Shown here: one piece after another, positions 1-64,000 of the stretch
How the letters are laid out: each line of letters opens with the position of its first letter
Position numbering within the stretch: position 1 is the stretch's first letter
Position numbers and translations under genes: made by a program
The notes under the pieces: generated by a model
What the model was told of the DNA's origin: nothing
The model's database searches: none
The model's input: only the letters and a program-made list of their open reading frames with translations
IMG/VR virus record: IMGVR_UViG_3300002835_000086
DNA from: a virus
Lineage: Duplodnaviria; Heunggongvirae; Uroviricota; Caudoviricetes
Reading direction: 5' to 3' (one strand)
Length of the DNA: 64,000 nt

Positions 1-390
1 ATTTTTATCCCATATGTAAACCATAGAATCATTATCATTCATTCTATCCCTACATAATCTATGGTGTCCATCTATTACAATTAGTTTTCCCTTGTGTTTG
101 TATAAATGAATATCTTTTTTATCATATGTTTCATCGGACATATCATTTACGTAGTCCATATTAATATCCTTTTGAACACTATAAACTTTCTTTGTTGGTG
201 ACAATCTTTGTTTTTTTGGGTTAAGTGTGTGTATTAATTCATCACTATCATTTACCACCATATCAAAAATGTTTGTGGATTCTAAATCTTTTTTTAATTC
301 AGGTTCGTACATAATTCCACAGTCTTTATGACTTTCGGTTATCATCCCCATCATTGATTGTATTCTTGATATTTGTTCTTGTAGGTTCAT
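1..390 (-). CDS. ParB-like (ParB/Srx-fold) nuclease-domain protein, N-terminal part; the gene continues beyond the window start
   Basis: ATG at 388-390 overlaps the stop of the upstream gene (TAATG). The minus frame is open to position 1. My translation contains the motif KLIVIDGHHRL, typical of ParB/sulfiredoxin-fold domains. Confidence 0.4.
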   Translation of the reverse strand, partial: MNLQEQISRIQSMMGMITESHKDCGIMYEPELKKDLESTNIFDMVVNDSDELIHTLNPKKQRLSPTKKVYSVQKDINMDYVNDMSDETYDKKDIHLYKHKGKLIVIDGHHRLCRDRMNDNDSMVYIWDKN

Positions 391-1175
391 TACTTTTTAT
401 TCTTAACACAGTTAGGATATCTTTTACCAAACATCGTCTTCATACCTTTTTGAGTATATCCTTTCCAACATCTTTCAGTAATCTCGGTCTCACTTAACGA
501 ACCTTTTAATTCATCTGCTTGTCGAGCTCGTAATTTCATCAAATACATTCGTTCAATCCACTCATCAGGCTCTTTTTGAAGTTCATCCTTCTTAAATAAA
601 GTATTTGGAATAATAAAGTCAATCATTTCGTCTTTGGTAATACCTTCAGGTTTTGTTGGTGGTGGAACACACACACTATTCATTTCTTGGTCTACAGATA
701 TCTCATCAACATCAATATCATCCCTACCAACTATTTTATTTACCTCATCCAATTGTGTATCTTCAAACCACTGAAGCATCAAGTGAGTCAAATAAGTCCC
801 TCTAAGTGATAGAATATTTAAAGTTTCTTTGAACTTACCTTTTGGTATAAATAACGTTCCTGATATAAATGCTCGTTCCATCATTTTTCTTGGGTCATCC
901 CACACACTTTCATCGTTGTGGAAAAATAATGCCAATTCCATTATAATTTTCCCGTCCTTACACCATTCCAAATCGTATCTTGTCTCATAATGTTTTATAA
1001 GATATACATTGGAACCCTCAACATACTTATTCAGAATGTTATAAACCACTTTTTCTATATTAGGCGTAGGCTTAGTATATTTGGACCTAATCTGTTCCAT
1101 CAATATTTCTTTAACACAATTCGTCAAGTTCATAATAATAAATACTTGGTTAATATTTATATTAACAATAGCCAC
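390..1175 (-). CDS. hypothetical protein
   Basis: 261-aa ORF in the minus-strand gene array; no motif recognised. Confidence 0.5.
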   Translation of the reverse strand: MAIVNININQVFIIMNLTNCVKEILMEQIRSKYTKPTPNIEKVVYNILNKYVEGSNVYLIKHYETRYDLEWCKDGKIIMELALFFHNDESVWDDPRKMMERAFISGTLFIPKGKFKETLNILSLRGTYLTHLMLQWFEDTQLDEVNKIVGRDDIDVDEISVDQEMNSVCVPPPTKPEGITKDEMIDFIIPNTLFKKDELQKEPDEWIERMYLMKLRARQADELKGSLSETEITERCWKGYTQKGMKTMFGKRYPNCVKNKK

Positions 1176-1215
1176 CCTGTTATCAGGGCAATTTAGGACC
1201 GTTACCGTTTCGGTA

Positions 1216-1246
1216 ACAAAAAAAAGGGGAATTCGCTACTCCCCTT
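1216..1246 (-). terminator. rho-independent terminator (GGGGA/TCCCC hairpin plus T-run on minus strand)
   Basis: Hairpin aggggaattcgctactcccct at 1226-1245 followed, on the minus strand, by 8 T. It lies just 3' of the 1248..1871 gene. A perfect 7-bp inverted repeat GTTACCG-TTT-CGGTAAC sits at 1201-1217. Confidence 0.6.
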
Positions 1247-1247
1247 T

Positions 1248-1871
1248 TTATTTTAAACTCTCAGGTAAATAAAGTAATGTTGGGTTTTTCTTTTGAATAT
1301 CAACATCAGGATATCTTTCCTTGAATTTCATTGTATTGAAGGGTTGTGTGATGATGTGTACCCCACTCCTTGTTTTAATGTATGTCATAAATGTATCCCT
1401 ACCATCTTCCTTATGTAACTCATTAATGAATTCTCTCATAGAAGTGTAATAACTGTTATGTGCAAAGTTATCAAGACTTACATTGTCAATATCAATAACC
1501 CAACGTTTCTCTTGTGTTTTAATTTGACCAACAACAGAATCAAACAGGTGTTGTTGTTTTAGGTTTCCGTCCTGAATTCTTTGAGCAAGGGCGACCATCA
1601 TATTCAATGATACATCTTTGTGGTTTTGCTTTTGAACGTGAATATATGCACGAGCTTTGAACATCTCACAGAGTTGTTTAATCTCTTCATATCGTTTTTC
1701 AAGATACTCAATACTACTAACACAATATGTTTTAATAGTCCTAACCGATTGGTGATTATCTCTTTCACCTTCAGGTTGGTCTTTCTTTCTCTTGAAGACA
1801 TAGAGCATATAAAAATCACCCTCGTTTTCGAAGTTAAGTAGTTGTTTTATTTGTAGTATATTATCTATCAT
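1248..1871 (-). CDS. hypothetical protein
   Basis: 207-aa ORF, terminator immediately downstream. Confidence 0.55.
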   Translation of the reverse strand: MIDNILQIKQLLNFENEGDFYMLYVFKRKKDQPEGERDNHQSVRTIKTYCVSSIEYLEKRYEEIKQLCEMFKARAYIHVQKQNHKDVSLNMMVALAQRIQDGNLKQQHLFDSVVGQIKTQEKRWVIDIDNVSLDNFAHNSYYTSMREFINELHKEDGRDTFMTYIKTRSGVHIITQPFNTMKFKERYPDVDIQKKNPTLLYLPESLK

Positions 1872-1874
1872 AAA

Positions 1875-2117
1875 TTATTTTATAAATGTATTATAAATTG
1901 CGGAGTTGGCAATAAAAAATGCACACCAACCTAAAATACTCATAACCACCACATATCCAACATAAAGTTCATCTTTATTGTCGAATTGAAATTTTAAATA
2001 TTCTTTGAATGATTTCATATCAACAAGTTTACTGACGGTCCAATGCATCAACAAAACCTCCAATACACCAACTAAAATTAAAATAAACAATACCATCATT
2101 TCCATATTTTTTTCCAT
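1875..2117 (-). CDS. small membrane protein (2 TM)
   Basis: 80 aa with two hydrophobic helices. It is followed by two further unannotated micro-ORFs on the minus strand (about 2098-2211 and 2226-2324), each a single predicted TM helix. Confidence 0.4.
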   Translation of the reverse strand: MEKNMEMMVLFILILVGVLEVLLMHWTVSKLVDMKSFKEYLKFQFDNKDELYVGYVVVMSILGWCAFFIANSAIYNTFIK

Positions 2118-2377
2118 CGGTTTTTAATTTCATCACCGTAACAAATAACAACCCCCAGTAAAAATATACCAAGAACCGTCCCTATAATTGTGTAAAAGTG
2201 TTCAGGTCTCATAATCTATAATTTAAAAAAGTTTATCGTACAACCATCTGAATACATAATCGACTCCTCTAAAGATAACGTAAACAAGACAATAAAGTAG
2301 GAGGAGGTAGATTAAAATCATACCACAAAGATATAATCTTATTTTGATATAACCAACACGACCACTATTTATTTTTA

Positions 2378-2650
2378 ATGGATAACGCAATCGTCATAAA
2401 AAAACTACTACTAGCCCTTTTGAGGAGACAGTACCCCGAAATTGTTGATGTCGTAGTTAGTGTTAGAAAGGACCCTATGTTAGAATATCGCACAGATTAT
2501 TTTATCTACATTGGAGTCGCTTATAAGGACTTGTTAAATATCAATGCAAGTAAAATGATGAACGATGCCAGAGAAATTGTTTACGATGTTGCAGGAGGAA
2601 GAAATAGTTTTAATAGCGTTTCAATTCAAACCTATGACCCGAATAATTAA
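2378..2650 (+). CDS. hypothetical protein
   Basis: 90-aa plus-strand ORF, convergent with 2647..3078. Confidence 0.35.
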   Translation: MDNAIVIKKLLLALLRRQYPEIVDVVVSVRKDPMLEYRTDYFIYIGVAYKDLLNINASKMMNDAREIVYDVAGGRNSFNSVSIQTYDPNN

Positions 2651-3078
2651 GTTGTTGAATTAATCGACTCAGCAATCATCTTTTTAAATTTTGTCGTACT
2701 CCATCCGTGAGAACGATTTAAATAATGAATGTCAATTGGAAGTTCCTTACCAGTAAAGTCTTTATCTTTGTAATCATCACCCAGGAATCTCACACCAGGA
2801 CTTACTTTCAAAATAAGTTCAACCAATTCTTTTTCTGTTGTGTAGGTTGAGACCTCATTAACGTATTTAAGTGATAACAACATTTTGACTCTCTCCTCAA
2901 CACTTAGGATTGGTTTTAACTTCTCAGGTCTTTCGATGGTTGGGTCAGTGTGCAACAACACGTGGACCCAATAACAATGTTCTTTCATCTCTTTGAACAT
3001 CTCGATATATCCAGGATGGATAACATCAAAATTACCAGCAATCACACCAATACTATACTTCTCACTATTTGGTTTCAT
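2647..3078 (-). CDS. cytidylyltransferase-family nucleotidyltransferase (TagD / RfaE domain II-like)
   Basis: N-terminal GxFDxxHPGY motif (GNFDVIHPGYIEMF) followed by VHVLLHTD, matching the HxGH nucleotidyltransferase fold of glycerol-3-P cytidylyltransferase and ADP-heptose synthase. Confidence 0.6.
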   Translation of the reverse strand: MKPNSEKYSIGVIAGNFDVIHPGYIEMFKEMKEHCYWVHVLLHTDPTIERPEKLKPILSVEERVKMLLSLKYVNEVSTYTTEKELVELILKVSPGVRFLGDDYKDKDFTGKELPIDIHYLNRSHGWSTTKFKKMIAESINSTT

Positions 3079-3087
3079 AAAATAAAA

Positions 3088-3486
3088 TTAAAAATGGTTC
3101 CTATAAAAATAAATTATGTCAGGAAACCTCTCAAATATCTTTGCCGTGACATCACATAACCACAGGTCTAAATTATAATCTATCGAGTAAATTGATGGTA
3201 ACACATACCAAGCACCACCAATTTCTTTTTTACCGTCTTTAGTCTTAATCAAAGTGTATGATGCTTTCATTTTCTCATCCGACAAGGTACACTTGAACTC
3301 ACTATCACCTTGAGCAATTAATTCACAGAGATAGTCAGCACCTGATATCATCTCGAGTTCGTCAATATCACCTTCCCATTTGGGAATGTCCACAAACCAT
3401 CTGCTTTCAGGGGTTTTATAAAATCTATATGTTACTTCCATATTCTTGAGATTTGTTTTCTCAGAGGGGTTTTTATAATTATACAT
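3088..3486 (-). CDS. hypothetical protein
   Basis: 132-aa ORF. Confidence 0.45.
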   Translation of the reverse strand: MYNYKNPSEKTNLKNMEVTYRFYKTPESRWFVDIPKWEGDIDELEMISGADYLCELIAQGDSEFKCTLSDEKMKASYTLIKTKDGKKEIGGAWYVLPSIYSIDYNLDLWLCDVTAKIFERFPDIIYFYRNHF

Positions 3487-3504
3487 TATTAAAAAAAAAG
3501 TTTC

Positions 3505-3550
3505 AACTTGTTTGGGTAGATTAAACGGTAAAAACTTATATTTGTGGGTA
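3505..3550 (+). promoter_or_regulatory. Bacteroidetes-type promoter (TTG ... TATATTTG) upstream of the 3564 gene
   Basis: TATATTTG at 3537-3544 matches the TAnnTTTG -7 element, about 20 nt before the ATG at 3564, with a TTG about 30 nt further upstream. Confidence 0.4.
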
Positions 3551-3563
3551 TTTATCTTTAACT

Positions 3564-4457
3564 ATGAGTGATTACAGACAATATATTACGGAATCCGTAA
3601 ATTTGCGTGACTATTTAACAGATTCTGATTACGAGATTATATTTTATGATATGTTGAGGGATTTTGCCTTCGAGAGAAATCCAAAGTTATCTCGTAGAAT
3701 CAATATGTCATATCTAATGACTAATTTTTTAGATAGTTTTATTAAACACTATAATTTGGATAAGAATAAAACACGTTATAGTCCAAGAGGTATTCCTGCA
3801 ATTTATGGTCGTGAACTTTATGACGCAGGTTTATATGAAGTATCAATTTATTCACCTGAGAAAAAATTTACAGACACGTTCAAAAGATATTTAAATTGGT
3901 CAATATCAAAAATGAATATACCTAAAGAAGTTAATTACACCGTAACTGAAGAAATACCTAATAATGTAGAATTCCGTACATTTATAAATTATGAAGATAT
4001 TGTTAAATCAGGCCAAGTAAATCCCGAAATTTTAAAATACACGTCTCGTTCATATTCATCTCCATTTAACAAATTAGTTAGTGACTTGAAGTCTGAGCTA
4101 AACCTAAAGAAGGGTAACCCAACTGAAGGAGGTATACAATTTAACGTATACGAAACAGAATATACTGGCCGTCAGGAGTGGACTCAAAAATTCCTTAAAC
4201 AACTTAGAAAATTTGTCAAGTCAAACGAGTTTTTAAAAGACAAGGTTAAAGCAATTAAACTAAAAGAAAACAACTACAGAATGAACCTCGACATAATTTT
4301 AAATAACCCTGACCAATACACATCTTGGCATAGTCGTAGTGAAAATAGAGAAAAATTACAAAATATTTTCACCGTTATTAAAGATTACATTGAAGGTGAA
4401 GGATATAGTTTATCAGTATTTGAAATAGATTCACCTACTATGAGAAAACACTTTTAA
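3564..4457 (+). CDS. hypothetical protein (plus-strand island with its own promoter and terminator)
   Basis: 297-aa ORF on the opposite strand to its neighbours, bracketed by the promoter motif and a bidirectional terminator. Confidence 0.55.
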   Translation: MSDYRQYITESVNLRDYLTDSDYEIIFYDMLRDFAFERNPKLSRRINMSYLMTNFLDSFIKHYNLDKNKTRYSPRGIPAIYGRELYDAGLYEVSIYSPEKKFTDTFKRYLNWSISKMNIPKEVNYTVTEEIPNNVEFRTFINYEDIVKSGQVNPEILKYTSRSYSSPFNKLVSDLKSELNLKKGNPTEGGIQFNVYETEYTGRQEWTQKFLKQLRKFVKSNEFLKDKVKAIKLKENNYRMNLDIILNNPDQYTSWHSRSENREKLQNIFTVIKDYIEGEGYSLSVFEIDSPTMRKHF

Positions 4458-4462
4458 ATAAA

Positions 4463-4492
4463 AACCCCCACTTTAAGTGAGGGTTTTTTGTT
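4463..4492. terminator. bidirectional rho-independent terminator (CCCCCAC...GTGAGGG family)
   Basis: aaaacccccactttaagtgagggtttttt lies between the convergent genes 3564..4457 (+) and 4493..4714 (-). Confidence 0.65.
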
Positions 4493-4714
4493 TTACCAAG
4501 ATTCAACATCAGTTAAATCAATTTCAACCTTAGCCAGGTGACTATAAACCACAAGACCATTTCCAATTCCTGTTGGAGTTATTTTCCAAGTGAATGTACC
4601 ATATTCTCCATAAATCGCTTTAATGTGTGATAACCATTCGTCATACATTTCCTGTTGTTTCTCATTAAGTTCCTCGTGAATTACAGTTTTTCTTATTTTA
4701 TTCTCTTCCATCAC
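4493..4714 (-). CDS. hypothetical small protein
   Basis: 73 aa; ATGA overlap with the RNA ligase gene upstream. Confidence 0.4.
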   Translation of the reverse strand: MMEENKIRKTVIHEELNEKQQEMYDEWLSHIKAIYGEYGTFTWKITPTGIGNGLVVYSHLAKVEIDLTDVESW

Positions 4715-5724
4715 TTCTCGTTTAATAAGAATTTATTACTGATTGCTTTGAAACTTATTTTGGTATCGTAAGACCTAACCACAACACCTTCACGTTCAGT
4801 ATTCCTGTTTAATACGGAACTACCTTCAGCATATTTTAACATACCTTCAACAGAATTTGGTAACAAGAAGTCCATCTCCAAGAAAGGAACATAATCAAAA
4901 CCACAATTCTCCATAAGGTCAACAAACTTTGGCATAGTATATCTAACACCATTATCAATGTCAAAGGCGTTGAAGAACTTTACCATCTGACCTTTAATTT
5001 TGTATGGGTTACCCTGAATACCTTCACCAATTAATTCACCTTGTAAACAAACGTTTTTGCCCAATGAACTTAACTTTTCTTCTATGTTCATTTCACGAGC
5101 AACTTTCCAAAAAGTATTACCTTCAGTTTCTAAAAGTTCCAAATTACGAGAACAAACACCAAACTCACCTTTTCTAAAGTAGAATGTTGCAGATGAACCA
5201 TCCAACTTTTCAGTTACGTAAAATTTGTGTTCACTCCTGTAACACATCGCAGAGTATTCAACAGAGATGTTCTGAACCCTTTCCTCATCAGTTTTGTGTA
5301 AGAACGATGGGAACGGACCTTTGACTTTACCAGCAAGTTCTGCGGGGATTGGTGGTTCGTATTTAACGATACCCAATCTCTCGGTAACATCAAGACCCTC
5401 ATAAGCTGTCCAACCAAAGTCCCCGAAGACACTCATAGGTAAGATTAAACCTTGTGAAACTTGTCCACGAAGTTTAATGGTTTTTAAACGGAAACCTTCT
5501 TGGTCACCCATTTTTTTGTAAGACGATTTACGCAAGAACTCGAAATCTTCTTTGATTGGTAGGAATGAATCAATCTCACAGTATACACACAAGTCACCAG
5601 GTTCGTATTCACCTTTCTTGGTAACAACCTTCCAACCTCCTACAACGGCAACTTCAATCGCATCGGCTCCGACGATTTCTTGGATGTCAGTAACTTTTCT
5701 AATAGACGCTAATTTTCTTTCCAT
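4711..5724 (-). CDS. ATP-dependent RNA ligase (RNA_ligase / Rnl family nucleotidyltransferase)
   Basis: Nucleotidyltransferase motif I as VTEKLDGSSATFYF (the K-x-DG lysine adenylation site), in a 337-aa protein of typical phage RNA ligase length. Confidence 0.75.
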   Translation of the reverse strand: MERKLASIRKVTDIQEIVGADAIEVAVVGGWKVVTKKGEYEPGDLCVYCEIDSFLPIKEDFEFLRKSSYKKMGDQEGFRLKTIKLRGQVSQGLILPMSVFGDFGWTAYEGLDVTERLGIVKYEPPIPAELAGKVKGPFPSFLHKTDEERVQNISVEYSAMCYRSEHKFYVTEKLDGSSATFYFRKGEFGVCSRNLELLETEGNTFWKVAREMNIEEKLSSLGKNVCLQGELIGEGIQGNPYKIKGQMVKFFNAFDIDNGVRYTMPKFVDLMENCGFDYVPFLEMDFLLPNSVEGMLKYAEGSSVLNRNTEREGVVVRSYDTKISFKAISNKFLLNEK

Positions 5725-5750
5725 ATGTTTTTTTTACAAACATACGGATT

Positions 5751-6440
5751 TTATCTGATTTTACCAACACTAAACCCGTCGCTATCTACAACAATCCCTG
5801 TTCTTTTGAAGAAATTTTCATAGAAGTAGTCATTTAATTCATCTTGTATCTCCATACTAACTTCCCATCCAATCTCCTCATCATTAACAACATCTTTCAA
5901 ATTTCTAGGTTCATAGTCACCTGTCATAACTAAACTAACAGTACCATCTACGATTGCCCAAAAATCAATTCGTTTTAAATCTTCATTTACGTGGTAGTTT
6001 TTTATTTTGAAGTCAAAGTTGTATCCACCACTTTCTACGTGATGTTTTGATAACAAAAAGTCTAAATTATTTTTAATTATATTATCAAAACCACCCAACA
6101 CATTTCTAATTAAAATATGACGAGCTTTTTCAAGAGTCATCCCATTTTTACCAATAAAAAACTCTTTGAATGTGTCATCCAATAAAGGTCGTTTAGTTAA
6201 AACTCTTTTAACAGTCTCATCGAATGATGTGTCTTCATTGATTGGATTTGGTTGGTTATCGTGCCAACACTTATGACAAATGTATGTGTCATCACCACCT
6301 TCAGATATCTTCCAAGACCACCCACAATTATCACATATAACCTCACCATTCTCAACTTTTTCGGTAAGTAATGTCATAACTTGTTTTATACGTGAAATGT
6401 CTTCAGATAGTCTCATATTAATAAATATCCCTATCACCAA
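5751..6440 (-). CDS. hypothetical protein with N-terminal zinc ribbon
   Basis: CDNCGW...CHKCWH motif near the N-terminus; otherwise unrecognised. Confidence 0.45.
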   Translation of the reverse strand: MVIGIFINMRLSEDISRIKQVMTLLTEKVENGEVICDNCGWSWKISEGGDDTYICHKCWHDNQPNPINEDTSFDETVKRVLTKRPLLDDTFKEFFIGKNGMTLEKARHILIRNVLGGFDNIIKNNLDFLLSKHHVESGGYNFDFKIKNYHVNEDLKRIDFWAIVDGTVSLVMTGDYEPRNLKDVVNDEEIGWEVSMEIQDELNDYFYENFFKRTGIVVDSDGFSVGKIR

Positions 6441-7153
6441 TAACCAACATCTTTCTTAAAATGCTCAATGTTGTGTCTGTTAAAATAGTTGCTTATTACC
6501 AATCTAATCATTCCAAAATACCCCATCTTTAGAAATCTACGATTATCTTGCCCAACATAGTGTTTTGATATTTGGAACTTTTTTGGACTGTATTGTTTAC
6601 TGAGATGATAATCTTCTGAGTGTTGGAGCGTTTCATCGAACCCATCTGTACTGAAGAACGCACTACGAGTTGTCATAAAATAAGTCCCTAACGCAAACGG
6701 AACTTTCTTTTTCATAATGTGATTAATCCTGTTGAAAATCTTAAATATCATTTCACATTTAACATCACCATTTATACACCTAACATTACAAGTCAACAAA
6801 TCAAGGTTGTTATCCTCCATTTGTTTTAACGTGTCTTTTATTTGATTTGGGTTTAATAACGTTGAGTCAGCATCAAGGAATAAAATATATGGTGTAGTAC
6901 TTCTCATCGCACCTTGATTTCTCCCGTAAGCTACAGGACCACCATTAATCAACTCAATTTTGATTGTTGGCTCATAATAAGTTTTTAAAGACTTAACTAA
7001 GTCTCTTGTACCATCGGTGCTCTTAGCGTCTGCGACAATAACTTTAGTTCCCCAAATCCCATTTTGTGAAGCGATACTTGTAATTGTAGCATCAATATAC
7101 TTCCATTCATTATAGGATGGTATCACAATTGTTAGTTTATCTTTAATACTCAT
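6434..7153 (-). CDS. family 2 glycosyltransferase (GT-A fold)
   Basis: N-terminal LTIVIPSYNE, VIVADAKSTDGT and a LFLDADSTL DxD motif, classic GT2. Confidence 0.75.
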   Translation of the reverse strand: MSIKDKLTIVIPSYNEWKYIDATITSIASQNGIWGTKVIVADAKSTDGTRDLVKSLKTYYEPTIKIELINGGPVAYGRNQGAMRSTTPYILFLDADSTLLNPNQIKDTLKQMEDNNLDLLTCNVRCINGDVKCEMIFKIFNRINHIMKKKVPFALGTYFMTTRSAFFSTDGFDETLQHSEDYHLSKQYSPKKFQISKHYVGQDNRRFLKMGYFGMIRLVISNYFNRHNIEHFKKDVGYW

Positions 7154-7832
7154 TCAATTCAAATTTTCCGTTATTATAAATAATGTAGGATTTGTTTTCA
7201 ATCCAATCACCACAGTTAAGATAATGAACATCACTCACCATCTTATCAGATGGTTGATGTATGTGTCCACAAATCACTGTATCACATCCTCTCTTTTTCG
7301 CTTGGTAAGCCAATTGTTTCTCAAAGGATGTCATAAATTGTACCGCCTCTTTAACACTGTCTTTAAGGTATTTAGATAATGAAAACTTCATACCCATACC
7401 TTTTAGTTTTCTATCGACATAAATTGCTAAGTCATATCCCATTGAACCGATAACACCTAACCATTTCCACTTGACAACACCGTCATATAAATCACCGTGT
7501 GTTACAAAAACATTTTCACCAAACTTATATTCGTTGACGATTTTTATGTTACCGAAATCAATATCATCATACGACCTTAAGAAGTCATCGTGATTACCTG
7601 ATACGTAAATAACCTCAGTCCCATTCTTTGAGTAAGATAATATCTTTCTAATCACGTTTGTGTATGATTGTTTCCAATAAAATCTTTTTTTAAGTAACCA
7701 TCCATCTATAATGTCCCCCACCAAAAAAAGATATTTTGGTTCATACTTTTTAAGGACTTCAATTAGTTCTTCAGCGTTTACTCCTCGAGCACCCAAGTGA
7801 ACATCTGAGATAAACAACGCATCAATTTTCAT
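7143..7832 (-). CDS. calcineurin-like metallophosphoesterase (LpxH-like architecture)
   Basis: ISDVHLG ... GDIIDGW ... GNHDDF ... GHIHQ metal-binding motifs. Confidence 0.7.
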   Translation of the reverse strand: MKIDALFISDVHLGARGVNAEELIEVLKKYEPKYLFLVGDIIDGWLLKKRFYWKQSYTNVIRKILSYSKNGTEVIYVSGNHDDFLRSYDDIDFGNIKIVNEYKFGENVFVTHGDLYDGVVKWKWLGVIGSMGYDLAIYVDRKLKGMGMKFSLSKYLKDSVKEAVQFMTSFEKQLAYQAKKRGCDTVICGHIHQPSDKMVSDVHYLNCGDWIENKSYIIYNNGKFELNEY

Positions 7833-8049
7833 ATAACATTTTCATATATTTTTGTTTAATACCAATAGCTCTCTTTTTGTCAGAAAAGCTAACTTGGTTC
7901 GTCGATACGATACTTATAAAATCTTCAACATCACTGTCTTCAATATTTTCAAATATGAACGCAAGTTCAGTGTCATTCAGTCCATATGACTTTTTTAAAT
8001 ATTCATCAACAAGGTCGAAAAAAAACTGACTATCTTCTTGACTAACCAT
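7822..8049 (-). CDS. hypothetical small acidic protein
   Basis: 75-aa ORF, overlaps neighbours by a few nt in operon style. Confidence 0.35.
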   Translation of the reverse strand: MVSQEDSQFFFDLVDEYLKKSYGLNDTELAFIFENIEDSDVEDFISIVSTNQVSFSDKKRAIGIKQKYMKMLYEN

Positions 8050-8284
8050 TGAGTAATTCTTTTTCTCGTTTATTCATAATCTCCGACAATTTGTTTTCAT
8101 AAACTGTATGAAGTTCAAGGTTACACTGATATTGTAAATCATAATCGACTTTTTTATCTCGACTAAGATTTTTATCGTATAGAGTAATCAGTCTGTTTGC
8201 AGAATGAAGTTGTTTGAAATTTTCACAAGAGTTGATTACTTTAATAACCCAGTTCTTTAAATCTCCGTAGTGATTGCTAATCAT
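8042..8284 (-). CDS. hypothetical small protein
   Basis: 80-aa ORF. Confidence 0.35.
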   Translation of the reverse strand: MISNHYGDLKNWVIKVINSCENFKQLHSANRLITLYDKNLSRDKKVDYDLQYQCNLELHTVYENKLSEIMNKREKELLNG

Positions 8285-8374
8285 ATTAGTATAAATATTA
8301 AAATTGTTAGTGGTTCCAGTAAATTAACGTAAGGGTAATATTGAATCATCTTACCTTCTATATGTCCAATCATA

Positions 8375-8650
8375 TCATAAGTTGTTTAAAACCGCCTCCA
8401 ACATTTGGATGGCTTCTTTATCCTTCTTGGTCTTAACTTCTTTACTCTTGAGGTATTCCAAAGACGCAATAACCTCATCCTTCTTACTCATATTGGTATT
8501 CGCCGGCAGGTTATGAGTGTGTCCCATAACCGAACTGTAGGTGCGTTCAGGTAGGTCACCACCTTCATAAAGAACTTTATAAATTGTTGCAGTCATCACA
8601 GGGTCCTTGATGATTCTGTTAAGGAAATAAAAGGTAAGTAGTTTCTTCAT
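8375..8650 (-). CDS. hypothetical small protein
   Basis: 91-aa ORF. Confidence 0.35.
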   Translation of the reverse strand: MKKLLTFYFLNRIIKDPVMTATIYKVLYEGGDLPERTYSSVMGHTHNLPANTNMSKKDEVIASLEYLKSKEVKTKKDKEAIQMLEAVLNNL

Positions 8651-8851
8651 ATTGCTAAGATAGAAAAAATATTTTGATTAACCAAAATTATTCTTATTCC
8701 CATCTCCAATTATGTTGGTTCTCCACCAATTGTTAAACTTGGATTTTGGGAATACTCGGGCATTTTTTTCTAACACGACACCCAAAAATGATATCAGAAT
8801 AACAAACCCATAAAAAAATAAAATATAAACTAACGCGGTATTATTCATTCA

Positions 8852-9253
8852 TTAAAGTTTAATCTCAAATCTATCTCTCATAGATTGTAATTTATCTTCA
8901 GGAACACCGTGAGCGTTTACTCCACCGTGACGATTTTCTACGATGATTGAAAACACCTTGTAATCCCAATCTTTTGCCATATCAATGTAACTCTGCATTT
9001 CCCACTCCTGTGTAAATGTATTTGATACAACTATCACATTGTTCAACCCTGCGGTGTGATTTAAAATCATTGCAGTATTAACACTGTGTTGACACCACTC
9101 GTGGGCGTCTCTCAATTTAGAACCATCGAACTTATATTCACCATTGACCATAAAGTATTGGTCAGTCTCAAAGTGAGTCCCCCCCAAGTTTTTTGCCAAT
9201 GTTGATTTACCTGAACCAGGGACACCTCTAACTAAGTATAAAATCTTTTCCAT
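8852..9253 (-). CDS. P-loop kinase (AAA_33 / polynucleotide-kinase-like)
   Basis: Walker A GVPGSGKST at the N-terminus; at 133 aa it is the size of the stand-alone kinase modules that accompany RNA ligases. Confidence 0.6.
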   Translation of the reverse strand: MEKILYLVRGVPGSGKSTLAKNLGGTHFETDQYFMVNGEYKFDGSKLRDAHEWCQHSVNTAMILNHTAGLNNVIVVSNTFTQEWEMQSYIDMAKDWDYKVFSIIVENRHGGVNAHGVPEDKLQSMRDRFEIKL

Positions 9254-9552
9254 AGAACAAATATAATAAAAAAAACCTGAGAAGTCTCAGGTTTTTACTT
9301 TTTTACTAATTTCTTAGCCTCTTCTATCATCGCCTCAGTACTGCTGTACTTACACGGACAAGAAGGTCTACCGTTCTCTTTCAAGATTTGTTTTGCCTGT
9401 TCAAGTGTCATAACTGTTTCCTTTTAGTTCTTTTATGTATCGATTAATAATATCGTTGTTATTACTAATTCTGTCAAGGGTTTTTTTAACATTTACCCTG
9501 TTTCTTTTTGGTTTCCCCTCTTTTCTTGCCTTTGCCATACTCATAAATATGT

Positions 9553-9586
9553 TAAAAACAAAAAACCCCACCGTTAAGTGGGGTTC
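9553..9586 (-). terminator. rho-independent terminator (CCCCAC...GTGGGG hairpin)
   Basis: aaaaaaccccaccgttaagtggggtt lies immediately 3' of the PPIase gene on the minus strand. Confidence 0.6.
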
Positions 9587-9590
9587 AAGA

Positions 9591-10040
9591 TTAAATCAAT
9601 TCCATAGAATTGATTTGGTCACCTTGTTGGAGTTGGTCAATGATATCAACACCTTCAACAATCTTCCCAAAACAGGTATGATTACCGTCCAAGTGTTGGG
9701 TGTTCTGTCTATTGTGACAGATAAAGAACTGTGAACCTCCTGTGTTACGACCAGCGTGTGCCATTGAAAGAACACCTTTATCGTGGAATTGTTTTGGCGC
9801 TGTTACTTCACATTGGATTGTGTATCCAGGTCCTCCATTTCCAACACCGTTAGGACAACCACCTTGGGCAACAAATCCAGGAATCACTCTATGGAAATTA
9901 AGTCCGTCATAGAATTTCTTGTTAATCAAACTCTTAAAGTTTTCTACCGTGATTGGAGTTTCGTTGTCATACAACTCCGCAATCATATCACCTTTTGCTG
10001 TTGAGATTTTTACTTTACTCATATATCTTGTTTTTAACAA
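9591..10040 (-). CDS. cyclophilin-type peptidyl-prolyl cis-trans isomerase
   Basis: FHRVIPGFVAQGGCP.G.GNGGPGY, SMAHAGRNTGGSQFFI and LDGNHTCFGKIVEG match the cyclophilin signature regions. The true start is probably the Met at residue 7. Confidence 0.9.
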   Translation of the reverse strand: MLKTRYMSKVKISTAKGDMIAELYDNETPITVENFKSLINKKFYDGLNFHRVIPGFVAQGGCPNGVGNGGPGYTIQCEVTAPKQFHDKGVLSMAHAGRNTGGSQFFICHNRQNTQHLDGNHTCFGKIVEGVDIIDQLQQGDQINSMELI

Positions 10041-10056
10041 TGATAACTAAAAAATA

Positions 10057-10899
10057 TTAGTGTATCAAGACCTTCTCGGTTTTACCATTATCATAAAGAT
10101 AAATTATAATTTCTTCTTTACGAACATTATAAACAGGTCGACCCATCATGTCATACATCCCAATTACTTTTGGTTCAGGTTTGGTAAATGTAATCACACT
10201 TGAAAGATTAGAACGCTTACAAACATCTAATTTCCTAAACATGAATGTGTCCTGACTAACACATTTGTTCCACCATTGAGCAACTACTAATACACGACCA
10301 GTGTCTTTAAATACAAAGTTAAAAAGCCTTGTATCACCATAACCTAAGAAGTCCGCATCTGGAAAATCATATTCCATTCCAATTTGGTAATCACTAAGTG
10401 AGTCCCACTCACTTTGAGTCATTTTAGCCATCCAAGGTCCTGAGTAGAACATTAAGTAGTAGCTCATACAAGTATCTTTTAATGGGTAACCTTTAATAGT
10501 GCTCATTTCAAATTTATACTGCTTACAACTATTTGGATACACATTCGAACTTACAGTAGCGCCTGGAAACTTAATAATTTCTAAAGGTCGGTAGATGGCC
10601 GTATCACATTTTGTACACCTGTTCCAAACCTTCAAATACATTTTATATTTACCTTTAACATTAAATTGAACTTGAATCAACCCCCTATTATCTCTAATAG
10701 TATCAGTCTTTTTGGTTTGGAAGTCGTAAACCATAAACATATAATCAACACAAGTGTCATCAAGTACTTGACCACTCACATACCATTTGTAAAGATTACG
10801 TTGATTTGATTGTTGGAGTTTTAGTGTGCTCCAATCACATTTTGCGTTCGCTGTTGCTAAGGAGACCAAAAGCATTAAAAGCGTAAATAGTTTTTTCAT
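10057..10899 (-). CDS. secreted cysteine-rich protein
   Basis: Signal peptide MKKLFTLLMLLVSLATANA; 280 aa with many Cys, Trp and Tyr. Confidence 0.5.
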   Translation of the reverse strand: MKKLFTLLMLLVSLATANAKCDWSTLKLQQSNQRNLYKWYVSGQVLDDTCVDYMFMVYDFQTKKTDTIRDNRGLIQVQFNVKGKYKMYLKVWNRCTKCDTAIYRPLEIIKFPGATVSSNVYPNSCKQYKFEMSTIKGYPLKDTCMSYYLMFYSGPWMAKMTQSEWDSLSDYQIGMEYDFPDADFLGYGDTRLFNFVFKDTGRVLVVAQWWNKCVSQDTFMFRKLDVCKRSNLSSVITFTKPEPKVIGMYDMMGRPVYNVRKEEIIIYLYDNGKTEKVLIH

Positions 10900-10945
10900 A
10901 ATTTCAAATATAGAACATATATTTCAGAATATTGTCATCATAAAG

Positions 10946-10975
10946 TAAAAACCCCCACCGATTGGTGAGGGTTTC
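10946..10975 (-). terminator. rho-independent terminator (CCCCCAC...GTGAGGG family)
   Basis: aaaaacccccaccgattggtgagggtt at the 3' end of the SPFH gene. Confidence 0.55.
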
Positions 10976-10979
10976 AAAG

Positions 10980-11834
10980 TTACTTAATCCCATACATTAG
11001 ATTGGTTCCATTTCCCAGGACCGTGGACGGTACGTTACCTTTCCACTTCTCAATCCATTGTTGTTGAATCAACATAGGAGTTAGTGTTTGTTGTCGTAGT
11101 CGGTTTGCTTCCGCTTCAGCCTTAGCTCTTGTTAACATCGCCTGAGCGTTACCTTCAGCAGTTGCCACTTTAATCTTAGCCTCAGCCTCAGCTTGTTTTA
11201 CTTTGTTCTCAGCCGTTAAAGCCGCTTGGACCGCGTTATTCTTAGCTTCAATTGCTTTCTTGAATGTTTCAGGGTAAACCAAGTTAGATGTAAACTGACT
11301 TAGAATAAACCCTTCAGGTTCAAGTTGTTTTACCAAAACACTTCTAACCTTCAACTCAAACAATTCACGGTTTGAAATCAATTCATCCGCAGTGTATGAG
11401 TTAGCAACAACTCGGAAAGCATCATACACAGCCGTCTTTAGAAATCCACCTTCAATATCACCCAACTCAACACGATACTTTGAAAAAATGTAAGGTACTT
11501 TTTCACGTTTAACTGAGTAGTTCAACAATGGTGATACGTGAAACTCGGAACCGTCTTTTGAGTTAACAACAAACGACTCATCGATTTCATTCTCCCTGTC
11601 CAACTTATATTCTTTGTGTTGAACGTATGTTGGGAACTCAACAATTTTTGTACTGATTGGGTTATAAAATACCCACCCTGTTACCTCAGTAACATCATCA
11701 ACACCTTTACCATCTCCATAGAGATTTACCTTAACACCTACGTGTCCTGCATCAATACGTTCACATCCTGCGAACATAGTGAAAATTAATACCAAAGCAA
11801 TTACGCTTCCCAAAATTTTAGTTAGATTGCTCAT
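10980..11834 (-). CDS. SPFH / band-7 (prohibitin/stomatin-like) membrane protein
   Basis: N-terminal TM helix, then a band-7 core, then a long Ala/Glu/Lys-rich coiled-coil C-terminus (AEAEAKIKVATAEGNAQAMLTRAKAEAEANRLRQQ). Confidence 0.7.
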   Translation of the reverse strand: MSNLTKILGSVIALVLIFTMFAGCERIDAGHVGVKVNLYGDGKGVDDVTEVTGWVFYNPISTKIVEFPTYVQHKEYKLDRENEIDESFVVNSKDGSEFHVSPLLNYSVKREKVPYIFSKYRVELGDIEGGFLKTAVYDAFRVVANSYTADELISNRELFELKVRSVLVKQLEPEGFILSQFTSNLVYPETFKKAIEAKNNAVQAALTAENKVKQAEAEAKIKVATAEGNAQAMLTRAKAEAEANRLRQQTLTPMLIQQQWIEKWKGNVPSTVLGNGTNLMYGIK

Positions 11835-12063
11835 CTTCTTTTTTGTTTGTTTTAAATAAATTAATTAATGAATCCGCAACATTTTTAATTACATAAACTC
11901 CGCCAATAAAGGTTGCTAATAAAAATGCGAAGCCAATTATTACAAGTGCACTGTCAGGTTTATTCATAAAAATAAATGAATAGTCCATAATTTCCCACAT
12001 CACCAATACAGTGATTACGATTAATGCTAAATGGAATAACGTTTTTATAAGGATATTTTTCAT
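11818..12063 (-). CDS. small membrane protein (possible NfeD-like partner of the SPFH protein)
   Basis: 81 aa with 2 TM helices, immediately upstream of and overlapping the SPFH gene. Confidence 0.35.
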   Translation of the reverse strand: MKNILIKTLFHLALIVITVLVMWEIMDYSFIFMNKPDSALVIIGFAFLLATFIGGVYVIKNVADSLINLFKTNKKEDEQSN

Positions 12064-12073
12064 ACTCGTTTTT

Positions 12074-12103
12074 TTAAAAAACCCCCCACCGAAGTGAGGG
12101 GTT
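12074..12103 (-). terminator. rho-independent terminator (CCCCCCAC...GTGAGGGG)
   Basis: aaaaaaccccccaccgaagtgaggggtt; same hairpin family as 4463, 10946 and 26170. Confidence 0.55.
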
Positions 12104-12287
12104 AGTGTGTTGGCTAGGTTTTCTTCAATAAAGGTTTTAATGAGTTTTAAGGTTTGACTCTCTCAGTGATTTTTGAACAGGTGAACAATCTAATTTTTGA
12201 ATACTTTAACGTCATCAATTATCTAATGGATAGTAGAGTTTTTATGTAACTAAATCTCCAAAAACACCAACCAAACACAACTTTCTT

Positions 12288-12722
12288 TTACAACGTTTTT
12301 GTCGCGTTGTATGTGTCTAACTCATCCTGAAGAGCATCAATCTCGTCTTCATAAGACTTAACCATCTTGTCTCGGGCGCTAGCGCTGATAACTACATTAT
12401 AGTTCAACAACATTGATTCACCATAACCTCTACGACTAACGTTACCCTCTTGGGTATCCATTTTCTTCAAGGTCTTAACCAAATTTTTCAATTCAGACAA
12501 ACGGAAAATCTTGTCATAAACTTCATTATTCGCCCTGTGGATTGCAGTCTTCAATTCAATCAATTGGTTAGTTTCTTCCAACAAACTCTGCAATTCTGTC
12601 TGTGGGTCATAACTACGGATGGCTCCTTCGATAACTGAGTTATCTTTTTCAATTCGAACAATTCTCTCATTGATACTTTTCACCAATCGAGCTTTTTGTT
12701 TTAGTGCTTGTTTAATCGTCAT
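12288..12722 (-). CDS. hypothetical coiled-coil protein
   Basis: 144 aa, heptad-like charged sequence. Confidence 0.45.
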   Translation of the reverse strand: MTIKQALKQKARLVKSINERIVRIEKDNSVIEGAIRSYDPQTELQSLLEETNQLIELKTAIHRANNEVYDKIFRLSELKNLVKTLKKMDTQEGNVSRRGYGESMLLNYNVVISASARDKMVKSYEDEIDALQDELDTYNATKTL

Positions 12723-12761
12723 AATCTTCTATTTAAGTTTTACAAATATAAATGTTTTTTA

Positions 12762-13430
12762 TTAACTGTCAACTTCCGTGGGGTCAATTCTTTTTTCGTG
12801 ATGGTCTTTAGGAAGTGTTAACCTTACTTTTGGTCGGTCCTTTAACAAAGAACGAATCTCACTTAAATCATAAGGATATAAGTTGTTACCGTCAACCCCA
12901 ACGTCCATTGCTCGTCCATCAGCAATCTTAAGATGTGATGGTAAGTGAACGTGTCCGTGTAAGTGAATTACCCCATCATTCATACCATTCCAAGACGCTA
13001 TTGGATAGTGTAGACATACGATAGAAATCTTATCTACAATCTTTCCGTTGGGAATCCTCAAATCTAAATGTAAGTAATCAAAACATCCTTTGAACACCCT
13101 TTGGATGTCTTCTTTATCTCTACGAATGTGGTGGTCGTGGTTACCAAAAACTAAGTAAACGTTTTTACATAAGATTCTGTTACGAAACTCTTCAATCTTA
13201 TCGAATCCACCGAAAGACCAGTCACCTAAGTGAATCAATATATCATTCTCACCAATCATCTCATTGATGTTGTTGACCAAGACATCATTCATATGGTCAA
13301 GGGATTTGAAATCTCGAGTTAGATTTTCAGCGCCAACCCATTTTGTAGTTGCGCTACAAATATTACCGTGACCATAGTGAGTATCACTGGTAAAAAATAA
13401 CCGCTGTCCTTTCTCTAATACAAGTTTCAT
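12762..13430 (-). CDS. metallophosphoesterase (calcineurin-like, phage lambda PPase / Pnkp-phosphatase-like)
   Basis: FFTSDTHYGH ... HLGDWSFGG ... VFGNHDHH ... HLHGHVH motifs. Confidence 0.7.
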   Translation of the reverse strand: MKLVLEKGQRLFFTSDTHYGHGNICSATTKWVGAENLTRDFKSLDHMNDVLVNNINEMIGENDILIHLGDWSFGGFDKIEEFRNRILCKNVYLVFGNHDHHIRRDKEDIQRVFKGCFDYLHLDLRIPNGKIVDKISIVCLHYPIASWNGMNDGVIHLHGHVHLPSHLKIADGRAMDVGVDGNNLYPYDLSEIRSLLKDRPKVRLTLPKDHHEKRIDPTEVDS

Positions 13431-13469
13431 AGGACAAAGGTAAAATAAAATATAGATTAAATCAAAAAA

Positions 13470-14264
13470 TTACGCGATTTTTTCAAACTTAGATAAAGTT
13501 TCACTTGCTTTAGAACGTGCCATACCTGATGAACCACCAGCATTCAAGTCAGCAAAATAGTTAGACGCGTCTTTTTCATTATCAAATTTAGGAAGTGAAT
13601 TTGGTGATTTACCTTTTAACATAAAGGCAATTGCAACTTTGGCAGCTACTCTTGGGTCATCTAATGAATCAGGATTACCTTCAAGGTTTTCACCAACAAG
13701 ACTACCATATTTTTTGTAGTTCGCTCTACCTGTTAGTCCATTGAACCCTCTACCTCTGTATTTGTATCCATCACCAGGTTCAGTGTTACCCAATCTGATA
13801 CCTGATTTGTACCCATACATATATTCAAAAAAGTCCTTATTACTTTTTTTAAGTCTCGTTAACTGTCTATCACTTAACCTTTGGGCTCTTTTACCAAAAA
13901 TACTTCTGATTCTATCGTTACTTGTATTACCGTAACCAATTTCAGAACCCATCTGAAAACCAGATTCTTTGGCCAAAACACTTAATATACCAATTTGAGT
14001 ATCAACATCAGTAATACCCATTTTATTCATTTCATCTATCACGATTTCTACGTTTCTGCCGGCTTCACCACTATAACTGTGTTTGATTTTACCATTATCG
14101 GAAACTTCAAGGTCGTCGGTTTTAACCTCATCACCTTTTGGTTTCTCTTCAGGCGCAAATGCTGAAAGGGTTTTTAAAAAATCGGCAAGTCTCCCAATAG
14201 CTTGTTCATTTAAACCCATAAGTCTAAACTGCTTATTAACTTCTTTCAAAAGTGGTTTTGACAT
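13470..14264 (-). CDS. glycoside hydrolase family 19-like lysozyme/chitinase (candidate endolysin)
   Basis: ILSVLAKESGFQ and YRGRGFNGLTGRANYKKYG match the GH19 catalytic-region motifs HETGG and GRGPIQLTGRANY. Confidence 0.6.
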   Translation of the reverse strand: MSKPLLKEVNKQFRLMGLNEQAIGRLADFLKTLSAFAPEEKPKGDEVKTDDLEVSDNGKIKHSYSGEAGRNVEIVIDEMNKMGITDVDTQIGILSVLAKESGFQMGSEIGYGNTSNDRIRSIFGKRAQRLSDRQLTRLKKSNKDFFEYMYGYKSGIRLGNTEPGDGYKYRGRGFNGLTGRANYKKYGSLVGENLEGNPDSLDDPRVAAKVAIAFMLKGKSPNSLPKFDNEKDASNYFADLNAGGSSGMARSKASETLSKFEKIA

Positions 14265-14295
14265 AATATTTTTATCTATAAATATACAATTACAA

Positions 14296-14312
14296 AGTAT
14301 TTATCATATATC
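14296..14312 (+). promoter_or_regulatory. TAnnTTTG -7 promoter element upstream of the 14324 gene
   Basis: TATATCTTTG sits about 20 nt before the ATG. Confidence 0.35.
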
Positions 14313-14323
14313 TTTGATTCATT

Positions 14324-14611
14324 ATGGCCGACAGGAATTTTTATATGAGAAGAGTATTGACCAAAATTGTAAAAAATATGGTTAGTAAAAATCCTGCATT
14401 CAAAAATATTCGTTCAGTTGAAATACAATTCTTACTTAAATCTCCTGTTAGAAGCGCAATGTGTGATTGGGTTTATGGTCTTACTATCAAGACATATAAC
14501 GATGATGTTAACCAACCTCAAATAATTTCTCAAATAAAAGAAAGAATTGATTCTGTTACATCACAACTAACAAAAGACACTTTCTGTCTCACCGACTATT
14601 ACTTCGAGTAG
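14324..14611 (+). CDS. hypothetical protein
   Basis: 95-aa plus-strand ORF with an upstream promoter motif. Confidence 0.4.
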   Translation: MADRNFYMRRVLTKIVKNMVSKNPAFKNIRSVEIQFLLKSPVRSAMCDWVYGLTIKTYNDDVNQPQIISQIKERIDSVTSQLTKDTFCLTDYYFE

Positions 14612-15726
14612 TCGTATTTACGAAAAATCCCATCTACCGTATGTAACGCTTGAGCAACCACTTGGTGCATATCATAATAAGCATAGGTCCCAAGTCTACC
14701 CCCAAATATGTATTTAGATTCAGACTCTGTCAATGATTTATATTTTTCATAAATCTCAACATTTTTACCGTCTCTGATTGGGTAATATGGTTCGTTCTCA
14801 CCAGTATACTCACAAGAGTATTCCTTACTGATATAAGTACCTTTTTGATTCTTAGGGTCAAACCATTTATGTTCTAATATTCGAGTATACTTAGTATCAG
14901 AATCAGTAAAATTCATTACAGGGTTTCCTTGGAAGTTGTCAACTTCTAATTGGTAATTCTCCCATCTAAGACTACGATATTCCAATCGACCAAATTCGTA
15001 ATCGTAAAACTTATCAATTGGTCCTGTGTAAATTATCTTATCAGATAAAGACTCAAGGATATCTCTATTCTCAAAAAAATCAAATTCAGTCAGTACTTCA
15101 ATACCTGATAGTAGTTTTTCAAAAATTTGGGTATAACCTCCGTCAGGAATTCCTTGGTACTTGTCATTGAAATAATTGTTATTCCAAGTAAATCTAACAG
15201 GTAATCTTTTAATAATGGATGGTGGTAGTTCAGAACATTTCTTATCCCATTGTTTCTCAGTATAACCTTTAATCAACTTTTCATATATGTCAGTCCCTAC
15301 CATTGAAAGAGCTTGTTCTTCCAAATTAGTGATAGGTCCCTTATATTTTTGTTCATCAATCATATACTGTGCCTTTTCAGGTGTGTTAACACCCCACAGT
15401 TGATTGAATGTCCACATATTGAAAGGTAATGAGTAAATCTCACCCTTATAGTTAGCCAAAGGTGAATTAACAAACTGATTAAAAGTTGCAAATCTGTTTA
15501 CGTAGTTCCAAACTCTTTCATCATTAGTATGGAATATGTGAGCACCATACTTGTGAACGTGTATACCGTCTATATTTTCAGTATAACAGTTTCCACCGAT
15601 ATGATTTCTTTTTTCAACAACTAATACGTTGAATTTCTTACTTAGTTCGTGGGCGCAGATTGCTCCAAAGAGACCTGCCCCCACGATTACAAAGTCATAA
15701 TGTCTATAGGAAGTCAAAAACGACAC
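14599..15726 (-). CDS. glf: UDP-galactopyranose mutase (makes UDP-galactofuranose)
   Basis: N-terminal FAD-binding fold DFVIVGAGLFGAICAHEL; the 375-aa length and overall sequence pattern are those of Glf. Confidence 0.8.
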   Translation of the reverse strand: MSFLTSYRHYDFVIVGAGLFGAICAHELSKKFNVLVVEKRNHIGGNCYTENIDGIHVHKYGAHIFHTNDERVWNYVNRFATFNQFVNSPLANYKGEIYSLPFNMWTFNQLWGVNTPEKAQYMIDEQKYKGPITNLEEQALSMVGTDIYEKLIKGYTEKQWDKKCSELPPSIIKRLPVRFTWNNNYFNDKYQGIPDGGYTQIFEKLLSGIEVLTEFDFFENRDILESLSDKIIYTGPIDKFYDYEFGRLEYRSLRWENYQLEVDNFQGNPVMNFTDSDTKYTRILEHKWFDPKNQKGTYISKEYSCEYTGENEPYYPIRDGKNVEIYEKYKSLTESESKYIFGGRLGTYAYYDMHQVVAQALHTVDGIFRKYDYSK

Positions 15727-16861
15727 TGTCAGGAGATAATACAGGTTTATTAATCTTGTTCTCTAATCTTTCTTTGAACTCATACAAGAAGTTAGATGAA
15801 TTAGTATAACATCTATCCTCAATCAAGAAACACAAATTAGGATATGGGTTTTCTCTACCTTCATTAATCATTTGTTCAACAACCTCAAGAGCTTCTTTGT
15901 TCCTTTGTCTTTTCTCATAAAAGAATGCCAAATACATCAAGTGTTCATTTCTTGTTGGAGAGAACGGTCCTGCAGATTTGTAGTGTTCTTCCGCTTTATC
16001 ATACTCCCCTCTAAAGTTATATGCTTCACCCAAAAGTATAAATGTTAGATATGACATCTCATCTAATCTTGCAGGTTTACCAGTATTAAACCAGTTGTGA
16101 TTAAGTGCTAAAAACTTATTAAAGTAGAAAATCGCTCTACGAGCATATTCGTCTGAGTGGTCCTTTCCAAATGCAAGTTCATCAGGATTTCCATAACAAT
16201 CAGCATAACTCTTACCAACATACCAAAGATGATACATATCCTCATTGATGGTGTTTCCAACAACTTTGTCAATTTCTAATTCCAAAGCATCTCTCAAAAA
16301 CTTTCTTGGTGCAAACCAAGTCTGACCATCATTTGTGATTAAGTGTCTAAATCCAAAAGGTAGAACCATTCTTTGGAAATTTTCACCGACTTCAGGTAAG
16401 TGAATTGTTTCGTGTCTTTTATCGTGTTGAAAAAACCAAGGTCTTTTTGCATTCCATAACCAAGTTCTGTAATACTTTGTACCCATTGCCTGAGCTGTAA
16501 TGTTGAATGAATCAATTGAAGTGTCTTCCAATACAGTCCAATCAAAGTCCTCATCAACAATTAGTTGTTCATCAGCATCCATTCTCAGAATCCAATCACA
16601 TCCGTGGTCAGCCTTCAAACATTCCTGTAAGGTATGGTCTCTATTCCATCCTGGATATTGCCATTCAATCTCATACAGGAATCCAGGAATCCCTTTTTCT
16701 TTGAAGTAGTTTCTTATAATGTCTTGTGTTCCGTCAGTAGACCCATTGTCCTGTATAACCCAATAATCAATATATTGGAAACAGGAGTCTAACATTCTTG
16801 TGATAGTTCTGGCCTCATTAGCCACCATCGCGTTTAAGCAAATTTTGGTTTTTTTATTCAT
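15704..16861 (-). CDS. family 2 glycosyltransferase with C-terminal TPR-like region
   Basis: GT-A N-terminus (CLNAMVANEARTI...IQDNGSTDGT) and an ILRMDADEQL DxD motif. Confidence 0.65.
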   Translation of the reverse strand: MNKKTKICLNAMVANEARTITRMLDSCFQYIDYWVIQDNGSTDGTQDIIRNYFKEKGIPGFLYEIEWQYPGWNRDHTLQECLKADHGCDWILRMDADEQLIVDEDFDWTVLEDTSIDSFNITAQAMGTKYYRTWLWNAKRPWFFQHDKRHETIHLPEVGENFQRMVLPFGFRHLITNDGQTWFAPRKFLRDALELEIDKVVGNTINEDMYHLWYVGKSYADCYGNPDELAFGKDHSDEYARRAIFYFNKFLALNHNWFNTGKPARLDEMSYLTFILLGEAYNFRGEYDKAEEHYKSAGPFSPTRNEHLMYLAFFYEKRQRNKEALEVVEQMINEGRENPYPNLCFLIEDRCYTNSSNFLYEFKERLENKINKPVLSPDSVVFDFL

Positions 16862-18101
16862 AAATGTAATTCATTACTTGTTCTTGTTTATAGTATTTTT
16901 TGATTGGGACACTGTTTTGGAACTTTTGTGAGTGTTGTGTAATCTCATCCCAATTCCAATCAAAATAACCCATTTCTTCAATTCTGTCGTGTATTCTTTT
17001 ATCATAGAAGTCCCTGATTAATCTGGCCCTACGATTAATATCTGTTGCATTATTATCAACTGTTGAGTTGTTATTGTTGTATTGTAGATATAACACCTTC
17101 TTTACGTGAATCATCTTGGTTTCTAAAAATGTACGAATAAGAATCTCCAAGTCATCAGCAACAGGTGTTAATTTATTGTGTCCTGAAATATTATGATAAA
17201 CACTTCTCTCCCACATTCTAGCGTGGTTTGGCATTGTGATATTGAATCTAATTGTGAGTGGGTTTACATCAGGGTACCAATGAGCAAGTCTATCAACACC
17301 GTCAACATTTACCCAACTGTGTCCAGCATACCCAAAGTCAAAATAGTTATCGTGACGAGCATACCAATTACCAGTCCAATCGTGGTCATAAAACTTAGGT
17401 TCACCGTCCTCGTATATCTCTGAACAATCAGTATAAAGAAATCCCGCGTCAGGGTATTTTAATATTGCATCATTAGCGGTTTCAAGACAAGTTGTAACCA
17501 AACAATCATCGTGGTCCAATTCAATCAACCAATCACCATCACCTAACATAGCTGCACGATGTTTAGCCAAACCAATATTACCACCCGATAATGGATAAAT
17601 CCTGTGAGGTTTTACCCGATAGTCTTTCTCCGCAATTTCAGTTATCATCTCCCAAGTTTCAGGGTCAGGCGAATCATCAACCACAACCCATTCCCAATTA
17701 TCAAAGGTTTGGTTGTTTAAAGACTCATAAGTCCTATAAATCCTTTCTCCTGTTTTGTAGGTTGGTGTGAAAATTGTAAATCTTGGTCTAAAATATTCAC
17801 AGTTTCTAAACACAGTCTGACAAACAATTACGTTCGCCAAAATTGCTTCATCAATCGGTTCATCATAGTGAATGTGAAATCTTTTCAAATGATAGTGTGG
17901 GATGTTTACTTCTTCACCAAAACTTATAATTAAGTCAGGTTTATATTTTGTATAATCACCAACGACATCGTTTGTATATGGTAGATTATAAACAACAACA
18001 TCATCAAACAGATGTTCTTCCCAGTATATTTGTGAGATTAAGGTTGTTTCACCTTCCGTACCTAATCCATACACTATTGCTGACGGTTTTTTTGTCTTCA
18101 T
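16854..18101 (-). CDS. family 2 glycosyltransferase with N-terminal extra domain
   Basis: FTIFTPTYKTG ... VVVDDSPD ... LDHDD motifs typical of GT2. Confidence 0.65.
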   Translation of the reverse strand: MKTKKPSAIVYGLGTEGETTLISQIYWEEHLFDDVVVYNLPYTNDVVGDYTKYKPDLIISFGEEVNIPHYHLKRFHIHYDEPIDEAILANVIVCQTVFRNCEYFRPRFTIFTPTYKTGERIYRTYESLNNQTFDNWEWVVVDDSPDPETWEMITEIAEKDYRVKPHRIYPLSGGNIGLAKHRAAMLGDGDWLIELDHDDCLVTTCLETANDAILKYPDAGFLYTDCSEIYEDGEPKFYDHDWTGNWYARHDNYFDFGYAGHSWVNVDGVDRLAHWYPDVNPLTIRFNITMPNHARMWERSVYHNISGHNKLTPVADDLEILIRTFLETKMIHVKKVLYLQYNNNNSTVDNNATDINRRARLIRDFYDKRIHDRIEEMGYFDWNWDEITQHSQKFQNSVPIKKYYKQEQVMNYIYE

Positions 18102-18145
18102 ACGTTCAAAACATAGTTATTTAAAGTGTTGTTGTAAAGTTCATA

Positions 18146-18173
18146 TAAAAGAAAAGGTCCTCTTTCGAGGACC
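18146..18173 (-). terminator. rho-independent terminator
   Basis: Hairpin ggtcctctttcgaggacc plus an A-run (T-run on the minus strand), 3' of the 18189 gene. Confidence 0.55.
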
Positions 18174-18188
18174 AATTCACCAACCATC

Positions 18189-18929
18189 TTATACCCACTC
18201 CATCATAATCTGAGACTTCCCGTTCCATTCTTTGATTTGACGTTTCGGAACCCAAAACTCCATCTCTCCGATTTCCTCAACTCGTTTGAGGTATGCCTCA
18301 CGGTAAGCTCCGGCTTCAGAAGAGTTCTTGATGTAAGGGATTCTCATATGCTTTGAACAAATCTTACCCATTCCTGTCAACATTGAGAACTCATCAGTCA
18401 AATCTTTACCACAACACATACAAACCTTCATACGGCTTACGGTCATCTTACCTGAGAACTTAACCGCCTTTGGTGAGATAGCCAAAATCTTAGTGATATC
18501 CAAGATTGTTGGGTTGAACTCAAGGTTGTAAGTCTCCTTCATTTGTTGACCGATTTTACGTCCAACCTTGATGGTTTCTCCTACGGTTGGAAGTTTGAAG
18601 TTGATAGTCTTAGACTTGTCTTCTTCCTTCTCGATTTGTTTGAGAGCTGCGTTGATTTGTTTGTTGGTCAACGTTCCCCACTTTTGAAGTTTAAGAGAGA
18701 TGTCTTTCACGAAGGTGCTCTCACCGTTGTATTCAACGATTTTCTTCAACTCGGGACGTTCCTCAACGTTCAAAGTGGTTACAGGTGCATTGAGACATTT
18801 CTCAGCGGCTTCGACTTGCTTGGGAGTCAAACGACCCCACTGGTTAAGAGATTCTTTCATTTTAAGGATGAAGCTGTTGTTACCTTGGTAGTTACGAACT
18901 TTTTCTTGGGTAGTGATGGTGGTTGTCAT
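18189..18929 (-). CDS. hypothetical protein with internal duplicated motif (start moved to MTTTITTQ)
   Basis: The ORF track extends to 19061, but that extension contains a terminator hairpin and promoter motif. A TATCTTTGTA box sits about 25 nt upstream of the ATG at 18929. The protein has two copies of a WG(R/T)LTxKQ(V/I) repeat and a C-terminal CxCCGK...CSKH motif. Confidence 0.5.
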   Translation of the reverse strand: MTTTITTQEKVRNYQGNNSFILKMKESLNQWGRLTPKQVEAAEKCLNAPVTTLNVEERPELKKIVEYNGESTFVKDISLKLQKWGTLTNKQINAALKQIEKEEDKSKTINFKLPTVGETIKVGRKIGQQMKETYNLEFNPTILDITKILAISPKAVKFSGKMTVSRMKVCMCCGKDLTDEFSMLTGMGKICSKHMRIPYIKNSSEAGAYREAYLKRVEEIGEMEFWVPKRQIKEWNGKSQIMMEWV

Positions 18930-18947
18930 ATTGGTTGGTTTTAAATT

Positions 18948-18985
18948 CAATACAAAGATAAGGAAAGTTTTGGTTCCCACAACAC
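18948..18985 (-). promoter_or_regulatory. TATCTTTGTA promoter motif for the 18929 gene
   Basis: Same TATCTTTGTA(t/g)TG box as upstream of the 19495 gene. Confidence 0.4.
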
Positions 18986-18989
18986 AATT

Positions 18990-19023
18990 CAAAAAAAAAT
19001 CCCCTCTTTTTTTAGAGGGGATT
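18990..19023 (-). terminator. rho-independent terminator
   Basis: tcccctctttttttagagggga hairpin with a 10-A run (T-run on the minus strand) just 3' of the 19031..19495 gene. Confidence 0.65.
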
Positions 19024-19030
19024 GTCACTC

Positions 19031-19495
19031 TTAGTTTTGAGTGAAGGCTTGGTCTGCCCAAGTCTTAGCTCCGAAGAATTCCCAAATCTTCATATCACAC
19101 ATATCGGGGAAAGACTCTCTCATTGTACCTACAGTCAACACGTCCAAGAATCCTTTGTCGATACTGTTCCACTTGTTTCCTTTGGTGGTCAATACGTTCA
19201 TCCAGTTACCGTATTCGTCCTTCACTTGAACGTTAACAAGTGTGTTCTTCTTGTATCCACTGATAACTCGCTTGGGAGTTCCTTTGGTGTCGTGGATACT
19301 GATGAACCCTGCTCGACACTTACCAGCGATACGGAACTCATACTCTTTGTTCTCGTCTTTAAGGTGGTTAGAAACCGATACAGTGTGACGTTTGCTCTTT
19401 ACAATGGTTTCGAAACTTCCGTAGAATACGTCTCCTGCCATTACGCCTTCAGTAACTTTGATGATAGATTTTGGGGTGGTGGTTGTGGTTGTCAT
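19031..19495 (-). CDS. hypothetical protein (MTTTTTT N-terminus)
   Basis: 154 aa; shares the poly-Thr N-terminus and upstream promoter box with the 18929 gene. Confidence 0.5.
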   Translation of the reverse strand: MTTTTTTPKSIIKVTEGVMAGDVFYGSFETIVKSKRHTVSVSNHLKDENKEYEFRIAGKCRAGFISIHDTKGTPKRVISGYKKNTLVNVQVKDEYGNWMNVLTTKGNKWNSIDKGFLDVLTVGTMRESFPDMCDMKIWEFFGAKTWADQAFTQN

Positions 19496-19507
19496 ATGTG
19501 TGTGTAT

Positions 19508-19545
19508 TTGTTTTTAACACTACAAAGATAGTGATATTATCCAAA
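19508..19545 (-). promoter_or_regulatory. TATCTTTGTAGTG promoter motif
   Basis: TAnnTTTG -7 element about 25 nt upstream of the ATG at 19495. Confidence 0.4.
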
Positions 19546-19560
19546 CTGCCAAAACTTTTT

Positions 19561-19986
19561 TTAAGAATTTCTACAACTTCCGTCACAACCTTGTCCGGCA
19601 CCTTCGTAGTAGTTGGTCCTGAAGTCAACGTGGGTTCCTGTTGGTACGTTTGTTTTTCTACCACATTGGATACAAACTTCAAACCCATCGATACTGTTAC
19701 CTAAACTTGTAACCATACCGTTCTCGTCTATCTGTAACGTAACGTGTTCATCTCGGTTAGATTTCATTAACTCAATCTCATTCCAATATTTTTGACGAAC
19801 ATATTCACCGAGAGAATAATCGTTTGGGTGGGAGAGTATTTCTTTTGATGTGATTTTTATTTCCATAGTTTTTTTTGTAAAAATAGTTTTAAGTTGTTTG
19901 TATGTAAACAAGATACCAGTCTTGTGGTATTTATTAAATATCTTGAGGTAAAATATGAAATTAGATGACGTTTTAAGAATTTTCAA
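19561..19986 (-). CDS. hypothetical zinc-finger protein
   Basis: CIQCGRKT ... GCDGSCRNS Cys cluster at the C-terminus. Confidence 0.45.
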   Translation of the reverse strand: MKILKTSSNFIFYLKIFNKYHKTGILFTYKQLKTIFTKKTMEIKITSKEILSHPNDYSLGEYVRQKYWNEIELMKSNRDEHVTLQIDENGMVTSLGNSIDGFEVCIQCGRKTNVPTGTHVDFRTNYYEGAGQGCDGSCRNS

Positions 19987-20479
19987 ACATTCAGGTGGTT
20001 ACCCAAACCCAAAAGCAACAGATATTTTGGATTTTATGAATCTGAACAAAATCAAGTTCGCCCAAATGGTTGCAGATAGATTTGGTGAATCAGGGGCCGA
20101 TAAGTTCTTCGACACCTCAGTAAAACGTTTATCTCAAAAAGATGGTGTATTTAAAATTTACCCATATGCTCAATGGGGACAGGATAACCCAAGTTATCTT
20201 GATTTGGATTTTAGTAATTCAAATACGGTTTTAGAAGAAGTTGGTAACCCTTACATTGGTATTTTGATTGAAGATTGGCAATTAAAAGATTCTTTAGTCG
20301 AGTTTATGGATGATGAAGGTAATACTCAAACATATACATTAGACGAACTTTTTGAAGTGATATCTGATGAAGAACCTTACCAACTTGATGATGCAATAGA
20401 AGATTGGATGTCTGTCATACAAAGGTCAATTTCAAATTACTTAGGAGTTCCGGTAGTTTTAGGAAATAGGAAAAAATAA
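19955..20479 (+). CDS. hypothetical acidic protein (plus-strand island)
   Basis: 174 aa, followed by a strong terminator. Confidence 0.5.
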   Translation: MKLDDVLRIFKHSGGYPNPKATDILDFMNLNKIKFAQMVADRFGESGADKFFDTSVKRLSQKDGVFKIYPYAQWGQDNPSYLDLDFSNSNTVLEEVGNPYIGILIEDWQLKDSLVEFMDDEGNTQTYTLDELFEVISDEEPYQLDDAIEDWMSVIQRSISNYLGVPVVLGNRKK

Positions 20480-20480
20480 A

Positions 20481-20512
20481 AAAGGTCAGATGATATCTGA
20501 CCTTTTCTTTTG
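20481..20512 (+). terminator. rho-independent terminator
   Basis: aggtcagatgatatctgacct perfect hairpin followed by ttttctttt. Confidence 0.7.
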
Positions 20513-20560
20513 GGACTGACAGGATTTGTCAATCGACTCCACCACCTGGACTACCAGGAT

Positions 20561-20881
20561 TTACTTGGTAACCAAAGCTTCCACTTTGGATTTCATATGT
20601 TCTGACAATGATACCTCACCAACCGTGGGTGTAATCAATGAAGTCAAAACAATTGAATCAACCAAATATTTGTACGGAATGTGAACCAAGAAGTCGGTAC
20701 CATTGAAGAAATCCAAATCTCCTTTGAGTTCCAAACAACCGTGAACCATTTTCAAAAACAACTTAAACTGAATACCGTCAACAAAGGTTTCATTCAAGAG
20801 GGTCCCGAACTTCTCGTTCTCAATCCTAATATTGTATGTAAAATTGATTTTCATACCACAAATATAGAAATAACTTTTCAT
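20561..20881 (-). CDS. hypothetical protein (start trimmed to MKSYFY)
   Basis: The tracked ORF 20561..20968 runs through the terminator hairpin of the upstream RNA; an internal Met after the hairpin is the more plausible start. Confidence 0.35.
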   Translation of the reverse strand: MKSYFYICGMKINFTYNIRIENEKFGTLLNETFVDGIQFKLFLKMVHGCLELKGDLDFFNGTDFLVHIPYKYLVDSIVLTSLITPTVGEVSLSEHMKSKVEALVTK

Positions 20882-20883
20882 AT

Positions 20884-20918
20884 AAACAAAAAAACCCGAA
20901 GATTTTTTTCTTCGGGTT
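20884..20918 (-). terminator. rho-independent terminator ending the ncRNA
   Basis: Minus strand reads cccgaagaaaaaaatcttcggg followed by ttttttt. Confidence 0.7.
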
Positions 20919-21805
20919 CTGGCACTTAGGTTGAGAATACACCTTCGATTAAGAATCTTTAGGGACATTATTGTTTCTTCCCGTTTCCACTACCTTTTGA
21001 GTAGTAATTCTTAGTGACGGTTCCTTAGGGGTACCATTCCTTGAGTCGTGCGGTTACTCTCTTTGTACTTGTTACTCTCCGAGGTTGCCACCCCAGTGAA
21101 TCCTTGCGGGATTAGAGAACTTTCTCAAGAATCATTTGGGTCTTGGGAACCCATAATGGCAATGAACATCTCATTACTATGTAGTCACCTTTCGCCTACG
21201 ACTGACAGACACTTTTCCTTCGTCTTTTAGTATTTGCATACTTCAAAATGCAAAGTTGTTGGTCTGTGGATGGTGAAAGTAGCGGTCTGCCAACCAGACA
21301 AGCCATCTTTTGAACGACTCGATACTGAACTACTCTCTGAGATATCCCTACCTCGATACTTCAAGAAATCTTCATAATTAAAATCTTGGTAGATTCTAAC
21401 TAAGGTTACCAACAGCACCACCTGTACGATAACATGACTTTCGTCTTTAAGACACCTCTGATATTGAATCCCGTGATTGTAAAGTTGGATGACTTTACTT
21501 CTCACAACAATTCTACGAGTTATTCTTATTGTTCTTCCGAACTCAACTCAACGACCCACATCGCTGAGTCATCATTCCATTTTGTCTACAGTGTCACCCT
21601 CGACTACTCAGGAACAATGATATCCCGCTTGCCTACTCGAGCTCTAAGAACCGAAGTTCAAAGAACCGCAGTCTCCGTTAACCTTCGGAGACCACTTTAT
21701 CCCACTTTCGTGGTTTATTTATTGACCATAGGCGGCCAATTATCTTATTTACTAACCTGTTGGTTAGAAGGATAATCAAATATGTAAAAGAACGTGTTTC
21801 GTTAA
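20884..21805 (-). ncRNA. candidate large structured non-coding RNA of about 0.9 kb (GOLLD/ROOL-class ornate RNA or other large ribozyme-like RNA)
   Basis: About 920 nt with no credible ORF on either strand and GC clearly above flanking DNA. Many short stem-loops carry GNRA or UUCG loops, for example CCAC-GAAA-GTGG, GAAC-TTCG-GTTC and GTCTCCG-AAGGTTAA-CGGAGAC. It begins just downstream of a TTG...TAACTTTG promoter next to the tRNA and ends at a strong terminator. Confidence 0.55.
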
Positions 21806-21811
21806 TTGTTT

Positions 21812-21844
21812 CACAAAGTTAAGAAGATTATTTTAATCTGTCAA
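21812..21844 (-). promoter_or_regulatory. Bacteroidetes-type promoter (TTGACA ... TAACTTTG) for the ncRNA
   Basis: Minus strand reads TTGACAGATTAAAATAATCTTCTTAACTTTGTG. The TAnnTTTG -7 box is preceded by a TTG at the appropriate distance. Confidence 0.4.
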
Positions 21845-21867
21845 GCACTTTGTAAAAGTTTTTTTTG

Positions 21868-21941
21868 TTGCGGGAGTCGGACTCGAACCGACGGCCTCAA
21901 GGTTATGAGCCTTGCGAGCTACCAACTGCTACCACCCCGCG
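21868..21941 (-). tRNA. tRNA-Met(CAU) with initiator (fMet) features
   Basis: Minus strand: CGCGGGGTGGTAGCAGTTGGTAGCTCGCAAGGCTCATAACCTTGAGGCCGTCGGTTCGAGTCCGACTCCCGCAA. The cloverleaf has anticodon stem CAAGG/CCTTG with loop CTCATAA (anticodon CAT), T-arm GTCGG-TTCGAGT-CCGAC and a 7-bp acceptor stem with a C1/A72 mismatch. It is near-identical at both ends to E. coli initiator tRNA (CGCGGGG...CCCCCGCAACCA). CCA is not encoded. There is one extra nucleotide in the D stem. Confidence 0.85.
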
Positions 21942-21963
21942 ATATATTTTAAAGAACGTGATT

Positions 21964-22014
21964 CGAAAAAAAATCCCAAAACTTATATCCTCTCGAACAC
22001 TCATTTTGGGATTT
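21964..22014 (-). terminator. rho-independent terminator (11-bp stem aaatcccaaaa / ttttgggattt)
   Basis: Long inverted repeat followed by a T-run on the minus strand, in the 3' region of the Nudix gene and upstream of the tRNA. Confidence 0.5.
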
Positions 22015-22171
22015 GGGGTTTGAGGATTCTACTCCTCTTCTTCCGAGTGTCTCACAAACTTACGAACAAATTTTGGACTTGTCAAATTGTTTATGAAACT
22101 TTTTTTGGGGGTATTATCTACCTTTCGGTAGAGTTTTATAAATATATGCTAAAATTGGAAAAAACCAAGTC

Positions 22172-22591
22172 TTACAGTATATTCATTAACAATTTATTTA
22201 ATTTTTCTCCTGTTTCAAGGTTTTTTACTTGTTTTTTGGTAAAATAACCACATTCGGTGTGTTCCTCACCGTCTTTGGCACTCTCCAAATCAGGTATAAG
22301 TTCCGTATCGCTATTGTATTCATATAGATACATTAGTCCCTTGAAGTGTTTACCATCACGCGTAAATCTTGGTAACATACCAGTGAACTTTAAGTTATCA
22401 GGATTCAAATCTAAATCAGTTTCTTCTTTAAATTCTCTAACAGCTGCCACCCTTGTCTCTTCCCCCTCTTCAATTTTTCCCGCAGGAACAGACCACATAC
22501 CAGGGAAACTACCCTTCTTATTTCTCTTACATAGTAAGCATTTGTCACCAACTTTGACTAGTACACCGACGTATCTTTTGTAATCATTCAT
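22172..22591 (-). CDS. Nudix hydrolase
   Basis: Nudix box GKIEEGEETRVAAVREFKEETDL (Gx5Ex7REUxEExGU). Confidence 0.8.
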   Translation of the reverse strand: MNDYKRYVGVLVKVGDKCLLCKRNKKGSFPGMWSVPAGKIEEGEETRVAAVREFKEETDLDLNPDNLKFTGMLPRFTRDGKHFKGLMYLYEYNSDTELIPDLESAKDGEEHTECGYFTKKQVKNLETGEKLNKLLMNIL

Positions 22592-22595
22592 ATTT

Positions 22596-22607
22596 ATAGA
22601 TATCTAT
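22596..22607. promoter_or_regulatory. 12-bp perfect palindrome ATAGATATCTAT between divergent Nudix and DUF192 genes
   Basis: It lies in the 14-bp gap between the two divergent start codons and overlaps the ATG at 22606; operator-like. Confidence 0.35.
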
Positions 22608-22956
22608 GAGAGTAAAAATAGGTGAAAATATATTCAATGTGAAGATTAGACACGACAATAAAGGTCGTGCTATGGGTATGATGGGTCGTAAATTTACTGA
22701 CGAGTATAACGGTATGTTATTCTTTATGGATGAAGACTCAAGTTGTTTTTGGATGAAGAACTGCGTCATTCCTCTTGATATCATATTCATTGATAATAGA
22801 GTAATAACTAAGATACACCACGACTGTCCTCCTTGTAAAGAAGATGACTGTCCAAGTTATTGTGGAAAGGGTGGAATGATTTTAGAAATTATGGGTGGTT
22901 CTGCAAAAGAACTCGATATCAAAAAAGGTGATGAGATTAAGATTCTTGTTGACTAG
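22606..22956 (+). CDS. DUF192 (COG1430) family protein
   Basis: GMLFFMDEDSSCFWMKNCVIPLDIIFID ... YCGKGGMILEI ... KGDEIKI matches the conserved DUF192 core. Confidence 0.65.
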   Translation: MRVKIGENIFNVKIRHDNKGRAMGMMGRKFTDEYNGMLFFMDEDSSCFWMKNCVIPLDIIFIDNRVITKIHHDCPPCKEDDCPSYCGKGGMILEIMGGSAKELDIKKGDEIKILVD

Positions 22957-24355
22957 CATCAATCTTCTCTTGTAACTTTCTCAAAAATTCCTCACCAATC
23001 ATTTTAACAAACTTAATGTAAGGAGCGTCCTCTCTTTCAGGGTCGTATCTGTATGAACCTCTTGGTGGTCTTGTACTTCTTCCAAGATAGTTAAGTCCTG
23101 ATATGTTGGTAATACATTTGTGTCCACCTGAGTTAGCTTGAATCAAGTCCCAAGCGTTGATACCAATCTTATCTAACATTTGCATTTCTTCTTCAGATAG
23201 TTGGTCGTATGGTTTTTCCATCATATCCTTAATTTTATCAAGGATTTTTTCACCACCATCCATCATCATCAACTTACCACCATAAATTGCATCGAAGTCT
23301 TTGAATGTAAATCCTACTGATTCAGGTCCAACTGATGATTCACTCACATACTTTATCGTTGATAATGGGATTGTTCTATCTTTAAGTTGTCCCTCCCATT
23401 TGGCCAGAACCTCTTGTGCAATCTCACCGAGATTAACACCTTTGAGTTCTCTATCTTTTTTGAATGGATTACAAGATGCCTGTACTAACCCTAACGGCCA
23501 CATAATAATTAAGAAGTCAGCTTCAGGATTGTTTCTAAAAGGAGTGTATCGGTCATATGACCCAGTACCTTTTAAACTACCCATACCATACTGAACGATG
23601 ATATTACCAATCTTCCTAACATTTGGATGACCTTTCATTGAGTCCATATAGGTCTCAGCGTTTCTTTGAAGGTCCTCAGGTTTTTCTCTTGTATTGGAAC
23701 CCATCCAAGATTTGATGTTGTTTAATATTGAAAGTAAGGATGGTTCCGAATCATTAACCAAGTATTCAAGGAACCCTTTCTTGTTTTTGAACGCCAACAA
23801 TAGTTTGTTTGTAACAAATCCTAACAACATTTTGTTACTAGCCAAATCTTTTTCTTTGTTAAGTCTAAACAAATAATTGATTACATCCTTGGTTGTTAAA
23901 CCATATTTGGCAAAGTCTGCTGAGTCGACAGTTGATATTAATCTAATGTCATCAGCAGGAAATAATTCTTTTGGTGAGATAATTTGTGAAATGGTTTCAA
24001 CGTTTGACCTTGCCTGTCTAAAAGACTTTGAAGCGTCTTTCTCAGCACCGACTTGTTTGTCGTGGTGGTCAGTGTGAATAACAAACATTGGTTTACCGTG
24101 AGCAAAATCAACTAAGACTGGCATTACATCACCAGATGCATCAGGTTTTTTAACTGAGAATTCTTTATCTCCATACTGTATAACCTCACTATCAACAACT
24201 TTAATACCATTATCTTCAAGGTATTTTTTCATTGCAATTGCAGTTGTTACACCATCCAAATCTTGGTGGAAATATATTTTAGCCTTTGGGTATCTTTGTG
24301 CCAAAGCCTTAATGTCTCTTAAACCTGATTCCTTAATTATTTTTTTCATACACAC
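22937..24355 (-). CDS. DHH-DHHA1 family phosphoesterase (NrnA/RecJ-like nanoRNase or pAp/cyclic-dinucleotide phosphodiesterase)
   Basis: HQDLDGVTTAIA (motif I/II) and FVIHTDHHDKQ (DHH motif) at the N-terminus; GGH of DHHA1 (ANSGGHKC) near the C-terminus. Confidence 0.7.
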   Translation of the reverse strand: MCMKKIIKESGLRDIKALAQRYPKAKIYFHQDLDGVTTAIAMKKYLEDNGIKVVDSEVIQYGDKEFSVKKPDASGDVMPVLVDFAHGKPMFVIHTDHHDKQVGAEKDASKSFRQARSNVETISQIISPKELFPADDIRLISTVDSADFAKYGLTTKDVINYLFRLNKEKDLASNKMLLGFVTNKLLLAFKNKKGFLEYLVNDSEPSLLSILNNIKSWMGSNTREKPEDLQRNAETYMDSMKGHPNVRKIGNIIVQYGMGSLKGTGSYDRYTPFRNNPEADFLIIMWPLGLVQASCNPFKKDRELKGVNLGEIAQEVLAKWEGQLKDRTIPLSTIKYVSESSVGPESVGFTFKDFDAIYGGKLMMMDGGEKILDKIKDMMEKPYDQLSEEEMQMLDKIGINAWDLIQANSGGHKCITNISGLNYLGRSTRPPRGSYRYDPEREDAPYIKFVKMIGEEFLRKLQEKIDASQQES

Positions 24356-24358
24356 TAA

Positions 24359-24730
24359 TTACATTGATGGTAACATACTCATAAGAACCACATCGTTAGC
24401 TCTTAACCCATTTTTAGCCTTTAAATTACACAAATGATTGAATTTATACATATGGTTCGCTTGCATCGTCATATCTTCTAATTTACTCAAACTATCACCA
24501 GGTTTGATTTTATACAACATTATGTTTTGCACACCTTCGTTTTTAATATCTTTAACTAAATCTTCTTTAGTGAAACAATATTTTGCACCGGCTTCAGTTG
24601 GTTTAGGACCTTTTTTAAGAATCTCTTCCGCTTTTTTAACGTAAAAAGATTCAGGTTGTGTCTGTTCACTAACAACCTTACGAATTAAGTTAGTTAATTC
24701 TGACTCTGTTAATCTAATAACTTTTTTCAT
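24359..24730 (-). CDS. LysM-like domain protein
   Basis: YKIKPGDSLSKLEDMTMQANHMYKFNHLCNLKAKNGLRANDVV resembles the LysM peptidoglycan-binding motif. Confidence 0.4.
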   Translation of the reverse strand: MKKVIRLTESELTNLIRKVVSEQTQPESFYVKKAEEILKKGPKPTEAGAKYCFTKEDLVKDIKNEGVQNIMLYKIKPGDSLSKLEDMTMQANHMYKFNHLCNLKAKNGLRANDVVLMSMLPSM

Positions 24731-25101
24731 TAGTATTTAAGTGTTAATAGGTATTTTAATTTGTTTATTAATAGTAACATCTCATCTCTCAAGTTGAGTA
24801 AGTCGCTATCAACTTTAGGGTCTAATCTGTCAGTAAGTGAAATTAAAAATTCACACGTACCATCAATAAAGCTTTGTAATGACATTGATTCTAAGTCTTG
24901 AAACATAATTGAGAATGATTCTGTAAATTCAGGTCTACCATATTTACCCATCATACCTTCAACAAAGTCATCAATGAATCCCCCCATTTTATCGTATACT
25001 TTACCGTATGCTCTGTGTTTTGCGTCATACATAGTTTGCCAATGTATAAATCTAAATTGGTTTTGTATTTGTACTAATTTTAATATTACTTCTTCTTTCA
25101 T
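24730..25101 (-). CDS. hypothetical protein
   Basis: 123-aa ORF, ATGA-style overlap with neighbours. Confidence 0.45.
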   Translation of the reverse strand: MKEEVILKLVQIQNQFRFIHWQTMYDAKHRAYGKVYDKMGGFIDDFVEGMMGKYGRPEFTESFSIMFQDLESMSLQSFIDGTCEFLISLTDRLDPKVDSDLLNLRDEMLLLINKLKYLLTLKY

Positions 25102-25102
25102 T

Positions 25103-26158
25103 TTAAGCCGTCATTGGTCCTTTTATTAATGTATTCATAAACATACCCATTATATCCATTTTTTGTGAACCTAAAGACATTTCGTTACCACCATCTTTAA
25201 CTTCATCTGATACTTTTGGGAAATCCTCTTGTAAATATGTTTGTGCTTCAGGAGTTTTTTCATACTTCTCCATCTTGGCTAATAATTCGTCTTCCCCTCC
25301 AACTATTTTTTCAAGTTCATCTGGTCCAACAAAATTTGCAACACCTAAATAATCTAAGAATCCTAAATAGAATTTGGTTTTACCCATCAAAACTCTAATC
25401 TTCATATTACCTTTTCTCCATAGGTCCGAAACTCTTCCAGCACCTAATCCACCACCATAAAAAAATCTTTGTAAAAAATTTGGTTTGTTTAAAATTGTGG
25501 GGTCCAAGAATTTTTCTCTCTTAACTAACGACTCAAGTCCTTGAATTAGTTCTTGTTGTTGTTTAGCAGATTTAGTAGGTAATCTTTTCGCTAAAGAAGC
25601 CGCCTCAGTTCCAACACCTCTAAAAAGTCTTACCCATTCTTTGATGGTGTTTTTAAATCCTCTTGTGATGGCTCCACCAGGTATACGGTCAATGAATTCA
25701 TCAACTTTTGGTGCCCATTCTCTACCTTTTCTTGCGAAAGTACCAAGAGCACCTTCACTTTTAGCAATTTGATTTAGATATTTTTGCGCTTTAACAGTAT
25801 CACCAGCATCAACTGCTTTAGATACCGCTCTCATTAATTGAGGTGTTTTACCCCCAACTTTCATCGCTCCCATAACAGATTTACCTAAAGCATCACCAAT
25901 GTAAGGGACAACAGAAATTAACGATAAAAAGGCATAAAGGTTATCGCCTTGTCTGTAATAAGATATTGCGTTTATTAAATCAGCAATTCCTGTTGGGTCT
26001 ACAATCCCAACCAAACTTAACACATCATTTTTCCAATTGTCCTCGTTAAGAGTTTTAGTATCAGAAGTTTTTTCCAATACCATAACACTCTTAATGATTT
26101 CAAGTTGGGATTCCGTTAATATTACTTGAGGCATAAATTCTTTTACAATAAATACCAA
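25103..26158 (-). CDS. hypothetical protein
   Basis: 351-aa ORF; no motif recognised. Confidence 0.5.
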   Translation of the reverse strand: MVFIVKEFMPQVILTESQLEIIKSVMVLEKTSDTKTLNEDNWKNDVLSLVGIVDPTGIADLINAISYYRQGDNLYAFLSLISVVPYIGDALGKSVMGAMKVGGKTPQLMRAVSKAVDAGDTVKAQKYLNQIAKSEGALGTFARKGREWAPKVDEFIDRIPGGAITRGFKNTIKEWVRLFRGVGTEAASLAKRLPTKSAKQQQELIQGLESLVKREKFLDPTILNKPNFLQRFFYGGGLGAGRVSDLWRKGNMKIRVLMGKTKFYLGFLDYLGVANFVGPDELEKIVGGEDELLAKMEKYEKTPEAQTYLQEDFPKVSDEVKDGGNEMSLGSQKMDIMGMFMNTLIKGPMTA

Positions 26159-26169
26159 GAAGTTAAAAA

Positions 26170-26198
26170 GAAAACCCCCACTTTTTTAGTGAGGGTTC
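26170..26198 (-). terminator. rho-independent terminator (CCCCCAC...GTGAGGG family)
   Basis: aaaacccccacttttttagtgagggtt at the 3' end of the methyltransferase gene. Confidence 0.5.
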
Positions 26199-27055
26199 TG
26201 ATTGTTGAAATCGATGACTTGTTGTCTTCGTTGTTCTACGAATAACCCGACTCTGTCTCGAGCCACTTTAGAATAGTTTGGACTCAGTTCAATACCAATC
26301 CATCTTCTGTCAAGTGTCTCAGCGGCGACCAAACTTGTACCTGAACCTGCGAATGGGTCAAGAACAATGTCATTCTTATACGTAAGAATTTTGATTGCCT
26401 TGGTTGGAATATCCATTGAGAACGTGGCTTTAGTTAGACTTCGTGTGTCAGCAAAGTATTTCCACTGTCCGAAAACCAAATCGATGAACTCACGTTTTTG
26501 TTGTTCCGTATACATCATCTTTGGTCTCATATTACCATCCTTACCTTCTACTTCTCCCATTTCGCCAGTCCATTCAGGTTGACCTTTTACTTTCTTAATG
26601 TGTTTGTTTTTGTATGCCAAAATAACACATTCTTTTGGGTTATAGATGTAAGGGGCTGAAGGGCTCATCCAAGACCCCCAAGCCGTGGTACGACTTCTAT
26701 GTGGTGATTCTTCTTCAAGGTCAACAACTCCGAAGAATTTGTAACCAATCTGTTTCATAATCTGCCACACTTCACTGACCATAAAGATTCTACCTCCTTT
26801 ATCCTGACGGTTGATTTCGTATGGGATGTTAAGAGCAATCCTACCATCATCTTTCAATACACGGTATGCTTGTTCCATCCACGAATATGTAAATTTTACA
26901 TATTCCTCCCAAACCATATCATCTTCGTGAACATCATAATCGATACCAACACCATAAGGTGGTGATGTAACAATCAGGTCCACTGAACCTTCAGGCATCG
27001 AAGCCATCACTTCAATACAATCTCCATTAATTACTCTTCCAATTAAATCTTCCAT
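26186..27055 (-). CDS. beta-class DNA methyltransferase (N6-adenine or N4-cytosine), orphan
   Basis: Motif IV SPPY near the N-terminus (LIVTSPPYGVG) and motif I DPFAGSGTS near the C-terminus, the circular permutation typical of beta-class amino-MTases. There is no adjacent endonuclease. Confidence 0.85.
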   Translation of the reverse strand: MEDLIGRVINGDCIEVMASMPEGSVDLIVTSPPYGVGIDYDVHEDDMVWEEYVKFTYSWMEQAYRVLKDDGRIALNIPYEINRQDKGGRIFMVSEVWQIMKQIGYKFFGVVDLEEESPHRSRTTAWGSWMSPSAPYIYNPKECVILAYKNKHIKKVKGQPEWTGEMGEVEGKDGNMRPKMMYTEQQKREFIDLVFGQWKYFADTRSLTKATFSMDIPTKAIKILTYKNDIVLDPFAGSGTSLVAAETLDRRWIGIELSPNYSKVARDRVGLFVEQRRQQVIDFNNQNPH

Positions 27056-27056
27056 A

Positions 27057-28226
27057 TTATAATCCTAAAATTTCAAGGGTTTTATTCACTCTACTTTGTG
27101 GTGACAAGTTTCTTTCATAATACTCCCTTGCGTTTTTAGAAATATAACTTAAAAATTCGTGGTCATCAACAACCTCTTTGAATCTTTCCTCAATCATTTT
27201 TACGTGGTGAGGTCCTGATAGTCGGTCACTGGCAACTCCATTGTGTCTTGGCATATCATCAGGATATGGAACAGAAATGTAATGTACGTTTGGAATTAAC
27301 TTTTCGTGCATTTCAACTTGGAACTCAAATCTAATCAATGGCATTCCAATCGCCATACATTCAATGTCTCTATAACAAAGTTCTCCCACTCCTGCCATAG
27401 ACAACGACACTTGGTAATCTATCATATCATTGAAGTATGCTTCAGGGGTTGTTGGTGTTTCGGGACAATACAACAACTCATCCGAGAAATGTTTTAAAGC
27501 GGGTCTTTGTGAAACATTACCTCTGAAATACATTAAAGGTACTTTGTTTTGAACGTGTTTTCTTTTGTGATAAAACTGTTCCAAGTCAATCAAACCAGAT
27601 GGGAAATAAATCCAAGGTGAGTATTTGTCATAGTTATTATCAACGTGGTGTTTAATCTTGTAATCAATGAACTGTGAAATCAAAACCTTCTTACATAAAG
27701 GATTGTGTTTCTCATTCATAGTTGCGTAACCCAAGTCATCAGAGACACTCATAATCCAAAACTCACCAGAGTCAGCATCTTCAATAACATATTCACACTC
27801 CAACAATAAGAATTCTTTGGCAAGACCTTTTTTTAATTTAATTTCTTGTCTGTCAAAGTGAGCATTCTCAAAATGCCTGTTCTCAATAACCTCATATCGT
27901 TCTGATAGTTCTTGGGTTAACTCATCCCAAAATAAATTGTAATTACGATAGTATCGAGTTTTGTCATTTGTTGGGTTATGGATTATCAGTCTACGATGAG
28001 GTTTATCACCATTTCCACTTTTATTCTGAACCTCACGGTTGAGATACCATAGAGCTTTATTCAAATCTTGAAGTTCCTTGTCAGTCCCCTTTTTACCTGC
28101 CCTTGAAATATATTTTACAGTATTCCCAAGATTAAATCCTAAGTCCCAAGCTTCAATAACTTTTATTGCTTCATATGGATTATTCTTTCCCCCATAATGT
28201 TGAGGGTGATTTACTTGTTCACTCAT
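27057..28226 (-). CDS. DUF3310-domain protein fused to a GT-B-like glycosyltransferase domain
   Basis: N-terminal 65 aa (VNHPQHYGG...IEAWDLGFNLGNTVKYISRAGKKG...DLNKALWYL) is a textbook DUF3310. The C-terminal part contains GELCYRDIECMAIGMPLI, resembling the GT1/GT4 E-x7-E motif. Confidence 0.5.
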   Translation of the reverse strand: MSEQVNHPQHYGGKNNPYEAIKVIEAWDLGFNLGNTVKYISRAGKKGTDKELQDLNKALWYLNREVQNKSGNGDKPHRRLIIHNPTNDKTRYYRNYNLFWDELTQELSERYEVIENRHFENAHFDRQEIKLKKGLAKEFLLLECEYVIEDADSGEFWIMSVSDDLGYATMNEKHNPLCKKVLISQFIDYKIKHHVDNNYDKYSPWIYFPSGLIDLEQFYHKRKHVQNKVPLMYFRGNVSQRPALKHFSDELLYCPETPTTPEAYFNDMIDYQVSLSMAGVGELCYRDIECMAIGMPLIRFEFQVEMHEKLIPNVHYISVPYPDDMPRHNGVASDRLSGPHHVKMIEERFKEVVDDHEFLSYISKNAREYYERNLSPQSRVNKTLEILGL

Positions 28227-28229
28227 ATA

Positions 28230-29393
28230 TTAATCGTTATAAATTGAACCACTTTTATTTTCAGACTCTTCGAATTGATGTTGTTCCATAATATCTTTAA
28301 GTGGTGATTTTTGAGTATCAACTTTAGTATTCATATTATGAATAATCTTATCAAGAGTTAATGCAAAGTCCAGAGTTTCGGATATGATACCAACAATTTT
28401 ATATGGGTCACCATTTGATGCCGGTCTACGGTCTTCAACATAACCCTTCCATTCTTTTGATGTAGACAATGGAACTCTGATTGATGCACCTCGGTCAGCA
28501 ACCCCCCAACTAAACTTGTCAATAGATTGGGTTTCGTGTTTACCAGTCAAACGAAGATTGTTATCAGAACCGTAATTGTTAATGTGTAACTGATGACGTG
28601 AATCAAAGGCGTTAAAGATGTTTTTGAAGTATTCATCACCACCTTCATTTCTCATCTTGTCATTTGAGAAGTTACAGTGTAATCCTGAACCATTCCAATC
28701 ACCCATCACAGGTTTAGGGTGGAATTCAATCTTAAAACCATAGTCCTCAGACATTTGTTGTAAAATGTATCTCGACATCCACAAATCATCACCGGCCTTT
28801 AATTTACCTTTGGAGAATACCTGGTACTCCCACTGACCCAATAAGACCTCGGCGTTTGTACCTGTAATTTCAATACCTGCCAAGATACAATTTTCCATAT
28901 GAGTATCCACAAATTTTCTACCGTTAACTTGTCCGTTACCTACACCACAATAGTATTTTCCTTGTGGTTCAGGATATCCATTCTCAGGGAAACCCAAAGG
29001 TCTACCATCTTTCATAATGGTATACTCTTGTTCAAAACCAAACCAAAGGTCCTCTTCTTCTTCCCCAACAAGACTTCTTGTATTTGATACGTGTGGAGTC
29101 CCATCGGGATTCATAACCTCACACAACACCAAGAAAGACCATAGACCACCTTCGTTAAGTGAGTTGTGATAAACTCTAACAGGTTTCAAAATACAATCAG
29201 AAAAATGTCCGTCAGCTTGTTGTGTTGATGAACCATCAAAACTCCACTCAGGGCAATCCTTCAGTGTTATAATATCCCCATATGGAATATTCTGAAGACC
29301 AGTCTCTTCTTTTTCAATCACCTTAACCTTACTTCTAAGATTAGGTTCTGGCTGATACCCATCCAACCACACATATTCTAATTTAACTTTCAT
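28230..29393 (-). CDS. glutamine synthetase type II (eukaryote-like GSII) homologue
   Basis: N-terminal KVKLEYVWLDG, GPYYC-like KYYCGVGNGQVNGRKF and NRGASIR-like DRGASIRVP motifs; at 387 aa it is the size of GSII. Confidence 0.8.
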   Translation of the reverse strand: MKVKLEYVWLDGYQPEPNLRSKVKVIEKEETGLQNIPYGDIITLKDCPEWSFDGSSTQQADGHFSDCILKPVRVYHNSLNEGGLWSFLVLCEVMNPDGTPHVSNTRSLVGEEEEDLWFGFEQEYTIMKDGRPLGFPENGYPEPQGKYYCGVGNGQVNGRKFVDTHMENCILAGIEITGTNAEVLLGQWEYQVFSKGKLKAGDDLWMSRYILQQMSEDYGFKIEFHPKPVMGDWNGSGLHCNFSNDKMRNEGGDEYFKNIFNAFDSRHQLHINNYGSDNNLRLTGKHETQSIDKFSWGVADRGASIRVPLSTSKEWKGYVEDRRPASNGDPYKIVGIISETLDFALTLDKIIHNMNTKVDTQKSPLKDIMEQHQFEESENKSGSIYND

Positions 29394-29398
29394 ATTAT

Positions 29399-29590
29399 TT
29401 AATTTTCTTTTTTTACAACGTAGTAACCTTTGGAATAACTAGACTCCTCAATCAATCCTTCATCCATTAGTTTATTTAATTTAACTTCAGTTTCATTTTC
29501 AGTCTCTTTCAAAATGTATTTTGAAATGTAACTGATGTGAATTGGTTGTCTCAACTTAGAAAGTAGTGTCTTGAGCGTCTTGTCTTCCAT
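29399..29590 (-). CDS. hypothetical small protein
   Basis: 63 aa; first of four consecutive small minus-strand ORFs. Confidence 0.3.
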   Translation of the reverse strand: MEDKTLKTLLSKLRQPIHISYISKYILKETENETEVKLNKLMDEGLIEESSYSKGYYVVKKEN

Positions 29591-29592
29591 AA

Positions 29593-29820
29593 TTAATAAT
29601 CTAAAAATTTATCATTGTCTTCCAAAAATTCTAAAAATGGGTGGTCATAATCCATATCAACCCATTTTCCTTTATTTCCATCCCATATCAAATATTCATC
29701 TGAGATATTTGTTCGGGTATATTTAAGTTCAAAAGTTTTACCCTTATCATCCTTGACCTTATATTGAGTTGTATAAGAGAATGATAGTTCTTCTGGTGGA
29801 CCTACAATTGAGTATTTCAT
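29593..29820 (-). CDS. hypothetical small protein
   Basis: 75 aa. Confidence 0.3.
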   Translation of the reverse strand: MKYSIVGPPEELSFSYTTQYKVKDDKGKTFELKYTRTNISDEYLIWDGNKGKWVDMDYDHPFLEFLEDNDKFLDY

Positions 29821-30041
29821 TTCTTTTTCTTTTTGTACTTTTTCTCAACACCCTCCGTTTTTTCTTTTTTCTTAACTTCGGTAATGATTGGAGCAACTCG
29901 TCCATCTTCTTTCCATTCGTTCTTTGGAATGAACTTCCAATAACCCGTTGAAACTCGTTGGTCCGCAACCTTGTCTTCAACGCGCATAATTCGTCCCACC
30001 TCGTACTGAGATGTTTCTTTGATAGCTTTAATGCATTTCAT
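29817..30041 (-). CDS. hypothetical small basic protein (poly-Lys tail)
   Basis: 74 aa ending in KKYKKKKK. Confidence 0.3.
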   Translation of the reverse strand: MKCIKAIKETSQYEVGRIMRVEDKVADQRVSTGYWKFIPKNEWKEDGRVAPIITEVKKKEKTEGVEKKYKKKKK

Positions 30042-30243
30042 TTTTAGTAGTATTAGATTTTAAGTTAAATGTAGTAATGATTTCTTGTTCTGACAAATTC
30101 TTCTCATAAAGTTTATAAACTTTGCTTGAAAACTCATCCATAAAGATGATTGCGTCAGCCTTACCATAGAGACCGTCCAAATTGTATTTGTATAAGTAAT
30201 GTAAGGTTGTTTGTTCTGAAATGTATCGTCTGTGAAAACCCAT
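30028..30243 (-). CDS. hypothetical small protein
   Basis: 71 aa. Confidence 0.3.
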   Translation of the reverse strand: MGFHRRYISEQTTLHYLYKYNLDGLYGKADAIIFMDEFSSKVYKLYEKNLSEQEIITTFNLKSNTTKNEMH

Positions 30244-30252
30244 ATCACAAAA

Positions 30253-31038
30253 TTACGAAACAATTTTTAAATTATCAAAATTTTCTAACTTTTCTTTTGG
30301 GACACTTTGAAGAATATATGAAAGAAGTTTTCTTTTCGCCATTGGGATAAGCGTCTCTTCAAAAGGGAAATGTTGTCTTGATTGAAACTCAAACACAGGT
30401 AATTTACTTTGGTACACGTCTTGTTTCCAATTTGTAGATTCATTAATTATTTGATTAACTGTTCTACCATCAGTAACTCCTGAAAAAATAGACTCAAGAT
30501 GTAATTTAGAGTCTTTTGACTTTTTTATCTTTCTTATTGAGTACTCCCAAATGTATAACTCTTTTTCAGGTTTACGAGTATAAACTAAGTACCCATAACC
30601 TTTGTGTAAGTAGTTCTTATTTTTTTTATGTTGTATATCTGTAGATTCGTAAACAATAGACCATATGGATTTACCAATACTGAAAACATCCATAAGTTTT
30701 GAGTTTGAGTAATATAAAGTTTTCTTTAATTCTAAACTTTGGTCTTCATTTAGATTAGGTAATTTTTTTGGGTATAATTCTTTCAATAGAATTTCATCAT
30801 CACAAGTTTCGAATTTTTTATTCGTAAGTAATAATGTATTTTCTCGATTAATTGATTGGACATTAGCTAAATGAAGTGAAATCTCGACAAAATCAGGGTA
30901 TATCTTATAATCGTCAAAACTACTCTCACATTTTTGTATGTAATCTAATAGCGTATATTTGTTATACTCAAAATCTATTGGTTCCTGAAACATCCATTCA
31001 GGACTCAACTTAAATTGTGTTTTTCTCTTTCTTCCCAT
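30253..31038 (-). CDS. hypothetical protein
   Basis: 261-aa ORF. Confidence 0.5.
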   Translation of the reverse strand: MGRKRKTQFKLSPEWMFQEPIDFEYNKYTLLDYIQKCESSFDDYKIYPDFVEISLHLANVQSINRENTLLLTNKKFETCDDEILLKELYPKKLPNLNEDQSLELKKTLYYSNSKLMDVFSIGKSIWSIVYESTDIQHKKNKNYLHKGYGYLVYTRKPEKELYIWEYSIRKIKKSKDSKLHLESIFSGVTDGRTVNQIINESTNWKQDVYQSKLPVFEFQSRQHFPFEETLIPMAKRKLLSYILQSVPKEKLENFDNLKIVS

Positions 31039-31068
31039 TTACTAAATGATAATTAAAAAGAAAATTTA

Positions 31069-32820
31069 TTAAAGTTTTATAATGTAATAAGTCTCTCCTT
31101 GGACGGTCTCTTCGTGAACCGCCCCATCATTGTGTGACATCATATCATAACTCTCATTATCGATAACAGTATCTATAAATTTTTCCTTATCAATAAAATC
31201 ATCTAATTCTAATCCGTAATCCTCCGCGTATCCAGTTGGGTTGTATCTAACTTCATCCAACTTACTTTCAATCATATTTTCAATATCATCGTCTGAAAAA
31301 TCACCTTCAGGATTTTCTTCTATTTCTTCTTTTTGTTCTTCTAATTCAGTAATATAGTCTTCCAATTGACTAATTCTATCGTCAATTTTATCAACCTTAT
31401 CTTCATCATCAATCCCATATTTAATTTTTTCAAGTCTTTCTATCTCCCTTTGTGTTTGTAAAACTCTAGCGTCAATAATTTTAATAGTTTCAACTTGTTT
31501 TGAATCTAATTGTCTTTGGGAATCGTCTAAATAAGCATCAGGCTCTTGGTAAACGTCCTGATTGAAATAATCATCAAACCAATTAAGTATTTCATCCTCA
31601 TTAACCGCATTATCCTTAACCCAACTAGCAAACCCATCATACCCTTCAGTATCAACCATATCCTCAACATACTCTCTCAACGCATCATCCATCTCCGTCT
31701 CGGTACCCACAGTATATTCATCACCATATAGTTCAGTTGCAAATTTTTGCATTCCATAGTGTTGGGATTCCAAAGGTATTAAATCGTAAACGTCTTTATA
31801 TTCTTTAAACTCATCTAACTCTTCTTCTAATTGTTCAATCTGAGATAATAAATCATACCTTACAGTATCAGAATTTTCATATTCTTCTTGAAGTTCACTT
31901 ATTCTTTCTAAAATATCCGTTCTTCTTTCTTCATCATCTTCACTCATAGATTCGATTTCTCCCTCTGAAACCAAATAATCAAAAAGTGCGTGTGCCATCA
32001 ATCCTATAGTTGGGCAATCAGGACCTAACTCCCACTCTTTATCAATTCTTCGTTCATTTGCTTCTTCCATAGACAATCTTTTTTCTTGAGCAATCCTTTT
32101 TTCTTGTTCTTTTTTATCAATATCAGTCTTTGTTATGTAGTAATCTAAATTACTCATTTTGTCTTCATATTTTCTCTCAAGAAAACTAATAATAAACGAA
32201 TACACAACATTAAAGTTTGGTATAGAATTTAAAACATCCTCCATACCAACTCTCACATTTTTAACATAAAAATAAGGTTTGGAGTTTCTAACAAAAACAA
32301 TTGTTATTTTTTCCTCAGGATTATTTTTATTAATTAAATAGACAATTTTTTTGTCCCCATATTCCCCATATGTTATGTTAAACGAGTTTTCACTACTAAC
32401 GTCGACACATCCTACAGAATCTTTACCATAATAACAAGCGCCTGATTGGGTAGATGGTGAAACAATCAATAATTTATCATCTTCAAATATTATGGACTTG
32501 TTATTGGTAGTGGTCATATTGTTTAGATATTGACCGGTAAAACTATCTATTTGGTTTTTTAAATCTTCATATGAACCAAACTTATTAATGTCAGTTGTTT
32601 GTAAAACACCTTTAAGTCTTTCAAATTTCTGTGTCAAATCAATAATATTAATTAAGTTAATATTATCCCCTTCTTCAGGGAATTTGTTTGCAACCCAATC
32701 CCAATACTCAGGTTGGATGTATTTTACTATTGACGATAAGAGTGGTAAACTCAGTTTGTCCTTATATTTTGTTGTAAAATCAGACTTACTTTGTTCTTTT
32801 AATAACTTACGGATTGACAT
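31069..32820 (-). CDS. large acidic hypothetical protein (coiled-coil and Asp/Glu-rich C-terminal half)
   Basis: 583 aa with a very acidic coiled-coil C-terminal two-thirds; sits upstream of the fibre genes. Confidence 0.55.
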   Translation of the reverse strand: MSIRKLLKEQSKSDFTTKYKDKLSLPLLSSIVKYIQPEYWDWVANKFPEEGDNINLINIIDLTQKFERLKGVLQTTDINKFGSYEDLKNQIDSFTGQYLNNMTTTNNKSIIFEDDKLLIVSPSTQSGACYYGKDSVGCVDVSSENSFNITYGEYGDKKIVYLINKNNPEEKITIVFVRNSKPYFYVKNVRVGMEDVLNSIPNFNVVYSFIISFLERKYEDKMSNLDYYITKTDIDKKEQEKRIAQEKRLSMEEANERRIDKEWELGPDCPTIGLMAHALFDYLVSEGEIESMSEDDEERRTDILERISELQEEYENSDTVRYDLLSQIEQLEEELDEFKEYKDVYDLIPLESQHYGMQKFATELYGDEYTVGTETEMDDALREYVEDMVDTEGYDGFASWVKDNAVNEDEILNWFDDYFNQDVYQEPDAYLDDSQRQLDSKQVETIKIIDARVLQTQREIERLEKIKYGIDDEDKVDKIDDRISQLEDYITELEEQKEEIEENPEGDFSDDDIENMIESKLDEVRYNPTGYAEDYGLELDDFIDKEKFIDTVIDNESYDMMSHNDGAVHEETVQGETYYIIKL

Positions 32821-32909
32821 TATTTTTTATTTGATAAATACTTTGATTGATTTATATTTCTACAAGTTTACTATTTATATGTAATAAAACTCCAATACTA
32901 CAAAATTAT

Positions 32910-33059
32910 GGGATGTGGTTGTAAAAACAAAGCAAACAACAGTACTAACACTCAATCAAGTCAACAACAGACTCAAGCAACCGCTCAAAGAGCTCAGTAT
33001 GTTCAAGAGACTGTTAAAGATGCCATTAAGAAAACAGTTGAGAAATATTACAAACGTTA
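32910..33059 (+). CDS. small Gln-rich protein (49 aa, MGCGCK N-terminus), not in the ORF track
   Basis: My own translation of 32910-33059 gives a 49-aa ORF, followed by a clean terminator at 33085-33113. Confidence 0.3.
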
Positions 33060-33084
33060 AGTTGTAATATGTTAGTAAAATTAA

Positions 33085-33113
33085 AAGGGTGAAGAAATTC
33101 ACCCTTTTTTTAT
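33085..33113 (+). terminator. rho-independent terminator
   Basis: aagggtgaagaaattcaccctt followed by ttttttt. Confidence 0.6.
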
Positions 33114-33121
33114 ATTTATAA

Positions 33122-34144
33122 GTGATGACAGGGAAATTACAAAGATTAATCGACGATGTTAATAATGGTAAATTTGATATTATCAAAGATTTTTTTGGTG
33201 ATATGGAAACTTTTTTGGACTATCTTGGTAAAAAAGGTTTGATACACGAATTAGACCTTATTAACAACGAAGAAGAATTCGAATATGAAGTTAACAAAAT
33301 AGCCCTCGCAATTAAAGAACATAATCCCGAAAAATTTAGAGAATATGTTTTATCTTCATTAAGTGATGTTACTTATGAAAATGGTGAATACTATGTGACT
33401 TTGAATGATAAAAGTAGACTCGCGTATCTTTTTTGTGATGATAGAAGAAATGGTATGTCTCAATCAACAATATCAGAGATACTAGATGGTGAATGGGATT
33501 TTGATTTTTGGGATACTACCGATAATGTTTATAGGGATGTTATTCAAGAACTAAATAAGGATAATCTTACTTATTTATCAAAAAAAATAAGTAACGAATT
33601 ATCTGACGTTAAGGTAGAACCTGAAACAGAATTGTTAGAAGAAATTGCCGAGGAACAAGGTCATCCTGAATATGTAACCTTAACCCCCGAGTTGATTCAC
33701 GACAGAATATTCAATGATGAGGATTCAACAGAAAGTATTTTGAATGAAACCGAAAACATTAAATCAGATTTACACTCATTACATAACAGAGCATATGCAA
33801 ATGCTTATGAAGATGAGGTGTATAGTGGTATAATGGATGAACTTGAAACATTTTTTGATATGCGCCATTCTGATTGGATAACAGTTCCAAGTAGTGTAAA
33901 CCCAAACAAATCTTATACCTATTTCAAAGTTAAAATAAATAATTTTGATTCAGAGATTTCCGATTACCTTAATAACGCGAAGAATCATAATGAACCATTA
34001 AGTAATTATGGTGACTATCTTAGTATTTTGAGTGAAAATATTAGTTATGGTAGTGCCAATTGTTTGGTATATTACACGCCTGATTATGCGGATTGGCCAA
34101 AAACAAAAGAAAATATTAACGAACTTTTTGGTGACTATTTTTAA
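33122..34144 (+). CDS. hypothetical acidic protein
   Basis: 340-aa plus-strand ORF, convergent with the first collagen-like gene. Confidence 0.5.
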
Positions 34145-37100
34145 ATAATCCCCTTTAGTTTAGCTTTATCCAAAACTTTTTTAGCTCTCTCTTCAAGAGA
34201 TGTTATTCTAACCTCTTGTTCTTTTAACGCTTCAATGTTAACGGCAATCATTTCTTTATAATTCATTGTTAACACTTTACCTTCAGTATAAATAACTTCA
34301 GGAACATAAGGCAAAACTTCTTGAGCAATAAATCCAATAGCTTTTTTGTCATTAGAACTATATTCTTTACCTCTCCATTTAAATGTGACACCTCTAATAC
34401 TTAATATCTTATTTAGAGCATCACCGATAGGTTTAACATCTTTTTTCAGTCTTTCATCTGAAGGACCTGTTGGTCCTTGTGGACCTTGAGCTCCTTGTGC
34501 TCCGAATGTTGAACTAGCACCTCCTTGAGCCCCTGGTGCTCCTTGTGCCCCTGTTGGACCTGGTGTTGCAGAACCTTGAGCACCTGTTGGTCCTTTAAGA
34601 CCTGTAGGTCCTTGTGCACCGACGGCTCCCTCAAAACCTTGTGAACCTTGAGCTCCTTGAGCCCCTGTTGCACCTTGTGCACCTTGTGGTCCATTAGGAG
34701 ACGTTGGCCCTTGAGCCCCTTGAGCTCCTTGAGCTCCAATAGCACCTGAATTTCCTTGAGCGCCTTGAGCACCTTGAGCGCCGGCTGTACCTGAACCTTG
34801 AGCACCTTGAGGTCCTGTTGGTCCTGTTGCACCTTGAGGTCCTGTTGGTCCTGTTGCACCTTGAGCACCTTGAAATCCTTGACCCCCTGTAGGTCCTACG
34901 GCTCCTTGTGAACCTTGAGCCCCTTGAGGTCCTGTTGGTCCTGTTGCACCTTGAGCTCCTTGAGCTCCAACAGGTCCTTGAGCACCTGTGGCTCCTTGGA
35001 ATCCCTGCTGACCATTAGGTCCTATTCCACCTACGTCCCCTTGAGCACCTTGCGCTCCTTGGAATCCTTGTCCTCCTGTTGCTCCTTGAGACCCTTGAGC
35101 ACCTGTTCCTCCTTGAGCTCCCTGAAAACCTTGTCCTCCTTGCGCCCCTTGTGGACCTTGAGCTCCTGTGGCACCTTGAGCACCTTGAGCTCCCTGCCCA
35201 CCTTGCGCTCCTTGTGGACCTATTGCTCCTTGGAAACCTTGTGCTCCTTGAAAACCTTGTCCTCCTTGAGCCCCTTGAGTTCCTGTTGCTCCTTGAGCAC
35301 CTTGAGCCCCTTGTGCTCCCTGTCCTCCTGTTGCGCCTTGAGCTCCTTGTGCTCCTTGTCCTCCTGTTGCTCCTTGGACTCCTTGTCCACCTGTTGCTCC
35401 TTGCGCACCTTGGTTACCAACAGCACCTTGAGCTCCTTGGAAACCTTGAGCCCCCTGACCTCCTTGTGCACCTTGTACTCCAACAGCACCTTGAGCCCCT
35501 TGTGCTCCTTGGAAACCTTGTCCTCCTTGAGCACCTTGAGTACCTGATATACCTACAGAACCTTGAGAACCTTGAGCCCCTTGTCCTCCTTGAGCACCTT
35601 GAGTTCCTGATACACCTTGAGCTCCTTGAGCCCCTTGGAAACCTTGACCTCCTTGAGCACCTTGAGTTCCTGTTGTACCTTGAGCCCCTTGAGCTCCTTG
35701 AAAACCTTGTCCTCCTTGAGCTCCTTGGGTTCCTGTTGCTCCTTGAGCTCCTTGAGCTCCTTGAGCTCCTTGGAAACCTTGAGCACCTTGGGTTCCTGTT
35801 GCACCTTGAGCCCCTTGAGCTCCTTGGAAACCTTGACCTCCTTGAGCCCCTTGGGTTCCTGTCGCTCCTTGTGCACCTTGAGCTCCTTGTGCTCCCTGTC
35901 CACCCTGAGCACCCTGAGTTGCTGTCGCTCCTTGCGCTCCTTGAGCTCCTTGAGCTCCTTGACCACCTTGAGCACCTTGGTTACCAACTGCCCCTTGTGA
36001 ACCTTGAGCCCCTTGTGCTCCTTGTCCACCTTGGGCTCCCTGATTACCTTTAGCCCCTTGAGCTCCTTGCGCCCCTTGGGCTCCTTGACCACCTTGAGCA
36101 CCTTGGTTACCAACTGCCCCTTGTGAACCTTGAGCCCCTTGCGCTCCTTGTCCACCTTGCGCTCCTTGTCCACCTTGAGCACCTTGAGCCCCTTGTGCTC
36201 CTTGAGCACCTTGTCCTCCTTGAGCACCTTGTGTTCCCGTTGCACCTTGAGCACCTTGAGCTCCTTGGAAACCTTGTCCACCTTGAGCACCCTGTGTTCC
36301 TGTTGCTCCTTGAGCCCCTTGTGCTCCTTGGGCTCCTTGTCCACCTTGAGCACCCTGTGTTCCTGTTGCACCTTGAGCACCTTGTGCTCCTTGGGCTCCT
36401 TGTCCACCTTGGGCACCTTGGTTACCCTTTCCACCTTGAGCACCTTGTGCTCCTTGGGCTCCTTGTCCACCTTGAGCACCCTGTGTTCCTGTTGCACCTT
36501 GAGCACCTTGTGCTCCTTGGGCTCCTTGTCCACCTTGGGCACCTTGGTTACCCTTTCCACCTTGAGCACCTTGTGCTCCTTGGGCCCCTTGTCCACCTTG
36601 AGCACCCTGATTACCTGTCGCACCCTGAGCCCCTTGAGCTCCTTGAGCTCCCTGTCCACCTTGTGCACCTTGGTTACCAACCGCTCCTTGTGAACCTTGA
36701 GCTCCTTGAGCTCCTTGTCCTCCTTGGGCGCCTTGGTTACCAACCGCTCCTTGTGAACCTTGAGCTCCTTGAGCACCTTGTCCACCTTGAGCACCTTGAT
36801 TACCTTTTCCACCTTGAGCGCCTTGAGCTCCTTGAGCTCCTTGTCCTCCTTGGGCACCTTGGTTACCAACCGCTCCTTGTGAACCTTGAGCTCCTTGAGC
36901 TCCTTGTCCACCTTGAGCGCCTTGATTACCTTTTCCACCTTGGGCGCCTTGAGCACCTTGAGCACCTTGTCCTCCTTGAGCCCCTTGGTTACCTGTTGCC
37001 CCTTGAGCTCCTTGTGCGCCTTGTGAACCTTGCCCTCCTGTTGCTCCTTGGGAACCTTGAGCTCCTTGGGCTCCTTGACTACCAACCGCTCCTTGAGCAC

Positions 37101-37425
37101 CTTGGTTACCAGTATTACCCTGAGCACCTTGTCCTCCTTGGGCACCTTGATTACCTTGAGCGCCTTGTGGTCCAGCATTTACATTACCTTTCCATCCGGT
37201 AGAGTCTATTATTAATCCGTAATTGTTTGTAACTGTATTAGCACTTAAATTTGTATTTTGTACTTGGAATATAGGTGCTGTCTTGGCAATTTTTAGATAT
37301 GTTGTTGTTTGATTTACAACATAATTCAATGTAGAACTAGAATATACCAAATCACTTCGAGTATTCCCCGAATCATAAAATTGTATTGTTATACTTGCAG
37401 GTACTATTATTATATTCTCAGCCAC
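34141..37425 (-). CDS. collagen-like (Gly-X-Y) fibre protein with C-terminal tail-fibre intramolecular-chaperone (peptidase S74) domain
   Basis: About 300 uninterrupted G-X-Y triplets ([12 protein letters not shown]...). A ~85-aa N-terminal domain is shared with the two paralogues. The C-terminus, [22 protein letters not shown]...IGFIAQEV, matches the S-D-x-R-L-K autocleavage site and chaperone fold of phage tail-fibre/tailspike C-terminal domains. Confidence 0.85.
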
Positions 37426-40400
37426 GTAATTTTTCTTCTAATTCAGTTAATGATGTTTTAAGGACATCCATTCTTTTTTGATTTTCTTTTACAAAAGATA
37501 CTCCAAGAGTAACAAGTAGTTCATACTGTAAAGATTTATAACCAAACTTATCTTCCCAAACAATTTCAGGAAAATATTTTTCAACTTGTTGGGCGATAAA
37601 ACCTATACTTCGTTTTTTAAGTAAATACTTTTCATTGTCTTTATACAATGAAAGTTGTGGTATATTTTCAACCCAATCAAAAGATACACCATTCATATTA
37701 ACAACATCAATAGCTCTATCAAATTTCTTGATGTTTTCTTTCAATCTTCTATCTGAAGGTGGCCCTTGAGGTCCTTGAGCACCTTGTGCTCCTTGTGGTC
37801 CCGTTTTACCAGCATTACCTTGAGCACCTTGAGCACCTTGTGGTCCTGTAACACTAGCACCTTGAGCTCCTTGAGAACCAGTACCTCCTGCAGGTCCTGT
37901 TGCACCTTGAGCTCCTTGGACTCCTTGTGGACCTGTCCCACCTGTAACAGCTCCTTGAGCGCCTTGTGCTCCTTGTGCCCCTGCAGCTCCTTTTCCTCCT
38001 TGAGCACCTTGTGCTCCTGTGGAACCCTGAGTTCCGGCCTTTCCTGTTGCACCTGTAGCACCTTTTGGTCCCGATGGTCCTTGAGCTCCTGTTGGTCCTT
38101 GAGGTCCTCTTGACCCTTGTACACCTTGTCCTCCTGTCTGACCTGCAGCACCTTGAGCCCCCTGTGTCGCACCCGCAGGTCCTTTTGTTCCTCCCGCACC
38201 TTGAGCACCTGTAGGACCTGGACCTCCTGTAGGACCTGTCGCTCCTTGAGACCCTTGAGAACCTTGAGCTCCAGCGGGTCCTTGAGCACCTTGTGTAACA
38301 CTCGGATTCCCTTGTGGTCCTTGTGAACCTGTTGCTCCTGTGGCACCCTGAGCTCCTTGGGTACCTCCTTGAGCACCTGTGGCTCCTTGTGGGCCTTGAG
38401 GTCCTTTTGCTCCTTGAGCTCCTTGAGGACCTCCTTGAGCCCCTATCGGACCTTGGGCTCCTTGAGCTCCTGTAGCACCTGTTGCACCTTGAGTACCTCC
38501 TGTAGCACCTTGGAATCCCTGAGGTCCTGTAGCACCTGTAGCACCCTGAGCCCCTTGAGGTCCTCCTTGTGCACCAACAGGTCCTTGAGCACCTGTAGCA
38601 CCTGTAGCACCTGGAGCCCCTTGCGGAGTACCTTGTGGTCCTTGAGCACCTTGAGCTCCTGTTGGTCCTGTAGAGCCTGTTGCTCCTTGGACCGCTCCTT
38701 GAGCACCTTGATTACCAACAGCACCTGTTTGTCCAGTCGCACCTTGTGCCCCTTGAGCACCTTGAGGTCCTCCTGGATTTCCCTGAGCACCTTGGGCTCC
38801 TTGTCCACCTTGAGCACCCTGTGCACCTGTTGGTCCTCCCTGTGCACCTGTTGGTCCTTGAGCACCTTGGGCTCCTTGAGCACCTTGTCCTCCTTGTACA
38901 CCTCCTTGAGAACCTGTTGGTCCTTGAGCTCCTGTCGCACCTGTGGCACCTGTCGCTCCTTGCGTTCCTCCTTGAGCACCTGTTGGTCCTTGAGCCCCTG
39001 TTGCACCTGTGGCTCCTGTAGCCCCTTGAGGTCCTCCTTGTGCACCAACAGGTCCTTGAGCTCCTGTAGCTCCTGTGGCTCCCGTCGCACCCTGAACTCC
39101 ACCTTGAGCACCTGTTGGTCCTTGAGCTCCTGTAGCTCCTGTGGCCCCTGTTGCACCCTGAACTCCACCTTGAGCACCTGTAGGTCCTTGTGCACCTGTT
39201 GTTCCATTAGCACCCGTTGCCCCCTGAACTCCACCTTGAGCACCTGTTGGCCCTTGTGCACCTGTTGTTCCATTAGCACCTTGAGCCCCTTGAGGTCCTC
39301 CTTGTGCACCTGTTGGTCCTTGGGCACCTGTTGTACCTTGAGCACCTTGAGCTCCTTGAGAAGCTCCTTGTGCTCCTTGTGAACCAACGGCTCCTTGAGC
39401 ACCTTGTGCTCCCTGATTTCCCTGAACTCCACCTTGTGCTCCTGTAGGTCCTTGGGCACCTGTTGTACCTTGAGCACCTTGAGCCCCTTGAGAAGCCCCT
39501 TGAGCTCCTTGTGAACCAACGGCTCCTTGTGCACCCTGTGCTCCCTGATTTCCCTGAACTCCACCTTGTGCTCCTGTAGGTCCTTGTGCACCTGTTGTAC
39601 CAGCGGCACCTGTTGCCCCCTGAACTCCACCTTGAGCACCTGTAGGTCCTTGTGCTCCTGTGGCACCTGTCGCACCTGTTGCCCCTTGGACACCTCCTTG
39701 AGCTCCCGTACTACCTTGAGCTCCTTGAGCACCTGTCGTACCCTGAGCACCCTGAGAAGCACCTTGTGCACCTTGTGAACCAACGGCTCCTTGAGCACCT
39801 TGTGCTCCCTGATTTCCTTGGACACCACCTTGAGCTCCCGTAGGTCCTTGGGCACCTGTCGTACCTTGAGCACCTTGAGCACCTTGTGATGCACCTTGAG
39901 CTCCTTGTGAACCAACGGCTCCTTGAGCACCTTGTGCTCCCTGATTTCCTTGGACACCACCTTGAGCACCTGTTGTCCCTTGAGCACCTTGAGCTCCTGT
40001 CGCCCCTGTCGCTCCTTGCGTTCCTCCTTGAGCGCCCGTACTACCTTGGGCACCTTGGGCACCTGTGGCTCCTGTCGCTCCTTGTGTTCCTCCTTGAGCA
40101 CCTGTACTACCTTGAGCACCTTGTGCCCCTGTCGTACCTTGAGCACCTTGTGAACCTCCTTGAGCACCTTGTGAACCAACGGCTCCCTGAGCACCTTGGG
40201 CTCCTTGTCCTCCTTGTGTCCCACCTTGAGCACCTGTACTACCTTGAGCACCTTGAGCACCTGTCGTACCTTGAGCACCTTGTGAACCTCCTTGAGCTCC
40301 TTGTGAACCAACGGCTCCTTGAGCACCTTGTGCTCCCTGATTTCCTTGGACACCACCTTGAGCACCTGCAATACCTTGAGCACCTTGTGCCCCTGTTGTT

Positions 40401-40840
40401 CCTTGCGCCCCTTGAGACGCTCCTTGAGCACCTTGTGCTCCTACTGCTCCTTGAGCACCAGTACTACCTTGTGCTCCTTGAGCTCCTGTACTACCACCCC
40501 CACCTTGAGCTCCCGTTGTTCCTTGTGCCCCAACATTTCCTTGAGCTCCTTGAGCACCTTTAATAGTTGTTTGTGGTCCAATCCATACACCGGCATTATT
40601 AATCATATTTTGACCACCAACCCATAAACCTGATGGTGAACTTGATATTGTAACACCTGTAGTTGTTATGTCATTATTACTGAAAACTACTAATGATGGA
40701 CTTGTTGTTGCAGAAAATTTGACATCACCCGGTGCAACCATATTAATTTGGATACTATCCGCAGCAGACGCCCCCTCGTATACTATATGAGGCGATGAGT
40801 TTCCTGTAGTTCCACTTGGATATATTATTACGTCTGCCAT
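37418..40840 (-). CDS. collagen-like fibre protein 2 with periodic G-X-Y-Z interruptions and C-terminal S74 chaperone domain
   Basis: About 310 triplets. One-residue insertions (GASQG, GGVQG, GGTQG, GGPQG) recur roughly every 7 triplets through most of the helix. The C-terminus reads [29 protein letters not shown]...[16 protein letters not shown]. Confidence 0.85.
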
Positions 40841-40843
40841 ATA

Positions 40844-43800
40844 TTAATTTCTTTCAACCTTTTCTTCTAAATTTGTTAATAGAGAATCCAAGTCATCAAT
40901 AAATACTTGTTGCTCTTTTATGGCTTCTACTAAATAAGCGTTAAGTGAGGTATAGTTTAAACTATAATAACCGCCACCCCTTAATTCAATTATATCTGGT
41001 ATTACACTTCTAACTTCTTGTGCAATAAAACCAAACGAGTGTAGTTTACCATCTCGTTTCATTGCCTCATAGTTGGGGTCTAATTCGTTCCAATCAAATT
41101 CAACAGGATTTAATTGTAAAACACTTTCTAACGAGTTTTCAATAGTAGTAATTTCTTGTTTTAAACTAATATCTGAAGGACAAGTATTAGGAACACCAAT
41201 AATTAAACAACCTCCTGTGTCTAGGTCGTAATAAAGTGATGATAAGTCATACCATACGGGAGCAGGTAAAGGAGTTACACAACTAAGATTTGCACAGTCA
41301 GTCGCATTTTCAAACACAGATGTGTTGTTAGTCCAAGTAGTAATATCGTCTGGCGAGTATATGTCCCCATAAAATCCGCGGTTTAATGAACAAGCACTAC
41401 CCGGGTCACCCGCATAATAACCTGAATATTGAAAACAAGATGCTGATGGTGGTCCTGCCGGTCCTGGCGCTCCAGGAGCACCCTGAGCACCTTGTGGTCC
41501 CGTATCACCTTGAGCTCCCGTAGCACCTGTTAGTCCGTCGGCACCTGCAGGTCCTGGTGCTCCTTGAGCACCTTGTGTTAACCCTTGTGCACCTTGTGGT
41601 CCTTGAGCGCCTTGTGCACCTTGTGGTCCTTTTGCACCTGTAGGTCCTGGTGCTCCTTGTGCACCTAATGGACCGGCACCTCTAAGTTCCCCTATTCCCC
41701 CTTGAGCCCCCTGAGCACCTGATGGTACAATTGGTGTAGGTCCTTGAGCACCTTGTGCACCTTGTCCTCCACCTGCTCCTTGAGCTCCTTGGAATCCAAG
41801 AGGTCCTTGAGCACCTTGAGTAGCACCTGTTGGTCCTTGAGCCCCTGTAGCACCTTGTGGTCCAGGAAGTCCAGCAATTCCTTGTGTTCCAACATTTCCT
41901 TGAGCACCTGTAGGTCCGGGAGAACCTTGAGCACCTGTTGCACCGATATTTCCAATAGGACCAGGACCTGTTCCTTGAGCTCCTTGTGGTCCTTGAACAC
42001 CAGGAAATCCTGTGTTTCCTTGTGCACCTGTGGCACCTGTTGCACCTGTTGGTCCAACATCTCCTTGTGAACCTTGAAATCCAAAAGTACCGGTACCACC
42101 ACCAGCACCTGTATTTCCAACATCACCTTGTGCACCTGAAAAACCTGTGGCACCTTGAGCTCCTTGAGAACCTGTAGGCCCAACCGGACCTGTTGCTCCA
42201 CCCGCTCCTTGAGAACCTTGAGCTCCTGTAGCACCAGTATTTCCAACATTACCTTGTGAACCTTGAGCTCCTTGAGCCCCTTGTGGTCCTCCTCCTCCCA
42301 CAGGACCCGCAAAACCTGGAAATCCTGTAGAACCTTGAGAACCTTGAGCTCCTTGAGCCCCTTGTGGTCCAACGGCCCCTTGAGAACCCTGAGCTCCTTG
42401 AGCTCCTTGAGCACCTATTGTACCTGAATTACCTGTTGGCCCAAAGACTCCTACCGTTCCTTGAGCTCCTTGTGCTCCTTGTGGTCCTCCTGAACCTTGT
42501 GGACCTCGAGCCCCTTGTGAACCCTGAGCACCTTGTGCTCCTTGTGCACCCACATTACCTGTAGGTCCAACGGCTCCTTGTGAACCCTGAGCACCTTGTG
42601 CTCCTTGTGCACCTTGGTTACCTGTAGGTCCAACGGCTCCTTGTGAACCCTGAGCTCCTTGGGCTCCTTGCGCACCTTGGTTACCTGTAGGTCCAACGGC
42701 TCCTTGTGAACCTTGAGCTCCTTGTGCTCCTTGTGGTCCTCCTGAACCTTGCGGTCCAACGGCTCCTTGTGAACCTTGTGCTCCTTGTGCTCCTTGTGGT
42801 CCTCCTGAACCTTGCGGTCCAACGGCTCCTTGTGAACCCTGAGCACCTTGTGCTCCTTGTGCACCCACATTACCTGTAGGTCCAACGGCTCCTTGTGAAC
42901 CCTGAGCACCTTGTGCTCCTTGTGCACCTTGGTTACCTGTAGGTCCAACGGCTCCTTGTGAACCTGTATTACCTTGAGCTCCTTGGTTACCGGTATTTCC
43001 TTGGGCTCCTGTATGTCCTGTTGAACCTTGTGCTCCTTGAGCTCCTGTTGCACCTCCATTACCTGTTGGTCCAACCGCTCCTTGGAAACCTGTGTTACCT
43101 TGTGCTCCTTGATTACCTGTGTTTCCTTGTGCACCTGTATGTCCTGTTGAGCCCTGAGCACCTTGTGCACCTGTTGCCCCACCATTACCTGTAGGCCCTA
43201 CATTACCTTGTGAACCTTGAGCCCCTTGTGCCCCTTGAGCCCCTTGAGCCCCTTGTGGTCCTACATTACCTTGTGAACCTTGTGCTCCTTGTGCTCCTTG
43301 TGGTCCTGTTGAACCTGTTGGTCCGACATTACCCTGAGCTCCCTGATTACCTTGAGCACCTGTTGGCCCCACGTTTCCTTGTGCACCTGTGTGTCCTGTT
43401 GAACCCTGAGCACCTTGTGCTCCTGTAGCTCCCGCATTACCTGTTGGTCCTACGTTACCCTGAGAACCTTGATTTCCTTGTGCACCTGTATTACCAGTAT
43501 TACCTTGAGCACCTGTATGTCCTGTTGAACCCTGAGCGCCTTGTGCTCCTGTCGCACCTCCGTTACCTGTTGGTCCGACATTACCCTGAGCGCCCTGATT
43601 ACCTTGTGAACCTTGTGACCCTGTTGCACCTGTTGGTCCGACATTACCTTGTGCTCCCTGATTACCTTGTGAACCTTGTGACCCTGTCGCTCCTGTTGGT
43701 CCGACATTACCCTGAGCACCTTGATTACCTTGAGAACCTTGAGCTCCCACATTACCTTGTGCACCAGGATGTCCTGTTGAACCCTGAGCTCCTTGAGCAC

Positions 43801-44422
43801 CTGTCGCACCTCCGTTACCTGTTGGTCCGACATTACCCTGAGCACCTTGATTACCTTGAGAACCTTGAGCTCCCACATTACCTTGTGCGCCAGGATGTCC
43901 TGTTGAACCCTGAGCTCCTTGTGCACCTGTCGCTCCTCCGTTACCTGTTGGTCCGACATTACCCTGAGCGCCCTGATTACCCTGAGCACCTGTTGGTCCC
44001 ACGTTTCCTTGTGCACCAGGATGTCCTTGAGAACCTTGAGCATTTGCTGAACCTTGAGCTCCTTGATTACCCTTTCCACCTTGTGAACCTTGTGAACCCT
44101 GAGCACCCGTATTTCCAATGGCTCCTTGAGCTCCTTGATTACCTTGGAATCCTGTTATATTTGTTCCAGGTCCTAACCAAGCACCTGTACCATTTAATAC
44201 TTGAATTCCTCCAATAGTTAGATTATTAATGATATTAATATCATCATACGCTTGGATACCACCCGATGACATTAATAATGTAGAACCCCACTTTATAGAA
44301 GTACCAGCACCATAAGGTCTGACCTCTAACCTCAAAGTTCCCGTATTTTCAAAATCAATATAGGGAATCCTTCCGGGATTCGGGACTAAATTACCAGGTA
44401 CAATTGTTATATTTTTTGCCAT
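40844..44422 (-). CDS. collagen-like fibre protein 3 with Cys-rich distal domain and C-terminal S74 chaperone domain
   Basis: About 280 triplets, then a ~110-aa Cys-rich non-collagen domain ([11 protein letters not shown]...CANLSCVTP...[12 protein letters not shown]), then [10 protein letters not shown]...FGFIAQEV. Confidence 0.85.
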
Positions 44423-44483
44423 CAGGGATTTTTCTACTCTCTATAAATACAATTCTTATGCTTTTTAGATAAACAAAAAACAA

Positions 44484-44765
44484 TTAAATAATATGTTTTT
44501 TGATTATATCAACAGCTTCAGTTAATTCATTATAGTCCCTATCAGGAGTATACATATGAGGAATGGTTTTTTCTTTAGTTTCTTCAATAATGAGTAATGC
44601 TGGTACAAAATCATTTTCTGTTAATTGTGAAAAGATATCATACTCTTCTTCATACTCATCAATGTCTCTATCAACGAAGTCAATGTTCTCTTTGACTAAC
44701 ATCTCTTTGAAGTCAGTACAATGAGGACAGCCTTTCATTGTATAAACAATAATTGTTTTACTCAT
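44484..44765 (-). CDS. glutaredoxin / NrdH-like redoxin
   Basis: CPHC active site in YTMKGCPHCTDFK; 93 aa. Confidence 0.7.
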   Translation of the reverse strand: MSKTIIVYTMKGCPHCTDFKEMLVKENIDFVDRDIDEYEEEYDIFSQLTENDFVPALLIIEETKEKTIPHMYTPDRDYNELTEAVDIIKKHII

Positions 44766-45073
44766 TAGTTCATTAGTATTTCAGTTAATTCAGGTGTCGG
44801 CACAACTCCTGTTCTTGTCATATCAACTACACCATTTTTGAAGAGTTTTAAAGTCGGTACCGCTCTGATTCCCATCTCTGTTCTTACGAAGTCGTGGTCT
44901 GTGTCAATATCGTATTTGTATACAGGTATTTTTGTTTCATTCTCAGATGTGATTTTCTCAAGTGATGATAACAATACTTTACAAGGCCCACACCAAGTTG
45001 CGTATAAATCTAAGAGGAAACTTTCCTTGTTATTTATTTTTTCTTTCAATTGTTCTGTCGTTAACTGTTCCAT
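44765..45073 (-). CDS. thioredoxin
   Basis: WCGPCK active site; 102 aa. Confidence 0.9.
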   Translation of the reverse strand: MEQLTTEQLKEKINNKESFLLDLYATWCGPCKVLLSSLEKITSENETKIPVYKYDIDTDHDFVRTEMGIRAVPTLKLFKNGVVDMTRTGVVPTPELTEILMN

Positions 45074-45082
45074 ATTCTATAA

Positions 45083-45391
45083 TTAGTTTTTTTTATTTAA
45101 AAGTGACCTTAAATATATTTCCACAACGTTCATTTTTTCAGGTAAGAAATAACACACAATACTAAATCGTGTATTACTATCCCATTCCTGTACGTGTAGA
45201 TATATTTGTTCTTTTTTATTCGCCGAGTAAATCATCTCTCTAAGATTATTTGTAGGGTAACTATCCTTTACGTATACCAATTCAAGCTTGTTGAATTTTT
45301 TACCGTCAATATCAACGTTCCCTAAATTAAACTCTGAAAATATAACCCCCTCTTTTTGTTCAATACTTTCAATATACCTCGGTCTTTCCAT
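45083..45391 (-). CDS. hypothetical protein
   Basis: 102-aa ORF. Confidence 0.4.
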   Translation of the reverse strand: MERPRYIESIEQKEGVIFSEFNLGNVDIDGKKFNKLELVYVKDSYPTNNLREMIYSANKKEQIYLHVQEWDSNTRFSIVCYFLPEKMNVVEIYLRSLLNKKN

Positions 45392-45419
45392 AATATTATT
45401 TTACTACAAAATATATGAA

Positions 45420-45446
45420 AATAAAAAAGGGAGTAAACCTCCCTTA
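45420..45446 (-). terminator. rho-independent terminator
   Basis: aagggagtaaacctccctt hairpin followed by a T-run on the minus strand. Confidence 0.55.
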
Positions 45447-45731
45447 ATTTAAAAATATCTTACCGAAAGCATTTTCAATAAATTGTATTTGTTCTCTGTG
45501 TTTTTCTTTGTTCTTCTTAGGTCCACCATTCAACTTCAAACATATATCAATATATTGTGATTGTGTTAAAGTTATTTCTTCACCACTATCAAAGTTTTGT
45601 TGTGCAACCTTTTCGATTTCTTTGTAAAACTCTTCTTTCTTTTCTAAGGGAACAAGACTTTTTAAATCATCTTCATTAGAATTGAAAAACTTCTTAACTC
45701 CTGCAATGTAAATTTTTACATCAACACTCAT
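45444..45731 (-). CDS. hypothetical protein
   Basis: 95-aa ORF. Confidence 0.4.
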   Translation of the reverse strand: MSVDVKIYIAGVKKFFNSNEDDLKSLVPLEKKEEFYKEIEKVAQQNFDSGEEITLTQSQYIDICLKLNGGPKKNKEKHREQIQFIENAFGKIFLN

Positions 45732-45749
45732 AACAATAAAATTTAATAA

Positions 45750-47084
45750 TTATCTTCTTCCTTCTAACTCTGTGAAGTCATATAGACCTGGACCAACCTC
45801 GAATGCCACATCAGTGATTTCCTTAGGTAATACTATATTATTTGAACCCATAATATTCATAATCATAATCTCAGGTAAAGTGGCAACACACGCAGGTATT
45901 GACTTAACCTCAGGACAATTTAGAACTGCAAAATATGCTAATTTTTTAAGTTCACATATCGCATCAGGAACACTAGTTATACACCCATCAAATGTAAGCC
46001 TATCTAAGTTTGTGAATCTTGAAATTGTATCAGGAATTCTAAATGTAATTGGTGTTCTAGTGTTTCTAGTTGAGATATTAATTTTGTGTATGTCGTCAGG
46101 TAATGAATCAAATAACTCATCCAAACCATACAACCCAATAAACTTACCTACAGAACCAGACTCAAAGTTATCAATAACCAATTCTTTACCTTGGTGTGTT
46201 AAACCTTTAGCAAATTCAGGTTTGAAGTAATCTTTAAGTTCTGCCATAGGACCGTTCAAATACTCAATTAAATTAACACTACGGTCATCCTTATCCATAA
46301 ACTGATTTGATTGGAAATGGAATTGGTATCTTTCTTTTGGTAATCCTGTTGTTGGAGATACATTAGTATCATTTGGATTATAGATAACATACAAAGGTCC
46401 GTCTTTAATGTATCTATCGAAGTAACTTAAACCAGGTGCTGAAGTACACCAACGAGTCTCTTGTTGATTACCACCGTAAAAACAAGCGGCTTCTTTACCT
46501 CTTTCTCCTTTATCAGATATCTTAATAACTCTCCAATTTTTACCCTCAAATCCAGATTCAGCACCAGGGTGTACTGGCGCAGCCTTTCTTTCGGCTTTAG
46601 TTGTTGTCGCCATAGTTAAGTCAAAGTCCTTAACAGCATCGTATAAAGCTTCAGGTGTTAGTTTATTGATATCCCTCATTTCAAGAGGTAACTTACCTTT
46701 AAACCTTTTAAACTTGGTCAAATCCTCAGTCACTTTGTAAAGGTCTTCCATAAACCTTTCTCTCATAACTTTAACTTCTCTCTCGTGACCTTGTTCACCT
46801 CTTGGGATTTCAGTCTTAACGTTCATATAACTCTTAATTAACCAAGGAGTGTATTCACCAACTTTAACTCGAGATAATTCCTCTTTTGATGCTCTTTCCA
46901 AATCAACATCATTTAAACGAGATGTTGGGTCGGCTTGGATTAATTCGAAGAACTCTTGTTTGCTCAATGGAGCCTTTAAAGGTTTACCTTCTTTATCTTT
47001 TTTAGGTAATACAAACTTATCCATCAAAACTTCAAGTCTTGATTGTTCCAATATGATTTTCTTAAGTACGTTTGCGAACTTCAT
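45750..47084 (-). CDS. hypothetical protein with C-terminal leucine-rich-repeat-like region
   Basis: 444 aa. The C-terminal ~90 aa show Leu-x-x-Leu periodicity (RFTNLDRLTFDGC...LKKLAYFAVLNCPEV). Confidence 0.5.
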   Translation of the reverse strand: MKFANVLKKIILEQSRLEVLMDKFVLPKKDKEGKPLKAPLSKQEFFELIQADPTSRLNDVDLERASKEELSRVKVGEYTPWLIKSYMNVKTEIPRGEQGHEREVKVMRERFMEDLYKVTEDLTKFKRFKGKLPLEMRDINKLTPEALYDAVKDFDLTMATTTKAERKAAPVHPGAESGFEGKNWRVIKISDKGERGKEAACFYGGNQQETRWCTSAPGLSYFDRYIKDGPLYVIYNPNDTNVSPTTGLPKERYQFHFQSNQFMDKDDRSVNLIEYLNGPMAELKDYFKPEFAKGLTHQGKELVIDNFESGSVGKFIGLYGLDELFDSLPDDIHKINISTRNTRTPITFRIPDTISRFTNLDRLTFDGCITSVPDAICELKKLAYFAVLNCPEVKSIPACVATLPEIMIMNIMGSNNIVLPKEITDVAFEVGPGLYDFTELEGRR

Positions 47085-47130
47085 TATCTTACAAATTTAA
47101 TAATAAATATACAATTAACCACAAATTATT

Positions 47131-48015
47131 CTAATAATTCATTATAAGAATCTCTTCCCCCATATTTTGAGTTTTACCTTTGGTTGCCGCAGCTGCCTTG
47201 GCAAAAAGTTTTTTCTCCCATCGATACTTGTCTTCAGGGAACCAAGTATGTAGTAATTCAAAATCATAATAGGATAAACTGAATTTACCCTTAACCTCAT
47301 CTAATACATTTGCCAACCTTTCGTGGTCGTCTCTATCAAAATCGTGATTTGAGTAGTAGTTCTCAGTTTTCCAATATGGTGGGTCCAAATAAATGTATGT
47401 AGTTGGTGAATCATACTTAGCAATTACTTCAGCAAAATCCATATTTTCGACCACACTAATTTTCAAGAAATGTTCCACCCACTCAGGCTTAGATAACTTA
47501 TCCCTAAATGTTAGATACTTTGACTTGTATTTACCTTTCAAATCAATGAACGAACTTGTTTCTGGTCTACTCCCACTAAACACTTGTGTTAGAACATATG
47601 CATATTTTGCCGCAATATTATAATCAGGATTATTAATCTCTAACCCGTCCGAAAATAATTCTCTCTGGAACTCCACAAATTGTTCTTTATAGATTGTAGG
47701 AGTTGTCTCCTCTCCAAGTTGTTGACAAGGAATTGAATTAACAGCCTTGAGTAGTTCTTTTGGATTCTTAAGACAAGAAAATAAATTGTGATTCAATGGA
47801 TTAAAGTCGTTGTAAACAACAGTTTTTAAATTAGGGAATTTTTTTAAATCCATATTATAAAAACACCAAAACATTCCTCCGAATGTTTCAACATACGTTT
47901 CCATATCTGTTGGATAGAAATCAACTATCCATTTACCAATCTTACTTTTACCTCCAATATAACTGAGCATAGAATTCTTTTTTACAAAGATAAGAATTAG
48001 ATTCTTAAAAAGCAA
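47131..48015 (-). CDS. dam: Dam-like (alpha-class, D12) N6-adenine DNA methyltransferase, orphan
   Basis: N-terminal LSYIGGKSKIGKWI (motif I) and IYLDPPYW (motif IV); no endonuclease partner. Confidence 0.85.
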   Translation of the reverse strand: MLFKNLILIFVKKNSMLSYIGGKSKIGKWIVDFYPTDMETYVETFGGMFWCFYNMDLKKFPNLKTVVYNDFNPLNHNLFSCLKNPKELLKAVNSIPCQQLGEETTPTIYKEQFVEFQRELFSDGLEINNPDYNIAAKYAYVLTQVFSGSRPETSSFIDLKGKYKSKYLTFRDKLSKPEWVEHFLKISVVENMDFAEVIAKYDSPTTYIYLDPPYWKTENYYSNHDFDRDDHERLANVLDEVKGKFSLSYYDFELLHTWFPEDKYRWEKKLFAKAAAATKGKTQNMGEEILIMNY

Positions 48016-48049
48016 CCCCCAATGTTAAGTTTTTTCAAGATATTGATAT

Positions 48050-48092
48050 ATGTTAACACAACCTTATACTTATGTTAAGAGAGTGTTAACAC
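48050..48092. promoter_or_regulatory. two palindromic GTGTTAACAC / ATGTTAACAC boxes, 33 bp apart, upstream of the 48123 gene
   Basis: 10-bp palindromes built around GTTAAC in the divergent region between the dam gene and the small secreted-protein gene. Confidence 0.35.
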
Positions 48093-48122
48093 TTTTCATA
48101 AACCAAAATAAATTAAAATAAA

Positions 48123-48365
48123 ATGAAAAAGTTTTTATTGGTTTTAATGATGGGTTTATTATTCACACCATCATTCGCTCAAGGCGGAAAAGGAAAGAAG
48201 AAACACAAGACACAACAAAATACAGAAGTTGTGTCAGAAGTGCGACCAATTCATAGACAACGTTGGGTTGAAAGGGATGGTGAGTATTATGTCATCGTTT
48301 CAAGAACCACAATAAGTAAAGAAGATTATCTAAGACTTAGAGAGCTTCAGAGAAACAATCACTGA
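48123..48365 (+). CDS. small secreted basic protein
   Basis: Signal peptide MKKFLLVLMMGLLFTPSFA; 80 aa; own terminator. Confidence 0.5.
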   Translation: MKKFLLVLMMGLLFTPSFAQGGKGKKKHKTQQNTEVVSEVRPIHRQRWVERDGEYYVIVSRTTISKEDYLRLRELQRNNH

Positions 48366-48403
48366 TAACAGTTTTTGTATGGGCGACAAGACGCTTTTTG
48401 AGA

Positions 48404-48434
48404 AAACCCCATCTTGCTACACGGGGTTTTTTTA
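48404..48434 (+). terminator. rho-independent terminator
   Basis: aaaacccc-atcttgctacac-ggggttttttt. Confidence 0.6.
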
Positions 48435-48660
48435 CAATATGATTGACTCCACTTACGAGGTTTTTTGAAATTAGATTTACTTGCCTCGTTTGTTTGAATA
48501 TATTCTTTAATAATTGATTTAATTAAATCTCTCATAATAATAAATACTATGGCTTGTCAAGATTGTAAAAAAGGTTCACCAATAAGATTAACTAAAAATC
48601 AGTGGTTGTCATTGATTGCCGGAGCATATATGGTTAGTGCTACGATATACACCACTTATG

Positions 48661-49596
48661 TTATTTTTCGTTGGCTTCTAAAGTAGCCTTATCGAACTTA
48701 ACACTTAATTTAACATACATATACGCCCCGTTGAATCCTTTACCTTTTAATCTCAACGGTACGTTACTATCAAACACTTTAGGTGCGGCAACTTTCAATT
48801 CACCATCGGGATGTGGGATAGTATAATAATCCTCAGTTAAATCTTTATAATCCAATACGAGATTATAAATCAAATCATCCCCCATTTTTTGAAATCCTTC
48901 TGATTCAACAATTTCTATTTTTAAGATTAAATCTCCATACATACCTTGTTGGAAGTCACCCTTTTGGTCCATCTTGAAGAACTGACCTTCATCAACCCCT
49001 TTAGGTAAGTTTACACTTATACTTTCAAATTTCTTTGTTGTACCAACACCAGAACAATTACTACAGAATCTGGCTAAATTATACCCTTTACCCTGACATT
49101 GTGGACAAGCACTTCTAACTTGTTGTTGGAAGAATCCTGAACCAAGGATTTGAGTGATAGCACCTGTGCCACCACATCCATTACAACCAACTCTATCACC
49201 ACCAGAACCTGAACAACTATTACAAGCAACATCTCTTTGGTAACTTAAGTTTTTAGTAACCCCCTTATAAGATTCTAAAACACTGACATCAACCTTTAAA
49301 ACTTTATCAGGAACTTTTCTATGTCTTGGATTACCTCTCCCCCCATTTTGAAACATCTCTCTAAAAAAGTCCTCAAATTGAGAACCTGCAAAGGGATTGT
49401 TTTGTGAGTTAAGATATGATTCTTTTTTAGACGGATTTGATAATATATCATACGCCTCGGCGATTTCTTTAAACTTTTCAGCACCTTCAGGGTTTACATC
49501 TGGGTGATATTGTTTACTTAATTTCCTATACGCTTTTTTGATTTCATCGTCAGACGCGTTTTCAGAAACACCTAAAATTTCGAAATAATTTTTCAT
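48661..49596 (-). CDS. dnaJ: DnaJ-family co-chaperone (J domain, Cys-rich zinc-finger, C-terminal domain)
   Basis: J domain YFEILGV...KKAYRKLSKQYHPD. Cys-rich repeats CNSCSGSG, CNGCGGTG, CPQCQGKG and CSNCSGVG. Confidence 0.9.
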   Translation of the reverse strand: MKNYFEILGVSENASDDEIKKAYRKLSKQYHPDVNPEGAEKFKEIAEAYDILSNPSKKESYLNSQNNPFAGSQFEDFFREMFQNGGRGNPRHRKVPDKVLKVDVSVLESYKGVTKNLSYQRDVACNSCSGSGGDRVGCNGCGGTGAITQILGSGFFQQQVRSACPQCQGKGYNLARFCSNCSGVGTTKKFESISVNLPKGVDEGQFFKMDQKGDFQQGMYGDLILKIEIVESEGFQKMGDDLIYNLVLDYKDLTEDYYTIPHPDGELKVAAPKVFDSNVPLRLKGKGFNGAYMYVKLSVKFDKATLEANEK

Positions 49597-49607
49597 TCAG
49601 CTATTAT

Positions 49608-50249
49608 ATGAACTTCTATATTGTATTGTTTAAGGATAAGACTAAGAAAAAGATAATAAAGAAATTTTCTAATTCAAAAAAAGCCGAGGATTTTTATAAC
49701 GAAATGTTAAAAGAAAATAAAAGTGTTATTTTTGAAAAGTTATTTGATAACGGGAAACCCTCAAAATACGACATTGGTTTATTGTCAGATAAAAAACCAA
49801 AATCAAATCAAATCTATATTCAAGATGAGATTGGTAGAAATATTAAAGTAACATTTGAGGATGATTCTTTTACCGCAATAAAAATATCACCATACAAAGT
49901 TGAAGAAACTATATTCGATATTTCCAATAATAAAAAAATATCAATAACCGATTTTGTTTCCTTATTAAAAAAGGACGATAGTTTAAAAGTTATCTATCCT
50001 CTTAACAACAAAATTATATTGCAAAATGATGATAACTTAAAACTATTCTCATTAAAAAGTGAGAGTGAATGTATGAGGTTCATTGAGTGTTTATCTGAAC
50101 ATATCTACACTCAAAAAAGAAAAGATTGTATGTTTGTGAATGATACTTCCAAACCTCAAAAGAAATATCTAATTAAATTACTTTCAGAATATGGGTTTGA
50201 TAAAAAAATGTTATACCGTAAACACACTACTTATCCTCGGTCAACATAA
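49608..50249 (+). CDS. hypothetical protein
   Basis: 213-aa plus-strand ORF. Confidence 0.45.
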   Translation: MNFYIVLFKDKTKKKIIKKFSNSKKAEDFYNEMLKENKSVIFEKLFDNGKPSKYDIGLLSDKKPKSNQIYIQDEIGRNIKVTFEDDSFTAIKISPYKVEETIFDISNNKKISITDFVSLLKKDDSLKVIYPLNNKIILQNDDNLKLFSLKSESECMRFIECLSEHIYTQKRKDCMFVNDTSKPQKKYLIKLLSEYGFDKKMLYRKHTTYPRST

Positions 50250-50457
50250 AATGAAAATCAACCCCTGATATTTCAACAGTAAACTGGTTGTGATGTCTGT
50301 CAATTTCCCTGAATTTTCCAATCATTTTACTATAGTCTTCTTTATTTAATTCAAAAACAACTATTGTGTCACCTTCAGGAAAAAGGTCAACCAAATAATC
50401 AGACAGTAATGCCATCTTTCCTAATTCGTCCAGAGAATTCTCTTTATCTTGCTCCAT
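50227..50457 (-). CDS. hypothetical small protein
   Basis: 76 aa. Confidence 0.3.
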   Translation of the reverse strand: MEQDKENSLDELGKMALLSDYLVDLFPEGDTIVVFELNKEDYSKMIGKFREIDRHHNQFTVEISGVDFHFMLTEDK

Positions 50458-50603
50458 AATGTTTCTTTTGGTTTGACGAATAATTCATCTTTTTTTAGTT
50501 TTTTAAGTTCTTCAGCGAACTTAGTCTTTTCGTTGTTTAACTCGGCTTGGTCTTTATCAATTTCCTTCTTCAGCCAGTTCAACATTTTCTCCTCGTGGCT
50601 CAT
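50421..50603 (-). CDS. hypothetical small basic protein
   Basis: 60 aa. Confidence 0.3.
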   Translation of the reverse strand: MSHEEKMLNWLKKEIDKDQAELNNEKTKFAEELKKLKKDELFVKPKETLWSKIKRILWTN

Positions 50604-50994
50604 CTATAATATCAAGTAATTGTGGTTTATCTCCAAACTCAAATTGTAAGGTCTTTAAAGTGTCTAAATCTCTCTTAGCAAAAGTTTCTTTAAGTTGTTG
50701 TACCGCAAGATTGAATAATTCATCTTTCATTTCACGTTCCTTATTCAATCTAATAACTTTATTGATACCTGTAATTGTTTTCTCAAAAGATATTTCACTC
50801 ATTTCACAGACAAAACTAATTCCTTTCATATTTTCCACGCCAGAATCAAATGGAACAATACTACAAATCTCTTGAATTGATTTTGGTAATCCCCAATTTG
50901 AGGGGAAGGCTAAGTCTATAGACATATAAGTCTCAAGTTTTCTCATTGAGACAAAGTAACTCCCGAAGGATTCTATGTGTTGGTATAAGTTCAT
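50557..50994 (-). CDS. hypothetical protein
   Basis: 145 aa. Confidence 0.4.
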   Translation of the reverse strand: MNLYQHIESFGSYFVSMRKLETYMSIDLAFPSNWGLPKSIQEICSIVPFDSGVENMKGISFVCEMSEISFEKTITGINKVIRLNKEREMKDELFNLAVQQLKETFAKRDLDTLKTLQFEFGDKPQLLDIIDEPRGENVELAEEGN

Positions 50995-51175
50995 ACTTGT
51001 AAAATATAGGTTAAAATATAACTAATAGAAAGCCCAAAAAACAATAAGTCCCTGTTAGATAACTTAAGTTCGTTTCCTAACAGGGCCCCTATTAATCTTA
51101 CGAGGTTCCTTAAACTAACCAATATTGAAAATATAAACACAAATAAAAAAATAGTGTTAATATTCAACATAACTT

Positions 51176-51349
51176 AGTCTTTTTTACTCTCATCCAAAAT
51201 CTCTACGCGAAGTTGTTGTAACAAAGCTTTCAATTCTTGACAAGTCTTTCTAGCTCTTGTACCGGCACTTTTATTACCTTTGTAGAACTTCTCCGTGTCA
51301 AACGATAGAGTTTCGGTTAAATCTTTAATTTGCTTCAAAGTTTCCATTT
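51176..51349 (-). CDS. small basic protein (57 aa), not in the ORF track
   Basis: My own translation: METLKQIKDLTETLSFDTEKFYKGNKSAGTRARKTCQELKALLQQLRVEILDESKKD. A hairpin terminator (ccctgttag...ctaacaggg, 51050-51086) lies downstream. Confidence 0.3.
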
Positions 51350-51418
51350 TCAATTAAAAATAAAATCTGTTTATTTGTTGGTTTAATTATAATATAGATT
51401 AAACCATAATCAACCCAA

Positions 51419-51883
51419 TTATAAATGAATTACAGAACGATTAAATAGTTTATAAACCTCTGTTAATATATCCAGGTCAGATTTAACAAAAGTTTTGTCT
51501 AAGTCAAATAAGTCTTTTACAAATAAGTTGATTGATTTTCTGATGTTCTCATCTTTTTGATTATAAAAGCTGTCGTTCATAAACACCTTCATATAATCTT
51601 TATGTTCACCATCAGAATCTATGAGAATATTTTCCTTTTGGAAGTTTTCTAATATTTTGTTCCAACACCAATTAAAGTGATTTGTTATATCTTCTTCAGA
51701 AAATTTAATTTTAGTTTCTAATGTGTCGTCACCAAGATATGTTGTTACCACTAATGTGGTTAAAGATTCAACAATATCATTAAATAACTCAACCCTTTCA
51801 GGTATCATATTATGGATATTAAACCATATCTCAACGTCTTCCTTTGGCACAGGTTGGGTTATCCAATTATAAAAATTCTCCAT
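51419..51883 (-). CDS. hypothetical protein
   Basis: 154 aa. Confidence 0.45.
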   Translation of the reverse strand: MENFYNWITQPVPKEDVEIWFNIHNMIPERVELFNDIVESLTTLVVTTYLGDDTLETKIKFSEEDITNHFNWCWNKILENFQKENILIDSDGEHKDYMKVFMNDSFYNQKDENIRKSINLFVKDLFDLDKTFVKSDLDILTEVYKLFNRSVIHL

Positions 51884-51929
51884 AGTTTCCTATGGAGAAT
51901 CATAAAATCAAATTATATTAATTGTAGTG

Positions 51930-53669
51930 TTATTGAGTTTTTTTGTTATAATCAACAAGACTTTTCATTTTTTGAATCTCTTCAGAAATTAATTTCTCTT
52001 GTTTATTTTCTTTACTCTCACCTAATTTTTTGAAGATGTCTTGTGATTTTTTAGCACCTTTCTTAAGTTTCAAATCACCTTGTTCTGTTGACTCACCAGC
52101 TTGGTCCACAGGTTGTGGATATCTCTTATAAGACGCGTTCATTTGTTCTGCACCATAAACATTATCCTCAAAGTTTTTATACATCTTTTCACCAAGTTCT
52201 GATGGAACAACATTACCTAAAGCATTCCCATCTTTGTCAACTTGAGCATTACCCGTTTTAGATGAACCTTTTAAGTTAGCCTCAATCCACTCATCATTTG
52301 GTTTAATCTCGTCATAAACCAAATTAGTCATACCAGGATATGCAAAATCGTCAATGTATTCCTCAACAGCATCTGAAGCTTTATAAGCTTTCTTAGGTGT
52401 TTCTTTCATTTCACCGTTACCCCTTGGGAATTTCTTAGGTTCCATATCATATTCACCTTCAGAAGCATCTTTTAAATACTCTTTCATCTTCTTAACAGTG
52501 TCTTTGATGTGTTTGTCATTAACCTCTTTGTTTTTCTTTTCAACCTTATTGAAATCGGGTTCAACTGAAGAACTTTTTTTACTAATATTTGATTGTTCCA
52601 TTACAATTCTTTCAATTAAATCAATTATTTCATTTTCAGTCAATTTAACACTTTCATTAACTTTAGCTTTACCTTTACCAGGCCAATCTTTTTTAGCTCT
52701 TTTTGCAAAGTATAATTGACTCATTTTTGTCTTATCAGTATGTGGTACTTTCTTACCATCATCTTTTAATTTCTGAGTCTTGTCTTTCAATTTTTTGATT
52801 GCCTTATCTAAATCATCAATTGTCATATCAGAATATTGACCAGTTTGTTTAACATCAACATTTCCTTTCCACTTTTCAGTAACTTCATATTTTTTACCGT
52901 CAACAGTAAAACTATCTTTACCTTCTTTCTTAGCCTTTGCTAAAGCCCCTGAGAATGCATTACCTTCTTCAGTCTCTCCTTGTTCACCCATTCTTTGTTT
53001 TTTTATATCCGAGTAAACACCAATAACTTTAGATGGTCTACCATCAAACTCATCTCTATCTTCTTCACCAATATCCATTCTTTTTTTACGTAATTTCAAT
53101 GGTCCCCATTTGTCACGATATGTGTTAAATATTCTTCTACCACTATCACTTTGGTCTCCACTTTGAAACCACCTTTGATTGCCAGCCTTTTCAGTAAATG
53201 AATCATAATCATCAAACTCTTCCTCGTCATAATCAAAATCAAAACCACCAGTGTACTCTCTATCCCTTTCATCAGTCCAATACTCTTTATCACCTCTGTT
53301 TTGACCTAAAAATTTACTTTCATTGAATTCTTTAGCAACTTTCTTTTCGTAATTGTATCCTACATTTTTAACCTTGCCTACTTTTTTAGGACTATCAGTT
53401 TCAAAATCACCGTAAGGTTTAACCCCTTCAATGTCATCATCACCCATAGTGTATTCTTTCATAGGTTTTTTCTTACGTAGAAGTTTGAAGTCCCCAGCAT
53501 CTATTTTATTATTCTTGTTCTTGTCTAACTCACTTTGTCTACCGTGTAGTTTTTCAGTGGTTTCAACTTTTTTGGCAATTTCAGAAACAATTTGGTCAGC
53601 CTTAGCCTCCAAAGCTTCATTTAATGCTTTTTCAACGATGTTGTCAATATATTTTGAAAAATTGTCCAT
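51930..53669 (-). CDS. large highly charged (Lys/Glu/Asp-rich) protein, possible virion-internal protein
   Basis: 579 aa, low complexity and charged; no enzymatic motif. Confidence 0.5.
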   Translation of the reverse strand: MDNFSKYIDNIVEKALNEALEAKADQIVSEIAKKVETTEKLHGRQSELDKNKNNKIDAGDFKLLRKKKPMKEYTMGDDDIEGVKPYGDFETDSPKKVGKVKNVGYNYEKKVAKEFNESKFLGQNRGDKEYWTDERDREYTGGFDFDYDEEEFDDYDSFTEKAGNQRWFQSGDQSDSGRRIFNTYRDKWGPLKLRKKRMDIGEEDRDEFDGRPSKVIGVYSDIKKQRMGEQGETEEGNAFSGALAKAKKEGKDSFTVDGKKYEVTEKWKGNVDVKQTGQYSDMTIDDLDKAIKKLKDKTQKLKDDGKKVPHTDKTKMSQLYFAKRAKKDWPGKGKAKVNESVKLTENEIIDLIERIVMEQSNISKKSSSVEPDFNKVEKKNKEVNDKHIKDTVKKMKEYLKDASEGEYDMEPKKFPRGNGEMKETPKKAYKASDAVEEYIDDFAYPGMTNLVYDEIKPNDEWIEANLKGSSKTGNAQVDKDGNALGNVVPSELGEKMYKNFEDNVYGAEQMNASYKRYPQPVDQAGESTEQGDLKLKKGAKKSQDIFKKLGESKENKQEKLISEEIQKMKSLVDYNKKTQ

Positions 53670-53709
53670 ACGATTTTTAATTATAAATATCCACGATTAT
53701 GTAATCGTT

Positions 53710-54681
53710 TTATTTTTTGTTTTTAGTTTTTAGATTGTAATAAAGTATCTTTTTGATTATTTGTTCATCAACACCCAATTTTTGACTAGCCGAATTAATT
53801 GCTTCTTTAACTGAACCATTTTCAAAAATTTTAACTGCACCTGCCCCTTGATTACAATAGGGAAAGGTCAAACATTTCTTTTTGACCTTAACAAACTTTC
53901 CTCCTTTATAAATTGGTTTCTTACCCCCTCTCCAGTTTTTCTTATTTTTAGCAATAAATGCCGGTGTTGAGTAAGCTCCTACTGAGGCTGACGTAGTTGC
54001 TTCTGTTGCTTCAACCTTTTCTATATCACCTTCTTTACTCTCAATCTTAGATAATTTTGTATAGTAATGTGGGTCTTCATATAAATGGTCTTTTGCAATC
54101 TCCATTGCAATTTTAATACTATCGGTATGTTCTAATTCAGTTTTAACACCCTTAACAAGTTCTTTCTTTAAGGTTTTAAACACATCTTCAATTTCACCCT
54201 TCATTTTACCTTTAGAGTGCATTTTAGCAATATCCTTAAGTGTTTTACCTTTGGCTAAACCACCAGGTATCTTTTCAGTTTCATTTGTTTCCTCTTTAGT
54301 AAATAATGGTGCTGAAAATGGACCTGCAGATGATGCACCTGTTGCCTCATCAGCCTCTATTTTATTAACCCTACCATATTTTTTCTTTTTTACAAATGGG
54401 TCATTAGACGCCGCATTTGGAACACCGTAACTGTATTGGTCACCAGTGTCTTTATCGTGTTTTCTAGATTTTTTCTTAAACTCAACAAAATCAGAATCTA
54501 ATTTCAAATCTTCTTTGAATTTATTTTTAGCATCTTCGTATTCAGATTCTTTTGTCTCACCCTCCATATTCATAGAATATTTCAAAGCATCCCCAATAGT
54601 GTCAGAATTTAATTTGACATTCGGCTGTGATGTATAAGCCGCCATAATACCTTTTTTAAATAAATCTGAACTACTTCTCAT
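53710..54681 (-). CDS. Lys-rich hypothetical protein
   Basis: 323 aa. Confidence 0.5.
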   Translation of the reverse strand: MRSSSDLFKKGIMAAYTSQPNVKLNSDTIGDALKYSMNMEGETKESEYEDAKNKFKEDLKLDSDFVEFKKKSRKHDKDTGDQYSYGVPNAASNDPFVKKKKYGRVNKIEADEATGASSAGPFSAPLFTKEETNETEKIPGGLAKGKTLKDIAKMHSKGKMKGEIEDVFKTLKKELVKGVKTELEHTDSIKIAMEIAKDHLYEDPHYYTKLSKIESKEGDIEKVEATEATTSASVGAYSTPAFIAKNKKNWRGGKKPIYKGGKFVKVKKKCLTFPYCNQGAGAVKIFENGSVKEAINSASQKLGVDEQIIKKILYYNLKTKNKK

Positions 54682-54682
54682 C

Positions 54683-54928
54683 TTATGCGTTTCTTAATCT
54701 TGGTTCCCAATATGAACGGTTCATCCACATAAATTGGTAGAACTCTCTAAACATTCTTAAAGTAATATCTTTAATGTCTCCTTGAAGTTTACCTCTTTTT
54801 ATTTCTTTGGCAATCGTGTCCATCATTTTGTCTTCGAATTGCTTAATAGTATTAGTATTCATAAAGCTCTTTATTTCTTTACGAATTAATACCTCTATTT
54901 CTTTTACGTCTGAACTTGTTAGTGCCAT
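54683..54928 (-). CDS. hypothetical small protein
   Basis: 81 aa. Confidence 0.35.
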   Translation of the reverse strand: MALTSSDVKEIEVLIRKEIKSFMNTNTIKQFEDKMMDTIAKEIKRGKLQGDIKDITLRMFREFYQFMWMNRSYWEPRLRNA

Positions 54929-55356
54929 TACTTTGTTATGTATAAATAACTCAAAGTCAGAATTATTGCTCCTGAAATTATCTGAGAAAAAGTTTTTTTT
55001 GTTTTAACTTTTCTTAATTCTTTTTGAGTGGTTTTTATCTCATCGTTTAAGATTTCATTTTTTCTTTTTTCACTTTCAACTAAGGTAATGTAATTATCCT
55101 CTTTTGACTTTAGTTTTTGTATTACTGAATCTTGATAAGTAACTTTTAATTCTAATTGTGTGATTTGAATATTAGCCAAAGATAATTGAGCAATCGCCGA
55201 ATCACCCCTCATCAAATCTTTAACAACCTCTCTAGCAACTTTAACAGGTAAAACTACTACCTGGCTATCTTTACTTTGAGTAACGGTCTGTGAAAAACTT
55301 GGTAAGCTCAGTGTCAGTAAAATTACTAACAGAATTAATCTTTTTACCATATTCAT
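54928..55356 (-). CDS. signal-peptide coiled-coil protein with C-terminal TM (spanin-like candidate)
   Basis: MNMVKRLILLVILLTLSLPSFSQ signal peptide. Its start is embedded out of frame in the 3' end of the 55271..55639 gene, an Rz/Rz1-like overlapped architecture, but there is no lipobox Cys. Confidence 0.35.
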   Translation of the reverse strand: MNMVKRLILLVILLTLSLPSFSQTVTQSKDSQVVVLPVKVAREVVKDLMRGDSAIAQLSLANIQITQLELKVTYQDSVIQKLKSKEDNYITLVESEKRKNEILNDEIKTTQKELRKVKTKKTFSQIISGAIILTLSYLYITK

Positions 55357-55639
55357 TCCCTACTTTAATTCTAATCTCTTTTATTTGTTGTATACTGTTG
55401 TTTGTCTCTTCAATTTTAACTTCATACTTTTCAATCTCAGTTTGTAGTTTCTCTTGTTTTTTTTCGATATTTTCAATCTTATTATTTAACTCTCTAATTT
55501 CAAAACGAGCTTCTTCACTCATCTTACTTAAAGGTGTTAAAACAAAAATCATCCAATACAATATAAAAAGACACACAACAAATATTAATATAGATTTGTA
55601 GTTGTTCTTAATATATGATATGATTAGATTACTCTTCAT
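55271..55639 (-). CDS. N-terminal-TM coiled-coil protein (i-spanin-like candidate)
   Basis: N-terminal TM ILIFVVCLFILYWMIFVL followed by a periplasmic-type coiled coil. Confidence 0.35.
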   Translation of the reverse strand: MKSNLIISYIKNNYKSILIFVVCLFILYWMIFVLTPLSKMSEEARFEIRELNNKIENIEKKQEKLQTEIEKYEVKIEETNNSIQQIKEIRIKVGNEYGKKINSVSNFTDTELTKFFTDRYSK

Positions 55640-56204
55640 CTTGTGTTGTTTGTTTTCTTGAAGCTAAAACCCTCGACCACTTAACTTTAAATTTATCGTA
55701 AAAACTTTTTAACTTATTAATTGTTTCTAAAGTCTCATCATCAACTTTCAACATATTCCCGTTGATGTAAGTACCACTACTTTCACCAATAGTATAAATA
55801 AAATCAATATCTTTATCGATAATTTTACCTGACCATTCAACAGTAGTTGGGTATAGGTTTAATTGATTAAAATCTGAAAGGTCTGAAACCTCTTCAGAGA
55901 AGTCATCCATAGTCTCTTGGAAAGCAACTTTATCGTCAGTTGTAATGTCTGTATCAGATTTTTCTTTTCCGTGAATGGCTAGTATCCCACCTGATATTCT
56001 ATATTTTTGGACATACTCATCGTCAGCCTCTTTTTCTTTACCATTCTCAGCAGTATCGTATTCATCCTGTTCGATTTCATCTTCGATACTCTTACCAATA
56101 TTCATTGGTCCAAGTTTTTCGGCGTTTAATTGTTCCATCACCAATCTTGATGTCTTTAACAAGTCTTTAATTTCGTCGTACCTATTGTTCGCTAAGTTGT
56201 TCAT
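55629..56204 (-). CDS. acidic hypothetical protein
   Basis: 191 aa. Confidence 0.45.
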   Translation of the reverse strand: MNNLANNRYDEIKDLLKTSRLVMEQLNAEKLGPMNIGKSIEDEIEQDEYDTAENGKEKEADDEYVQKYRISGGILAIHGKEKSDTDITTDDKVAFQETMDDFSEEVSDLSDFNQLNLYPTTVEWSGKIIDKDIDFIYTIGESSGTYINGNMLKVDDETLETINKLKSFYDKFKVKWSRVLASRKQTTQDEE

Positions 56205-56793
56205 CTTCTATTTGTTTTTTGAATGATGTGAAAGGAAATGCAGGACTTAAATCTGTAAATCTTTGGTCATAATTACTTCTTGAAACTATTCCCTTGAAGT
56301 TTTCGATGCCATCGAATTTTGTATTATGCCCTACGAATTTATTTGGTATTGAAAATTTCTCACACAACATTTTACAAAGTTCAACAGATTTCTCGATTTG
56401 AACATCCGTGTATGGTTGCCAAAAGAAATAGTCTCTCCACTTCTTTTCATATACATTATCTTTATAAATATTACCAATCCAATTCAAGTAGTGTTCAGAA
56501 AGAGGTTTTTTATTTAACCATCCATAGTTTTCAAAACAAACAATTATATGATTTTTTTTAATCCTATCATTAATTAAAAAATCACTAGTGTAATTCGGTG
56601 ATAATATCTCTAATACTCTACCTTCTCGAGTTATTAGATAGTGAGGTAACTTAGTATAGTTACCCCCCATTCTAAACTTAAGGGAGGTCAAGTATTCACT
56701 TGCCTCCCTTGATGTATGACAGAGCACAATCTGTCTTTTTTCTTTAAGTTTTTTTTGTGTCTTAAATTTACCGTAAACGATTACTTCATCCAT
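56182..56793 (-). CDS. peptidoglycan amidase-like protein (Amidase_2/PGRP-like), candidate endolysin
   Basis: Weak resemblance only: an isolated His (LCHTSRE) early in the protein and a downstream HIIVCFENYG segment, the spacing seen in zinc amidases. Gene order (membrane protein, then this gene) fits a lysis cassette. Confidence 0.4.
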   Translation of the reverse strand: MDEVIVYGKFKTQKKLKEKRQIVLCHTSREASEYLTSLKFRMGGNYTKLPHYLITREGRVLEILSPNYTSDFLINDRIKKNHIIVCFENYGWLNKKPLSEHYLNWIGNIYKDNVYEKKWRDYFFWQPYTDVQIEKSVELCKMLCEKFSIPNKFVGHNTKFDGIENFKGIVSRSNYDQRFTDLSPAFPFTSFKKQIEDEQLSEQ

Positions 56794-57466
56794 TTCGTCC
56801 TGTATAGGATAGTCGGTTTATATTGTTTTGTTCTTCGGATAAATTTTCAAACTTTTTCCTGTTCATTTCATCAAGAAGTTTTTGTAGTCTTTCAATCTCT
56901 TCTTGTGACGCTTTTAACCTTTCATTCTCATCTCTTTCGAATTCTTTCTTAGCAACTTCTTTCGATATTTCGTCAATGTCAACGTCAGGTGGTAAAGTTT
57001 TCTTATCCTGTTCCTCAAATTTAACTAACATATGTAAAAACGAAAGAGAAATTAGTGGTAACATACCACCAGCAAAGAACGCTAAGAATCTTTTATGTGA
57101 CACAAGGTTACCAGATTCAACTCCAATATATGAAACGAGAGGGTCTGTCATTTCAACCCAACTCTTGAACATATCTCCATTCATATCAATATACTGATAA
57201 GCAAAAAATATGTTACCAATAAATTGTATTAATGTTACAATACCAAATGGTAAATAAACTTTTCTACCCATTTGTGCTGATATTGCAGCAAGTGCTGACA
57301 ACGCAGCAATTTCAATACCTACTGATAGATAGATTGCCCAAGTAACAGGATTACTTATTCCATACCAAGTAGTAACGTGAGATATTGAAACAAATGCAAC
57401 TGTTAGAATTGGAATCAAAAATGCAAAGTAGATGATTTTTTTAAAATTCCTTTGTATCCAATTCAT
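56786..57466 (-). CDS. multi-pass membrane protein with C-terminal coiled coil (holin-like candidate)
   Basis: Four predicted TM helices in the first 150 aa; overlaps the start of the amidase-like gene. Confidence 0.35.
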   Translation of the reverse strand: MNWIQRNFKKIIYFAFLIPILTVAFVSISHVTTWYGISNPVTWAIYLSVGIEIAALSALAAISAQMGRKVYLPFGIVTLIQFIGNIFFAYQYIDMNGDMFKSWVEMTDPLVSYIGVESGNLVSHKRFLAFFAGGMLPLISLSFLHMLVKFEEQDKKTLPPDVDIDEISKEVAKKEFERDENERLKASQEEIERLQKLLDEMNRKKFENLSEEQNNINRLSYTGRNG

Positions 57467-57468
57467 AG

Positions 57469-57756
57469 TTATTTCATTTTAGCTTCTAATGACGAAATTT
57501 CATTGTCAATTTGAGTTTGTCTATTAACATCTAAAATTTTTCTATCAGTTGATTGAATCATTCTTTTTTCGGATTTCAACCCTTCAATCTGAAGTCTTAA
57601 ATTCAATTCTTCTTTAGTGTATGTGGAGTCTTTGATTACACCAATCTCTTTTCTAATTTTTGACAACTCACGAGTGTCTCCACAACTTTTGAAGAAACTC
57701 AACACCGCAATTACCAAAACAATCACAGTGAAATTCTTTTTAATAAATTCTTTCAT
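57469..57756 (-). CDS. single-TM coiled-coil small protein
   Basis: N-terminal TM VIVLVIAVLSFF; 95 aa. Confidence 0.35.
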   Translation of the reverse strand: MKEFIKKNFTVIVLVIAVLSFFKSCGDTRELSKIRKEIGVIKDSTYTKEELNLRLQIEGLKSEKRMIQSTDRKILDVNRQTQIDNEISSLEAKMK

Positions 57757-57788
57757 AGTTTTTTTTTATAAATAAATATCCAAAAATC

Positions 57789-58598
57789 TTATAGATAATC
57801 AAAAAGTTCACTAGACTCATTACGCAACTTACGTAAAGCCTTCTCTTTAATTTGTCTAACACGTTCCTTAGTTAATTGGAAGTCATTACCAATATCTTCA
57901 AGTGTACGGGTATTTCCTGACAATCCGTAGTAATCTTCAATGATAATTTTTTCACGGTCATCTAAAACTTCTAAGATACCTTTCAACTTGTCTTTAAGGA
58001 TGTCTTTTGTATGAAATCCGGAGTCAGGTGCCAAAGCATCAGGATTACTCAAAACATCCAACAAAGTATCACCATCTTCATTGAGGGGATTATCATAATT
58101 AACCGTATAAGGAAGGGTTACAAACTTTTCGGGTAACTCAACCCCACTCTTCTCAAGTTCTTTTTTAGCCTTTTGAAGTTCTTGAACAACATTCACAGGA
58201 AGACGAATAGTTCTCGCATTCTCGTTAAGTGATTGTAGGATTGATTGTCTTACCCACCAAACCGCATATGAAATAAACCTTAGCTGTTTGGACCAATCGA
58301 AATTTTCAACAGCTTTAAGTAATCCAAGATTACCTTCAGCAATTAGGTCACAAAGTTCTAATCCTTGATTTTGGTATTGTTTGGCAACAGTAATTACAAA
58401 TCGGAGATTACCTGTTAACAATTCTTGTTCAATTTGACGTTTCTCTGTTAACGTCAAATCATCCGATAACATTCTCTGAGCGAGTTGTTTTTCTCTATCA
58501 GGTGTCATAACTTTTATCTTACGAATATCTTTAAGATAAGTTGCAATCTCTTCTTGATTAATAGGGATACTTAAATTTTTGTCTTTCATATGTCTCAC
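57789..58598 (-). CDS. sigma-70 family RNA polymerase sigma factor
   Basis: Region 2 LRFVITVAKQYQNQGLELCDLIAEGNLGLLKAVENFD, region 3, and region 4.2 TLEDIGNDFQLTKERVRQIKEKALRKLR. Confidence 0.9.
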   Translation of the reverse strand: MRHMKDKNLSIPINQEEIATYLKDIRKIKVMTPDREKQLAQRMLSDDLTLTEKRQIEQELLTGNLRFVITVAKQYQNQGLELCDLIAEGNLGLLKAVENFDWSKQLRFISYAVWWVRQSILQSLNENARTIRLPVNVVQELQKAKKELEKSGVELPEKFVTLPYTVNYDNPLNEDGDTLLDVLSNPDALAPDSGFHTKDILKDKLKGILEVLDDREKIIIEDYYGLSGNTRTLEDIGNDFQLTKERVRQIKEKALRKLRNESSELFDYL

Positions 58599-59137
58599 TT
58601 AATGTAGGTTTTTAAAATTTGTTGTTCTTCTTCTGTTAGTGTTTCAAGTCCTTGGTCGTATATTTTTTCTAAAAGGTCGTCTAATGTAGGTATCTTGATT
58701 TTGTTTTTTGAGCGACGAATGATATCAATAATGTCGTCTTCATCATCATCGTCATCTTCATTTTCAAGAAATTCTAATATTGAAAACCCTTCCGTTCCAT
58801 TCTTAACATTCGTCATATTAACAGATGACAAATTTAGTTCCGAATTTGGATTATCGATGTTAAAAAACCACTTTTCGTCATCATCAGGTAAAAAGACTGA
58901 CATATTGTCAGTTTCACTGACAAAAATTCCATATATGTTACCGTAAAAAGCATCGTGAACATATGATTTAATCTCATCTTTAGTCATTTCACTCTTGAAA
59001 TGAAAAAAAAACAAACCTGAATTGTAAAGATAAGAAAAATTTTCAGACCCAACGACTGGTGATACCACCATAATAATATCGTTTTTGTGTTTGTCGTTAA
59101 AGTCCTTAAAAGAGATAATTAAGTTGTACTTTGTCAT
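58595..59137 (-). CDS. acidic hypothetical protein
   Basis: 180 aa, poly-Asp/Glu tract. Confidence 0.45.
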   Translation of the reverse strand: MTKYNLIISFKDFNDKHKNDIIMVVSPVVGSENFSYLYNSGLFFFHFKSEMTKDEIKSYVHDAFYGNIYGIFVSETDNMSVFLPDDDEKWFFNIDNPNSELNLSSVNMTNVKNGTEGFSILEFLENEDDDDDEDDIIDIIRRSKNKIKIPTLDDLLEKIYDQGLETLTEEEQQILKTYIK

Positions 59138-59186
59138 AGATTAAAATTATAATGCTAAGATACAACTTAATTTCTAAATAACCAAC

Positions 59187-61559
59187 CTATTGTATAACAT
59201 TTGATACGTTATCATCCTTTTTAATCTTAACGATATTGTCAGCCCAGTTGGACACTAAAGGATTGTGTGTGATAACAAATATCTTTTCAAAGTAATCTTT
59301 AATCTTAGAAAAGAACTCACCAACTAATTCCAGATTCTCATTGGAGATTTTACCGAATACCTCATCCCAAACAATAACATTTGGTTTTGGTAGTGAACAT
59401 ATCTTACTTAAGACTGAACGAAGTGCCATACTTGCAATTGTTCTCTCATACCCTGAACCAGAAGCCATAAGTTTTTCAACTCCAGTAGAATTATCAATCA
59501 TAATGAACTCAACCTCATTCTTATCATTAATTCTAATTTCAAGGTTGAAATAACAAGAGTCTTGTAAAAGTCTTTGTAATTCTTGGTTGATGACAGGCAT
59601 CATAGTCTTCATAATAATTTTAGAAATACCATTCTTACCATACAACTCCAAATACAATTTATAGACCTTTTCACGTTCAAACTCTTGTCCAATTTTAGTA
59701 ATCAAATCTGTATTCTTACTAATTTTATCTTCAAAGTTTTGAATTTGATTCGCGTTTTGTACTTGTTGTCTCTCAAATCCTCTTTTTTGATTTATAAGTT
59801 CATCAATACGAAGTTGTGCCTTTAAAATCTGAGCTTCAAGTTCCTGGTTCTTTTTAATTTTTTCTTGAGACTCCTCATATCTTCTTAGTTTGTCCTTAAC
59901 TCTTTCAAGTTTCAACTTTGTTGCCTCGAGAGAAACCTCATACTTTTCACGAATAAGTTTATTCTTCTCATATTCGTCAAACTCTTTTTTAAGTTGTGTG
60001 AATCCTTGTTCTTTGACGGTTAAATCCTGCATTAACTTCAATTTCTCGTCTTTTTGCACGATAAATCCGTCAAGCTCGGCGATTTTTGCCTGTGTAATTG
60101 CAGCGTTCATTAATTCAATCCCACAGTGCTCACACTTTATGCCACCTGAAACCTCAGACTTTAATTTCTCCAACCCTTCAATTTGAATCTCAATCTGAGC
60201 AATTTGAATATTAACGTCACTAATCTCACGTCTAACCACATCGTGTTTATCCTCGTGATAATATTGAGTCGGTTCTTTAACAACAACTGACTTTATTTGT
60301 TGTTCTATTTTTTCACATTCACCCTCAACATTTGATATCTCACTTTTAAGTGATAGTGGGTTTAATGATAACAATTCTTGGTCAATGTCACTAAATTTGG
60401 CATTTAATAAACCATCTTTATATTCTTGACCTCTTGATAAACGGTCACTAACATCTTTTAACTCTTTCTCAAGATTTTCATCACTTTGTTTAACAGTTAT
60501 AATTTGTTCCTGTGATGTGGTAATCTCTTGCTTTAAAGTCTCTGAATTGTAAACGTTAGACAACATACCTTTTGAAAATTCACTGTAAATCTCCTTGGCA
60601 GCTTCTTCTTTTCTTTTTAGAAACTCAAGTCCCATAAATCTTGATAACACTTGTCCACGAGCAGTTGGTTTGGAATCAATAAGTTCTTCAAGATTACTAG
60701 AGGTTGTTAAAATTGTCATCAAGAAATCATCCATTTCACCAATAGAATTTTTGATAAACTTTTCAGTCTCTCTACGTTGTTCACCAGTAAAATTTTGATA
60801 ACTACCATCAGGTAATTTTTTCAAGAAGTCCAATTCTGTTTTAACATTCCAATCACCAGACTTTGCTTTTTTTCTTTCAATGTTACGACTAACAATGTAT
60901 TCATCACCGTCAATAACAATTTCACCTCTTACAGAAACTTTATTAGAATCTCGGAACCTGTTAAAGATTTCTTCAGCCTTTTGAGTTTTGGATGTTGTGT
61001 TGAAAAACAAAAACATCAATAAATCTACAGTTAATACTGTCTTACCACCAAAGTTTGGTGGGTCTGATTCCACAACCGTAATACCATTACATTTTTCAAA
61101 ATCCAAAACTTGATTGTCCCCATAACTTAGAAAGTTTGAAAAATGTATTTTCTTAATGAACCATTTTTTGAATGGTGTTAGTTCAACATCTTCAACCAAC
61201 AATTTATTATCAACCGCACCATCAATAGAAATTATTGAGTCATACAAATCCATAGAACCTTTAGACTCCAACATACTTTTAATAAGTTCTCGTTGGTAGT
61301 TCTTATCCATAATATTGAAAGACACGTCAACTGTTTGAGTAACTTCTTCAGATTGTTTACTCTTTGTAATAACGTTAACGTTGGTTGTGTTATACTTTTT
61401 AGTGAAGTATTGTTTAACACTTTTAATTCTTTCTTGAGTAAAGTTCTCGGGCGTATCTTCCCATATAACTTGTACGTATGGATTTTCGTATTCTTCTATT
61501 TTAATTTTTTTAGGCATATTTTTGTAATCAAATAATTTTGGTGGGTTGAATAAGTCCAT
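59187..61559 (-). CDS. sbcC: Rad50/SbcC-like recombination ATPase (T4 gp46-like) with N-terminal extension
   Basis: P-loop region ESDPPNFGGKTVLTVDLLMFLFF; central coiled coil with a CxxC zinc hook (GGIKCEHCGIE); signature-like ASGSGYERTIAS; Walker B VIVWDEVF. Confidence 0.75.
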   Translation of the reverse strand: MDLFNPPKLFDYKNMPKKIKIEEYENPYVQVIWEDTPENFTQERIKSVKQYFTKKYNTTNVNVITKSKQSEEVTQTVDVSFNIMDKNYQRELIKSMLESKGSMDLYDSIISIDGAVDNKLLVEDVELTPFKKWFIKKIHFSNFLSYGDNQVLDFEKCNGITVVESDPPNFGGKTVLTVDLLMFLFFNTTSKTQKAEEIFNRFRDSNKVSVRGEIVIDGDEYIVSRNIERKKAKSGDWNVKTELDFLKKLPDGSYQNFTGEQRRETEKFIKNSIGEMDDFLMTILTTSSNLEELIDSKPTARGQVLSRFMGLEFLKRKEEAAKEIYSEFSKGMLSNVYNSETLKQEITTSQEQIITVKQSDENLEKELKDVSDRLSRGQEYKDGLLNAKFSDIDQELLSLNPLSLKSEISNVEGECEKIEQQIKSVVVKEPTQYYHEDKHDVVRREISDVNIQIAQIEIQIEGLEKLKSEVSGGIKCEHCGIELMNAAITQAKIAELDGFIVQKDEKLKLMQDLTVKEQGFTQLKKEFDEYEKNKLIREKYEVSLEATKLKLERVKDKLRRYEESQEKIKKNQELEAQILKAQLRIDELINQKRGFERQQVQNANQIQNFEDKISKNTDLITKIGQEFEREKVYKLYLELYGKNGISKIIMKTMMPVINQELQRLLQDSCYFNLEIRINDKNEVEFIMIDNSTGVEKLMASGSGYERTIASMALRSVLSKICSLPKPNVIVWDEVFGKISNENLELVGEFFSKIKDYFEKIFVITHNPLVSNWADNIVKIKKDDNVSNVIQ

Positions 61560-61765
61560 TATCCTTGAATTCCGCTGAATCCTGTGGTTCCGCTATTTTG
61601 TACGTCACCTTCTTGTTCTTGTTGTTTAAGAGCGTTTTCTCTCAAGTCAGCTAAATACTTTTGCATTTGCTCGTTCATCATTTTTTGATAAGCGTTCTGA
61701 GCCGCTTTAATTTGTTGGTTGCGAGCAGCAACCTTTTTACGATGTTCTTTTGCTTTTTTTCCCAT
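61559..61765 (-). CDS. small Lys-rich protein
   Basis: 68 aa, basic. Confidence 0.35.
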   Translation of the reverse strand: MGKKAKEHRKKVAARNQQIKAAQNAYQKMMNEQMQKYLADLRENALKQQEQEGDVQNSGTTGFSGIQG

Positions 61766-61770
61766 TTTAA

Positions 61771-62106
61771 TTAATTTCTGTGTTCAAACCATTCTACAAT
61801 GGAGTTAATTGCCCAAACACCACCTGAAGCTAATAGTCCATCAAAGAACCAAGAGATTTTAATTGGTGTCATAAAAAAGGCGTTAATTGGAGAGAAGATA
61901 GTCAATCCCAAGAAGAATCCCACCCAAGTGCTAGTACACATCATACAAGCAATCAAACCTGACAAGAATTTCCCAATGAATTGGAACGGAGCATAATCAT
62001 TACCTCCCCATTTATGAATTCCTTCACGCAAACCGCTGAAGATACTTCCGAAAACTAAAATTTGACTAAATCCATAAGCCAAAAGTAACCAAGTTAATAA
62101 CAACAT
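61771..62106 (-). CDS. membrane protein
   Basis: 111 aa, 3-4 TM helices. Confidence 0.4.
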   Translation of the reverse strand: MLLLTWLLLAYGFSQILVFGSIFSGLREGIHKWGGNDYAPFQFIGKFLSGLIACMMCTSTWVGFFLGLTIFSPINAFFMTPIKISWFFDGLLASGGVWAINSIVEWFEHRN

Positions 62107-62113
62107 ATTTTTT

Positions 62114-63007
62114 TTATTTATAAAGTTTATCGTCTAAATTAGAACCTCTTAAATATAACGCTTTTTTTTCATCTTGTAACCTCATAAGTTCAGAAATCTT
62201 ACTTTCAAGTTCAACTATTTTAGAATCTTTATCCAAAATATTTTGTCTTAATTTTACAAGAGTATCTTGTAGTTTCTTACTATTATCGTTATCAGACTGT
62301 TTTTCAATGTAAACTTCTTTTACAATTTCAACTGGTGGTTTGTCTAAAACTTCGTCTAAACTACGTCTAAGTTCATCTAGTTCTTCATCCTTTTTAGACA
62401 TTTTATCGTGGAAAATATTTTCCATTTCTGTCGTTTTAGTGGAAAATATTTGTAGTTTACCCTCAGTTTCTGTTAGTTTAGTGGAAAATTTTTGTTTTTC
62501 AGTTTCCAACTGTTGTATTTTTAACAACAGTTCAGTTCTCTCAATATCCAACTTTTCAATTTTACCACCAAGTTCCTTCACCTGTTCGTCATCGGTTATG
62601 TAAACTTCTTTTTCAACTACTCTGTCTACAGGTACCTCTTTGACAACTTCTTTGATAACAACTTTTTCAACAGGGATTTCCCTGATAACTTCCACAGGAA
62701 CTTCCACAGTAACTTCCACAGGAACTTCCACAGTAACTTCCACAGGAACTTCCTTGATGACCTCAATTTCCTTGATTACTTCAACCTCTTTAATGACTTC
62801 AACGGGAATTTCCACCCGTTTTTCTCGGATTACCTCCTTTTCCACCCATTTTTCTTGTTCTCCACCCATTTTACCCAAAAGACCATATCTCTGAATATCA
62901 AACCCCTGTTTGAAGCTATCTTGCACAAACTTGTTGATATCTGTGATTCCATTCATCATACAGAAATCGTAAATCTCTTTGGTATTTTTAAGTTGGACTG
63001 AATACAT
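62114..63007 (-). CDS. coiled-coil protein with PVEV tandem repeats
   Basis: (E/I)VPVEVTVEV repeats encoded by an 18-bp tandem DNA repeat at about 62640-62800. Confidence 0.45.
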   Translation of the reverse strand: MYSVQLKNTKEIYDFCMMNGITDINKFVQDSFKQGFDIQRYGLLGKMGGEQEKWVEKEVIREKRVEIPVEVIKEVEVIKEIEVIKEVPVEVTVEVPVEVTVEVPVEVIREIPVEKVVIKEVVKEVPVDRVVEKEVYITDDEQVKELGGKIEKLDIERTELLLKIQQLETEKQKFSTKLTETEGKLQIFSTKTTEMENIFHDKMSKKDEELDELRRSLDEVLDKPPVEIVKEVYIEKQSDNDNSKKLQDTLVKLRQNILDKDSKIVELESKISELMRLQDEKKALYLRGSNLDDKLYK

Positions 63008-63789
63008 TACCCTGCGTTTACCAATCTTTCAGACCCTTCAACAAGGTCATCATAAGAACTAATTTTAAATGCCAAAAATGGTTTAGGATTTGGTAGGTCA
63101 ATAAACGTATATTCATCTTTTTTAACCTCGTAGACACCATATCCGTGTTTAGTTAATGTCTCACCAAAGTTTTGTTGAATCGTAGACCCTACCATATAAG
63201 CCTTCTTTTTACCAGGAATATCAAACACTTGTCTTTTATGGATATCACCACAAAGAACTAGGTCACACCCTTTGAATTTAGAAGAGTCGAACCCATCTTC
63301 AAACTTGTATCCAATATCTGTAGATAAACCAACTACAGGTCCGTGGAACAACCCAATCTTAACCCTATCACTCTTTTCAATGTCAGGCGGGATGTTATGG
63401 TCCATCAATGAATATACCACCCAATCAATGTTTTCATCTTCATACACACCCCTGTTTTTATAATAAACAATTTCAGGATTATTCAATGAATCGATAATAG
63501 GTGTCAGAGCGTCTAATCTTGACTGGTTGTTTTCAAGGAAGTCGTGGTTACCGATTATCAAAACTGTTTTAGCAATTTTAGAACACTCGGTAAGTGTCCA
63601 AGCAACCATATCAATAAGCTCAGGTGTCATTTGGTTCTTAGAATGCACCAAATCACCCGTAAAGACAATCCTGTCAGGATTCAATGCTCTCCACTCATCA
63701 AATGCTTTTGCCAGAATGGATTTATACAATTCGTGGTCTTTAAACAAACGAATATGTAAATCAGAAAAGTGAATTAATCTGTTTATCAT
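63007..63789 (-). CDS. sbcD: Mre11/SbcD-like nuclease (T4 gp47-like metallophosphoesterase)
   Basis: FSDLHI, TGDLVHS, GNHDF and GDIHK metal-binding motifs. Confidence 0.85.
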   Translation of the reverse strand: MINRLIHFSDLHIRLFKDHELYKSILAKAFDEWRALNPDRIVFTGDLVHSKNQMTPELIDMVAWTLTECSKIAKTVLIIGNHDFLENNQSRLDALTPIIDSLNNPEIVYYKNRGVYEDENIDWVVYSLMDHNIPPDIEKSDRVKIGLFHGPVVGLSTDIGYKFEDGFDSSKFKGCDLVLCGDIHKRQVFDIPGKKKAYMVGSTIQQNFGETLTKHGYGVYEVKKDEYTFIDLPNPKPFLAFKISSYDDLVEGSERLVNAG

Positions 63790-63995
63790 TCTGGCATTGC
63801 AAATTCAGGATTTATATGTCCACAAGCATCACACTTGTAGATTGGGAAGGGTACGATAGAATCGTTTGCCGAACCTGTAAGTAGTTTACTCACTTTCTTG
63901 AAAGAGAGGACTTCTTGGAAGGTTTCATTTTCGCAGGCATCACATTTAATTGTTTCTGCGTCTTTAAGACTAATTTGTGGTCGTAAATCGTTCAT
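63786..63995 (-). CDS. small zinc-ribbon protein
   Basis: CDACEN ... CDACGH double CxxC; 69 aa. Confidence 0.4.
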   Translation of the reverse strand: MNDLRPQISLKDAETIKCDACENETFQEVLSFKKVSKLLTGSANDSIVPFPIYKCDACGHINPEFAMPE

Positions 63996-64000
63996 ATTAT

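What the first reader, a model, noticed from the sequence alone, without database searches (positions are those of the whole stretch)
2647..18101. Glycan-building cluster (Glf + 3 GT2 + cytidylyltransferase): possible glycosylation of the Thr-rich collagen fibres or virion
UDP-galactopyranose mutase makes UDP-galactofuranose, a sugar used only in glycoconjugates. It is followed directly by two GT2 glycosyltransferases, with a third GT2 and a sugar-nucleotide cytidylyltransferase-like gene nearby. A phage has no cell wall of its own, so the targets are either virion proteins or the host surface. Giant-virus collagen fibrils are glycosylated by virus-encoded GTs. In Pro-poor invertebrate collagens, galactosyl-Thr in the Y position substitutes for hydroxyproline. 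The fibre proteins here are Pro-poor and full of G-X-Thr triplets, so virion fibre O-glycosylation with Galf is a concrete, testable hypothesis.
Basis: inference. Interest (0 to 1): 0.55.

Follow-up and report, generated by a model that had tools for sequence, protein, structure and literature searches.

The report
Phage sugar cassette tied to collagen fibres
A freshwater giant phage carries a three-gene sugar-attaching cassette that, across its relatives, occurs only in genomes that also encode collagen-like fibres, so the phage probably sugar-coats its own fibres, which has not been shown for any phage.

Summary
The genes are real, but the "cluster" is smaller than claimed. The core is a 3.5-kb operon on the minus strand: GT2 (415 aa), then GT2+TPR (385 aa), then UDP-galactopyranose mutase (14599-18101). 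The third GT2 and the cytidylyltransferase-like gene lie 7-11 kb away in other gene contexts and are not shown to belong.

The window comes from an uncultured freshwater jumbo-phage family with genomes of about 310-326 kb. In relatives the trio is a clean insertion in a variable island. On 27 contigs that reach both sites (14 lineages), a cassette is present exactly where collagen-like fibre genes are present 16-45 kb away. This needs at least 3 joint gains or losses.

Other evidence points the same way:
- The GT2+TPR model is most like the peptide glycosyltransferases SunS/ThuS, and its only glycosyltransferase (catalytic-domain) sequence hit in PDB is the flagellin glycosyltransferase GmaR.
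- It has the architecture of C. difficile SgtA, which glycosylates Thr in collagen repeats.
- Two relatives carry a prolyl-hydroxylase-like gene plus the GT2 instead, and have the most Pro-rich fibres.
- In two unrelated phages, homologues sit beside collagen-like fibre genes.

Fibre O-glycosylation is the best reading (about 0.5) but is unproven. Host-glycan and DNA glycosylation remain rivals. The fibres are mostly G-A-Gln; Thr fills 21% of Y positions.

The parts
16854..18101 (-). GT2 glycosyltransferase, 415 aa, first gene of the cassette. It has an N-terminal domain of about 100 aa with no known family, then a GT-A domain with DDS and D196-H-D198 motifs. It has no transmembrane segment.
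   Evidence: PF00535 E=8e-16. Profile against PDB: chondroitin and heparosan synthases, TarS, TarP. Invariant residues. Highest 19-residue Kyte-Doolittle hydropathy is 1.01. Its homologue pairs with a prolyl-hydroxylase-like gene in L270 and L284. The AlphaFold model is poor (pLDDT 61), so its fold hits are only generic GT2.
15704..16861 (-). GT2+TPR glycosyltransferase, 385 aa. It has a GT-A catalytic domain (DXD = D95-A-D97) and a C-terminal helical/TPR domain. It is the proposed protein O-glycosyltransferase and the likely user of UDP-Galf.
   Evidence: Pfam GT2 and TPR hits. AlphaFold pLDDT 82.9. Foldseek against PDB puts SunS/ThuS first at E=1e-12 over the full length, then RmlT/TarS/TarP at 5e-7. 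The only GT sequence hit in PDB is GmaR, 4e-4 with the single sequence and 1.5e-5 with the profile. It is adjacent to Glf in 47 of 51 viral loci.
14599..15726 (-). UDP-galactopyranose mutase (Glf), 375 aa. It makes UDP-galactofuranose from UDP-galactopyranose.
   Evidence: TIGR00031 scores 400 bits, above the 304-bit cut-off. PF03275 E=1.9e-75 and NAD_binding_8. The N-terminal GAGLFG dinucleotide-binding motif is present.
18110..18173 (-). Terminator-like hairpin (18156-18173, GGTCCTCGAAAGAGGACC followed by a T-run), then a weak promoter-like site (18110-18138). Both lie between the conserved upstream gene and the first cassette gene.
   Evidence: Consensus scan. The hairpin has 7 pairs, 5 of them G-C. 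The promoter match is no better than chance.
34141..37425 (-). Collagen-like fibre 1 (1094 aa), a proposed acceptor. It has 297 G-X-Y triplets and a C-terminal chaperone-of-endosialidase-like tail.
   Evidence: Translation and triplet counts: Y=Gln 231, Y=Thr 34.
37418..40840 (-). Collagen-like fibre 2 (1140 aa), a proposed acceptor. It has 298 triplets, 84 of them with Thr in Y (116 Thr in all).
40844..44422 (-). Collagen-like fibre 3 (1192 aa), a proposed acceptor. It has 292 triplets, 66 with Thr in Y, and a C-terminal Peptidase_S74 chaperone domain.
   Evidence: PF13884 E=7e-14.
2647..3078 (-). Cytidylyltransferase-like protein, 143 aa, TagD/RfaE-domain-II-like. Whether it belongs to the system is doubtful. 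It has HPGY in place of HxGH, and RSHGWSTT resembling the RTEGISTT signature.
   Evidence: PF01467 E=4e-11, with NCBIfam equivalog scores far below their cut-offs. PDB hits are ECT and TagD at 4e-10 and 4e-9. Sequence. Homologues lie 1.2-4.4 kb downstream of Glf in 7 relatives, but its closest relatives sit in unrelated contexts.
6434..7153 (-). Third GT2, 239 aa. It is probably not part of the cassette. It overlaps a metallophosphoesterase (7143-7832) and a 229-aa ORF (5751-6440), upstream of an RNA ligase (4711-5724).
   Evidence: PF00535 E=1.5e-24. ORF overlaps. The metallophosphoesterase-GT2 pair is conserved in L037, on the opposite strand to that genome's cassette.

Best explanation
The three-gene operon (GT2 415 aa, GT2+TPR, Glf) is a soluble, cytoplasmic protein O-glycosylation cassette. 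It decorates the phage's own three collagen-like fibre proteins before or during assembly.

Proposed steps:
1. Glf converts host UDP-galactopyranose to UDP-galactofuranose. The enzyme's identity is shown by family membership; its activity is inferred.
2. The GT2+TPR enzyme uses its TPR domain to hold the repetitive fibre chain and transfers sugar, most likely Galf, to hydroxyl side chains. The most plausible sites are Thr in the Y position of G-X-Thr triplets, of which there are 184. This step is inferred from the fold, the architecture and the constant pairing with Glf.
3. The 415-aa GT2 adds a second sugar or primes other sites. The order of action cannot be determined here.

The glycan would stabilise or hydrate the Pro-poor triple helices and mask them. 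That physiological role is inferred from BclA/BclA3 and from invertebrate collagens, not from anything tested here.

The third GT2 and the cytidylyltransferase-like gene are not needed for this model.
For: 1. Cassette anatomy. The coding regions overlap, a terminator-like hairpin lies upstream, and none of the three proteins has a transmembrane segment.

2. The cassette is an accessory insertion. Module-minus relatives have the conserved p290 gene followed directly by p144 (L230, L241, L260, L297-L300). Module-plus relatives have the trio in that island.

3. Co-occurrence with the fibres.
- The fibres are a second accessory insertion, between p340 and p444.
- Among contigs that reach both sites: collagen+/Glf-cassette+ 14, collagen-/cassette- 10, collagen-/cassette+ 0, collagen+/Glf-cassette- 1.
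- The one exception carries a variant cassette at the same site.
- On a p444 tree pruned to 27 informative tips (14 lineages), 'any cassette' equals 'collagen' at every tip. This needs 3 changes.

4. The variant cassette is a 2OG-Fe(II) oxygenase of the prolyl-hydroxylase type overlapping a homologue of the 415-aa GT2.
- The oxygenase has the HxD...H...R motif, and its PDB hits are HIF- and P4H-type prolyl hydroxylases.
- It occurs in two relatives (L270, L284).
- Their fibres have the highest Pro in X, 60% and 34%, against 9-27% in nine Glf-type genomes.

5. The GT2+TPR model is closest to the peptide glycosyltransferases SunS/ThuS over its full length (E=1e-12; next class 5e-7). Its only GT sequence hit in PDB is the flagellin O-GlcNAc transferase GmaR.

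6. C. difficile SgtA has the same plan (358 aa, GT-A followed by four TPR). It adds O-GlcNAc to Thr in the GPT collagen repeats of BclA3 in vitro (PMC7157674).

7. Independent physical linkage in two other phages.
- In L023, two Ser/Thr-rich collagen-like genes lie 5-8 kb upstream of DUF6445, the 415-aa-type GT2 and GT2+TPR, on the same strand.
- In the cultured phage Tunturi_5, the 30%-identical gp35 lies 3.7 kb from tail-fibre gp29, which has G-P-T/G-A-T runs of up to 28 triplets.
Against: - There is no direct evidence that any protein is glycosylated.
- In the window the cassette is 16 kb from the fibres, among miscellaneous non-structural genes.
- Gln, not Thr, dominates the Y position.
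- A distant clade (L031/L034/L036) places GT2+TPR, Glf and a 2OG oxygenase between ribonucleotide reductase, two Mom-family genes and DNA polymerase. That is a DNA-modification-like context.
- A phage Glf has been proposed to feed DNA glycosylation in Pootjesviridae.
- The co-occurrence rests on one adjacent marker gene, an NJ tree and only 3 inferred transitions. Absence of collagen was checked only at the p340-p444 site, not over whole genomes.
- The Pro contrast has n=2 and its range nearly touches that of the Glf type (34% against 27%).
- Sequence homology to SgtA could not be tested.
- The model of the 415-aa GT2 is poor.
Confidence: 0.5

Rival explanations
1. Host-envelope remodelling. 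The soluble GT2 enzymes add Galf-containing side branches to a host polysaccharide precursor (LPS, capsule or another glycan of a Bacteroidota host) in the cytoplasm during infection. This would block superinfection or stop progeny binding to debris. The cassette would co-occur with the fibres because the fibres bind that same glycan.
For: After SunS/ThuS, the next fold neighbours of GT2+TPR are polymer-decorating GT2 enzymes: RmlT, TarS and the prophage-encoded TarP. These are also the neighbours of the 415-aa GT2. Galf is best known from bacterial surface glycans. Published work usually attributes aquatic phage GTs to O-antigen modification (PMC7029224). Co-occurrence with receptor-binding fibres fits this reading too.
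Against: - There is no GtrA/GtrB-type membrane component and no transmembrane segment.
- The TPR-bearing GT is closer to the peptide GTs (1e-12) than to TarS/TarP/RmlT (5e-7 or weaker).
- The variant cassette swaps in a prolyl-hydroxylase-type enzyme, which acts on proteins, not polysaccharides.
- Nothing in the window indicates that the phage is temperate.
Confidence: 0.17
2. Glycosylation of other phage proteins, such as capsid, tail tube or decoration proteins, as in mycobacteriophages. The collagen link would then be only a correlate of phage type.
For: Virion glycosylation of capsid and tail-tube subunits is established for mycobacteriophages (Freeman et al. 2023, as cited in PMC12619734). 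The protein-GT-like fold fits any protein acceptor. In L045 the GT pair lies next to neck-protein and terminase genes.
Against: - The strict presence/absence coupling is with the fibre genes specifically, while the surrounding core genes are shared by cassette-minus relatives.
- No other large Ser/Thr-rich ORF exists in the window.
- Capsid and tail genes lie outside the window and could not be examined.
Confidence: 0.15
3. DNA hypermodification. Glf and the GTs attach galactose-containing glycans to a modified base in virion DNA to evade restriction, as proposed for Rhizobium phage RL38J1 and other Pootjesviridae.
For: PMC13326640 proposes that a phage-encoded Glf supplies UDP-Galf for glycosylated 5-hydroxycytosine. 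In the L034 clade, GT2+TPR and Glf sit with a 2OG oxygenase, two Mom-family genes, ribonucleotide reductase and DNA polymerase. Oxygenase-plus-GT pairs also fit a hydroxylate-then-glycosylate route on DNA bases.
Against: - No thymidylate-synthase-like base synthase was found among the window ORFs scanned with Pfam.
- No DNA glycosyltransferase appears among the top 50 PDB fold matches.
- The oxygenases are of the P4H family (PF13640), not the TET/JBP family.
- DNA modification gives no reason for coupling to the presence of fibre genes.
- The DNA methyltransferase and nucleotide-kinase genes near the cassette are present in cassette-minus relatives as well.
Confidence: 0.08

Closest known systems
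Clostridioides difficile SgtA with BclA3 (exosporium collagen-like glycoprotein)
   Same: SgtA is a soluble enzyme of about 360-385 aa with an N-terminal GT-A/GT2 domain and C-terminal TPR repeats. It initiates O-glycosylation of Thr (and Ser) inside G-X-Thr collagen repeats (PMC7157674). The acceptor is a surface fibre with a Pro-poor or Thr-containing triple helix.
   Different: SgtA uses UDP-GlcNAc and is encoded immediately upstream of its substrate gene. Here the donor is probably UDP-Galf, the substrate genes are 16 kb away, the system is viral, and a second GT2 and Glf are co-transcribed.
SunS/ThuS glycocin S-glycosyltransferases (PDB 7msn, 7msk)
   Same: They are the best full-length structural match (E=1e-12, TMq 0.52-0.57). 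They have a GT2 catalytic domain followed by a helical TPR-like domain that recognises a peptide substrate.
   Different: The TIGR04195 score is 18 bits against a cut-off of 350, so this is not a family member. Identity is 15-17%. No glycocin-type precursor peptide gene lies next to it. SunS forms S-linkages to Cys.
Listeria GmaR, the flagellin O-GlcNAc transferase
   Same: It is the only glycosyltransferase in PDB detected by sequence (4e-4 with the single sequence, 1.5e-5 with the profile; residues 11-104). It is a GT2 that glycosylates Ser/Thr of a filament protein.
   Different: The match is weak and covers only the N-terminal part of the catalytic domain. GmaR is also an anti-repressor and uses UDP-GlcNAc.
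Mimivirus and animal collagen modification (lysyl/prolyl hydroxylase plus glycosyltransferase)
   Same: A virus encodes collagen-like proteins together with enzymes to modify them. The variant cassette in relatives (prolyl-hydroxylase-type 2OG oxygenase plus GT2) mirrors the hydroxylate-then-glycosylate logic (PMC8968730).
   Different: The window's own cassette has no hydroxylase. The sugar would go directly on Thr, the host is a bacterium, and the GT families differ.
Mycobacteriophage virion glycosylation (Freeman et al. 2023)
   Same: Phage-encoded GTs glycosylate the phage's own structural proteins (as cited in PMC12619734).
   Different: There the acceptors are C-terminal extensions of capsid and tail-tube subunits. 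No collagen-like acceptor, no Glf and no TPR-bearing GT were reported in the text read here.
Pootjesviridae (Rhizobium phage RL38J1) Glf and DNA glycosyltransferases
   Same: It is the only described functional proposal for a phage-encoded UDP-galactopyranose mutase (PMC13326640).
   Different: That system depends on a ThyA-like 5-hydroxy-dCMP synthase and on DNA GTs. Neither was found in the window, and the GTs here look like protein GTs.

Membership tests
UDP-galactopyranose mutase (Glf, TIGR00031 / PF03275) | Full-length match above the curated equivalog cut-off | tested here: met
   400.4 bits against a cut-off of 303.75. PF03275 E=1.9e-75.
UDP-galactopyranose mutase (Glf, TIGR00031 / PF03275) | N-terminal FAD-binding Rossmann motif (GxGxxG) | tested here: met
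   VGAGLFGA at residues 14-21. NAD_binding_8 E=1.9e-23.
UDP-galactopyranose mutase (Glf, TIGR00031 / PF03275) | Interconversion of UDP-Galp and UDP-Galf | not testable with these tools
   Needs an enzyme assay.
GT2 / GT-A glycosyltransferases (both cassette GTs) | PF00535 match and a conserved DXD metal/nucleotide-sugar motif | tested here: met
   PF00535 E=9.8e-8 and 8.4e-16. D95-A-D97 is invariant in 28 sequences. D196-H-D198 is invariant in 26 sequences.
SunS-family glycocin S-glycosyltransferases (TIGR04195) | Sequence score above the family cut-off | tested here: not met
   18.2 bits against a cut-off of 350.
SunS-family glycocin S-glycosyltransferases (TIGR04195) | GT2 plus helical/TPR two-domain fold | tested here: met
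   Foldseek top hits are 7msn and 7msk at E=1.4e-12 over about 386 columns.
SunS-family glycocin S-glycosyltransferases (TIGR04195) | Adjacent small Cys-containing precursor peptide and export/immunity genes | tested here: not met
   The only small neighbouring ORF (14324-14611, plus strand) has no glycocin-like features. No transporter is present.
SgtA-type collagen-repeat O-glycosyltransferases | GT-A domain followed by C-terminal TPR repeats in a soluble protein of about 360 aa | tested here: met
   385 aa, GT-A at about residues 1-230, helical/TPR at about 232-371, no transmembrane segment. SgtA architecture is from PMC7157674.
SgtA-type collagen-repeat O-glycosyltransferases | Encoded next to its collagen-like substrate gene | tested here: not met
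   In the window the fibres are 16 kb away. This feature is met in L023 (5-8 kb away, same strand) and in Tunturi_5 (3.7 kb away).
SgtA-type collagen-repeat O-glycosyltransferases | Detectable sequence homology to SgtA | not tested
SgtA-type collagen-repeat O-glycosyltransferases | Transfers sugar to Thr/Ser in G-X-Y repeats | not testable with these tools
   Needs a peptide assay or mass spectrometry.
Phage DNA-glycosylation systems (5-hydroxy- or 5-hydroxymethyl-pyrimidine plus DNA GT) | ThyA-like base synthase or TET/JBP dioxygenase encoded by the phage | tested here: inconclusive
   None was found among the window ORFs scanned with Pfam. But the window is only 64 kb of a genome of about 320 kb.
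Phage DNA-glycosylation systems (5-hydroxy- or 5-hydroxymethyl-pyrimidine plus DNA GT) | GT resembling a known DNA glycosyltransferase | tested here: not met
   No DNA GT appears in the top 50 PDB fold matches of GT2+TPR or of the 415-aa GT2 (low-confidence model).
Gtr-type O-antigen modification modules of temperate phages | Membrane proteins GtrA (flippase), GtrB (Und-P GT) and a serotype-specific Gtr | tested here: not met
   No transmembrane segment in any cassette protein. GtrB appears only as a weak fold neighbour (E about 6e-6).
'Moraphage' lineage of freshwater jumbo phages (PMC12619734) | Jumbo genome, freshwater origin, glutamine synthetase and DnaJ/DnaK homologues, Bacteroidota-like genes | tested here: inconclusive
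   Relatives' contigs are 309-326 kb and the sources are freshwater. A GS-like gene lies at 28230-29393 and a DnaJ gene at 48661-49596. One homologue sits in a Saprospirales MAG. No marker-gene phylogeny against the published genomes was done.

The most novel reading that the evidence does not exclude
Tailed phages, and perhaps giant viruses, carry interchangeable 'collagen-finishing' cassettes matched to the chemistry of their collagen-like fibres. A Glf plus TPR-glycosyltransferase type would put galactofuranose directly on Thr of Pro-poor G-A-Q/G-X-T helices. A prolyl-hydroxylase plus GT2 type would serve Pro-rich G-P-T/G-P-Q helices. This would be a viral, bacterial-host counterpart of animal collagen post-translational modification, and the first Galf-O-Thr collagen. 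The GT2+TPR fold is shared at full length with many giant-virus and phage proteins, so the system could be widespread.
Probability: 0.3. Interest if true: 0.8.

Novelty: new variant of a known kind. Interest (0 to 1): 0.62.

Why it matters
Phage glycosyltransferases in aquatic metagenomes are routinely written off as DNA-glucosylation or O-antigen genes. Here comparative evidence points to a specific protein substrate instead. If it holds:

- It would be the first case of a phage glycosylating collagen-like fibres.
- It would give a function to a very common viral GT2+TPR protein class.
- It would help explain how Pro-poor, hydroxyproline-free triple helices about 900 residues long stay folded.
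- Glycan-coated fibres would affect host recognition, virion stickiness and antigenicity.

It also yields testable material. The three-gene cassette plus a fibre fragment can be co-expressed in E. coli. A cultured jumbo phage, Tunturi_5, has a homologous GT next to a G-X-Thr tail fibre.

Tried and rejected
- **Nucleotide search of the cassette against 50,697 phage genomes.** It found only about 65%-identical glf fragments in Streptococcus suis phages and one Rhizobium phage, with no relative.
- **PHROGs on ten large neighbouring ORFs.** Hits only for the DNA methyltransferases (26186-27055, 47131-48015), the nucleotide-kinase-like N-terminus of the 27057-28226 ORF, and one family of unknown function (phrog_21628, 28230-29393); none for the other six ORFs.
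- **Structure of the 415-aa GT2.** The model is low-confidence (pLDDT 61) and gives only generic GT2 matches, so it says nothing about the acceptor.
- **The cytidylyltransferase as part of the system.** The viral-contig scan gave 3 loci in unrelated contexts. This is left open, not supported.
- **The third GT2 as part of the system.** Rejected on operon context and conserved pairing with a metallophosphoesterase.
- **A glycocin-like peptide substrate.** The small plus-strand ORF beside Glf has no such features.
- **A clean 'Pro-rich versus Pro-poor' dichotomy.** Only partly upheld. The second prolyl-hydroxylase-type genome has 34% Pro in X against up to 27% in Glf-type genomes.
- **DUF6445 as a 2OG oxygenase.** The HxD...H...R pattern is conserved. 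But hhalign against the P4H-like profile gives only a local match at 21% probability, there is no PDB hit and no literature.
- **The afdb50 fold library.** It was unavailable.
- **A genome-collection scan for a host.** It gave one hit, in a Saprospirales MAG, which is a hint at best.

Full report
**What is there**

- UDP-galactopyranose mutase (Glf, 14599-15726) is a true family member. TIGR00031 scores 400 bits against a cut-off of 304, and PF03275 gives E=1.9e-75.
- Upstream in transcription order lie a 415-aa GT2 (16854-18101) and a 385-aa GT2 with a C-terminal TPR region (15704-16861).
- The three coding regions overlap by 8 and 23 nt.
- A terminator-like hairpin sits between the preceding conserved gene and the first GT.
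- None of the three proteins has a transmembrane segment.
- DXD motifs are invariant in both GTs.

So the core is a 3.5-kb operon, not a 15-kb cluster.

**The two outlying genes**

The third GT2 (6434-7153) overlaps a metallophosphoesterase and a 229-aa ORF, just upstream of an RNA ligase. The metallophosphoesterase-GT2 pair recurs in a 317-kb relative, on the opposite strand to that genome's cassette.

The cytidylyltransferase-like gene (2647-3078) is TagD/ECT-like. It has HPGY in place of HxGH and falls far below every equivalog cut-off. Homologues lie 1.2-4.4 kb downstream of Glf in seven relatives. Its closest relatives, however, are in unrelated contexts. Neither gene is shown to belong to the cassette.

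**The fibres**

Three consecutive ORFs (34141-44422) encode proteins of 1094-1192 aa.
- Each has about 295 G-X-Y triplets and a C-terminal chaperone-of-endosialidase (S74) domain.
- They are Pro-poor: X=Ala in 53% of triplets and X=Pro in 11%.
- Y is Gln in 60% and Thr in 21% (184 triplets). 'Full of G-X-Thr' is therefore an overstatement.

**Where the window comes from**

Identical and near-identical proteins occur on freshwater-lake metagenome contigs. Relatives in IMG/VR reach 309-326 kb.

The window also encodes a glutamine-synthetase-like protein, DnaJ, a sigma-70 factor, a cyclophilin and an SPFH protein. This matches the published description of the 'moraphage' lineage: freshwater jumbo phages with predicted Bacteroidota hosts. 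That paper lists four GT orthogroups without assigning a target (PMC12619734). One homologue lies in a Saprospirales MAG. I did not test lineage membership by phylogeny.

**Comparative anatomy of the cassette**

- GT2+TPR homologues were found in 51, then 70, viral loci.
- In 47 of the first 51 loci Glf is adjacent, and in 42 the 415-aa GT2 is too.
- Within the jumbo family the trio sits in a variable island downstream of the conserved gene p290 (18189-19061).
- In cassette-minus relatives p290 is followed directly by p144 (12288-12722), as in L230, L241, L260 and L297-L300.
- The fibres are a second, separate insertion between p340 (33122-34144) and p444 (45750-47084). Relatives without them have only about 4 kb of unrelated small genes at that site.

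**Co-occurrence of cassette and fibres**

I cross-tabulated the contigs that extend far enough to show both sites:

| Collagen fibres | Glf cassette | Contigs |
|---|---|---|
| present | present | 14 |
| absent | absent | 10 |
| absent | present | 0 |
| present | absent | 1 |

- The single exception (the L103/L270 clade) has a different cassette at the same site.
- On an NJ tree of p444 pruned to 27 informative tips (14 lineages more than 10% apart), 'any cassette' equals 'collagen fibres' at every tip. The shared pattern needs three changes.
- The genes between the two sites are present in both classes. The coupling is therefore not a single block insertion.

Limitations: one marker gene next to the fibre site, an NJ tree, few transitions, and collagen absence checked only at that site.

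**The variant cassette**

In L270-272 and L284 the island holds a 231-aa 2OG-Fe(II) oxygenase whose stop overlaps the start of a homologue of the 415-aa GT2 (51-55% identity). There is no GT2+TPR and no Glf.
- The oxygenase matches PF13640 and has a conserved HxD...H...R motif.
- Its PDB hits are HIF-type, P4H and OGFOD1 prolyl hydroxylases.
- The fibres of these two genomes have the highest Pro content in X, 60% and 34%, against 9-27% in nine Glf-type genomes.

With n=2 and nearly touching ranges this is only suggestive. Still, a protein hydroxylase paired with the same GT2, in genomes with Pro-rich fibres, is hard to fit to a polysaccharide target.

**What the GT2+TPR enzyme looks like**

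The AlphaFold model is good (pLDDT 82.9).
- Against PDB, the six best matches are the glycocin peptide glycosyltransferases SunS and ThuS (E=1e-12, full length).
- The next class is the teichoic-acid GTs RmlT, TarS and TarP, at 5e-7 or weaker.
- By sequence, the only GT in PDB that it hits is GmaR, the Listeria flagellin O-GlcNAc transferase.
- It is not a SunS-family member: 18 bits against a cut-off of 350.
- Its plan is the same as that of C. difficile SgtA (358 aa, GT-A plus four TPR). SgtA adds O-GlcNAc to Thr in the GPT collagen repeats of BclA3 in vitro (PMC7157674).
- In the viral structure library the same full-length fold occurs in many giant-virus and phage proteins (TMq up to 0.76).

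**Independent linkage elsewhere**

- L023 is a 77-kb contig lacking the jumbo family's marker genes. Two Ser/Thr-rich collagen-like genes are followed within 5-8 kb, on the same strand, by DUF6445, a 415-aa-type GT2, GT2+TPR, a 978-aa GT4-methyltransferase fusion and another GT4.
- Tunturi_5 is a cultured 309-kb Acidobacteria phage. Its gp35 (30% identity over 84% of the query) and a nucleotidyltransferase lie 3.7 kb from the annotated tail fibre gp29, which has G-P-T/G-A-T runs of 9-28 triplets. The paper lists gp35 only as an auxiliary gene (PMC11924767).
- In L045 the GT pair lies next to neck-protein and terminase genes.

**Evidence pointing the other way**

- In a distant, probably marine, clade (L031/L034/L036), GT2+TPR and Glf are followed by a P4H-family oxygenase, two Mom-family genes and a GT4. 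This group lies between ribonucleotide reductase and DNA polymerase B.
- In a cyanomyophage clade (L039/L048, with psbA and pstS) the set is GT2, DUF6445, a distant Glf, GT2+TPR, DUF6445 and a GT2-methyltransferase.
- The only published functional proposal for a phage Glf is the supply of UDP-Galf for glycosylated 5-hydroxycytosine DNA in Pootjesviridae (PMC13326640).

Against DNA modification in this family:
- No ThyA-like gene was found in the window ORFs scanned.
- No DNA GT appears among the fold matches.
- DNA modification gives no reason for coupling to fibre genes.

But only 64 kb of about 320 kb could be read.

**Conclusion**

The most likely reading (about 0.5) is a cytoplasmic protein O-glycosylation cassette acting on the phage's own collagen-like fibres.
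- Glf makes UDP-Galf.
- The TPR-bearing GT2 recognises the repetitive chain and most likely transfers Galf to Thr.
- The 415-aa GT2 adds or primes a second sugar.

What is shown: gene identities, operon structure, the insertion nature of the cassette, the co-occurrence, and the fold resemblance. What is inferred: the acceptor, the residue, the donor used by each GT and the physiological role.

The rivals are host-glycan remodelling (0.17), glycosylation of other virion proteins (0.15) and DNA glycosylation (0.08).

I found no report of glycosylated phage collagen-like fibres in the literature searched. I therefore rate this a new variant of a known kind, namely SgtA/BclA3-type collagen-repeat glycosylation and phage virion glycosylation.

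Noticed in passing
window 4711-9253 (minus strand): A possible RNA-repair-like gene string: an AAA_33 kinase (8852-9253), a metallophosphoesterase (7143-7832), the 239-aa GT2 (6434-7153), a 229-aa unknown ORF (5751-6440) and an RNA ligase with a PHA02142 OB-fold (4711-5724). The metallophosphoesterase, the GT2 and the 229-aa ORF overlap one another; the RNA ligase follows after a 26-nt gap. A glycosyltransferase inside such a string is unusual.
   Followed up: partly
window 9591-10040 (minus strand): A cyclophilin-type peptidyl-prolyl isomerase (PF00160, E=8e-42) lies 4.6 kb downstream of the cassette. From general knowledge, PPIases speed collagen triple-helix folding in animals. Among the loci examined it was seen only in the window's near-identical relatives (L052, L055, L056).
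   Followed up: no
L270 12067-14000; L284 15069-17002: Two relatives carry a different cassette at the same genomic site: a prolyl-hydroxylase-type 2OG-Fe(II) oxygenase overlapping a homologue of the 415-aa GT2. Their fibres are the most Pro-rich (G-P-T/G-P-Q).
   Followed up: yes
L023 8179-8757; L039 8404-8970 and 11150-11734; L318 694-1269; L045 244-822: DUF6445 proteins repeatedly flank the GT2+TPR or 415-aa-type GT2 genes in other phage lineages. They have invariant H-x-D ... H ... R residues, as in 2OG-Fe(II) oxygenases. The family has no PDB relative and no literature.
   Followed up: partly
L034 12191-15713 (also L031, L036): In this clade GT2+TPR and Glf are followed by a P4H-family oxygenase, two tandem Mom-family genes and a GT4, between ribonucleotide reductase and DNA polymerase B. 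A DruA-like (Druantia) gene lies further downstream.
   Followed up: partly
proteins P0218 and P0265: Some relatives encode a 610-aa version of the 415-aa GT2 fused to SAM-methyltransferase domains. L023 has a 978-aa GT4 with two methyltransferase domains. This suggests methylated sugars in some cassette variants.
   Followed up: no
window 34000-44500: G+C jumps from about 30-35% to 47-57% across the fibre genes. The cause is the G-A-Q/G-X-T codon content, not foreign origin. All six frames there contain long spurious ORFs.
   Followed up: partly
window 28230-29393, 48661-49596, 57789-58598: A glutamine-synthetase-like gene, a full-length DnaJ and a sigma-70-family factor. The first two are hallmarks reported for the 'moraphage' jumbo-phage lineage; the sigma-70 factor is not mentioned in the text read.
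   Followed up: partly
window 18189-19061: The listed TTG start of the gene upstream of the cassette is probably too far upstream. A strong terminator-like hairpin (18998-19023) lies inside the extended ORF, and gene callers in relatives give 246-279 aa. The protein has a weak DUF6011 match with a CxxC...C motif.
   Followed up: no
PP885688.1 (Tunturi_5), locus L317 9397-12815: Four tandem paralogous genes of about 285 aa (gp30-33) lie between the collagen-like tail fibre gp29 and the GT2+TPR homologue gp35. Their function is unknown. They could be fibre-associated proteins or assembly factors.
   Followed up: no
L067 19631-20487; L106 19613-20466; L099 20493-21301: Collagen-minus relatives carry an adenylylsulfate-kinase-like P-loop gene followed by an HxGH nucleotidyltransferase-like gene near the DNA methyltransferase. 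The window lacks this pair.
   Followed up: no

Follow-up and report, generated by a model that had tools for sequence, protein, structure and literature searches.

A probable phage RNA heal-and-seal module in dispersed form, encoding a minimal kinase, a metallophosphoesterase and an Rnl5-family ligase

The window analyzed here, 64,000 nucleotides of DNA from an uncultured phage, in our judgment rather probably harbors, in dispersed form, one copy of a modular RNA heal-and-seal system of phages, composed of three separately encoded proteins: a minimal stand-alone P-loop kinase of 133 aa (8852-9253), an aq_1665-type calcineurin-like metallophosphoesterase of 222 aa (MPE2; 12762-13430) and an Rnl5-family RNA ligase of 337 aa (4711-5724). 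The finding of a conserved cassette of kinase, MPE2 and RNA ligases in many phages, along with compact operons of these genes in cultured ones, leads us to this reading; since genes for a kinase, a phosphoesterase and a ligase are immediate neighbors in many related phages, the three products probably repair cut RNA jointly. A sequence-only reading of this DNA had already grouped such a set, with a second metallophosphoesterase (MPE1; 229 aa, 7143-7832) among its members. All four ORFs are indeed present on the minus strand and surpass the curated Pfam cut-offs, and the set itself is borne out by the cassette, with one phosphoesterase (MPE2, linked to the kinase) retained and the other removed for the reasons given below.

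The ligase is, on its sequence, clearly a nick-sealing RNA ligase of the Rnl5 family. It combines a PF21189 OB domain (142 bits) with a PF09414 RNA_ligase domain (85 bits), displays the motif I K173-L-D-G-S-S and scores 216 bits against the equivalog model TIGR02306 (RNA_lig_DRB0094), whose cut-off is 151. Further, it aligns through residues 3-335, with motifs I, III, IV and V in register, to the crystallised Naegleria enzyme NgrRnl (5cot; E 5.5e-77; ~50% identity). These matches mark it as an RNA ligase, as the sequence-only reading had supposed, and not a DNA ligase; nor is it an Rnl1. Enzymes of the Rnl5 family favor nicks in duplexes and show only feeble activity on single-stranded RNA, and Rnl1 represents an RNA-specific, loop-repair type of ligase (PMC4408790); the one phenotype known for Rnl5, from Deinococcus, concerns survival of radiation and reassembly of the genome (PMC4408790, PMC5397189). 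The cellular DraRnl (Deinococcus) and NgrRnl share their architecture and motifs with the window ligase; they have no established partners of the kinase or metallophosphoesterase kind, and published descriptions give their physiological substrates as unknown, whereas in phages an Rnl5-type gene shows linkage to a kinase, a metallophosphoesterase and the cREC domain. Orthologues of the window ligase (57-62% identity) are located at distances of 0.8-4.7 kb from the kinase in L012, L026, L038, L040 and L042.

The sequence and predicted model of the 133-aa protein point to a minimal P-loop kinase of the polynucleotide-kinase clade, and we propose that it heals 5'-OH ends. It matches AAA_33 (43 bits; Walker A G10-VPGSGKS-T18), phrog_2071 (1.6e-38) and the 'polynucleotide kinase' family phrog_505 (4.6e-6), and searching the PDB with its family profile recovers T4 Pnk (4.5e-4), along with PSTK, CthPnk and Pnkp1. 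The best Foldseek matches of its AF2 model (pLDDT 84) are T4 Pnk (1ly1) and CthPnk (4gp6). The P-loop and the equivalent of the catalytic Asp are retained, with D31 aligned to D35 of T4 Pnk; the position of T4 Pnk Arg38 is taken by Phe34, which counts against this assignment. By both profile and fold its nearest relatives are polynucleotide kinases rather than nucleoside or NMP kinases, in keeping with the earlier expectation, and it has neither the NMP-binding element nor the lid of a nucleotide kinase. Of 17 longer relatives, an Rnl1-like ligase domain is present in five, with both domain orders represented, and an HD domain in four; some of these 'fusions' could be explained by gene-calling read-through of adjoining genes.

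MPE2 matches PF00149 (33.5 bits) and phrog_547 (5e-42), and its family profile recovers 1xm7 from the PDB (2.9e-14). This protein, aq_1665, is its only solved relative and has no known function. D16, H18, G69-D70, G96-N97-H98, H141, H158, H160 and H162 are invariant in the family alignment, which also contains the C-terminal D209-H210-H211; the predicted model is of moderate quality only (pLDDT 73). Nothing ties MPE2 specifically to the phosphatase branch of Pnkp or lambda, contrary to the correspondence with the Pnkp phosphatase domain implied earlier. We propose MPE2 as the 3'-end healing enzyme, presumably a 2',3'-cyclic phosphodiesterase and/or a 3'-phosphatase. With 1195 phage records as against 625 for the kinase family, the MPE2 family is the more widespread of the two, and it occurs without kinase or Rnl5 in, for instance, Flavobacterium phage immuto 3-5A (68% identity).

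The association of these families was assessed in 54 viral lineages picked by kinase similarity only, by tallying, with no prior selection, every ORF located up to 3 kb from a kinase homologue. The MPE2 family is the commonest neighbor (36/54 lineages); Rnl1-like ligases are found in 17, Rnl5-like ligases in 16 and the cyclic-phosphate-processing domain cREC_REC (PF20274) in 10. The gaps between the kinase and these neighbors are concentrated near zero and all the genes lie on the same strand. In the 27 lineages with at least 9 kb on both sides, an MPE2 homologue is within 1.5 kb of the kinase in 16, an RNA ligase in 17 and both in 11; where the gene occurs anywhere within 10 kb, it falls within 1.5 kb in 16 of 22 lineages for MPE2 and 17 of 25 for the ligase. 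Uniform placement would predict about 15%, yielding binomial p-values of ~2e-9 and ~3e-9, respectively, which are optimistic because the lineages are phylogenetically non-independent. The gene order varies: metagenomic cassettes in L048, L057, L067, L070 and L077 have MPE2-kinase-Rnl5-like; in L026, cREC-MPE2-kinase precedes an Rnl5 that exceeds the equivalog cut-off; and in the closest relatives (L004, L012 and L042) the kinase is adjoined by an Rnl1-like ligase that is missing in the window. We argue that linkage of the three families across such differing gene orders reflects selection on a joint function.

In the window itself the repair genes are spaced 3-4 kb apart, with unrelated genes (cyclophilin, SPFH and the MPE1-GT2 pair) between them. 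This arrangement is shared by six metagenome contigs that are independent of one another (L084-L089) and is hence no assembly accident. The stretch from the kinase to Rnl5 (9253 to 4493) is tightly packed with overlapping ORFs and has no terminator-like hairpin, and hairpins are located directly upstream of the kinase. MPE1, which lies between the kinase and Rnl5, probably shares a single transcription unit with them, and MPE2 probably belongs to a separate one. Rnl5 is the only ligase in the window, where neither a DNA ligase nor an Rnl1-type ligase was found.

Compact phosphoesterase-ligase-kinase (or 'ATPase') operons are present in cultured phages, namely E. coli phage ESCO5 (gp116 phosphoesterase, gp115 RNA ligase and gp114 kinase homologue), the Aeromonas phage phiA009 (gp145-147) and the Pseudomonas phages of Pakpunavirus (e.g., Ab02 ORF30/26/25 and Adele 025/026). 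Their kinases show 40-48% and their MPE2 proteins ~30% identity to those of the window; however, their genes are contiguous with an adjacent Rnl1-like ligase, as opposed to the scattered genes and lone Rnl5 seen here. The Pakpunavirus homologue has been annotated as a putative polynucleotide 5'-kinase that works on cleaved tRNA together with two RNA ligases (PMC12846349, 2025). The logic of a 5'-kinase, a 3'-end phosphoesterase and an ATP-dependent RNA ligase is shared with tRNA repair by T4 Pnkp and Rnl1 (and Rnl2). The likeness to T4 that was drawn earlier is sound for the kinase, whose closest match in profile and fold is the T4 Pnk kinase domain, and fails for the ligase, an Rnl5 duplex-nick sealer instead of the anticodon-loop Rnl1. 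Moreover, T4 Pnkp has a fused phosphatase of the DxDxT acylphosphatase type (PMC3592404), unlike the unfused window kinase, the dispersed genes and the binuclear metallophosphoesterase candidate. The Pnkp/Hen1 systems (Clostridium thermocellum Pnkp; Capnocytophaga Pnkp1/Rnl/Hen1) also unite a P-loop kinase, a calcineurin-type metallophosphoesterase and a ligase, and both CthPnk and Pnkp1 appear among the matches of the window kinase. Fusion of such activities elsewhere is also seen in the kinase relatives joined to Rnl1-type ligases and HD phosphohydrolases. The window differs from the Pnkp/Hen1 systems in that it has three separate proteins in place of one trifunctional Pnkp polypeptide, MPE2 sits on the aq_1665 branch, and no Hen1 methyltransferase was identified among the ORFs scanned. 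Phage RNA heal-and-seal is already known as a kind of system: Iyer et al. 2021 (PMC7824862) describe ATP-grasp-type RNA ligases of jumbo phages together with polynucleotide kinases and with phosphoesterases of several sorts (calcineurin-like, HD and cREC domains among them), and read them as a counter-measure to tRNA-cleaving defence. That work deals in general categories, and the portions consulted do not name the pairing of an aq_1665-type metallophosphoesterase with a 130-aa kinase, the alternation of Rnl1-like and Rnl5-like ligases or the phrog_14949 partner.

The sequence-only reading amounted to a four-protein toolkit with both phosphoesterases, specific to tRNA anticodon-loop cuts in the manner of T4 Pnkp/Rnl1 against PrrC, which we regard as highly improbable. 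In its favor are the placement of all four genes on one strand within 9 kb, with MPE1 in the probable kinase-Rnl5 transcription unit, the location of MPE1-GT2 within ~3 kb of Rnl5 in L012 and L042, and a tRNA-Met gene (21867-21941) 8 kb away, which does have the claimed initiator-type C1/A72 acceptor end. However, the window lacks the loop-repair type of ligase and Rnl5 is poor on single-stranded RNA. MPE1 (PF00149, 50 bits) is LpxH/YfcE-like, with PRK05340 (LpxH) matching only its N-terminal half at 45.7 bits against a cut-off of 134. A GT2 glycosyltransferase gene (6434-7153 in the window, with an 11-nt overlap) always directly follows MPE1, as seen in four lineages; the pair recurs in L012/L042, L091/L092 and L093/L094, with no kinase or ligase within 5 kb in the latter two. 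We therefore place MPE1 outside the repair module, as it is always paired with the overlapping GT2, and in the relatives it shows no linkage to kinase or ligase like that of MPE2.

Two other explanations retain the three remaining genes. One, which we consider unlikely, assigns them to phage DNA replication, recombination or repair: the kinase and MPE2 would clean 5'-OH and 3'-phosphate DNA ends and Rnl5 would seal nicks with a short RNA patch or primer on the 3'-OH side. Consistent with it, Deinococcus without DraRnl is sensitive to ionising radiation and reassembles its genome more slowly, and Rnl5 tolerates DNA both as the 5'-PO4 strand and as the template (PMC5397189, PMC4408790); T4 Pnk-type kinases act on DNA too (1rrc, T4 Pnk with ssDNA); and ATP-dependent DNA ligase genes occur within a few kb of the cassette in Amme-3, phiA009, Ab02 and ESCO5, as well as in 5/54 lineages. 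Against this, the ligase that swaps into the same cassette position in 17 lineages is the RNA-specific Rnl1 type (PMC4408790), the fusion partners of the kinase are Rnl1-type RNA ligases, and cREC cyclic-phosphate domains co-localize, 2',3'-cyclic ends being a chemistry exclusive to RNA. The other, to which we give equally little credence, is that the genes are what is left of a broken cassette, each now acting on its own; for instance, the kinase might phosphorylate a small molecule (a nucleotide or nicotinamide riboside, say), MPE2 might serve as a cyclic-nucleotide or other phosphodiesterase directed against signalling defences and Rnl5 might work alone. The 9-kb spread with intervening genes, the phages with MPE2 and neither partner, the obscure function of aq_1665 and the Pakpunavirus kinase homologue directly upstream of PRPP synthetase and NAMPT (NAD-salvage) genes all speak for it. 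Yet the dispersed arrangement is itself conserved in the six contigs, catalytic motifs are kept in all three proteins, the linkage spans lineages that differ in gene order, and the kinase is without the NMP-binding and lid elements and matches Pnk domains best in fold.

Under the preferred reading of joint RNA repair, we advance the following mechanism. A ribonuclease break would leave 5'-OH and 2',3'-cyclic-phosphate (or 3'-phosphate) ends; the mini-Pnk would then phosphorylate the 5'-OH, MPE2 would open or remove the 3' phosphate to give a 3'-OH, and Rnl5 would seal the resulting 3'-OH/5'-PO4 junction via ligase-AMP and AppRNA intermediates. As Rnl5 requires a duplex context at the break, it would probably act on nicks within structured RNA (for example, in the stems of tRNA or rRNA, or at breaks whose sides are held by base pairing), a free single-stranded loop being less likely. 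The role most likely served is the countering of host or competitor RNases directed against the translation apparatus during infection. The analysis itself shows the family of each protein, the conserved linkage of the kinase to MPE2 and to RNA ligases, and the domain fusions of the kinase; the enzymatic activities, the substrate (a tRNA anticodon included) and the role in conflict are inferred, the earlier tie to tRNA-targeting host defence being plausible.

A fourth component may be encoded on the minus strand at 1248-1871. The product, a phrog_14949 protein of unknown function, shares 64% identity with a family (f207) that never co-occurs with cREC and lies 3 kb or less from the kinase in 10/54 lineages, in places embedded in the cassette as Rnl1-f207-MPE2-kinase (L034) or f207-MPE2-kinase-Rnl1 (L073).

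RNA repair is a textbook counter-measure of phages to tRNA-cleaving host defence and, to our knowledge, T4 is the only phage in which its biochemistry has been worked out. A sequence-only reading of this AT-rich region (GC ~33%) of an uncultured phage had brought together an RNA ligase, a P-loop kinase and two metallophosphoesterases as an RNA heal-and-seal toolkit, with tRNA-targeting defence as the selective pressure. The four ORFs that it named all score above the curated Pfam thresholds, and their closer affinities and neighbourhoods were examined here.

The kinase (133 aa; 8852-9253, minus strand) carries a P-loop of the form GxxGxGK[ST], in which G10, G13, G15 and K16 are invariant across 26 homologues; in the window protein the P-loop is completed by S17 and T18, the second of which is nearly invariant in the same set. 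The likewise nearly invariant D31 aligns, in a profile alignment, to the first Asp of the T4 Pnk segment 'NRDDYR', D35 by T4 sequence numbering, which is the catalytic Asp that follows strand 2 and the counterpart of D38 in CthPnk, the Clostridium thermocellum enzyme. R38 and R126 of T4 Pnk are phosphate-contacting arginines: the position of the former is not conserved, being Phe34 in the window kinase, and the profile alignment to T4 Pnk stops short of an invariant R108 in an 'ENRH' segment, which could take the role of R126. The family is further distinguished by its own conserved segments, AHxWC, VSNTFTQEWEM and VENRHGGxNxHGVP. A single-sequence search of the PDB returned P-loop noise only; a profile built from the 26 homologues placed T4 Pnk first (4.5e-4), followed by a fungal kinase matched over the P-loop only, with PSTK (O-phosphoseryl-tRNA kinase; 2.4e-3), CthPnk (3.6e-3) and Pnkp1 as further matches. 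With the AlphaFold model (pLDDT 84), Foldseek ranks 1-4 are occupied by T4 Pnk and CthPnk (TM 0.67-0.73), with PSTK, mammalian PNKP and the PFKFB kinase domain at lower ranks. By these nearest solved structures, which are polynucleotide kinases by profile and fold alike and support the repair-type kinase envisaged earlier, the protein would belong to the clade of T4 Pnk-type polynucleotide 5'-kinases, with a predicted activity on 5'-OH ends. Among its best 150 matches in 1.8 billion representative proteins, 17 relatives are at least 200 aa long; five of these have an Rnl1-like RNA ligase domain and four an HD phosphohydrolase domain, each in both domain orders, and this is the combination expected of an RNA/polynucleotide end-healing kinase, while read-through between neighbouring genes could account for some of these fusions.

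The ligase (337 aa; 4711-5724, minus strand) consists of an N-terminal OB-like domain (PF21189, residues 5-97) followed by a nucleotidyltransferase domain (PF09414, residues 167-327), with no C-terminal appendage. It scores 216 bits on the equivalog model TIGR02306 (RNA_lig_DRB0094; cut-off 151.15) and is matched from one end to the other by NgrRnl, the Naegleria gruberi RNA ligase of known crystal structure (E 5.5e-77; 3-335 versus 5-336). Its motif I, K173-LDGSS, falls on the KLDGSS of NgrRnl with the KxDGxx lysine nucleophile, and the remaining nucleotidyltransferase motifs, LQGE(L/I)IGE, EG(V/L)V and FKAISN, are likewise kept. Because of the TIGR02306 score, the end-to-end alignment, and the presence of the OB domain and motifs, we assign it by sequence to the Rnl5 family: it is thus an RNA ligase, as had been claimed, and not a DNA ligase, but it differs from the Rnl1 type, by which anticodon loops are repaired.

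The aq_1665-type metallophosphoesterase, MPE2 (12762-13430, minus strand), belongs to phrog_547, in which the metallophosphoesterase motifs D16, H18, G69-D70, G96-N97-H98, H141 and H158-G-H160-x-H162 are invariant. Only one relative has a solved structure, Aquifex aq_1665 (1xm7), of unknown function, and it is also the sole significant relative by profile (2.9e-14) and by fold (5e-7); this only fold match to a moderate model (pLDDT 73) comes without substrate information. An extra invariant D-H-H (residues 209-211) lies towards the C-terminus, outside the canonical motifs; it is kept from the window phage to the homologues of Pseudomonas, Aeromonas and E. coli phages, and in the model it stands at the start of a low-confidence C-terminal tail. 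Placement of MPE2 in the Pnkp/lambda-phosphatase branch was rejected: lambda phosphatase (1g5b) appears only at rank 11 (E 0.07, TM 0.41), and neither the profile nor the fold searches returned any specific affinity to the CthPnkp phosphatase or lambda phosphatase. The best cultured relative of the phage at the protein level, Flavobacterium phage immuto 3-5A (MW353176.1), was found through MPE2 (68% identity); its homologue (8971-9651) is encoded directly after four tRNA genes (Cys, Ser, Glu, Gln), and this phage gave no top match for the kinase or Rnl5, so that MPE2 can occur without both.

The second metallophosphoesterase, MPE1 (7143-7832, minus strand), is LpxH/YfcE-like and has the motifs DVH, GD, GNHD and GHIH. 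Identity with LpxH proper was rejected, the scores being 45.7 bits against a cut-off of 134 on PRK05340, over residues 4-115 only, and 32 bits against 190 on TIGR01854; 'LpxH', as given by JGI, was assigned automatically. In every lineage examined, namely the window, L012/L042, L091/L092 and L093/L094, an overlapping GT2 glycosyltransferase gene follows MPE1 directly (6434-7153, minus strand, with an 11-nt overlap in the window), and in the latter two lineages no kinase or ligase was found within 5 kb of the pair. At 14599-18101 the window additionally has two further GT2 genes and one for a UDP-galactopyranose mutase. Given the constant GT2 pairing, the occurrence of the pair without kinase or ligase, and these glycan genes, we remove MPE1 from the toolkit in which it had been placed and regard it as part of a conserved, glycan-related two-gene unit, with low confidence about the chemistry. 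A GH19/endolysin-like protein is encoded at 13470-14264.

The main evidence for a joint function of the remaining three genes comes from the comparison of gene neighbourhoods. Eighty viral contigs, retrieved by kinase similarity alone, were combined with other loci to give 54 lineages at 95% kinase identity, and every ORF lying up to 3 kb from the kinase was entered into an unbiased clustering. The MPE2 family lies within this distance in 36 of the 54 lineages, Rnl1-like ligases in 17, Rnl5-like ligases (PHA02142 OB domain plus PF09414) in 16, and cREC_REC (PF20274, the 'cyclic-phosphate processing receiver domain'; hereinafter cREC) and the phrog_14949 family in 10 each. In the 27 lineages whose sequence extends 9 kb or more to either side of the kinase, MPE2 is found within 1.5 kb in 16, a ligase in 17 and both in 11, against an expectation under uniform placement of ~15% of the genes present (p ~2e-9 for MPE2 and ~3e-9 for the ligase, uncorrected for relatedness, the counted lineages being related to one another). 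The locus ORFs are crude longest-ORF calls, a gap of '0' standing for abutting or overlapping calls. Gene order varies, with MPE2-kinase-Rnl5-like, cREC-MPE2-kinase-Rnl1, Rnl1-phrog_14949-MPE2-kinase and kinase-MPE2 all being seen, which indicates that the proximity of the kinase to its partners has been kept repeatedly rather than inherited as one fixed block.

Most of the Rnl5-like ligases adjoining the kinase are divergent (84-112 bits on TIGR02306); that of L026, 0.8 kb from the kinase, reaches 192 bits and is above the cut-off. Five other lineages have an orthologue of the window ligase itself (57-62% identity) no more than 5 kb from the kinase, and cREC adjoins an Rnl5-type gene, by coordinates, in L005, L012, L023, L042 and L053. 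A compact form of the set is present in the cultured E. coli phage ESCO5 (gp116 phosphoesterase, gp115 RNA ligase, gp114 'ATPase'), and the same genes are also found in compact form in Aeromonas phiA009 and the Pakpunaviruses. In Amme-3 (L001) and Ab02 (L003), Pakpunavirus-like Pseudomonas phages, the kinase homologue is flanked by an Rnl1-like ligase on one side and by genes of NAD salvage (PRPP synthetase-like and NAMPT) on the other, with an HD phosphohydrolase and a Macro-domain 'phosphatase' nearby, the whole being an island of mixed RNA-repair and NAD-related genes.

Immediately downstream of the kinase, the window departs from the loci whose kinases are most similar to its own (L004, at 82% identity, and L012 and L042): all three have an Rnl1-like ligase directly after it, and the window has four small ORFs (8042-8848, minus strand) there instead. 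That these conceal a decayed Rnl1-like ligase was rejected, the best tblastn match anywhere in the window having an E of 0.14 and the ORFs giving no Pfam match. No cREC homologue was found in the window, and a phrog_14949 homologue (64% identity) is encoded at 1248-1871 (minus strand). Members of this ~207-aa family occur near the kinase or MPE2 in L010, L030, L034, L037, L038, L040, L043, L044, L051 and L073, and share the invariant segments ARAYIH, W-x-x-D-x-D, G-x-H-(L/I)-I-T and KNPTLL. They matched no Pfam family, their profile returned no match in the PDB, and hhalign detected no homology between them and cREC; the segments 'W-I-D-I-D' and 'NGxH-L-I-T' show a possible likeness to primase-polymerase motifs. 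Within 10 kb of the kinase, cREC (16 lineages) and phrog_14949 (13 lineages) are found together in none of the 54 lineages (one-sided Fisher p = 0.005). As the two never co-occur near the kinase, we put forward, purely as a hypothesis, that phrog_14949 is a non-homologous functional replacement of cREC. The window instance is a scattered copy from which the Rnl1-type ligase has been lost, and it adds little beyond its membership.

The array of genes runs almost wholly on the minus strand. In the direction of transcription, MPE2 (13430-12762) comes first, followed by ORFs of 144 and 81 aa, an SPFH/Band-7 lipoprotein-like protein (10980-11834; phrog_200), a 280-aa ORF and a cyclophilin-type prolyl isomerase (9591-10040). 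The kinase (9253-8852), the four small ORFs, MPE1 (7832-7143) with its GT2 partner (7153-6434), a 229-aa ORF, the ligase (5724-4711) and a 73-aa ORF come next, and a cytidylyltransferase-like nucleotidyltransferase (PF01467, phrog_7878) lies further on at 2647-3486. The latter gene and one for a DUF6717 protein stand ~1.2-3 kb downstream of the ligase, and both are kept in the metagenome contigs L084-L089; L013, L038 and L040 have SPFH homologues with 72-76% identity no further than 5 kb from the kinase. Terminator-like hairpins on the minus strand follow the SPFH and cyclophilin genes and occur just upstream of the kinase, and none was found from the kinase to the end of the ligase operon, the overall count of hairpins being not above chance. 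Their placement suggests that the kinase and Rnl5 may be co-transcribed, with MPE2 probably outside that transcript. A scan for sigma-70 promoters gave 36 sites where 39 would be expected; the host, probably a member of the Bacteroidota, relies on promoters of other kinds.

The window set follows the same logic as T4 Pnkp/Rnl1 and bacterial Pnkp/Hen1, but it belongs to neither because its proteins are separate, its phosphatase comes from another branch and its ligase from another family. Bacterial Pnkp is a single trifunctional kinase-phosphatase-ligase polypeptide, whereas the window has three separate ORFs 3-4 kb apart, and no methyltransferase, as would be expected for a Hen1 2'-O-methyltransferase partner, was matched among the ORFs scanned at 390-19061. 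A comparative-genomic survey describes phage RNA-repair sets in which polynucleotide kinases are combined with calcineurin-like, HD and cREC phosphoesterases (PMC7824862). A 2025 paper annotates the homologue of the Pakpunaviruses as a putative polynucleotide 5'-kinase, which would work on cleaved tRNA together with two RNA ligases, and points out that it is without a phosphatase domain (PMC12846349). Since these gene sets and this annotation precede our analysis, the window set is a scattered instance of an already known kind of phage RNA repair, in which the aq_1665-type MPE is likely to be the missing phosphatase. The role of that MPE, the alternation of Rnl1-like and Rnl5-like ligases and the mutual exclusivity of phrog_14949 and cREC are seemingly unreported, subject to the RNA-repair survey of Burroughs and Aravind 2016, which may cover them.

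From the family identities, linkage and fusions shown above, we advance the following mechanism, whose functional statements draw on homology, predicted structure and gene neighbourhood. On balance, we consider it probable that RNA breaks bearing 5'-OH and 2',3'-cyclic or 3'-phosphate ends would first be healed and then sealed by three proteins, the kinase, MPE2 and Rnl5, perhaps joined by phrog_14949, the individual activities, the substrate and a role in conflict being predicted. Rnl5 ligases seal duplex 3'-OH/5'-PO4 nicks with RNA as the 3'-OH strand and are feeble on single-stranded RNA, and their physiological substrates are described as unknown (PMC4408790, PMC5397189). As the only ligase in the window is an Rnl5, we would expect the substrate to be structured RNA, nicked where a duplex holds the break together; repair of tRNA anticodon loops specifically strikes us as doubtful. 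The visible genome extends over these 64 kb, in which no DNA ligase was found, and an Rnl1, Hen1, RtcB or DNA ligase could lie elsewhere.

Against this proposal three other readings have to be weighed. The sole Rnl5 phenotype so far is the radiation sensitivity of a Deinococcus knockout (PMC4408790, PMC5397189), and a DNA-side role like that suggested for DraRnl would have to be reconciled with a kinase some of whose longer relatives carry RNA ligase domains; we hold it to be unlikely. To much the same degree, we think it improbable that the genes are remnants of a broken cassette that have taken on independent functions: the wide spacing might suggest as much, but the gene order over 20 kb is identical in the six metagenome contigs L084-L089, so that the dispersed layout is real and conserved. 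The identical kinase protein is present on 103 public contigs. When the 8.7-kb region was compared by megablast with 50,697 phage records, no match and no cultured relative emerged. The original version, in which all four genes would specifically serve tRNA repair, has the window's tRNA in its favour and, against it, an MPE1 that travels with GT2 and a ligase outside the Rnl1 type, and appears very improbable.

Beyond three-gene healing and sealing in this phage, we tentatively suggest, at somewhat less than even chances, a modular cassette built on a ~130-aa stand-alone Pnk and an aq_1665-type MPE, in which the Rnl5-type ligase is the sealing step, Rnl1-like and Rnl5-like ligases are freely swapped and phrog_14949 replaces cREC. 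If so, the Rnl5 family would gain a defined pathway and physiological context, and the aq_1665 phosphoesterase branch, a structural-genomics family, its first function. If the assignment to RNA repair is right, phages in the environment and in culture alike would widely possess a much smaller, more modular version of it, made up of a mini-kinase, an aq_1665-type phosphoesterase and, as exchangeable parts, either an Rnl1-like or an Rnl5-like ligase, to which cREC or phrog_14949 is added in some cases. The cassette is directly testable in the E. coli and Pseudomonas phages with the compact operon.

The only tRNA in the window, a tRNA-Met(CAT) at 21867-21941 (minus strand), had been called an initiator, and 'initiator-like' is a reasonable description: it has a C1/A72 mismatch, and its anticodon stem (A29-U41, G30-C40, G31-C39) has two of the three initiator-typical G-C pairs. 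Its acceptor stem and T-arm are close to those of E. coli tRNA-fMet. Some 530 nt downstream on the same strand lies a full-length GOLLD RNA (20928-21337; Rfam RF02032, 307.5 bits against a gathering threshold of 150, E 4e-87) that the sequence-only reading did not mention; this large structured non-coding RNA of unknown function is found here in a phage with RNA-repair genes. Finally, a GC-rich stretch at 34141-44422 (minus strand) was considered as a possible anomaly and set aside. It comprises three consecutive ORFs of 1094-1192 aa, with a GC of 0.47-0.58 against a background of ~0.33, which encode tail fibres built of collagen triple-helix repeats and bearing, at the C-terminus, Peptidase_S74 intramolecular chaperone domains, and the jump in GC is due to their Gly-X-Y codons.

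Follow-up and report, generated by a model that had tools for sequence, protein, structure and literature searches.

An unannotated GOLLD RNA of the env-38 type beside a tRNA-Met gene of an uncultured phage

Results

The window analysed here is a stretch of 64,000 nucleotides of DNA from a phage of the class Caudoviricetes (IMG/VR record IMGVR_UViG_3300002835_000086). Its phage genes include three tandem collagen-repeat tail-fibre genes with endosialidase-chaperone domains (Peptidase_S74), as well as genes for DUF3310, an SbcC-like protein, an N6/N4 DNA methylase and sugar-modifying enzymes. From its sole tRNA gene (ARAGORN), which encodes a tRNA-Met on the minus strand, to the next conserved gene there are only ORFs of 43–113 aa, none of which has credible protein homology in any frame, in agreement with the original prediction that this stretch holds no plausible ORF. 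The one Pfam or PHROG match among them links a 92-aa ORF with a PHROG of unknown function over 29 residues (E = 0.0018). In public gene calls the region is either blank or holds fragments only. The next conserved gene is a small gene on the same strand (20561–20863, start probably the ATG at 20863), located 65 nt past the RNA described below. The predicted rise in GC content was found against the immediate flanks (0.40–0.42 versus 0.33–0.37), but it is modest, and the segment at 18.2–19.4 kb is equally GC-rich.

Scanning the whole window against Rfam 15 with cmscan gave two matches at the gathering score, the tRNA and a GOLLD RNA (RF02032). The latter lies on the minus strand with 307.5 bits, twice the gathering score of 150, and an E-value of 4e-87; it spans positions 1–416 of the 416-position model and is not truncated. 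The region had been predicted to encode a large RNA of the GOLLD or ROOL type, and the Rfam check that had been proposed thus singled out GOLLD. Within 20400–22300, a search with 4227 families yielded no match to ROOL, group I/II introns, RNase P or tmRNA even at E ≤ 1, a level reached, besides GOLLD and the tRNA, only by a chance-level DapZ match on the other strand. ARAGORN likewise found no tmRNA in the whole window. The Rfam model spans only the conserved 3' half of the RNA, and our alignments and nhmmer searches extend the conserved RNA to about 814 nt. Its 5' half, which is unrecognised by Rfam, is common to a subset of relatives that includes the GOLLD RNA env-38. We found no evidence contradicting the GOLLD identification, and conclude that the gene-free stretch is an unannotated GOLLD copy of the env-38 type, intact and ordinary. 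The features of the locus are listed in Table 1.

Table 1. Features of the GOLLD locus in window coordinates
Feature	Position	Strand	Basis
tRNA-Met(CAT), initiator-like	21867..21941	-	ARAGORN and Rfam
Promoter-like element: TTGACA 21844-21839 and TAACTTTG 21821-21814	21814..21844	-	consensus match only
Putative 5' leader, ~65 nt, with CGTTCTTT 21794-21787 and hairpin CUAACC-AACA-GGUUAG 21767-21752	21742..21807	-	motif conservation, fold
GOLLD RNA, conserved core, 814 nt	20928..21741	-	nhmmer and alignments of 71 loci, covariation, fold
5' domain, env-38 type	~21338..21741	-	aligns to env-38 construct (Supplementary Table 4, PMC12286853); helices 1-20 covary
3' domain, part covered by Rfam RF02032	20928..21337	-	cmscan
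First stem of 3' domain, 21337-21329 with 21283-21275	21275..21337	-	9 bp, 5 compensatory pairs, 99.7% paired
Variable A-rich internal linker	21212..21274	-	poorly alignable columns 571-646 of alignment A3
Long-range pairing, GGUGAC 21189-21184 with GUCACU 21018-21013	21013..21189	-	6 bp, 98% paired, GC/CG/AU exchanges
Bridge B1	A21708, A21707 (GAAA loop)	-	mapped from env-38
Bridge B2	G21599-21597, A21594, C21593	-	mapped from env-38
Bridge B3	A21536, A21535	-	mapped from env-38
Bridge B4	AUCC 21490-21487 with GGAU 21347-21344	-	mapped from env-38
Bridge B5	GGU 21419-21417 with ACCA 21390-21387	-	mapped from env-38
Bridge B6	A21311, A21310	-	mapped from env-38
Bridge B7, kissing contact	GG 21218-21217 with CC 21146-21145	-	mapped by Supplementary Table 2
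Bridge B8, GC of loop L21a	21107-21106	-	mapped from env-38
Bridge B9, GC of loop L21b	21088-21087	-	mapped from env-38
Bridge B10	A20998, A20997	-	mapped from env-38
Intrinsic terminator, 12-bp hairpin 20920-20891 and U7	20884..20920	-	-16.8 kcal/mol, z = -4.96

Against GenBank phages, the only blastn matches other than those to the tRNA cover ~21410–21737 and lie in two uncultured megaphages of ~640 kb, in each of which the match is directly followed on its 3' side by a full-length Rfam GOLLD; in a three-way alignment of these with the window, conservation spans 21741 to 20928. An exact 15-nt pattern, CAGGTGGTGCTGTTG, proved unsuitable for searching IMG/VR, as only 10 of the first 120 loci listed were real and most matches were due to chance. 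It was replaced by a gapped 22-base pattern built from two invariant motifs of the 5' domain, which retrieved 69 IMG/VR contigs. An nhmmer profile showed that 71 loci carry the RNA, 54 of them at full length. Removal of sequences more than 95% identical left a non-redundant full-length set of 33, window and env-38 included, in which the window RNA is 68–77% identical to every other member. Eight relatives scored with the Rfam model reach 272–327 bits, so that the window copy, being mid-range, is typical. Three public metagenome assemblies contain the 1221-nt locus at 100% identity. The identical contig occurs in samples JGI 3300001282 and ENA ERZ27271754. A fourth assembly has the locus at 99.1% identity, in a variant with only two substitutions in the core, one at an unpaired site and one turning an A-U into a G-U pair. 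Megablast of 24 kb of the window found no match among GenBank phages, and tblastn with the DHH-like protein encoded near the RNA matched uncultured megaphages only. As judged by these comparisons, the cassette is carried by no cultured phage; it has no cultured relative, and annotation gives no host. A scan of genome collections also returned a single MAG contig labelled Woesearchaeota, which is probably a mis-binned phage contig and was excluded from host inference.

The gene order around the RNA is also shared. The series methylase, DHH-like protein (phosphoesterase), DUF192, NUDIX, tRNA-Met, GOLLD and small ORF recurs in 25–49 of the 71 loci. Identity of the DHH-like protein is 73–76%.

Folding supported the predicted density of stem-loops: the 814-nt RNA has a free energy of -248.8 kcal/mol against -207.8 ± 8.0 in dinucleotide shuffles (z = -5.15). 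The proposed check for covariation among aligned homologues showed it to be strong in both halves. Applied to the 33-sequence alignment (A3), RNAalifold yielded 198 nested pairs in 37 helices distributed over both halves. Of these pairs, 148 covary through one or more double-sided compensatory changes; shuffles give 97 ± 4. In our pair-count controls, standard pairs make up 96.9% of the cells, compared with 80.4% in shuffles and 39–46% for slid partners; none of the 500 shuffles reached the observed measures. Of the consensus pairs, 191 form in the window sequence and seven are non-canonical there. Of the four stems quoted in the original prediction, CCAC-GAAA-GUGG and GUCUCCG...CGGAGAC are conserved covarying helices and GAAC-UUCG-GUUC is present within a variable extension, but GUAGGCGAAAGGUGACUAC does not fold into a local hairpin in the family consensus; 21054–21044 is the partner of its 5' part, and its GGUGAC part engages in the long-range pairing of Table 1.

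A search outside the nested model revealed two covarying helices, both of which pass the controls. The first stem of the 3' domain, which is also the first stem of the Rfam model, crosses the covarying helix that closes the linker (21291–21285 with 21211–21205) and thus creates a pseudoknot. The long-range GGUGAC/GUCACU pairing is absent from the structure line of the Rfam consensus. Taken together, the crossing helices and the B4 and B7 contacts are 98.5% paired, a value reached by 0 of 500 shuffles. Two nested elements proposed by RNAalifold, at columns 562–564 (helix 23) and the 2-bp helix 33, were rejected as mis-assigned, since covariation favours the crossing helices. Published labels (P1–P27) were matched to our helices only where the text of the paper permitted.

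GOLLD RNAs, which are encoded by phages or prophages and mostly adjoin tRNA genes, were described in 2009, and their cage structures were solved in 2025 by two groups. Our structural template is env-38 GOLLD (JCVI_SCAF_1096627009515/1239-410), whose 3.0-Å cryo-EM structure is a 14-mer nanocage of D7 symmetry (PDB 9MEE; Kretsch et al. 2025, PMC12286853). There the 5' domain caps the cage, the equivalent of the linker (nt 497–538) is disordered and points into the cage, and self-complementary GC dinucleotides, B8 and B9, bridge the half-shells (PMC12286853). The window RNA aligns with env-38 over its full length at ~68% identity and shares with it the two-domain architecture, the type of 5' domain, the starting 5' motifs, the position of the internal linker and the location downstream of a tRNA-Met. 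Since the env-38 sequence, taken from PDF text, came to 816 nt instead of the published 833 (17 short, with local errors), its numbering was fitted rather than read, with 129 of 140 residue constraints from Supplementary Tables 1 and 2 satisfied. On this mapping, none of the ten inter-subunit bridges lacks its key residues in the window RNA, and those of B1–B5, donors and acceptors, lie in the 5' domain. Across the 33 sequences, the A-minor donors of B1, B3, B6 and B10, the G/C residues of B2, the GC of B9 and the B5 motifs are invariant, the last partly by construction because the relatives were gathered with a pattern from the 5' domain. B7 is 100% paired and both of its pairs covary (GC/UA and GC/CG/AU), while one B4 pair switches between UA and CG.

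Two differences from env-38 bear on the number of subunits. P11a of the window RNA is a 3-bp hairpin with a GAAA loop, whereas the env-38 arm is ~20 nt longer (A3 columns 341–360); the short form is common to all 31 relatives, which makes env-38 the exception. Several base pairs of the receptor helices differ as well. Stoichiometry depends on P9, P11a–c and P21b (PMC12286853, PMC12990946), and P21b is present in the window RNA with a GGCAA loop (21088–21084). Given all ten bridges with their key residues, P21b and the short P11a, assembly into a 14-mer like that of env-38 is most likely on this comparison; given the shorter P11a and the altered receptor helices, the subunit number could differ from 14.

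The GOLLD of Streptococcus agalactiae is, according to a 2026 review, a 12-mer (PDB 9L0R) without P9, P11a–c and P21b (PMC12990946). The window RNA belongs to the same family and shares its conserved 3' domain (P14–P27), and the L14 A-minor and L15/L20 kissing contacts of the streptococcal RNA correspond to B6 and B7. The 5' domain of the streptococcal RNA is different and smaller; that of the window RNA is of the env-38 type, and as P21b is present too, a 14-mer is the better guess. The copies in the megaphages LR745206.1 and LR756502.1 are homologous to the window RNA over the full length of both halves, score 287 and 275 bits in Rfam and likewise have tRNAs immediately beside them. However, an insertion of ~20–40 nt follows their CUACCAAG motif, L21a reads CG rather than GC, B7 is UC/GA rather than GG/CC, and the flanking genes differ from those of the window. 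ROOL RNAs occur in phages and prophages, form cages of six or eight subunits and, as far as known, work similarly. Like the window RNA, ROOL is large, borne by phages and encoded near tRNA genes, and its RNA-only cage is comparable to the one predicted here. Its sequence and fold are unrelated, and the Rfam search gave no ROOL match even at E ≤ 1.

The RNA appears to be a transcription unit of its own, with predicted ends at ~21807 and ~20886 and a length of ~0.92 kb, close to the ~0.9 kb that had been estimated. As predicted, a TTGACA promoter consensus precedes it (TTGACA-N17-TAACTT at 21844–21816), although a sigma-70 scan favours the overlapping TTTACA-N18-AATAAT. In addition, TAACTTTG matches the box TAnnTTTG, the -7 element of Bacteroidota promoters. 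Among 30 relatives, 23 have this box no more than 200 nt upstream of GOLLD, where 3.8 would be expected. In the window alone it occurs 9 times against 4.9 expected, a number reached by 8 of 100 shuffles, so that the enrichment is significant only across the relatives and host inference from the window alone is weak; that the host belongs to Bacteroidota is our guess. The tRNA-Met and GOLLD genes share a leader motif in front of them (cgaaWcacGTTCTTT in the window), and GTTCTTT occurs in the spacer between them at all 44 distinct loci. At the head of the cassette, a predicted promoter is followed directly by a hairpin and a U-run, an arrangement like that of an antitermination-controlled late unit. 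The strong terminator that had been predicted at the other end is also found (Table 1), and of 32 relatives, 21 show a terminator-like hairpin with a T-run no more than 80 nt beyond the 3' end; loci of the megaphage type have tRNAs 11–20 nt after GOLLD in its place. Read-through from the upstream tRNA is possible.

The tRNA-Met gene lies 126 nt upstream of the GOLLD core on the same strand. Bacterial initiator tRNAs are marked by a mismatch at 1:72 and by an anticodon stem whose lower end consists of three successive G-C pairs. A C1×A72 mismatch is found in the window tRNA and in 27 of 34 distinct sequences of upstream tRNA-Met, but the anticodon stem is AGG/CCU and never GGG/CCC, and that of the window tRNA has only two bottom G-C pairs. 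Within the syntenic lineage of the window, 47 of 49 loci have a tRNA-Met upstream of GOLLD on the same strand, compared with only 2 of 11 outside it. Shared ancestry can thus explain most of the linkage.

Discussion

We consider it highly probable that the gene-free stretch specifies an 814-nt GOLLD RNA which is expressed as a separate unit of ~0.92 kb, folds into two domains and self-assembles as a cage, most likely a 14-mer. In the model that we propose, transcription would start from the promoter of the TAnnTTTG type (21821–21814), run through the ~65-nt leader and the core, and end at the terminator hairpin (20920–20891). The RNA would then fold into its two domains and assemble, without protein, into a closed dihedral cage, as suggested by the cryo-EM structures; the 5' domains would provide the caps and the 3' domains the rings, with the variable linker directed inward. 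During lytic growth the cage might enclose or scaffold cargo linked to translation, for instance tRNA or ribosomal particles. This last step is a best guess that draws on speculation in the literature, where the cages have been proposed to encapsulate tRNAs, ribosomes or other cargo, or to keep embedded tRNAs in "inhibited storage" (PMC12286853, PMC12990946). Expression of a Lactobacillus prophage GOLLD rises in lytic growth according to work cited in PMC12286853. A search of one literature library found no functional study of GOLLD after 2025.

Several other explanations were weighed against an intact GOLLD. The copy would be a decaying remnant, no longer functional or under selection, if its seven non-canonical pairs and its P11a, shorter than that of env-38, were marks of decay. 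This is very unlikely: the Rfam score falls in the middle of the range of the relatives, the bridge residues are all intact, and a short P11a is the rule outside env-38. Moreover, identical copies are found in three independent metagenomes, and the near-identical variant differs in the core only at the unpaired site and by the pair-preserving exchange. We regard as still less likely a structured 5' leader, or other cis-regulatory RNA, acting on the small downstream gene, an option that the original prediction had kept alongside a new large RNA and a group I-like ribozyme; none of these gained support from the Rfam search at E ≤ 1, the env-38 alignment or the terminator. The small gene does follow closely on the same strand, and at 25 of the 71 loci its product is 63–66% identical in amino acid sequence. 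Yet a strong terminator separates it from the RNA, about two-thirds of the relatives have a terminator too, the distance between RNA and gene ranges from ~100 to more than 3700 nt among relatives, and the role is superfluous for an 814-nt RNA whose class is known to be autonomous.

The slightest chances, equal to each other, fall to a different class of RNA and to missed protein-coding genes. For ROOL, a group I/II intron, RNase P, tmRNA or a novel ribozyme there speaks the general look of a long structured RNA beside a tRNA and nothing more, against which stand the search of 4227 families with its GOLLD and tRNA matches, the ARAGORN result and the alignment of the 5' half with env-38 GOLLD. 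As for coding, the ORFs of 113 aa on the plus strand and 92 aa on the minus strand could be genes, and the latter has its weak PHROG match; but they otherwise fall into no Pfam or PHROG family, substitutions in the helices are compensatory, indels are not multiples of three, and public annotation has nothing here or fragments only.

Within the preferred reading of an intact, cage-forming GOLLD, we also considered that in this phage lineage GOLLD and the initiator-like tRNA-Met are a co-regulated RNA module, in which the cage stores, protects or delivers the initiator tRNA or affects translation initiation. We hold this to be improbable. The linkage as a sign of functional coupling is weakened by its rarity outside the syntenic lineage (2 of 11 loci).

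The GOLLD identification matters little by itself, as the class has been described and structurally solved. More useful is that a copy from an uncultured phage, apparently widespread, belongs exactly to the subtype of a known structure, so that the predictions of the GG/CC contact at B7 and of the GC palindromes transfer directly to it. Quaternary contacts can be tested by covariation in this lineage, which provides at least 70 natural variants. The locus also shows that in phage genomes of this kind gene callers leave ~1 kb blank or fill it with spurious ORFs. The conserved cassette with its common leader motif offers leads on the regulation and function of GOLLD, and if the module with the initiator-like tRNA were real, that tRNA would be the first concrete functional partner for GOLLD.

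Recurrent leader elements accompany the tRNA-Met(CAT) and the large phage non-coding RNA GOLLD. One copy of a direct repeat of about 24 nt, cgaaWcacGTTCTTTWaMatat, lies ahead of the tRNA, and another precedes the GOLLD leader, the inferred 5' segment of the RNA. The motif GTTCTTT is present in the tRNA-to-GOLLD spacer of all 44 distinct related loci (those with a GOLLD of the window's subtype; L-numbers denote single loci), 17–110 nt ahead of the conserved core; at 11 of these loci it also stands upstream of the tRNA. Across the window as a whole the motif is not general, with 5 copies versus 2.7 expected. It could serve the leader as a signal for processing or regulation.

Ahead of the tRNA there is also a second promoter-like element, TTGACA-N17-TAAGTTTGTGAGAC, near-identical to the one preceding GOLLD. 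Directly 3' of it lies a structured element of about 80 nt, followed by the tRNA. This element ends with a long hairpin and U8 (-31 kcal/mol, z -4.0), and resembles a leader terminator or attenuator, or else a small RNA that terminates there. In relatives such as L016 and L141, the GOLLD leaders contain comparable GAAGGAGAGG...CCUCUCCUUC hairpins accompanied by U-runs. In the tRNA-Met itself there is a C1xA72 mismatch of the initiator type, the D stem is weak, the anticodon stem reads AGG/CCU and CCA is not encoded; most relatives share these traits. In many relatives the tRNA-Met is preceded by a conserved block, ...ACAACCAGCGCATGACGTGGATAGGTGAC...GGGGAAGTGGG, which is missing in the window and matches no Rfam family; the block may represent a gene's end or a further RNA element.

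Upstream, the tRNA–GOLLD pair adjoins a conserved block of genes encoding a DHH-like protein, a DUF192 protein and a NUDIX hydrolase, found at 30–49 of the 71 related loci. Within GenBank phages, the DHH-like protein has full-length homologues in two megaphages alone, both carrying this GOLLD subtype, with the homologue about 300 kb from GOLLD. At the other end, a 135-aa product in public gene calls overlaps the GOLLD 3' end and terminator. Since only its last ~94 residues are conserved in relatives, translation probably begins at the ATG at 20863, yielding 100 aa. A 92-aa ORF within GOLLD shows a borderline match to phrog_29671 (59 aa, function unknown), a family that may be made up of spurious ORF calls on the GOLLD RNAs of phage genomes.

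Features of the window and related loci
Feature	Position	Strand	Remarks
UDP-galactopyranose mutase	14599-15726	-	auxiliary-type
Family-2 glycosyltransferase	16854-18101	-	auxiliary-type
135-aa product	20561-20968	-	public gene call
92-aa ORF	21227-21505	-	within GOLLD
Direct repeat, ~24 nt	21775-21798; 21942-21962	-	also in related loci, e.g. L132, L016, L141
tRNA-Met(CAT)	21867-21941	-	
Second promoter-like and structured elements	21965-22085	-	ahead of tRNA
Conserved block	60-70 nt upstream of tRNA-Met		L025, L144, L164, L181, L145
NUDIX hydrolase	22172-22591	-	
DUF192	22606-22956	+	
DHH-like protein, 472 aa	22937-24355	-	Pfam DHH below threshold; GGH motif near C-terminus
Glutamine-synthetase-like protein	28230-29393	-	auxiliary-type
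Three tandem paralogues, 1094-1192 aa	34141-44422	-	
311-aa protein	48661-49596	-	

Elsewhere in the window, auxiliary-type genes are present, and each of three tandem paralogues encodes long runs of collagen triple-helix repeats, with an endosialidase-chaperone domain (Peptidase_S74) at the C-terminus; their products are presumably tail fibres. The numerous large opposite-strand ORFs across them are repeat artefacts. Among 185,579 species genomes, the sole match for this GOLLD subtype is L182 (CAZGIL010000023.1), an 11.9-kb contig in a MAG labelled Candidatus Woesearchaeota, most likely a mis-binned phage contig.

A 311-aa protein encoded in the window has a strong PHROG match to a family of unknown function and a weak one to phrog_127, anti-termination protein Q-like (E 5e-6). 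If the Q-like match is real, the promoter-plus-terminator arrangement ahead of the tRNA–GOLLD cassette could be a target of this protein.
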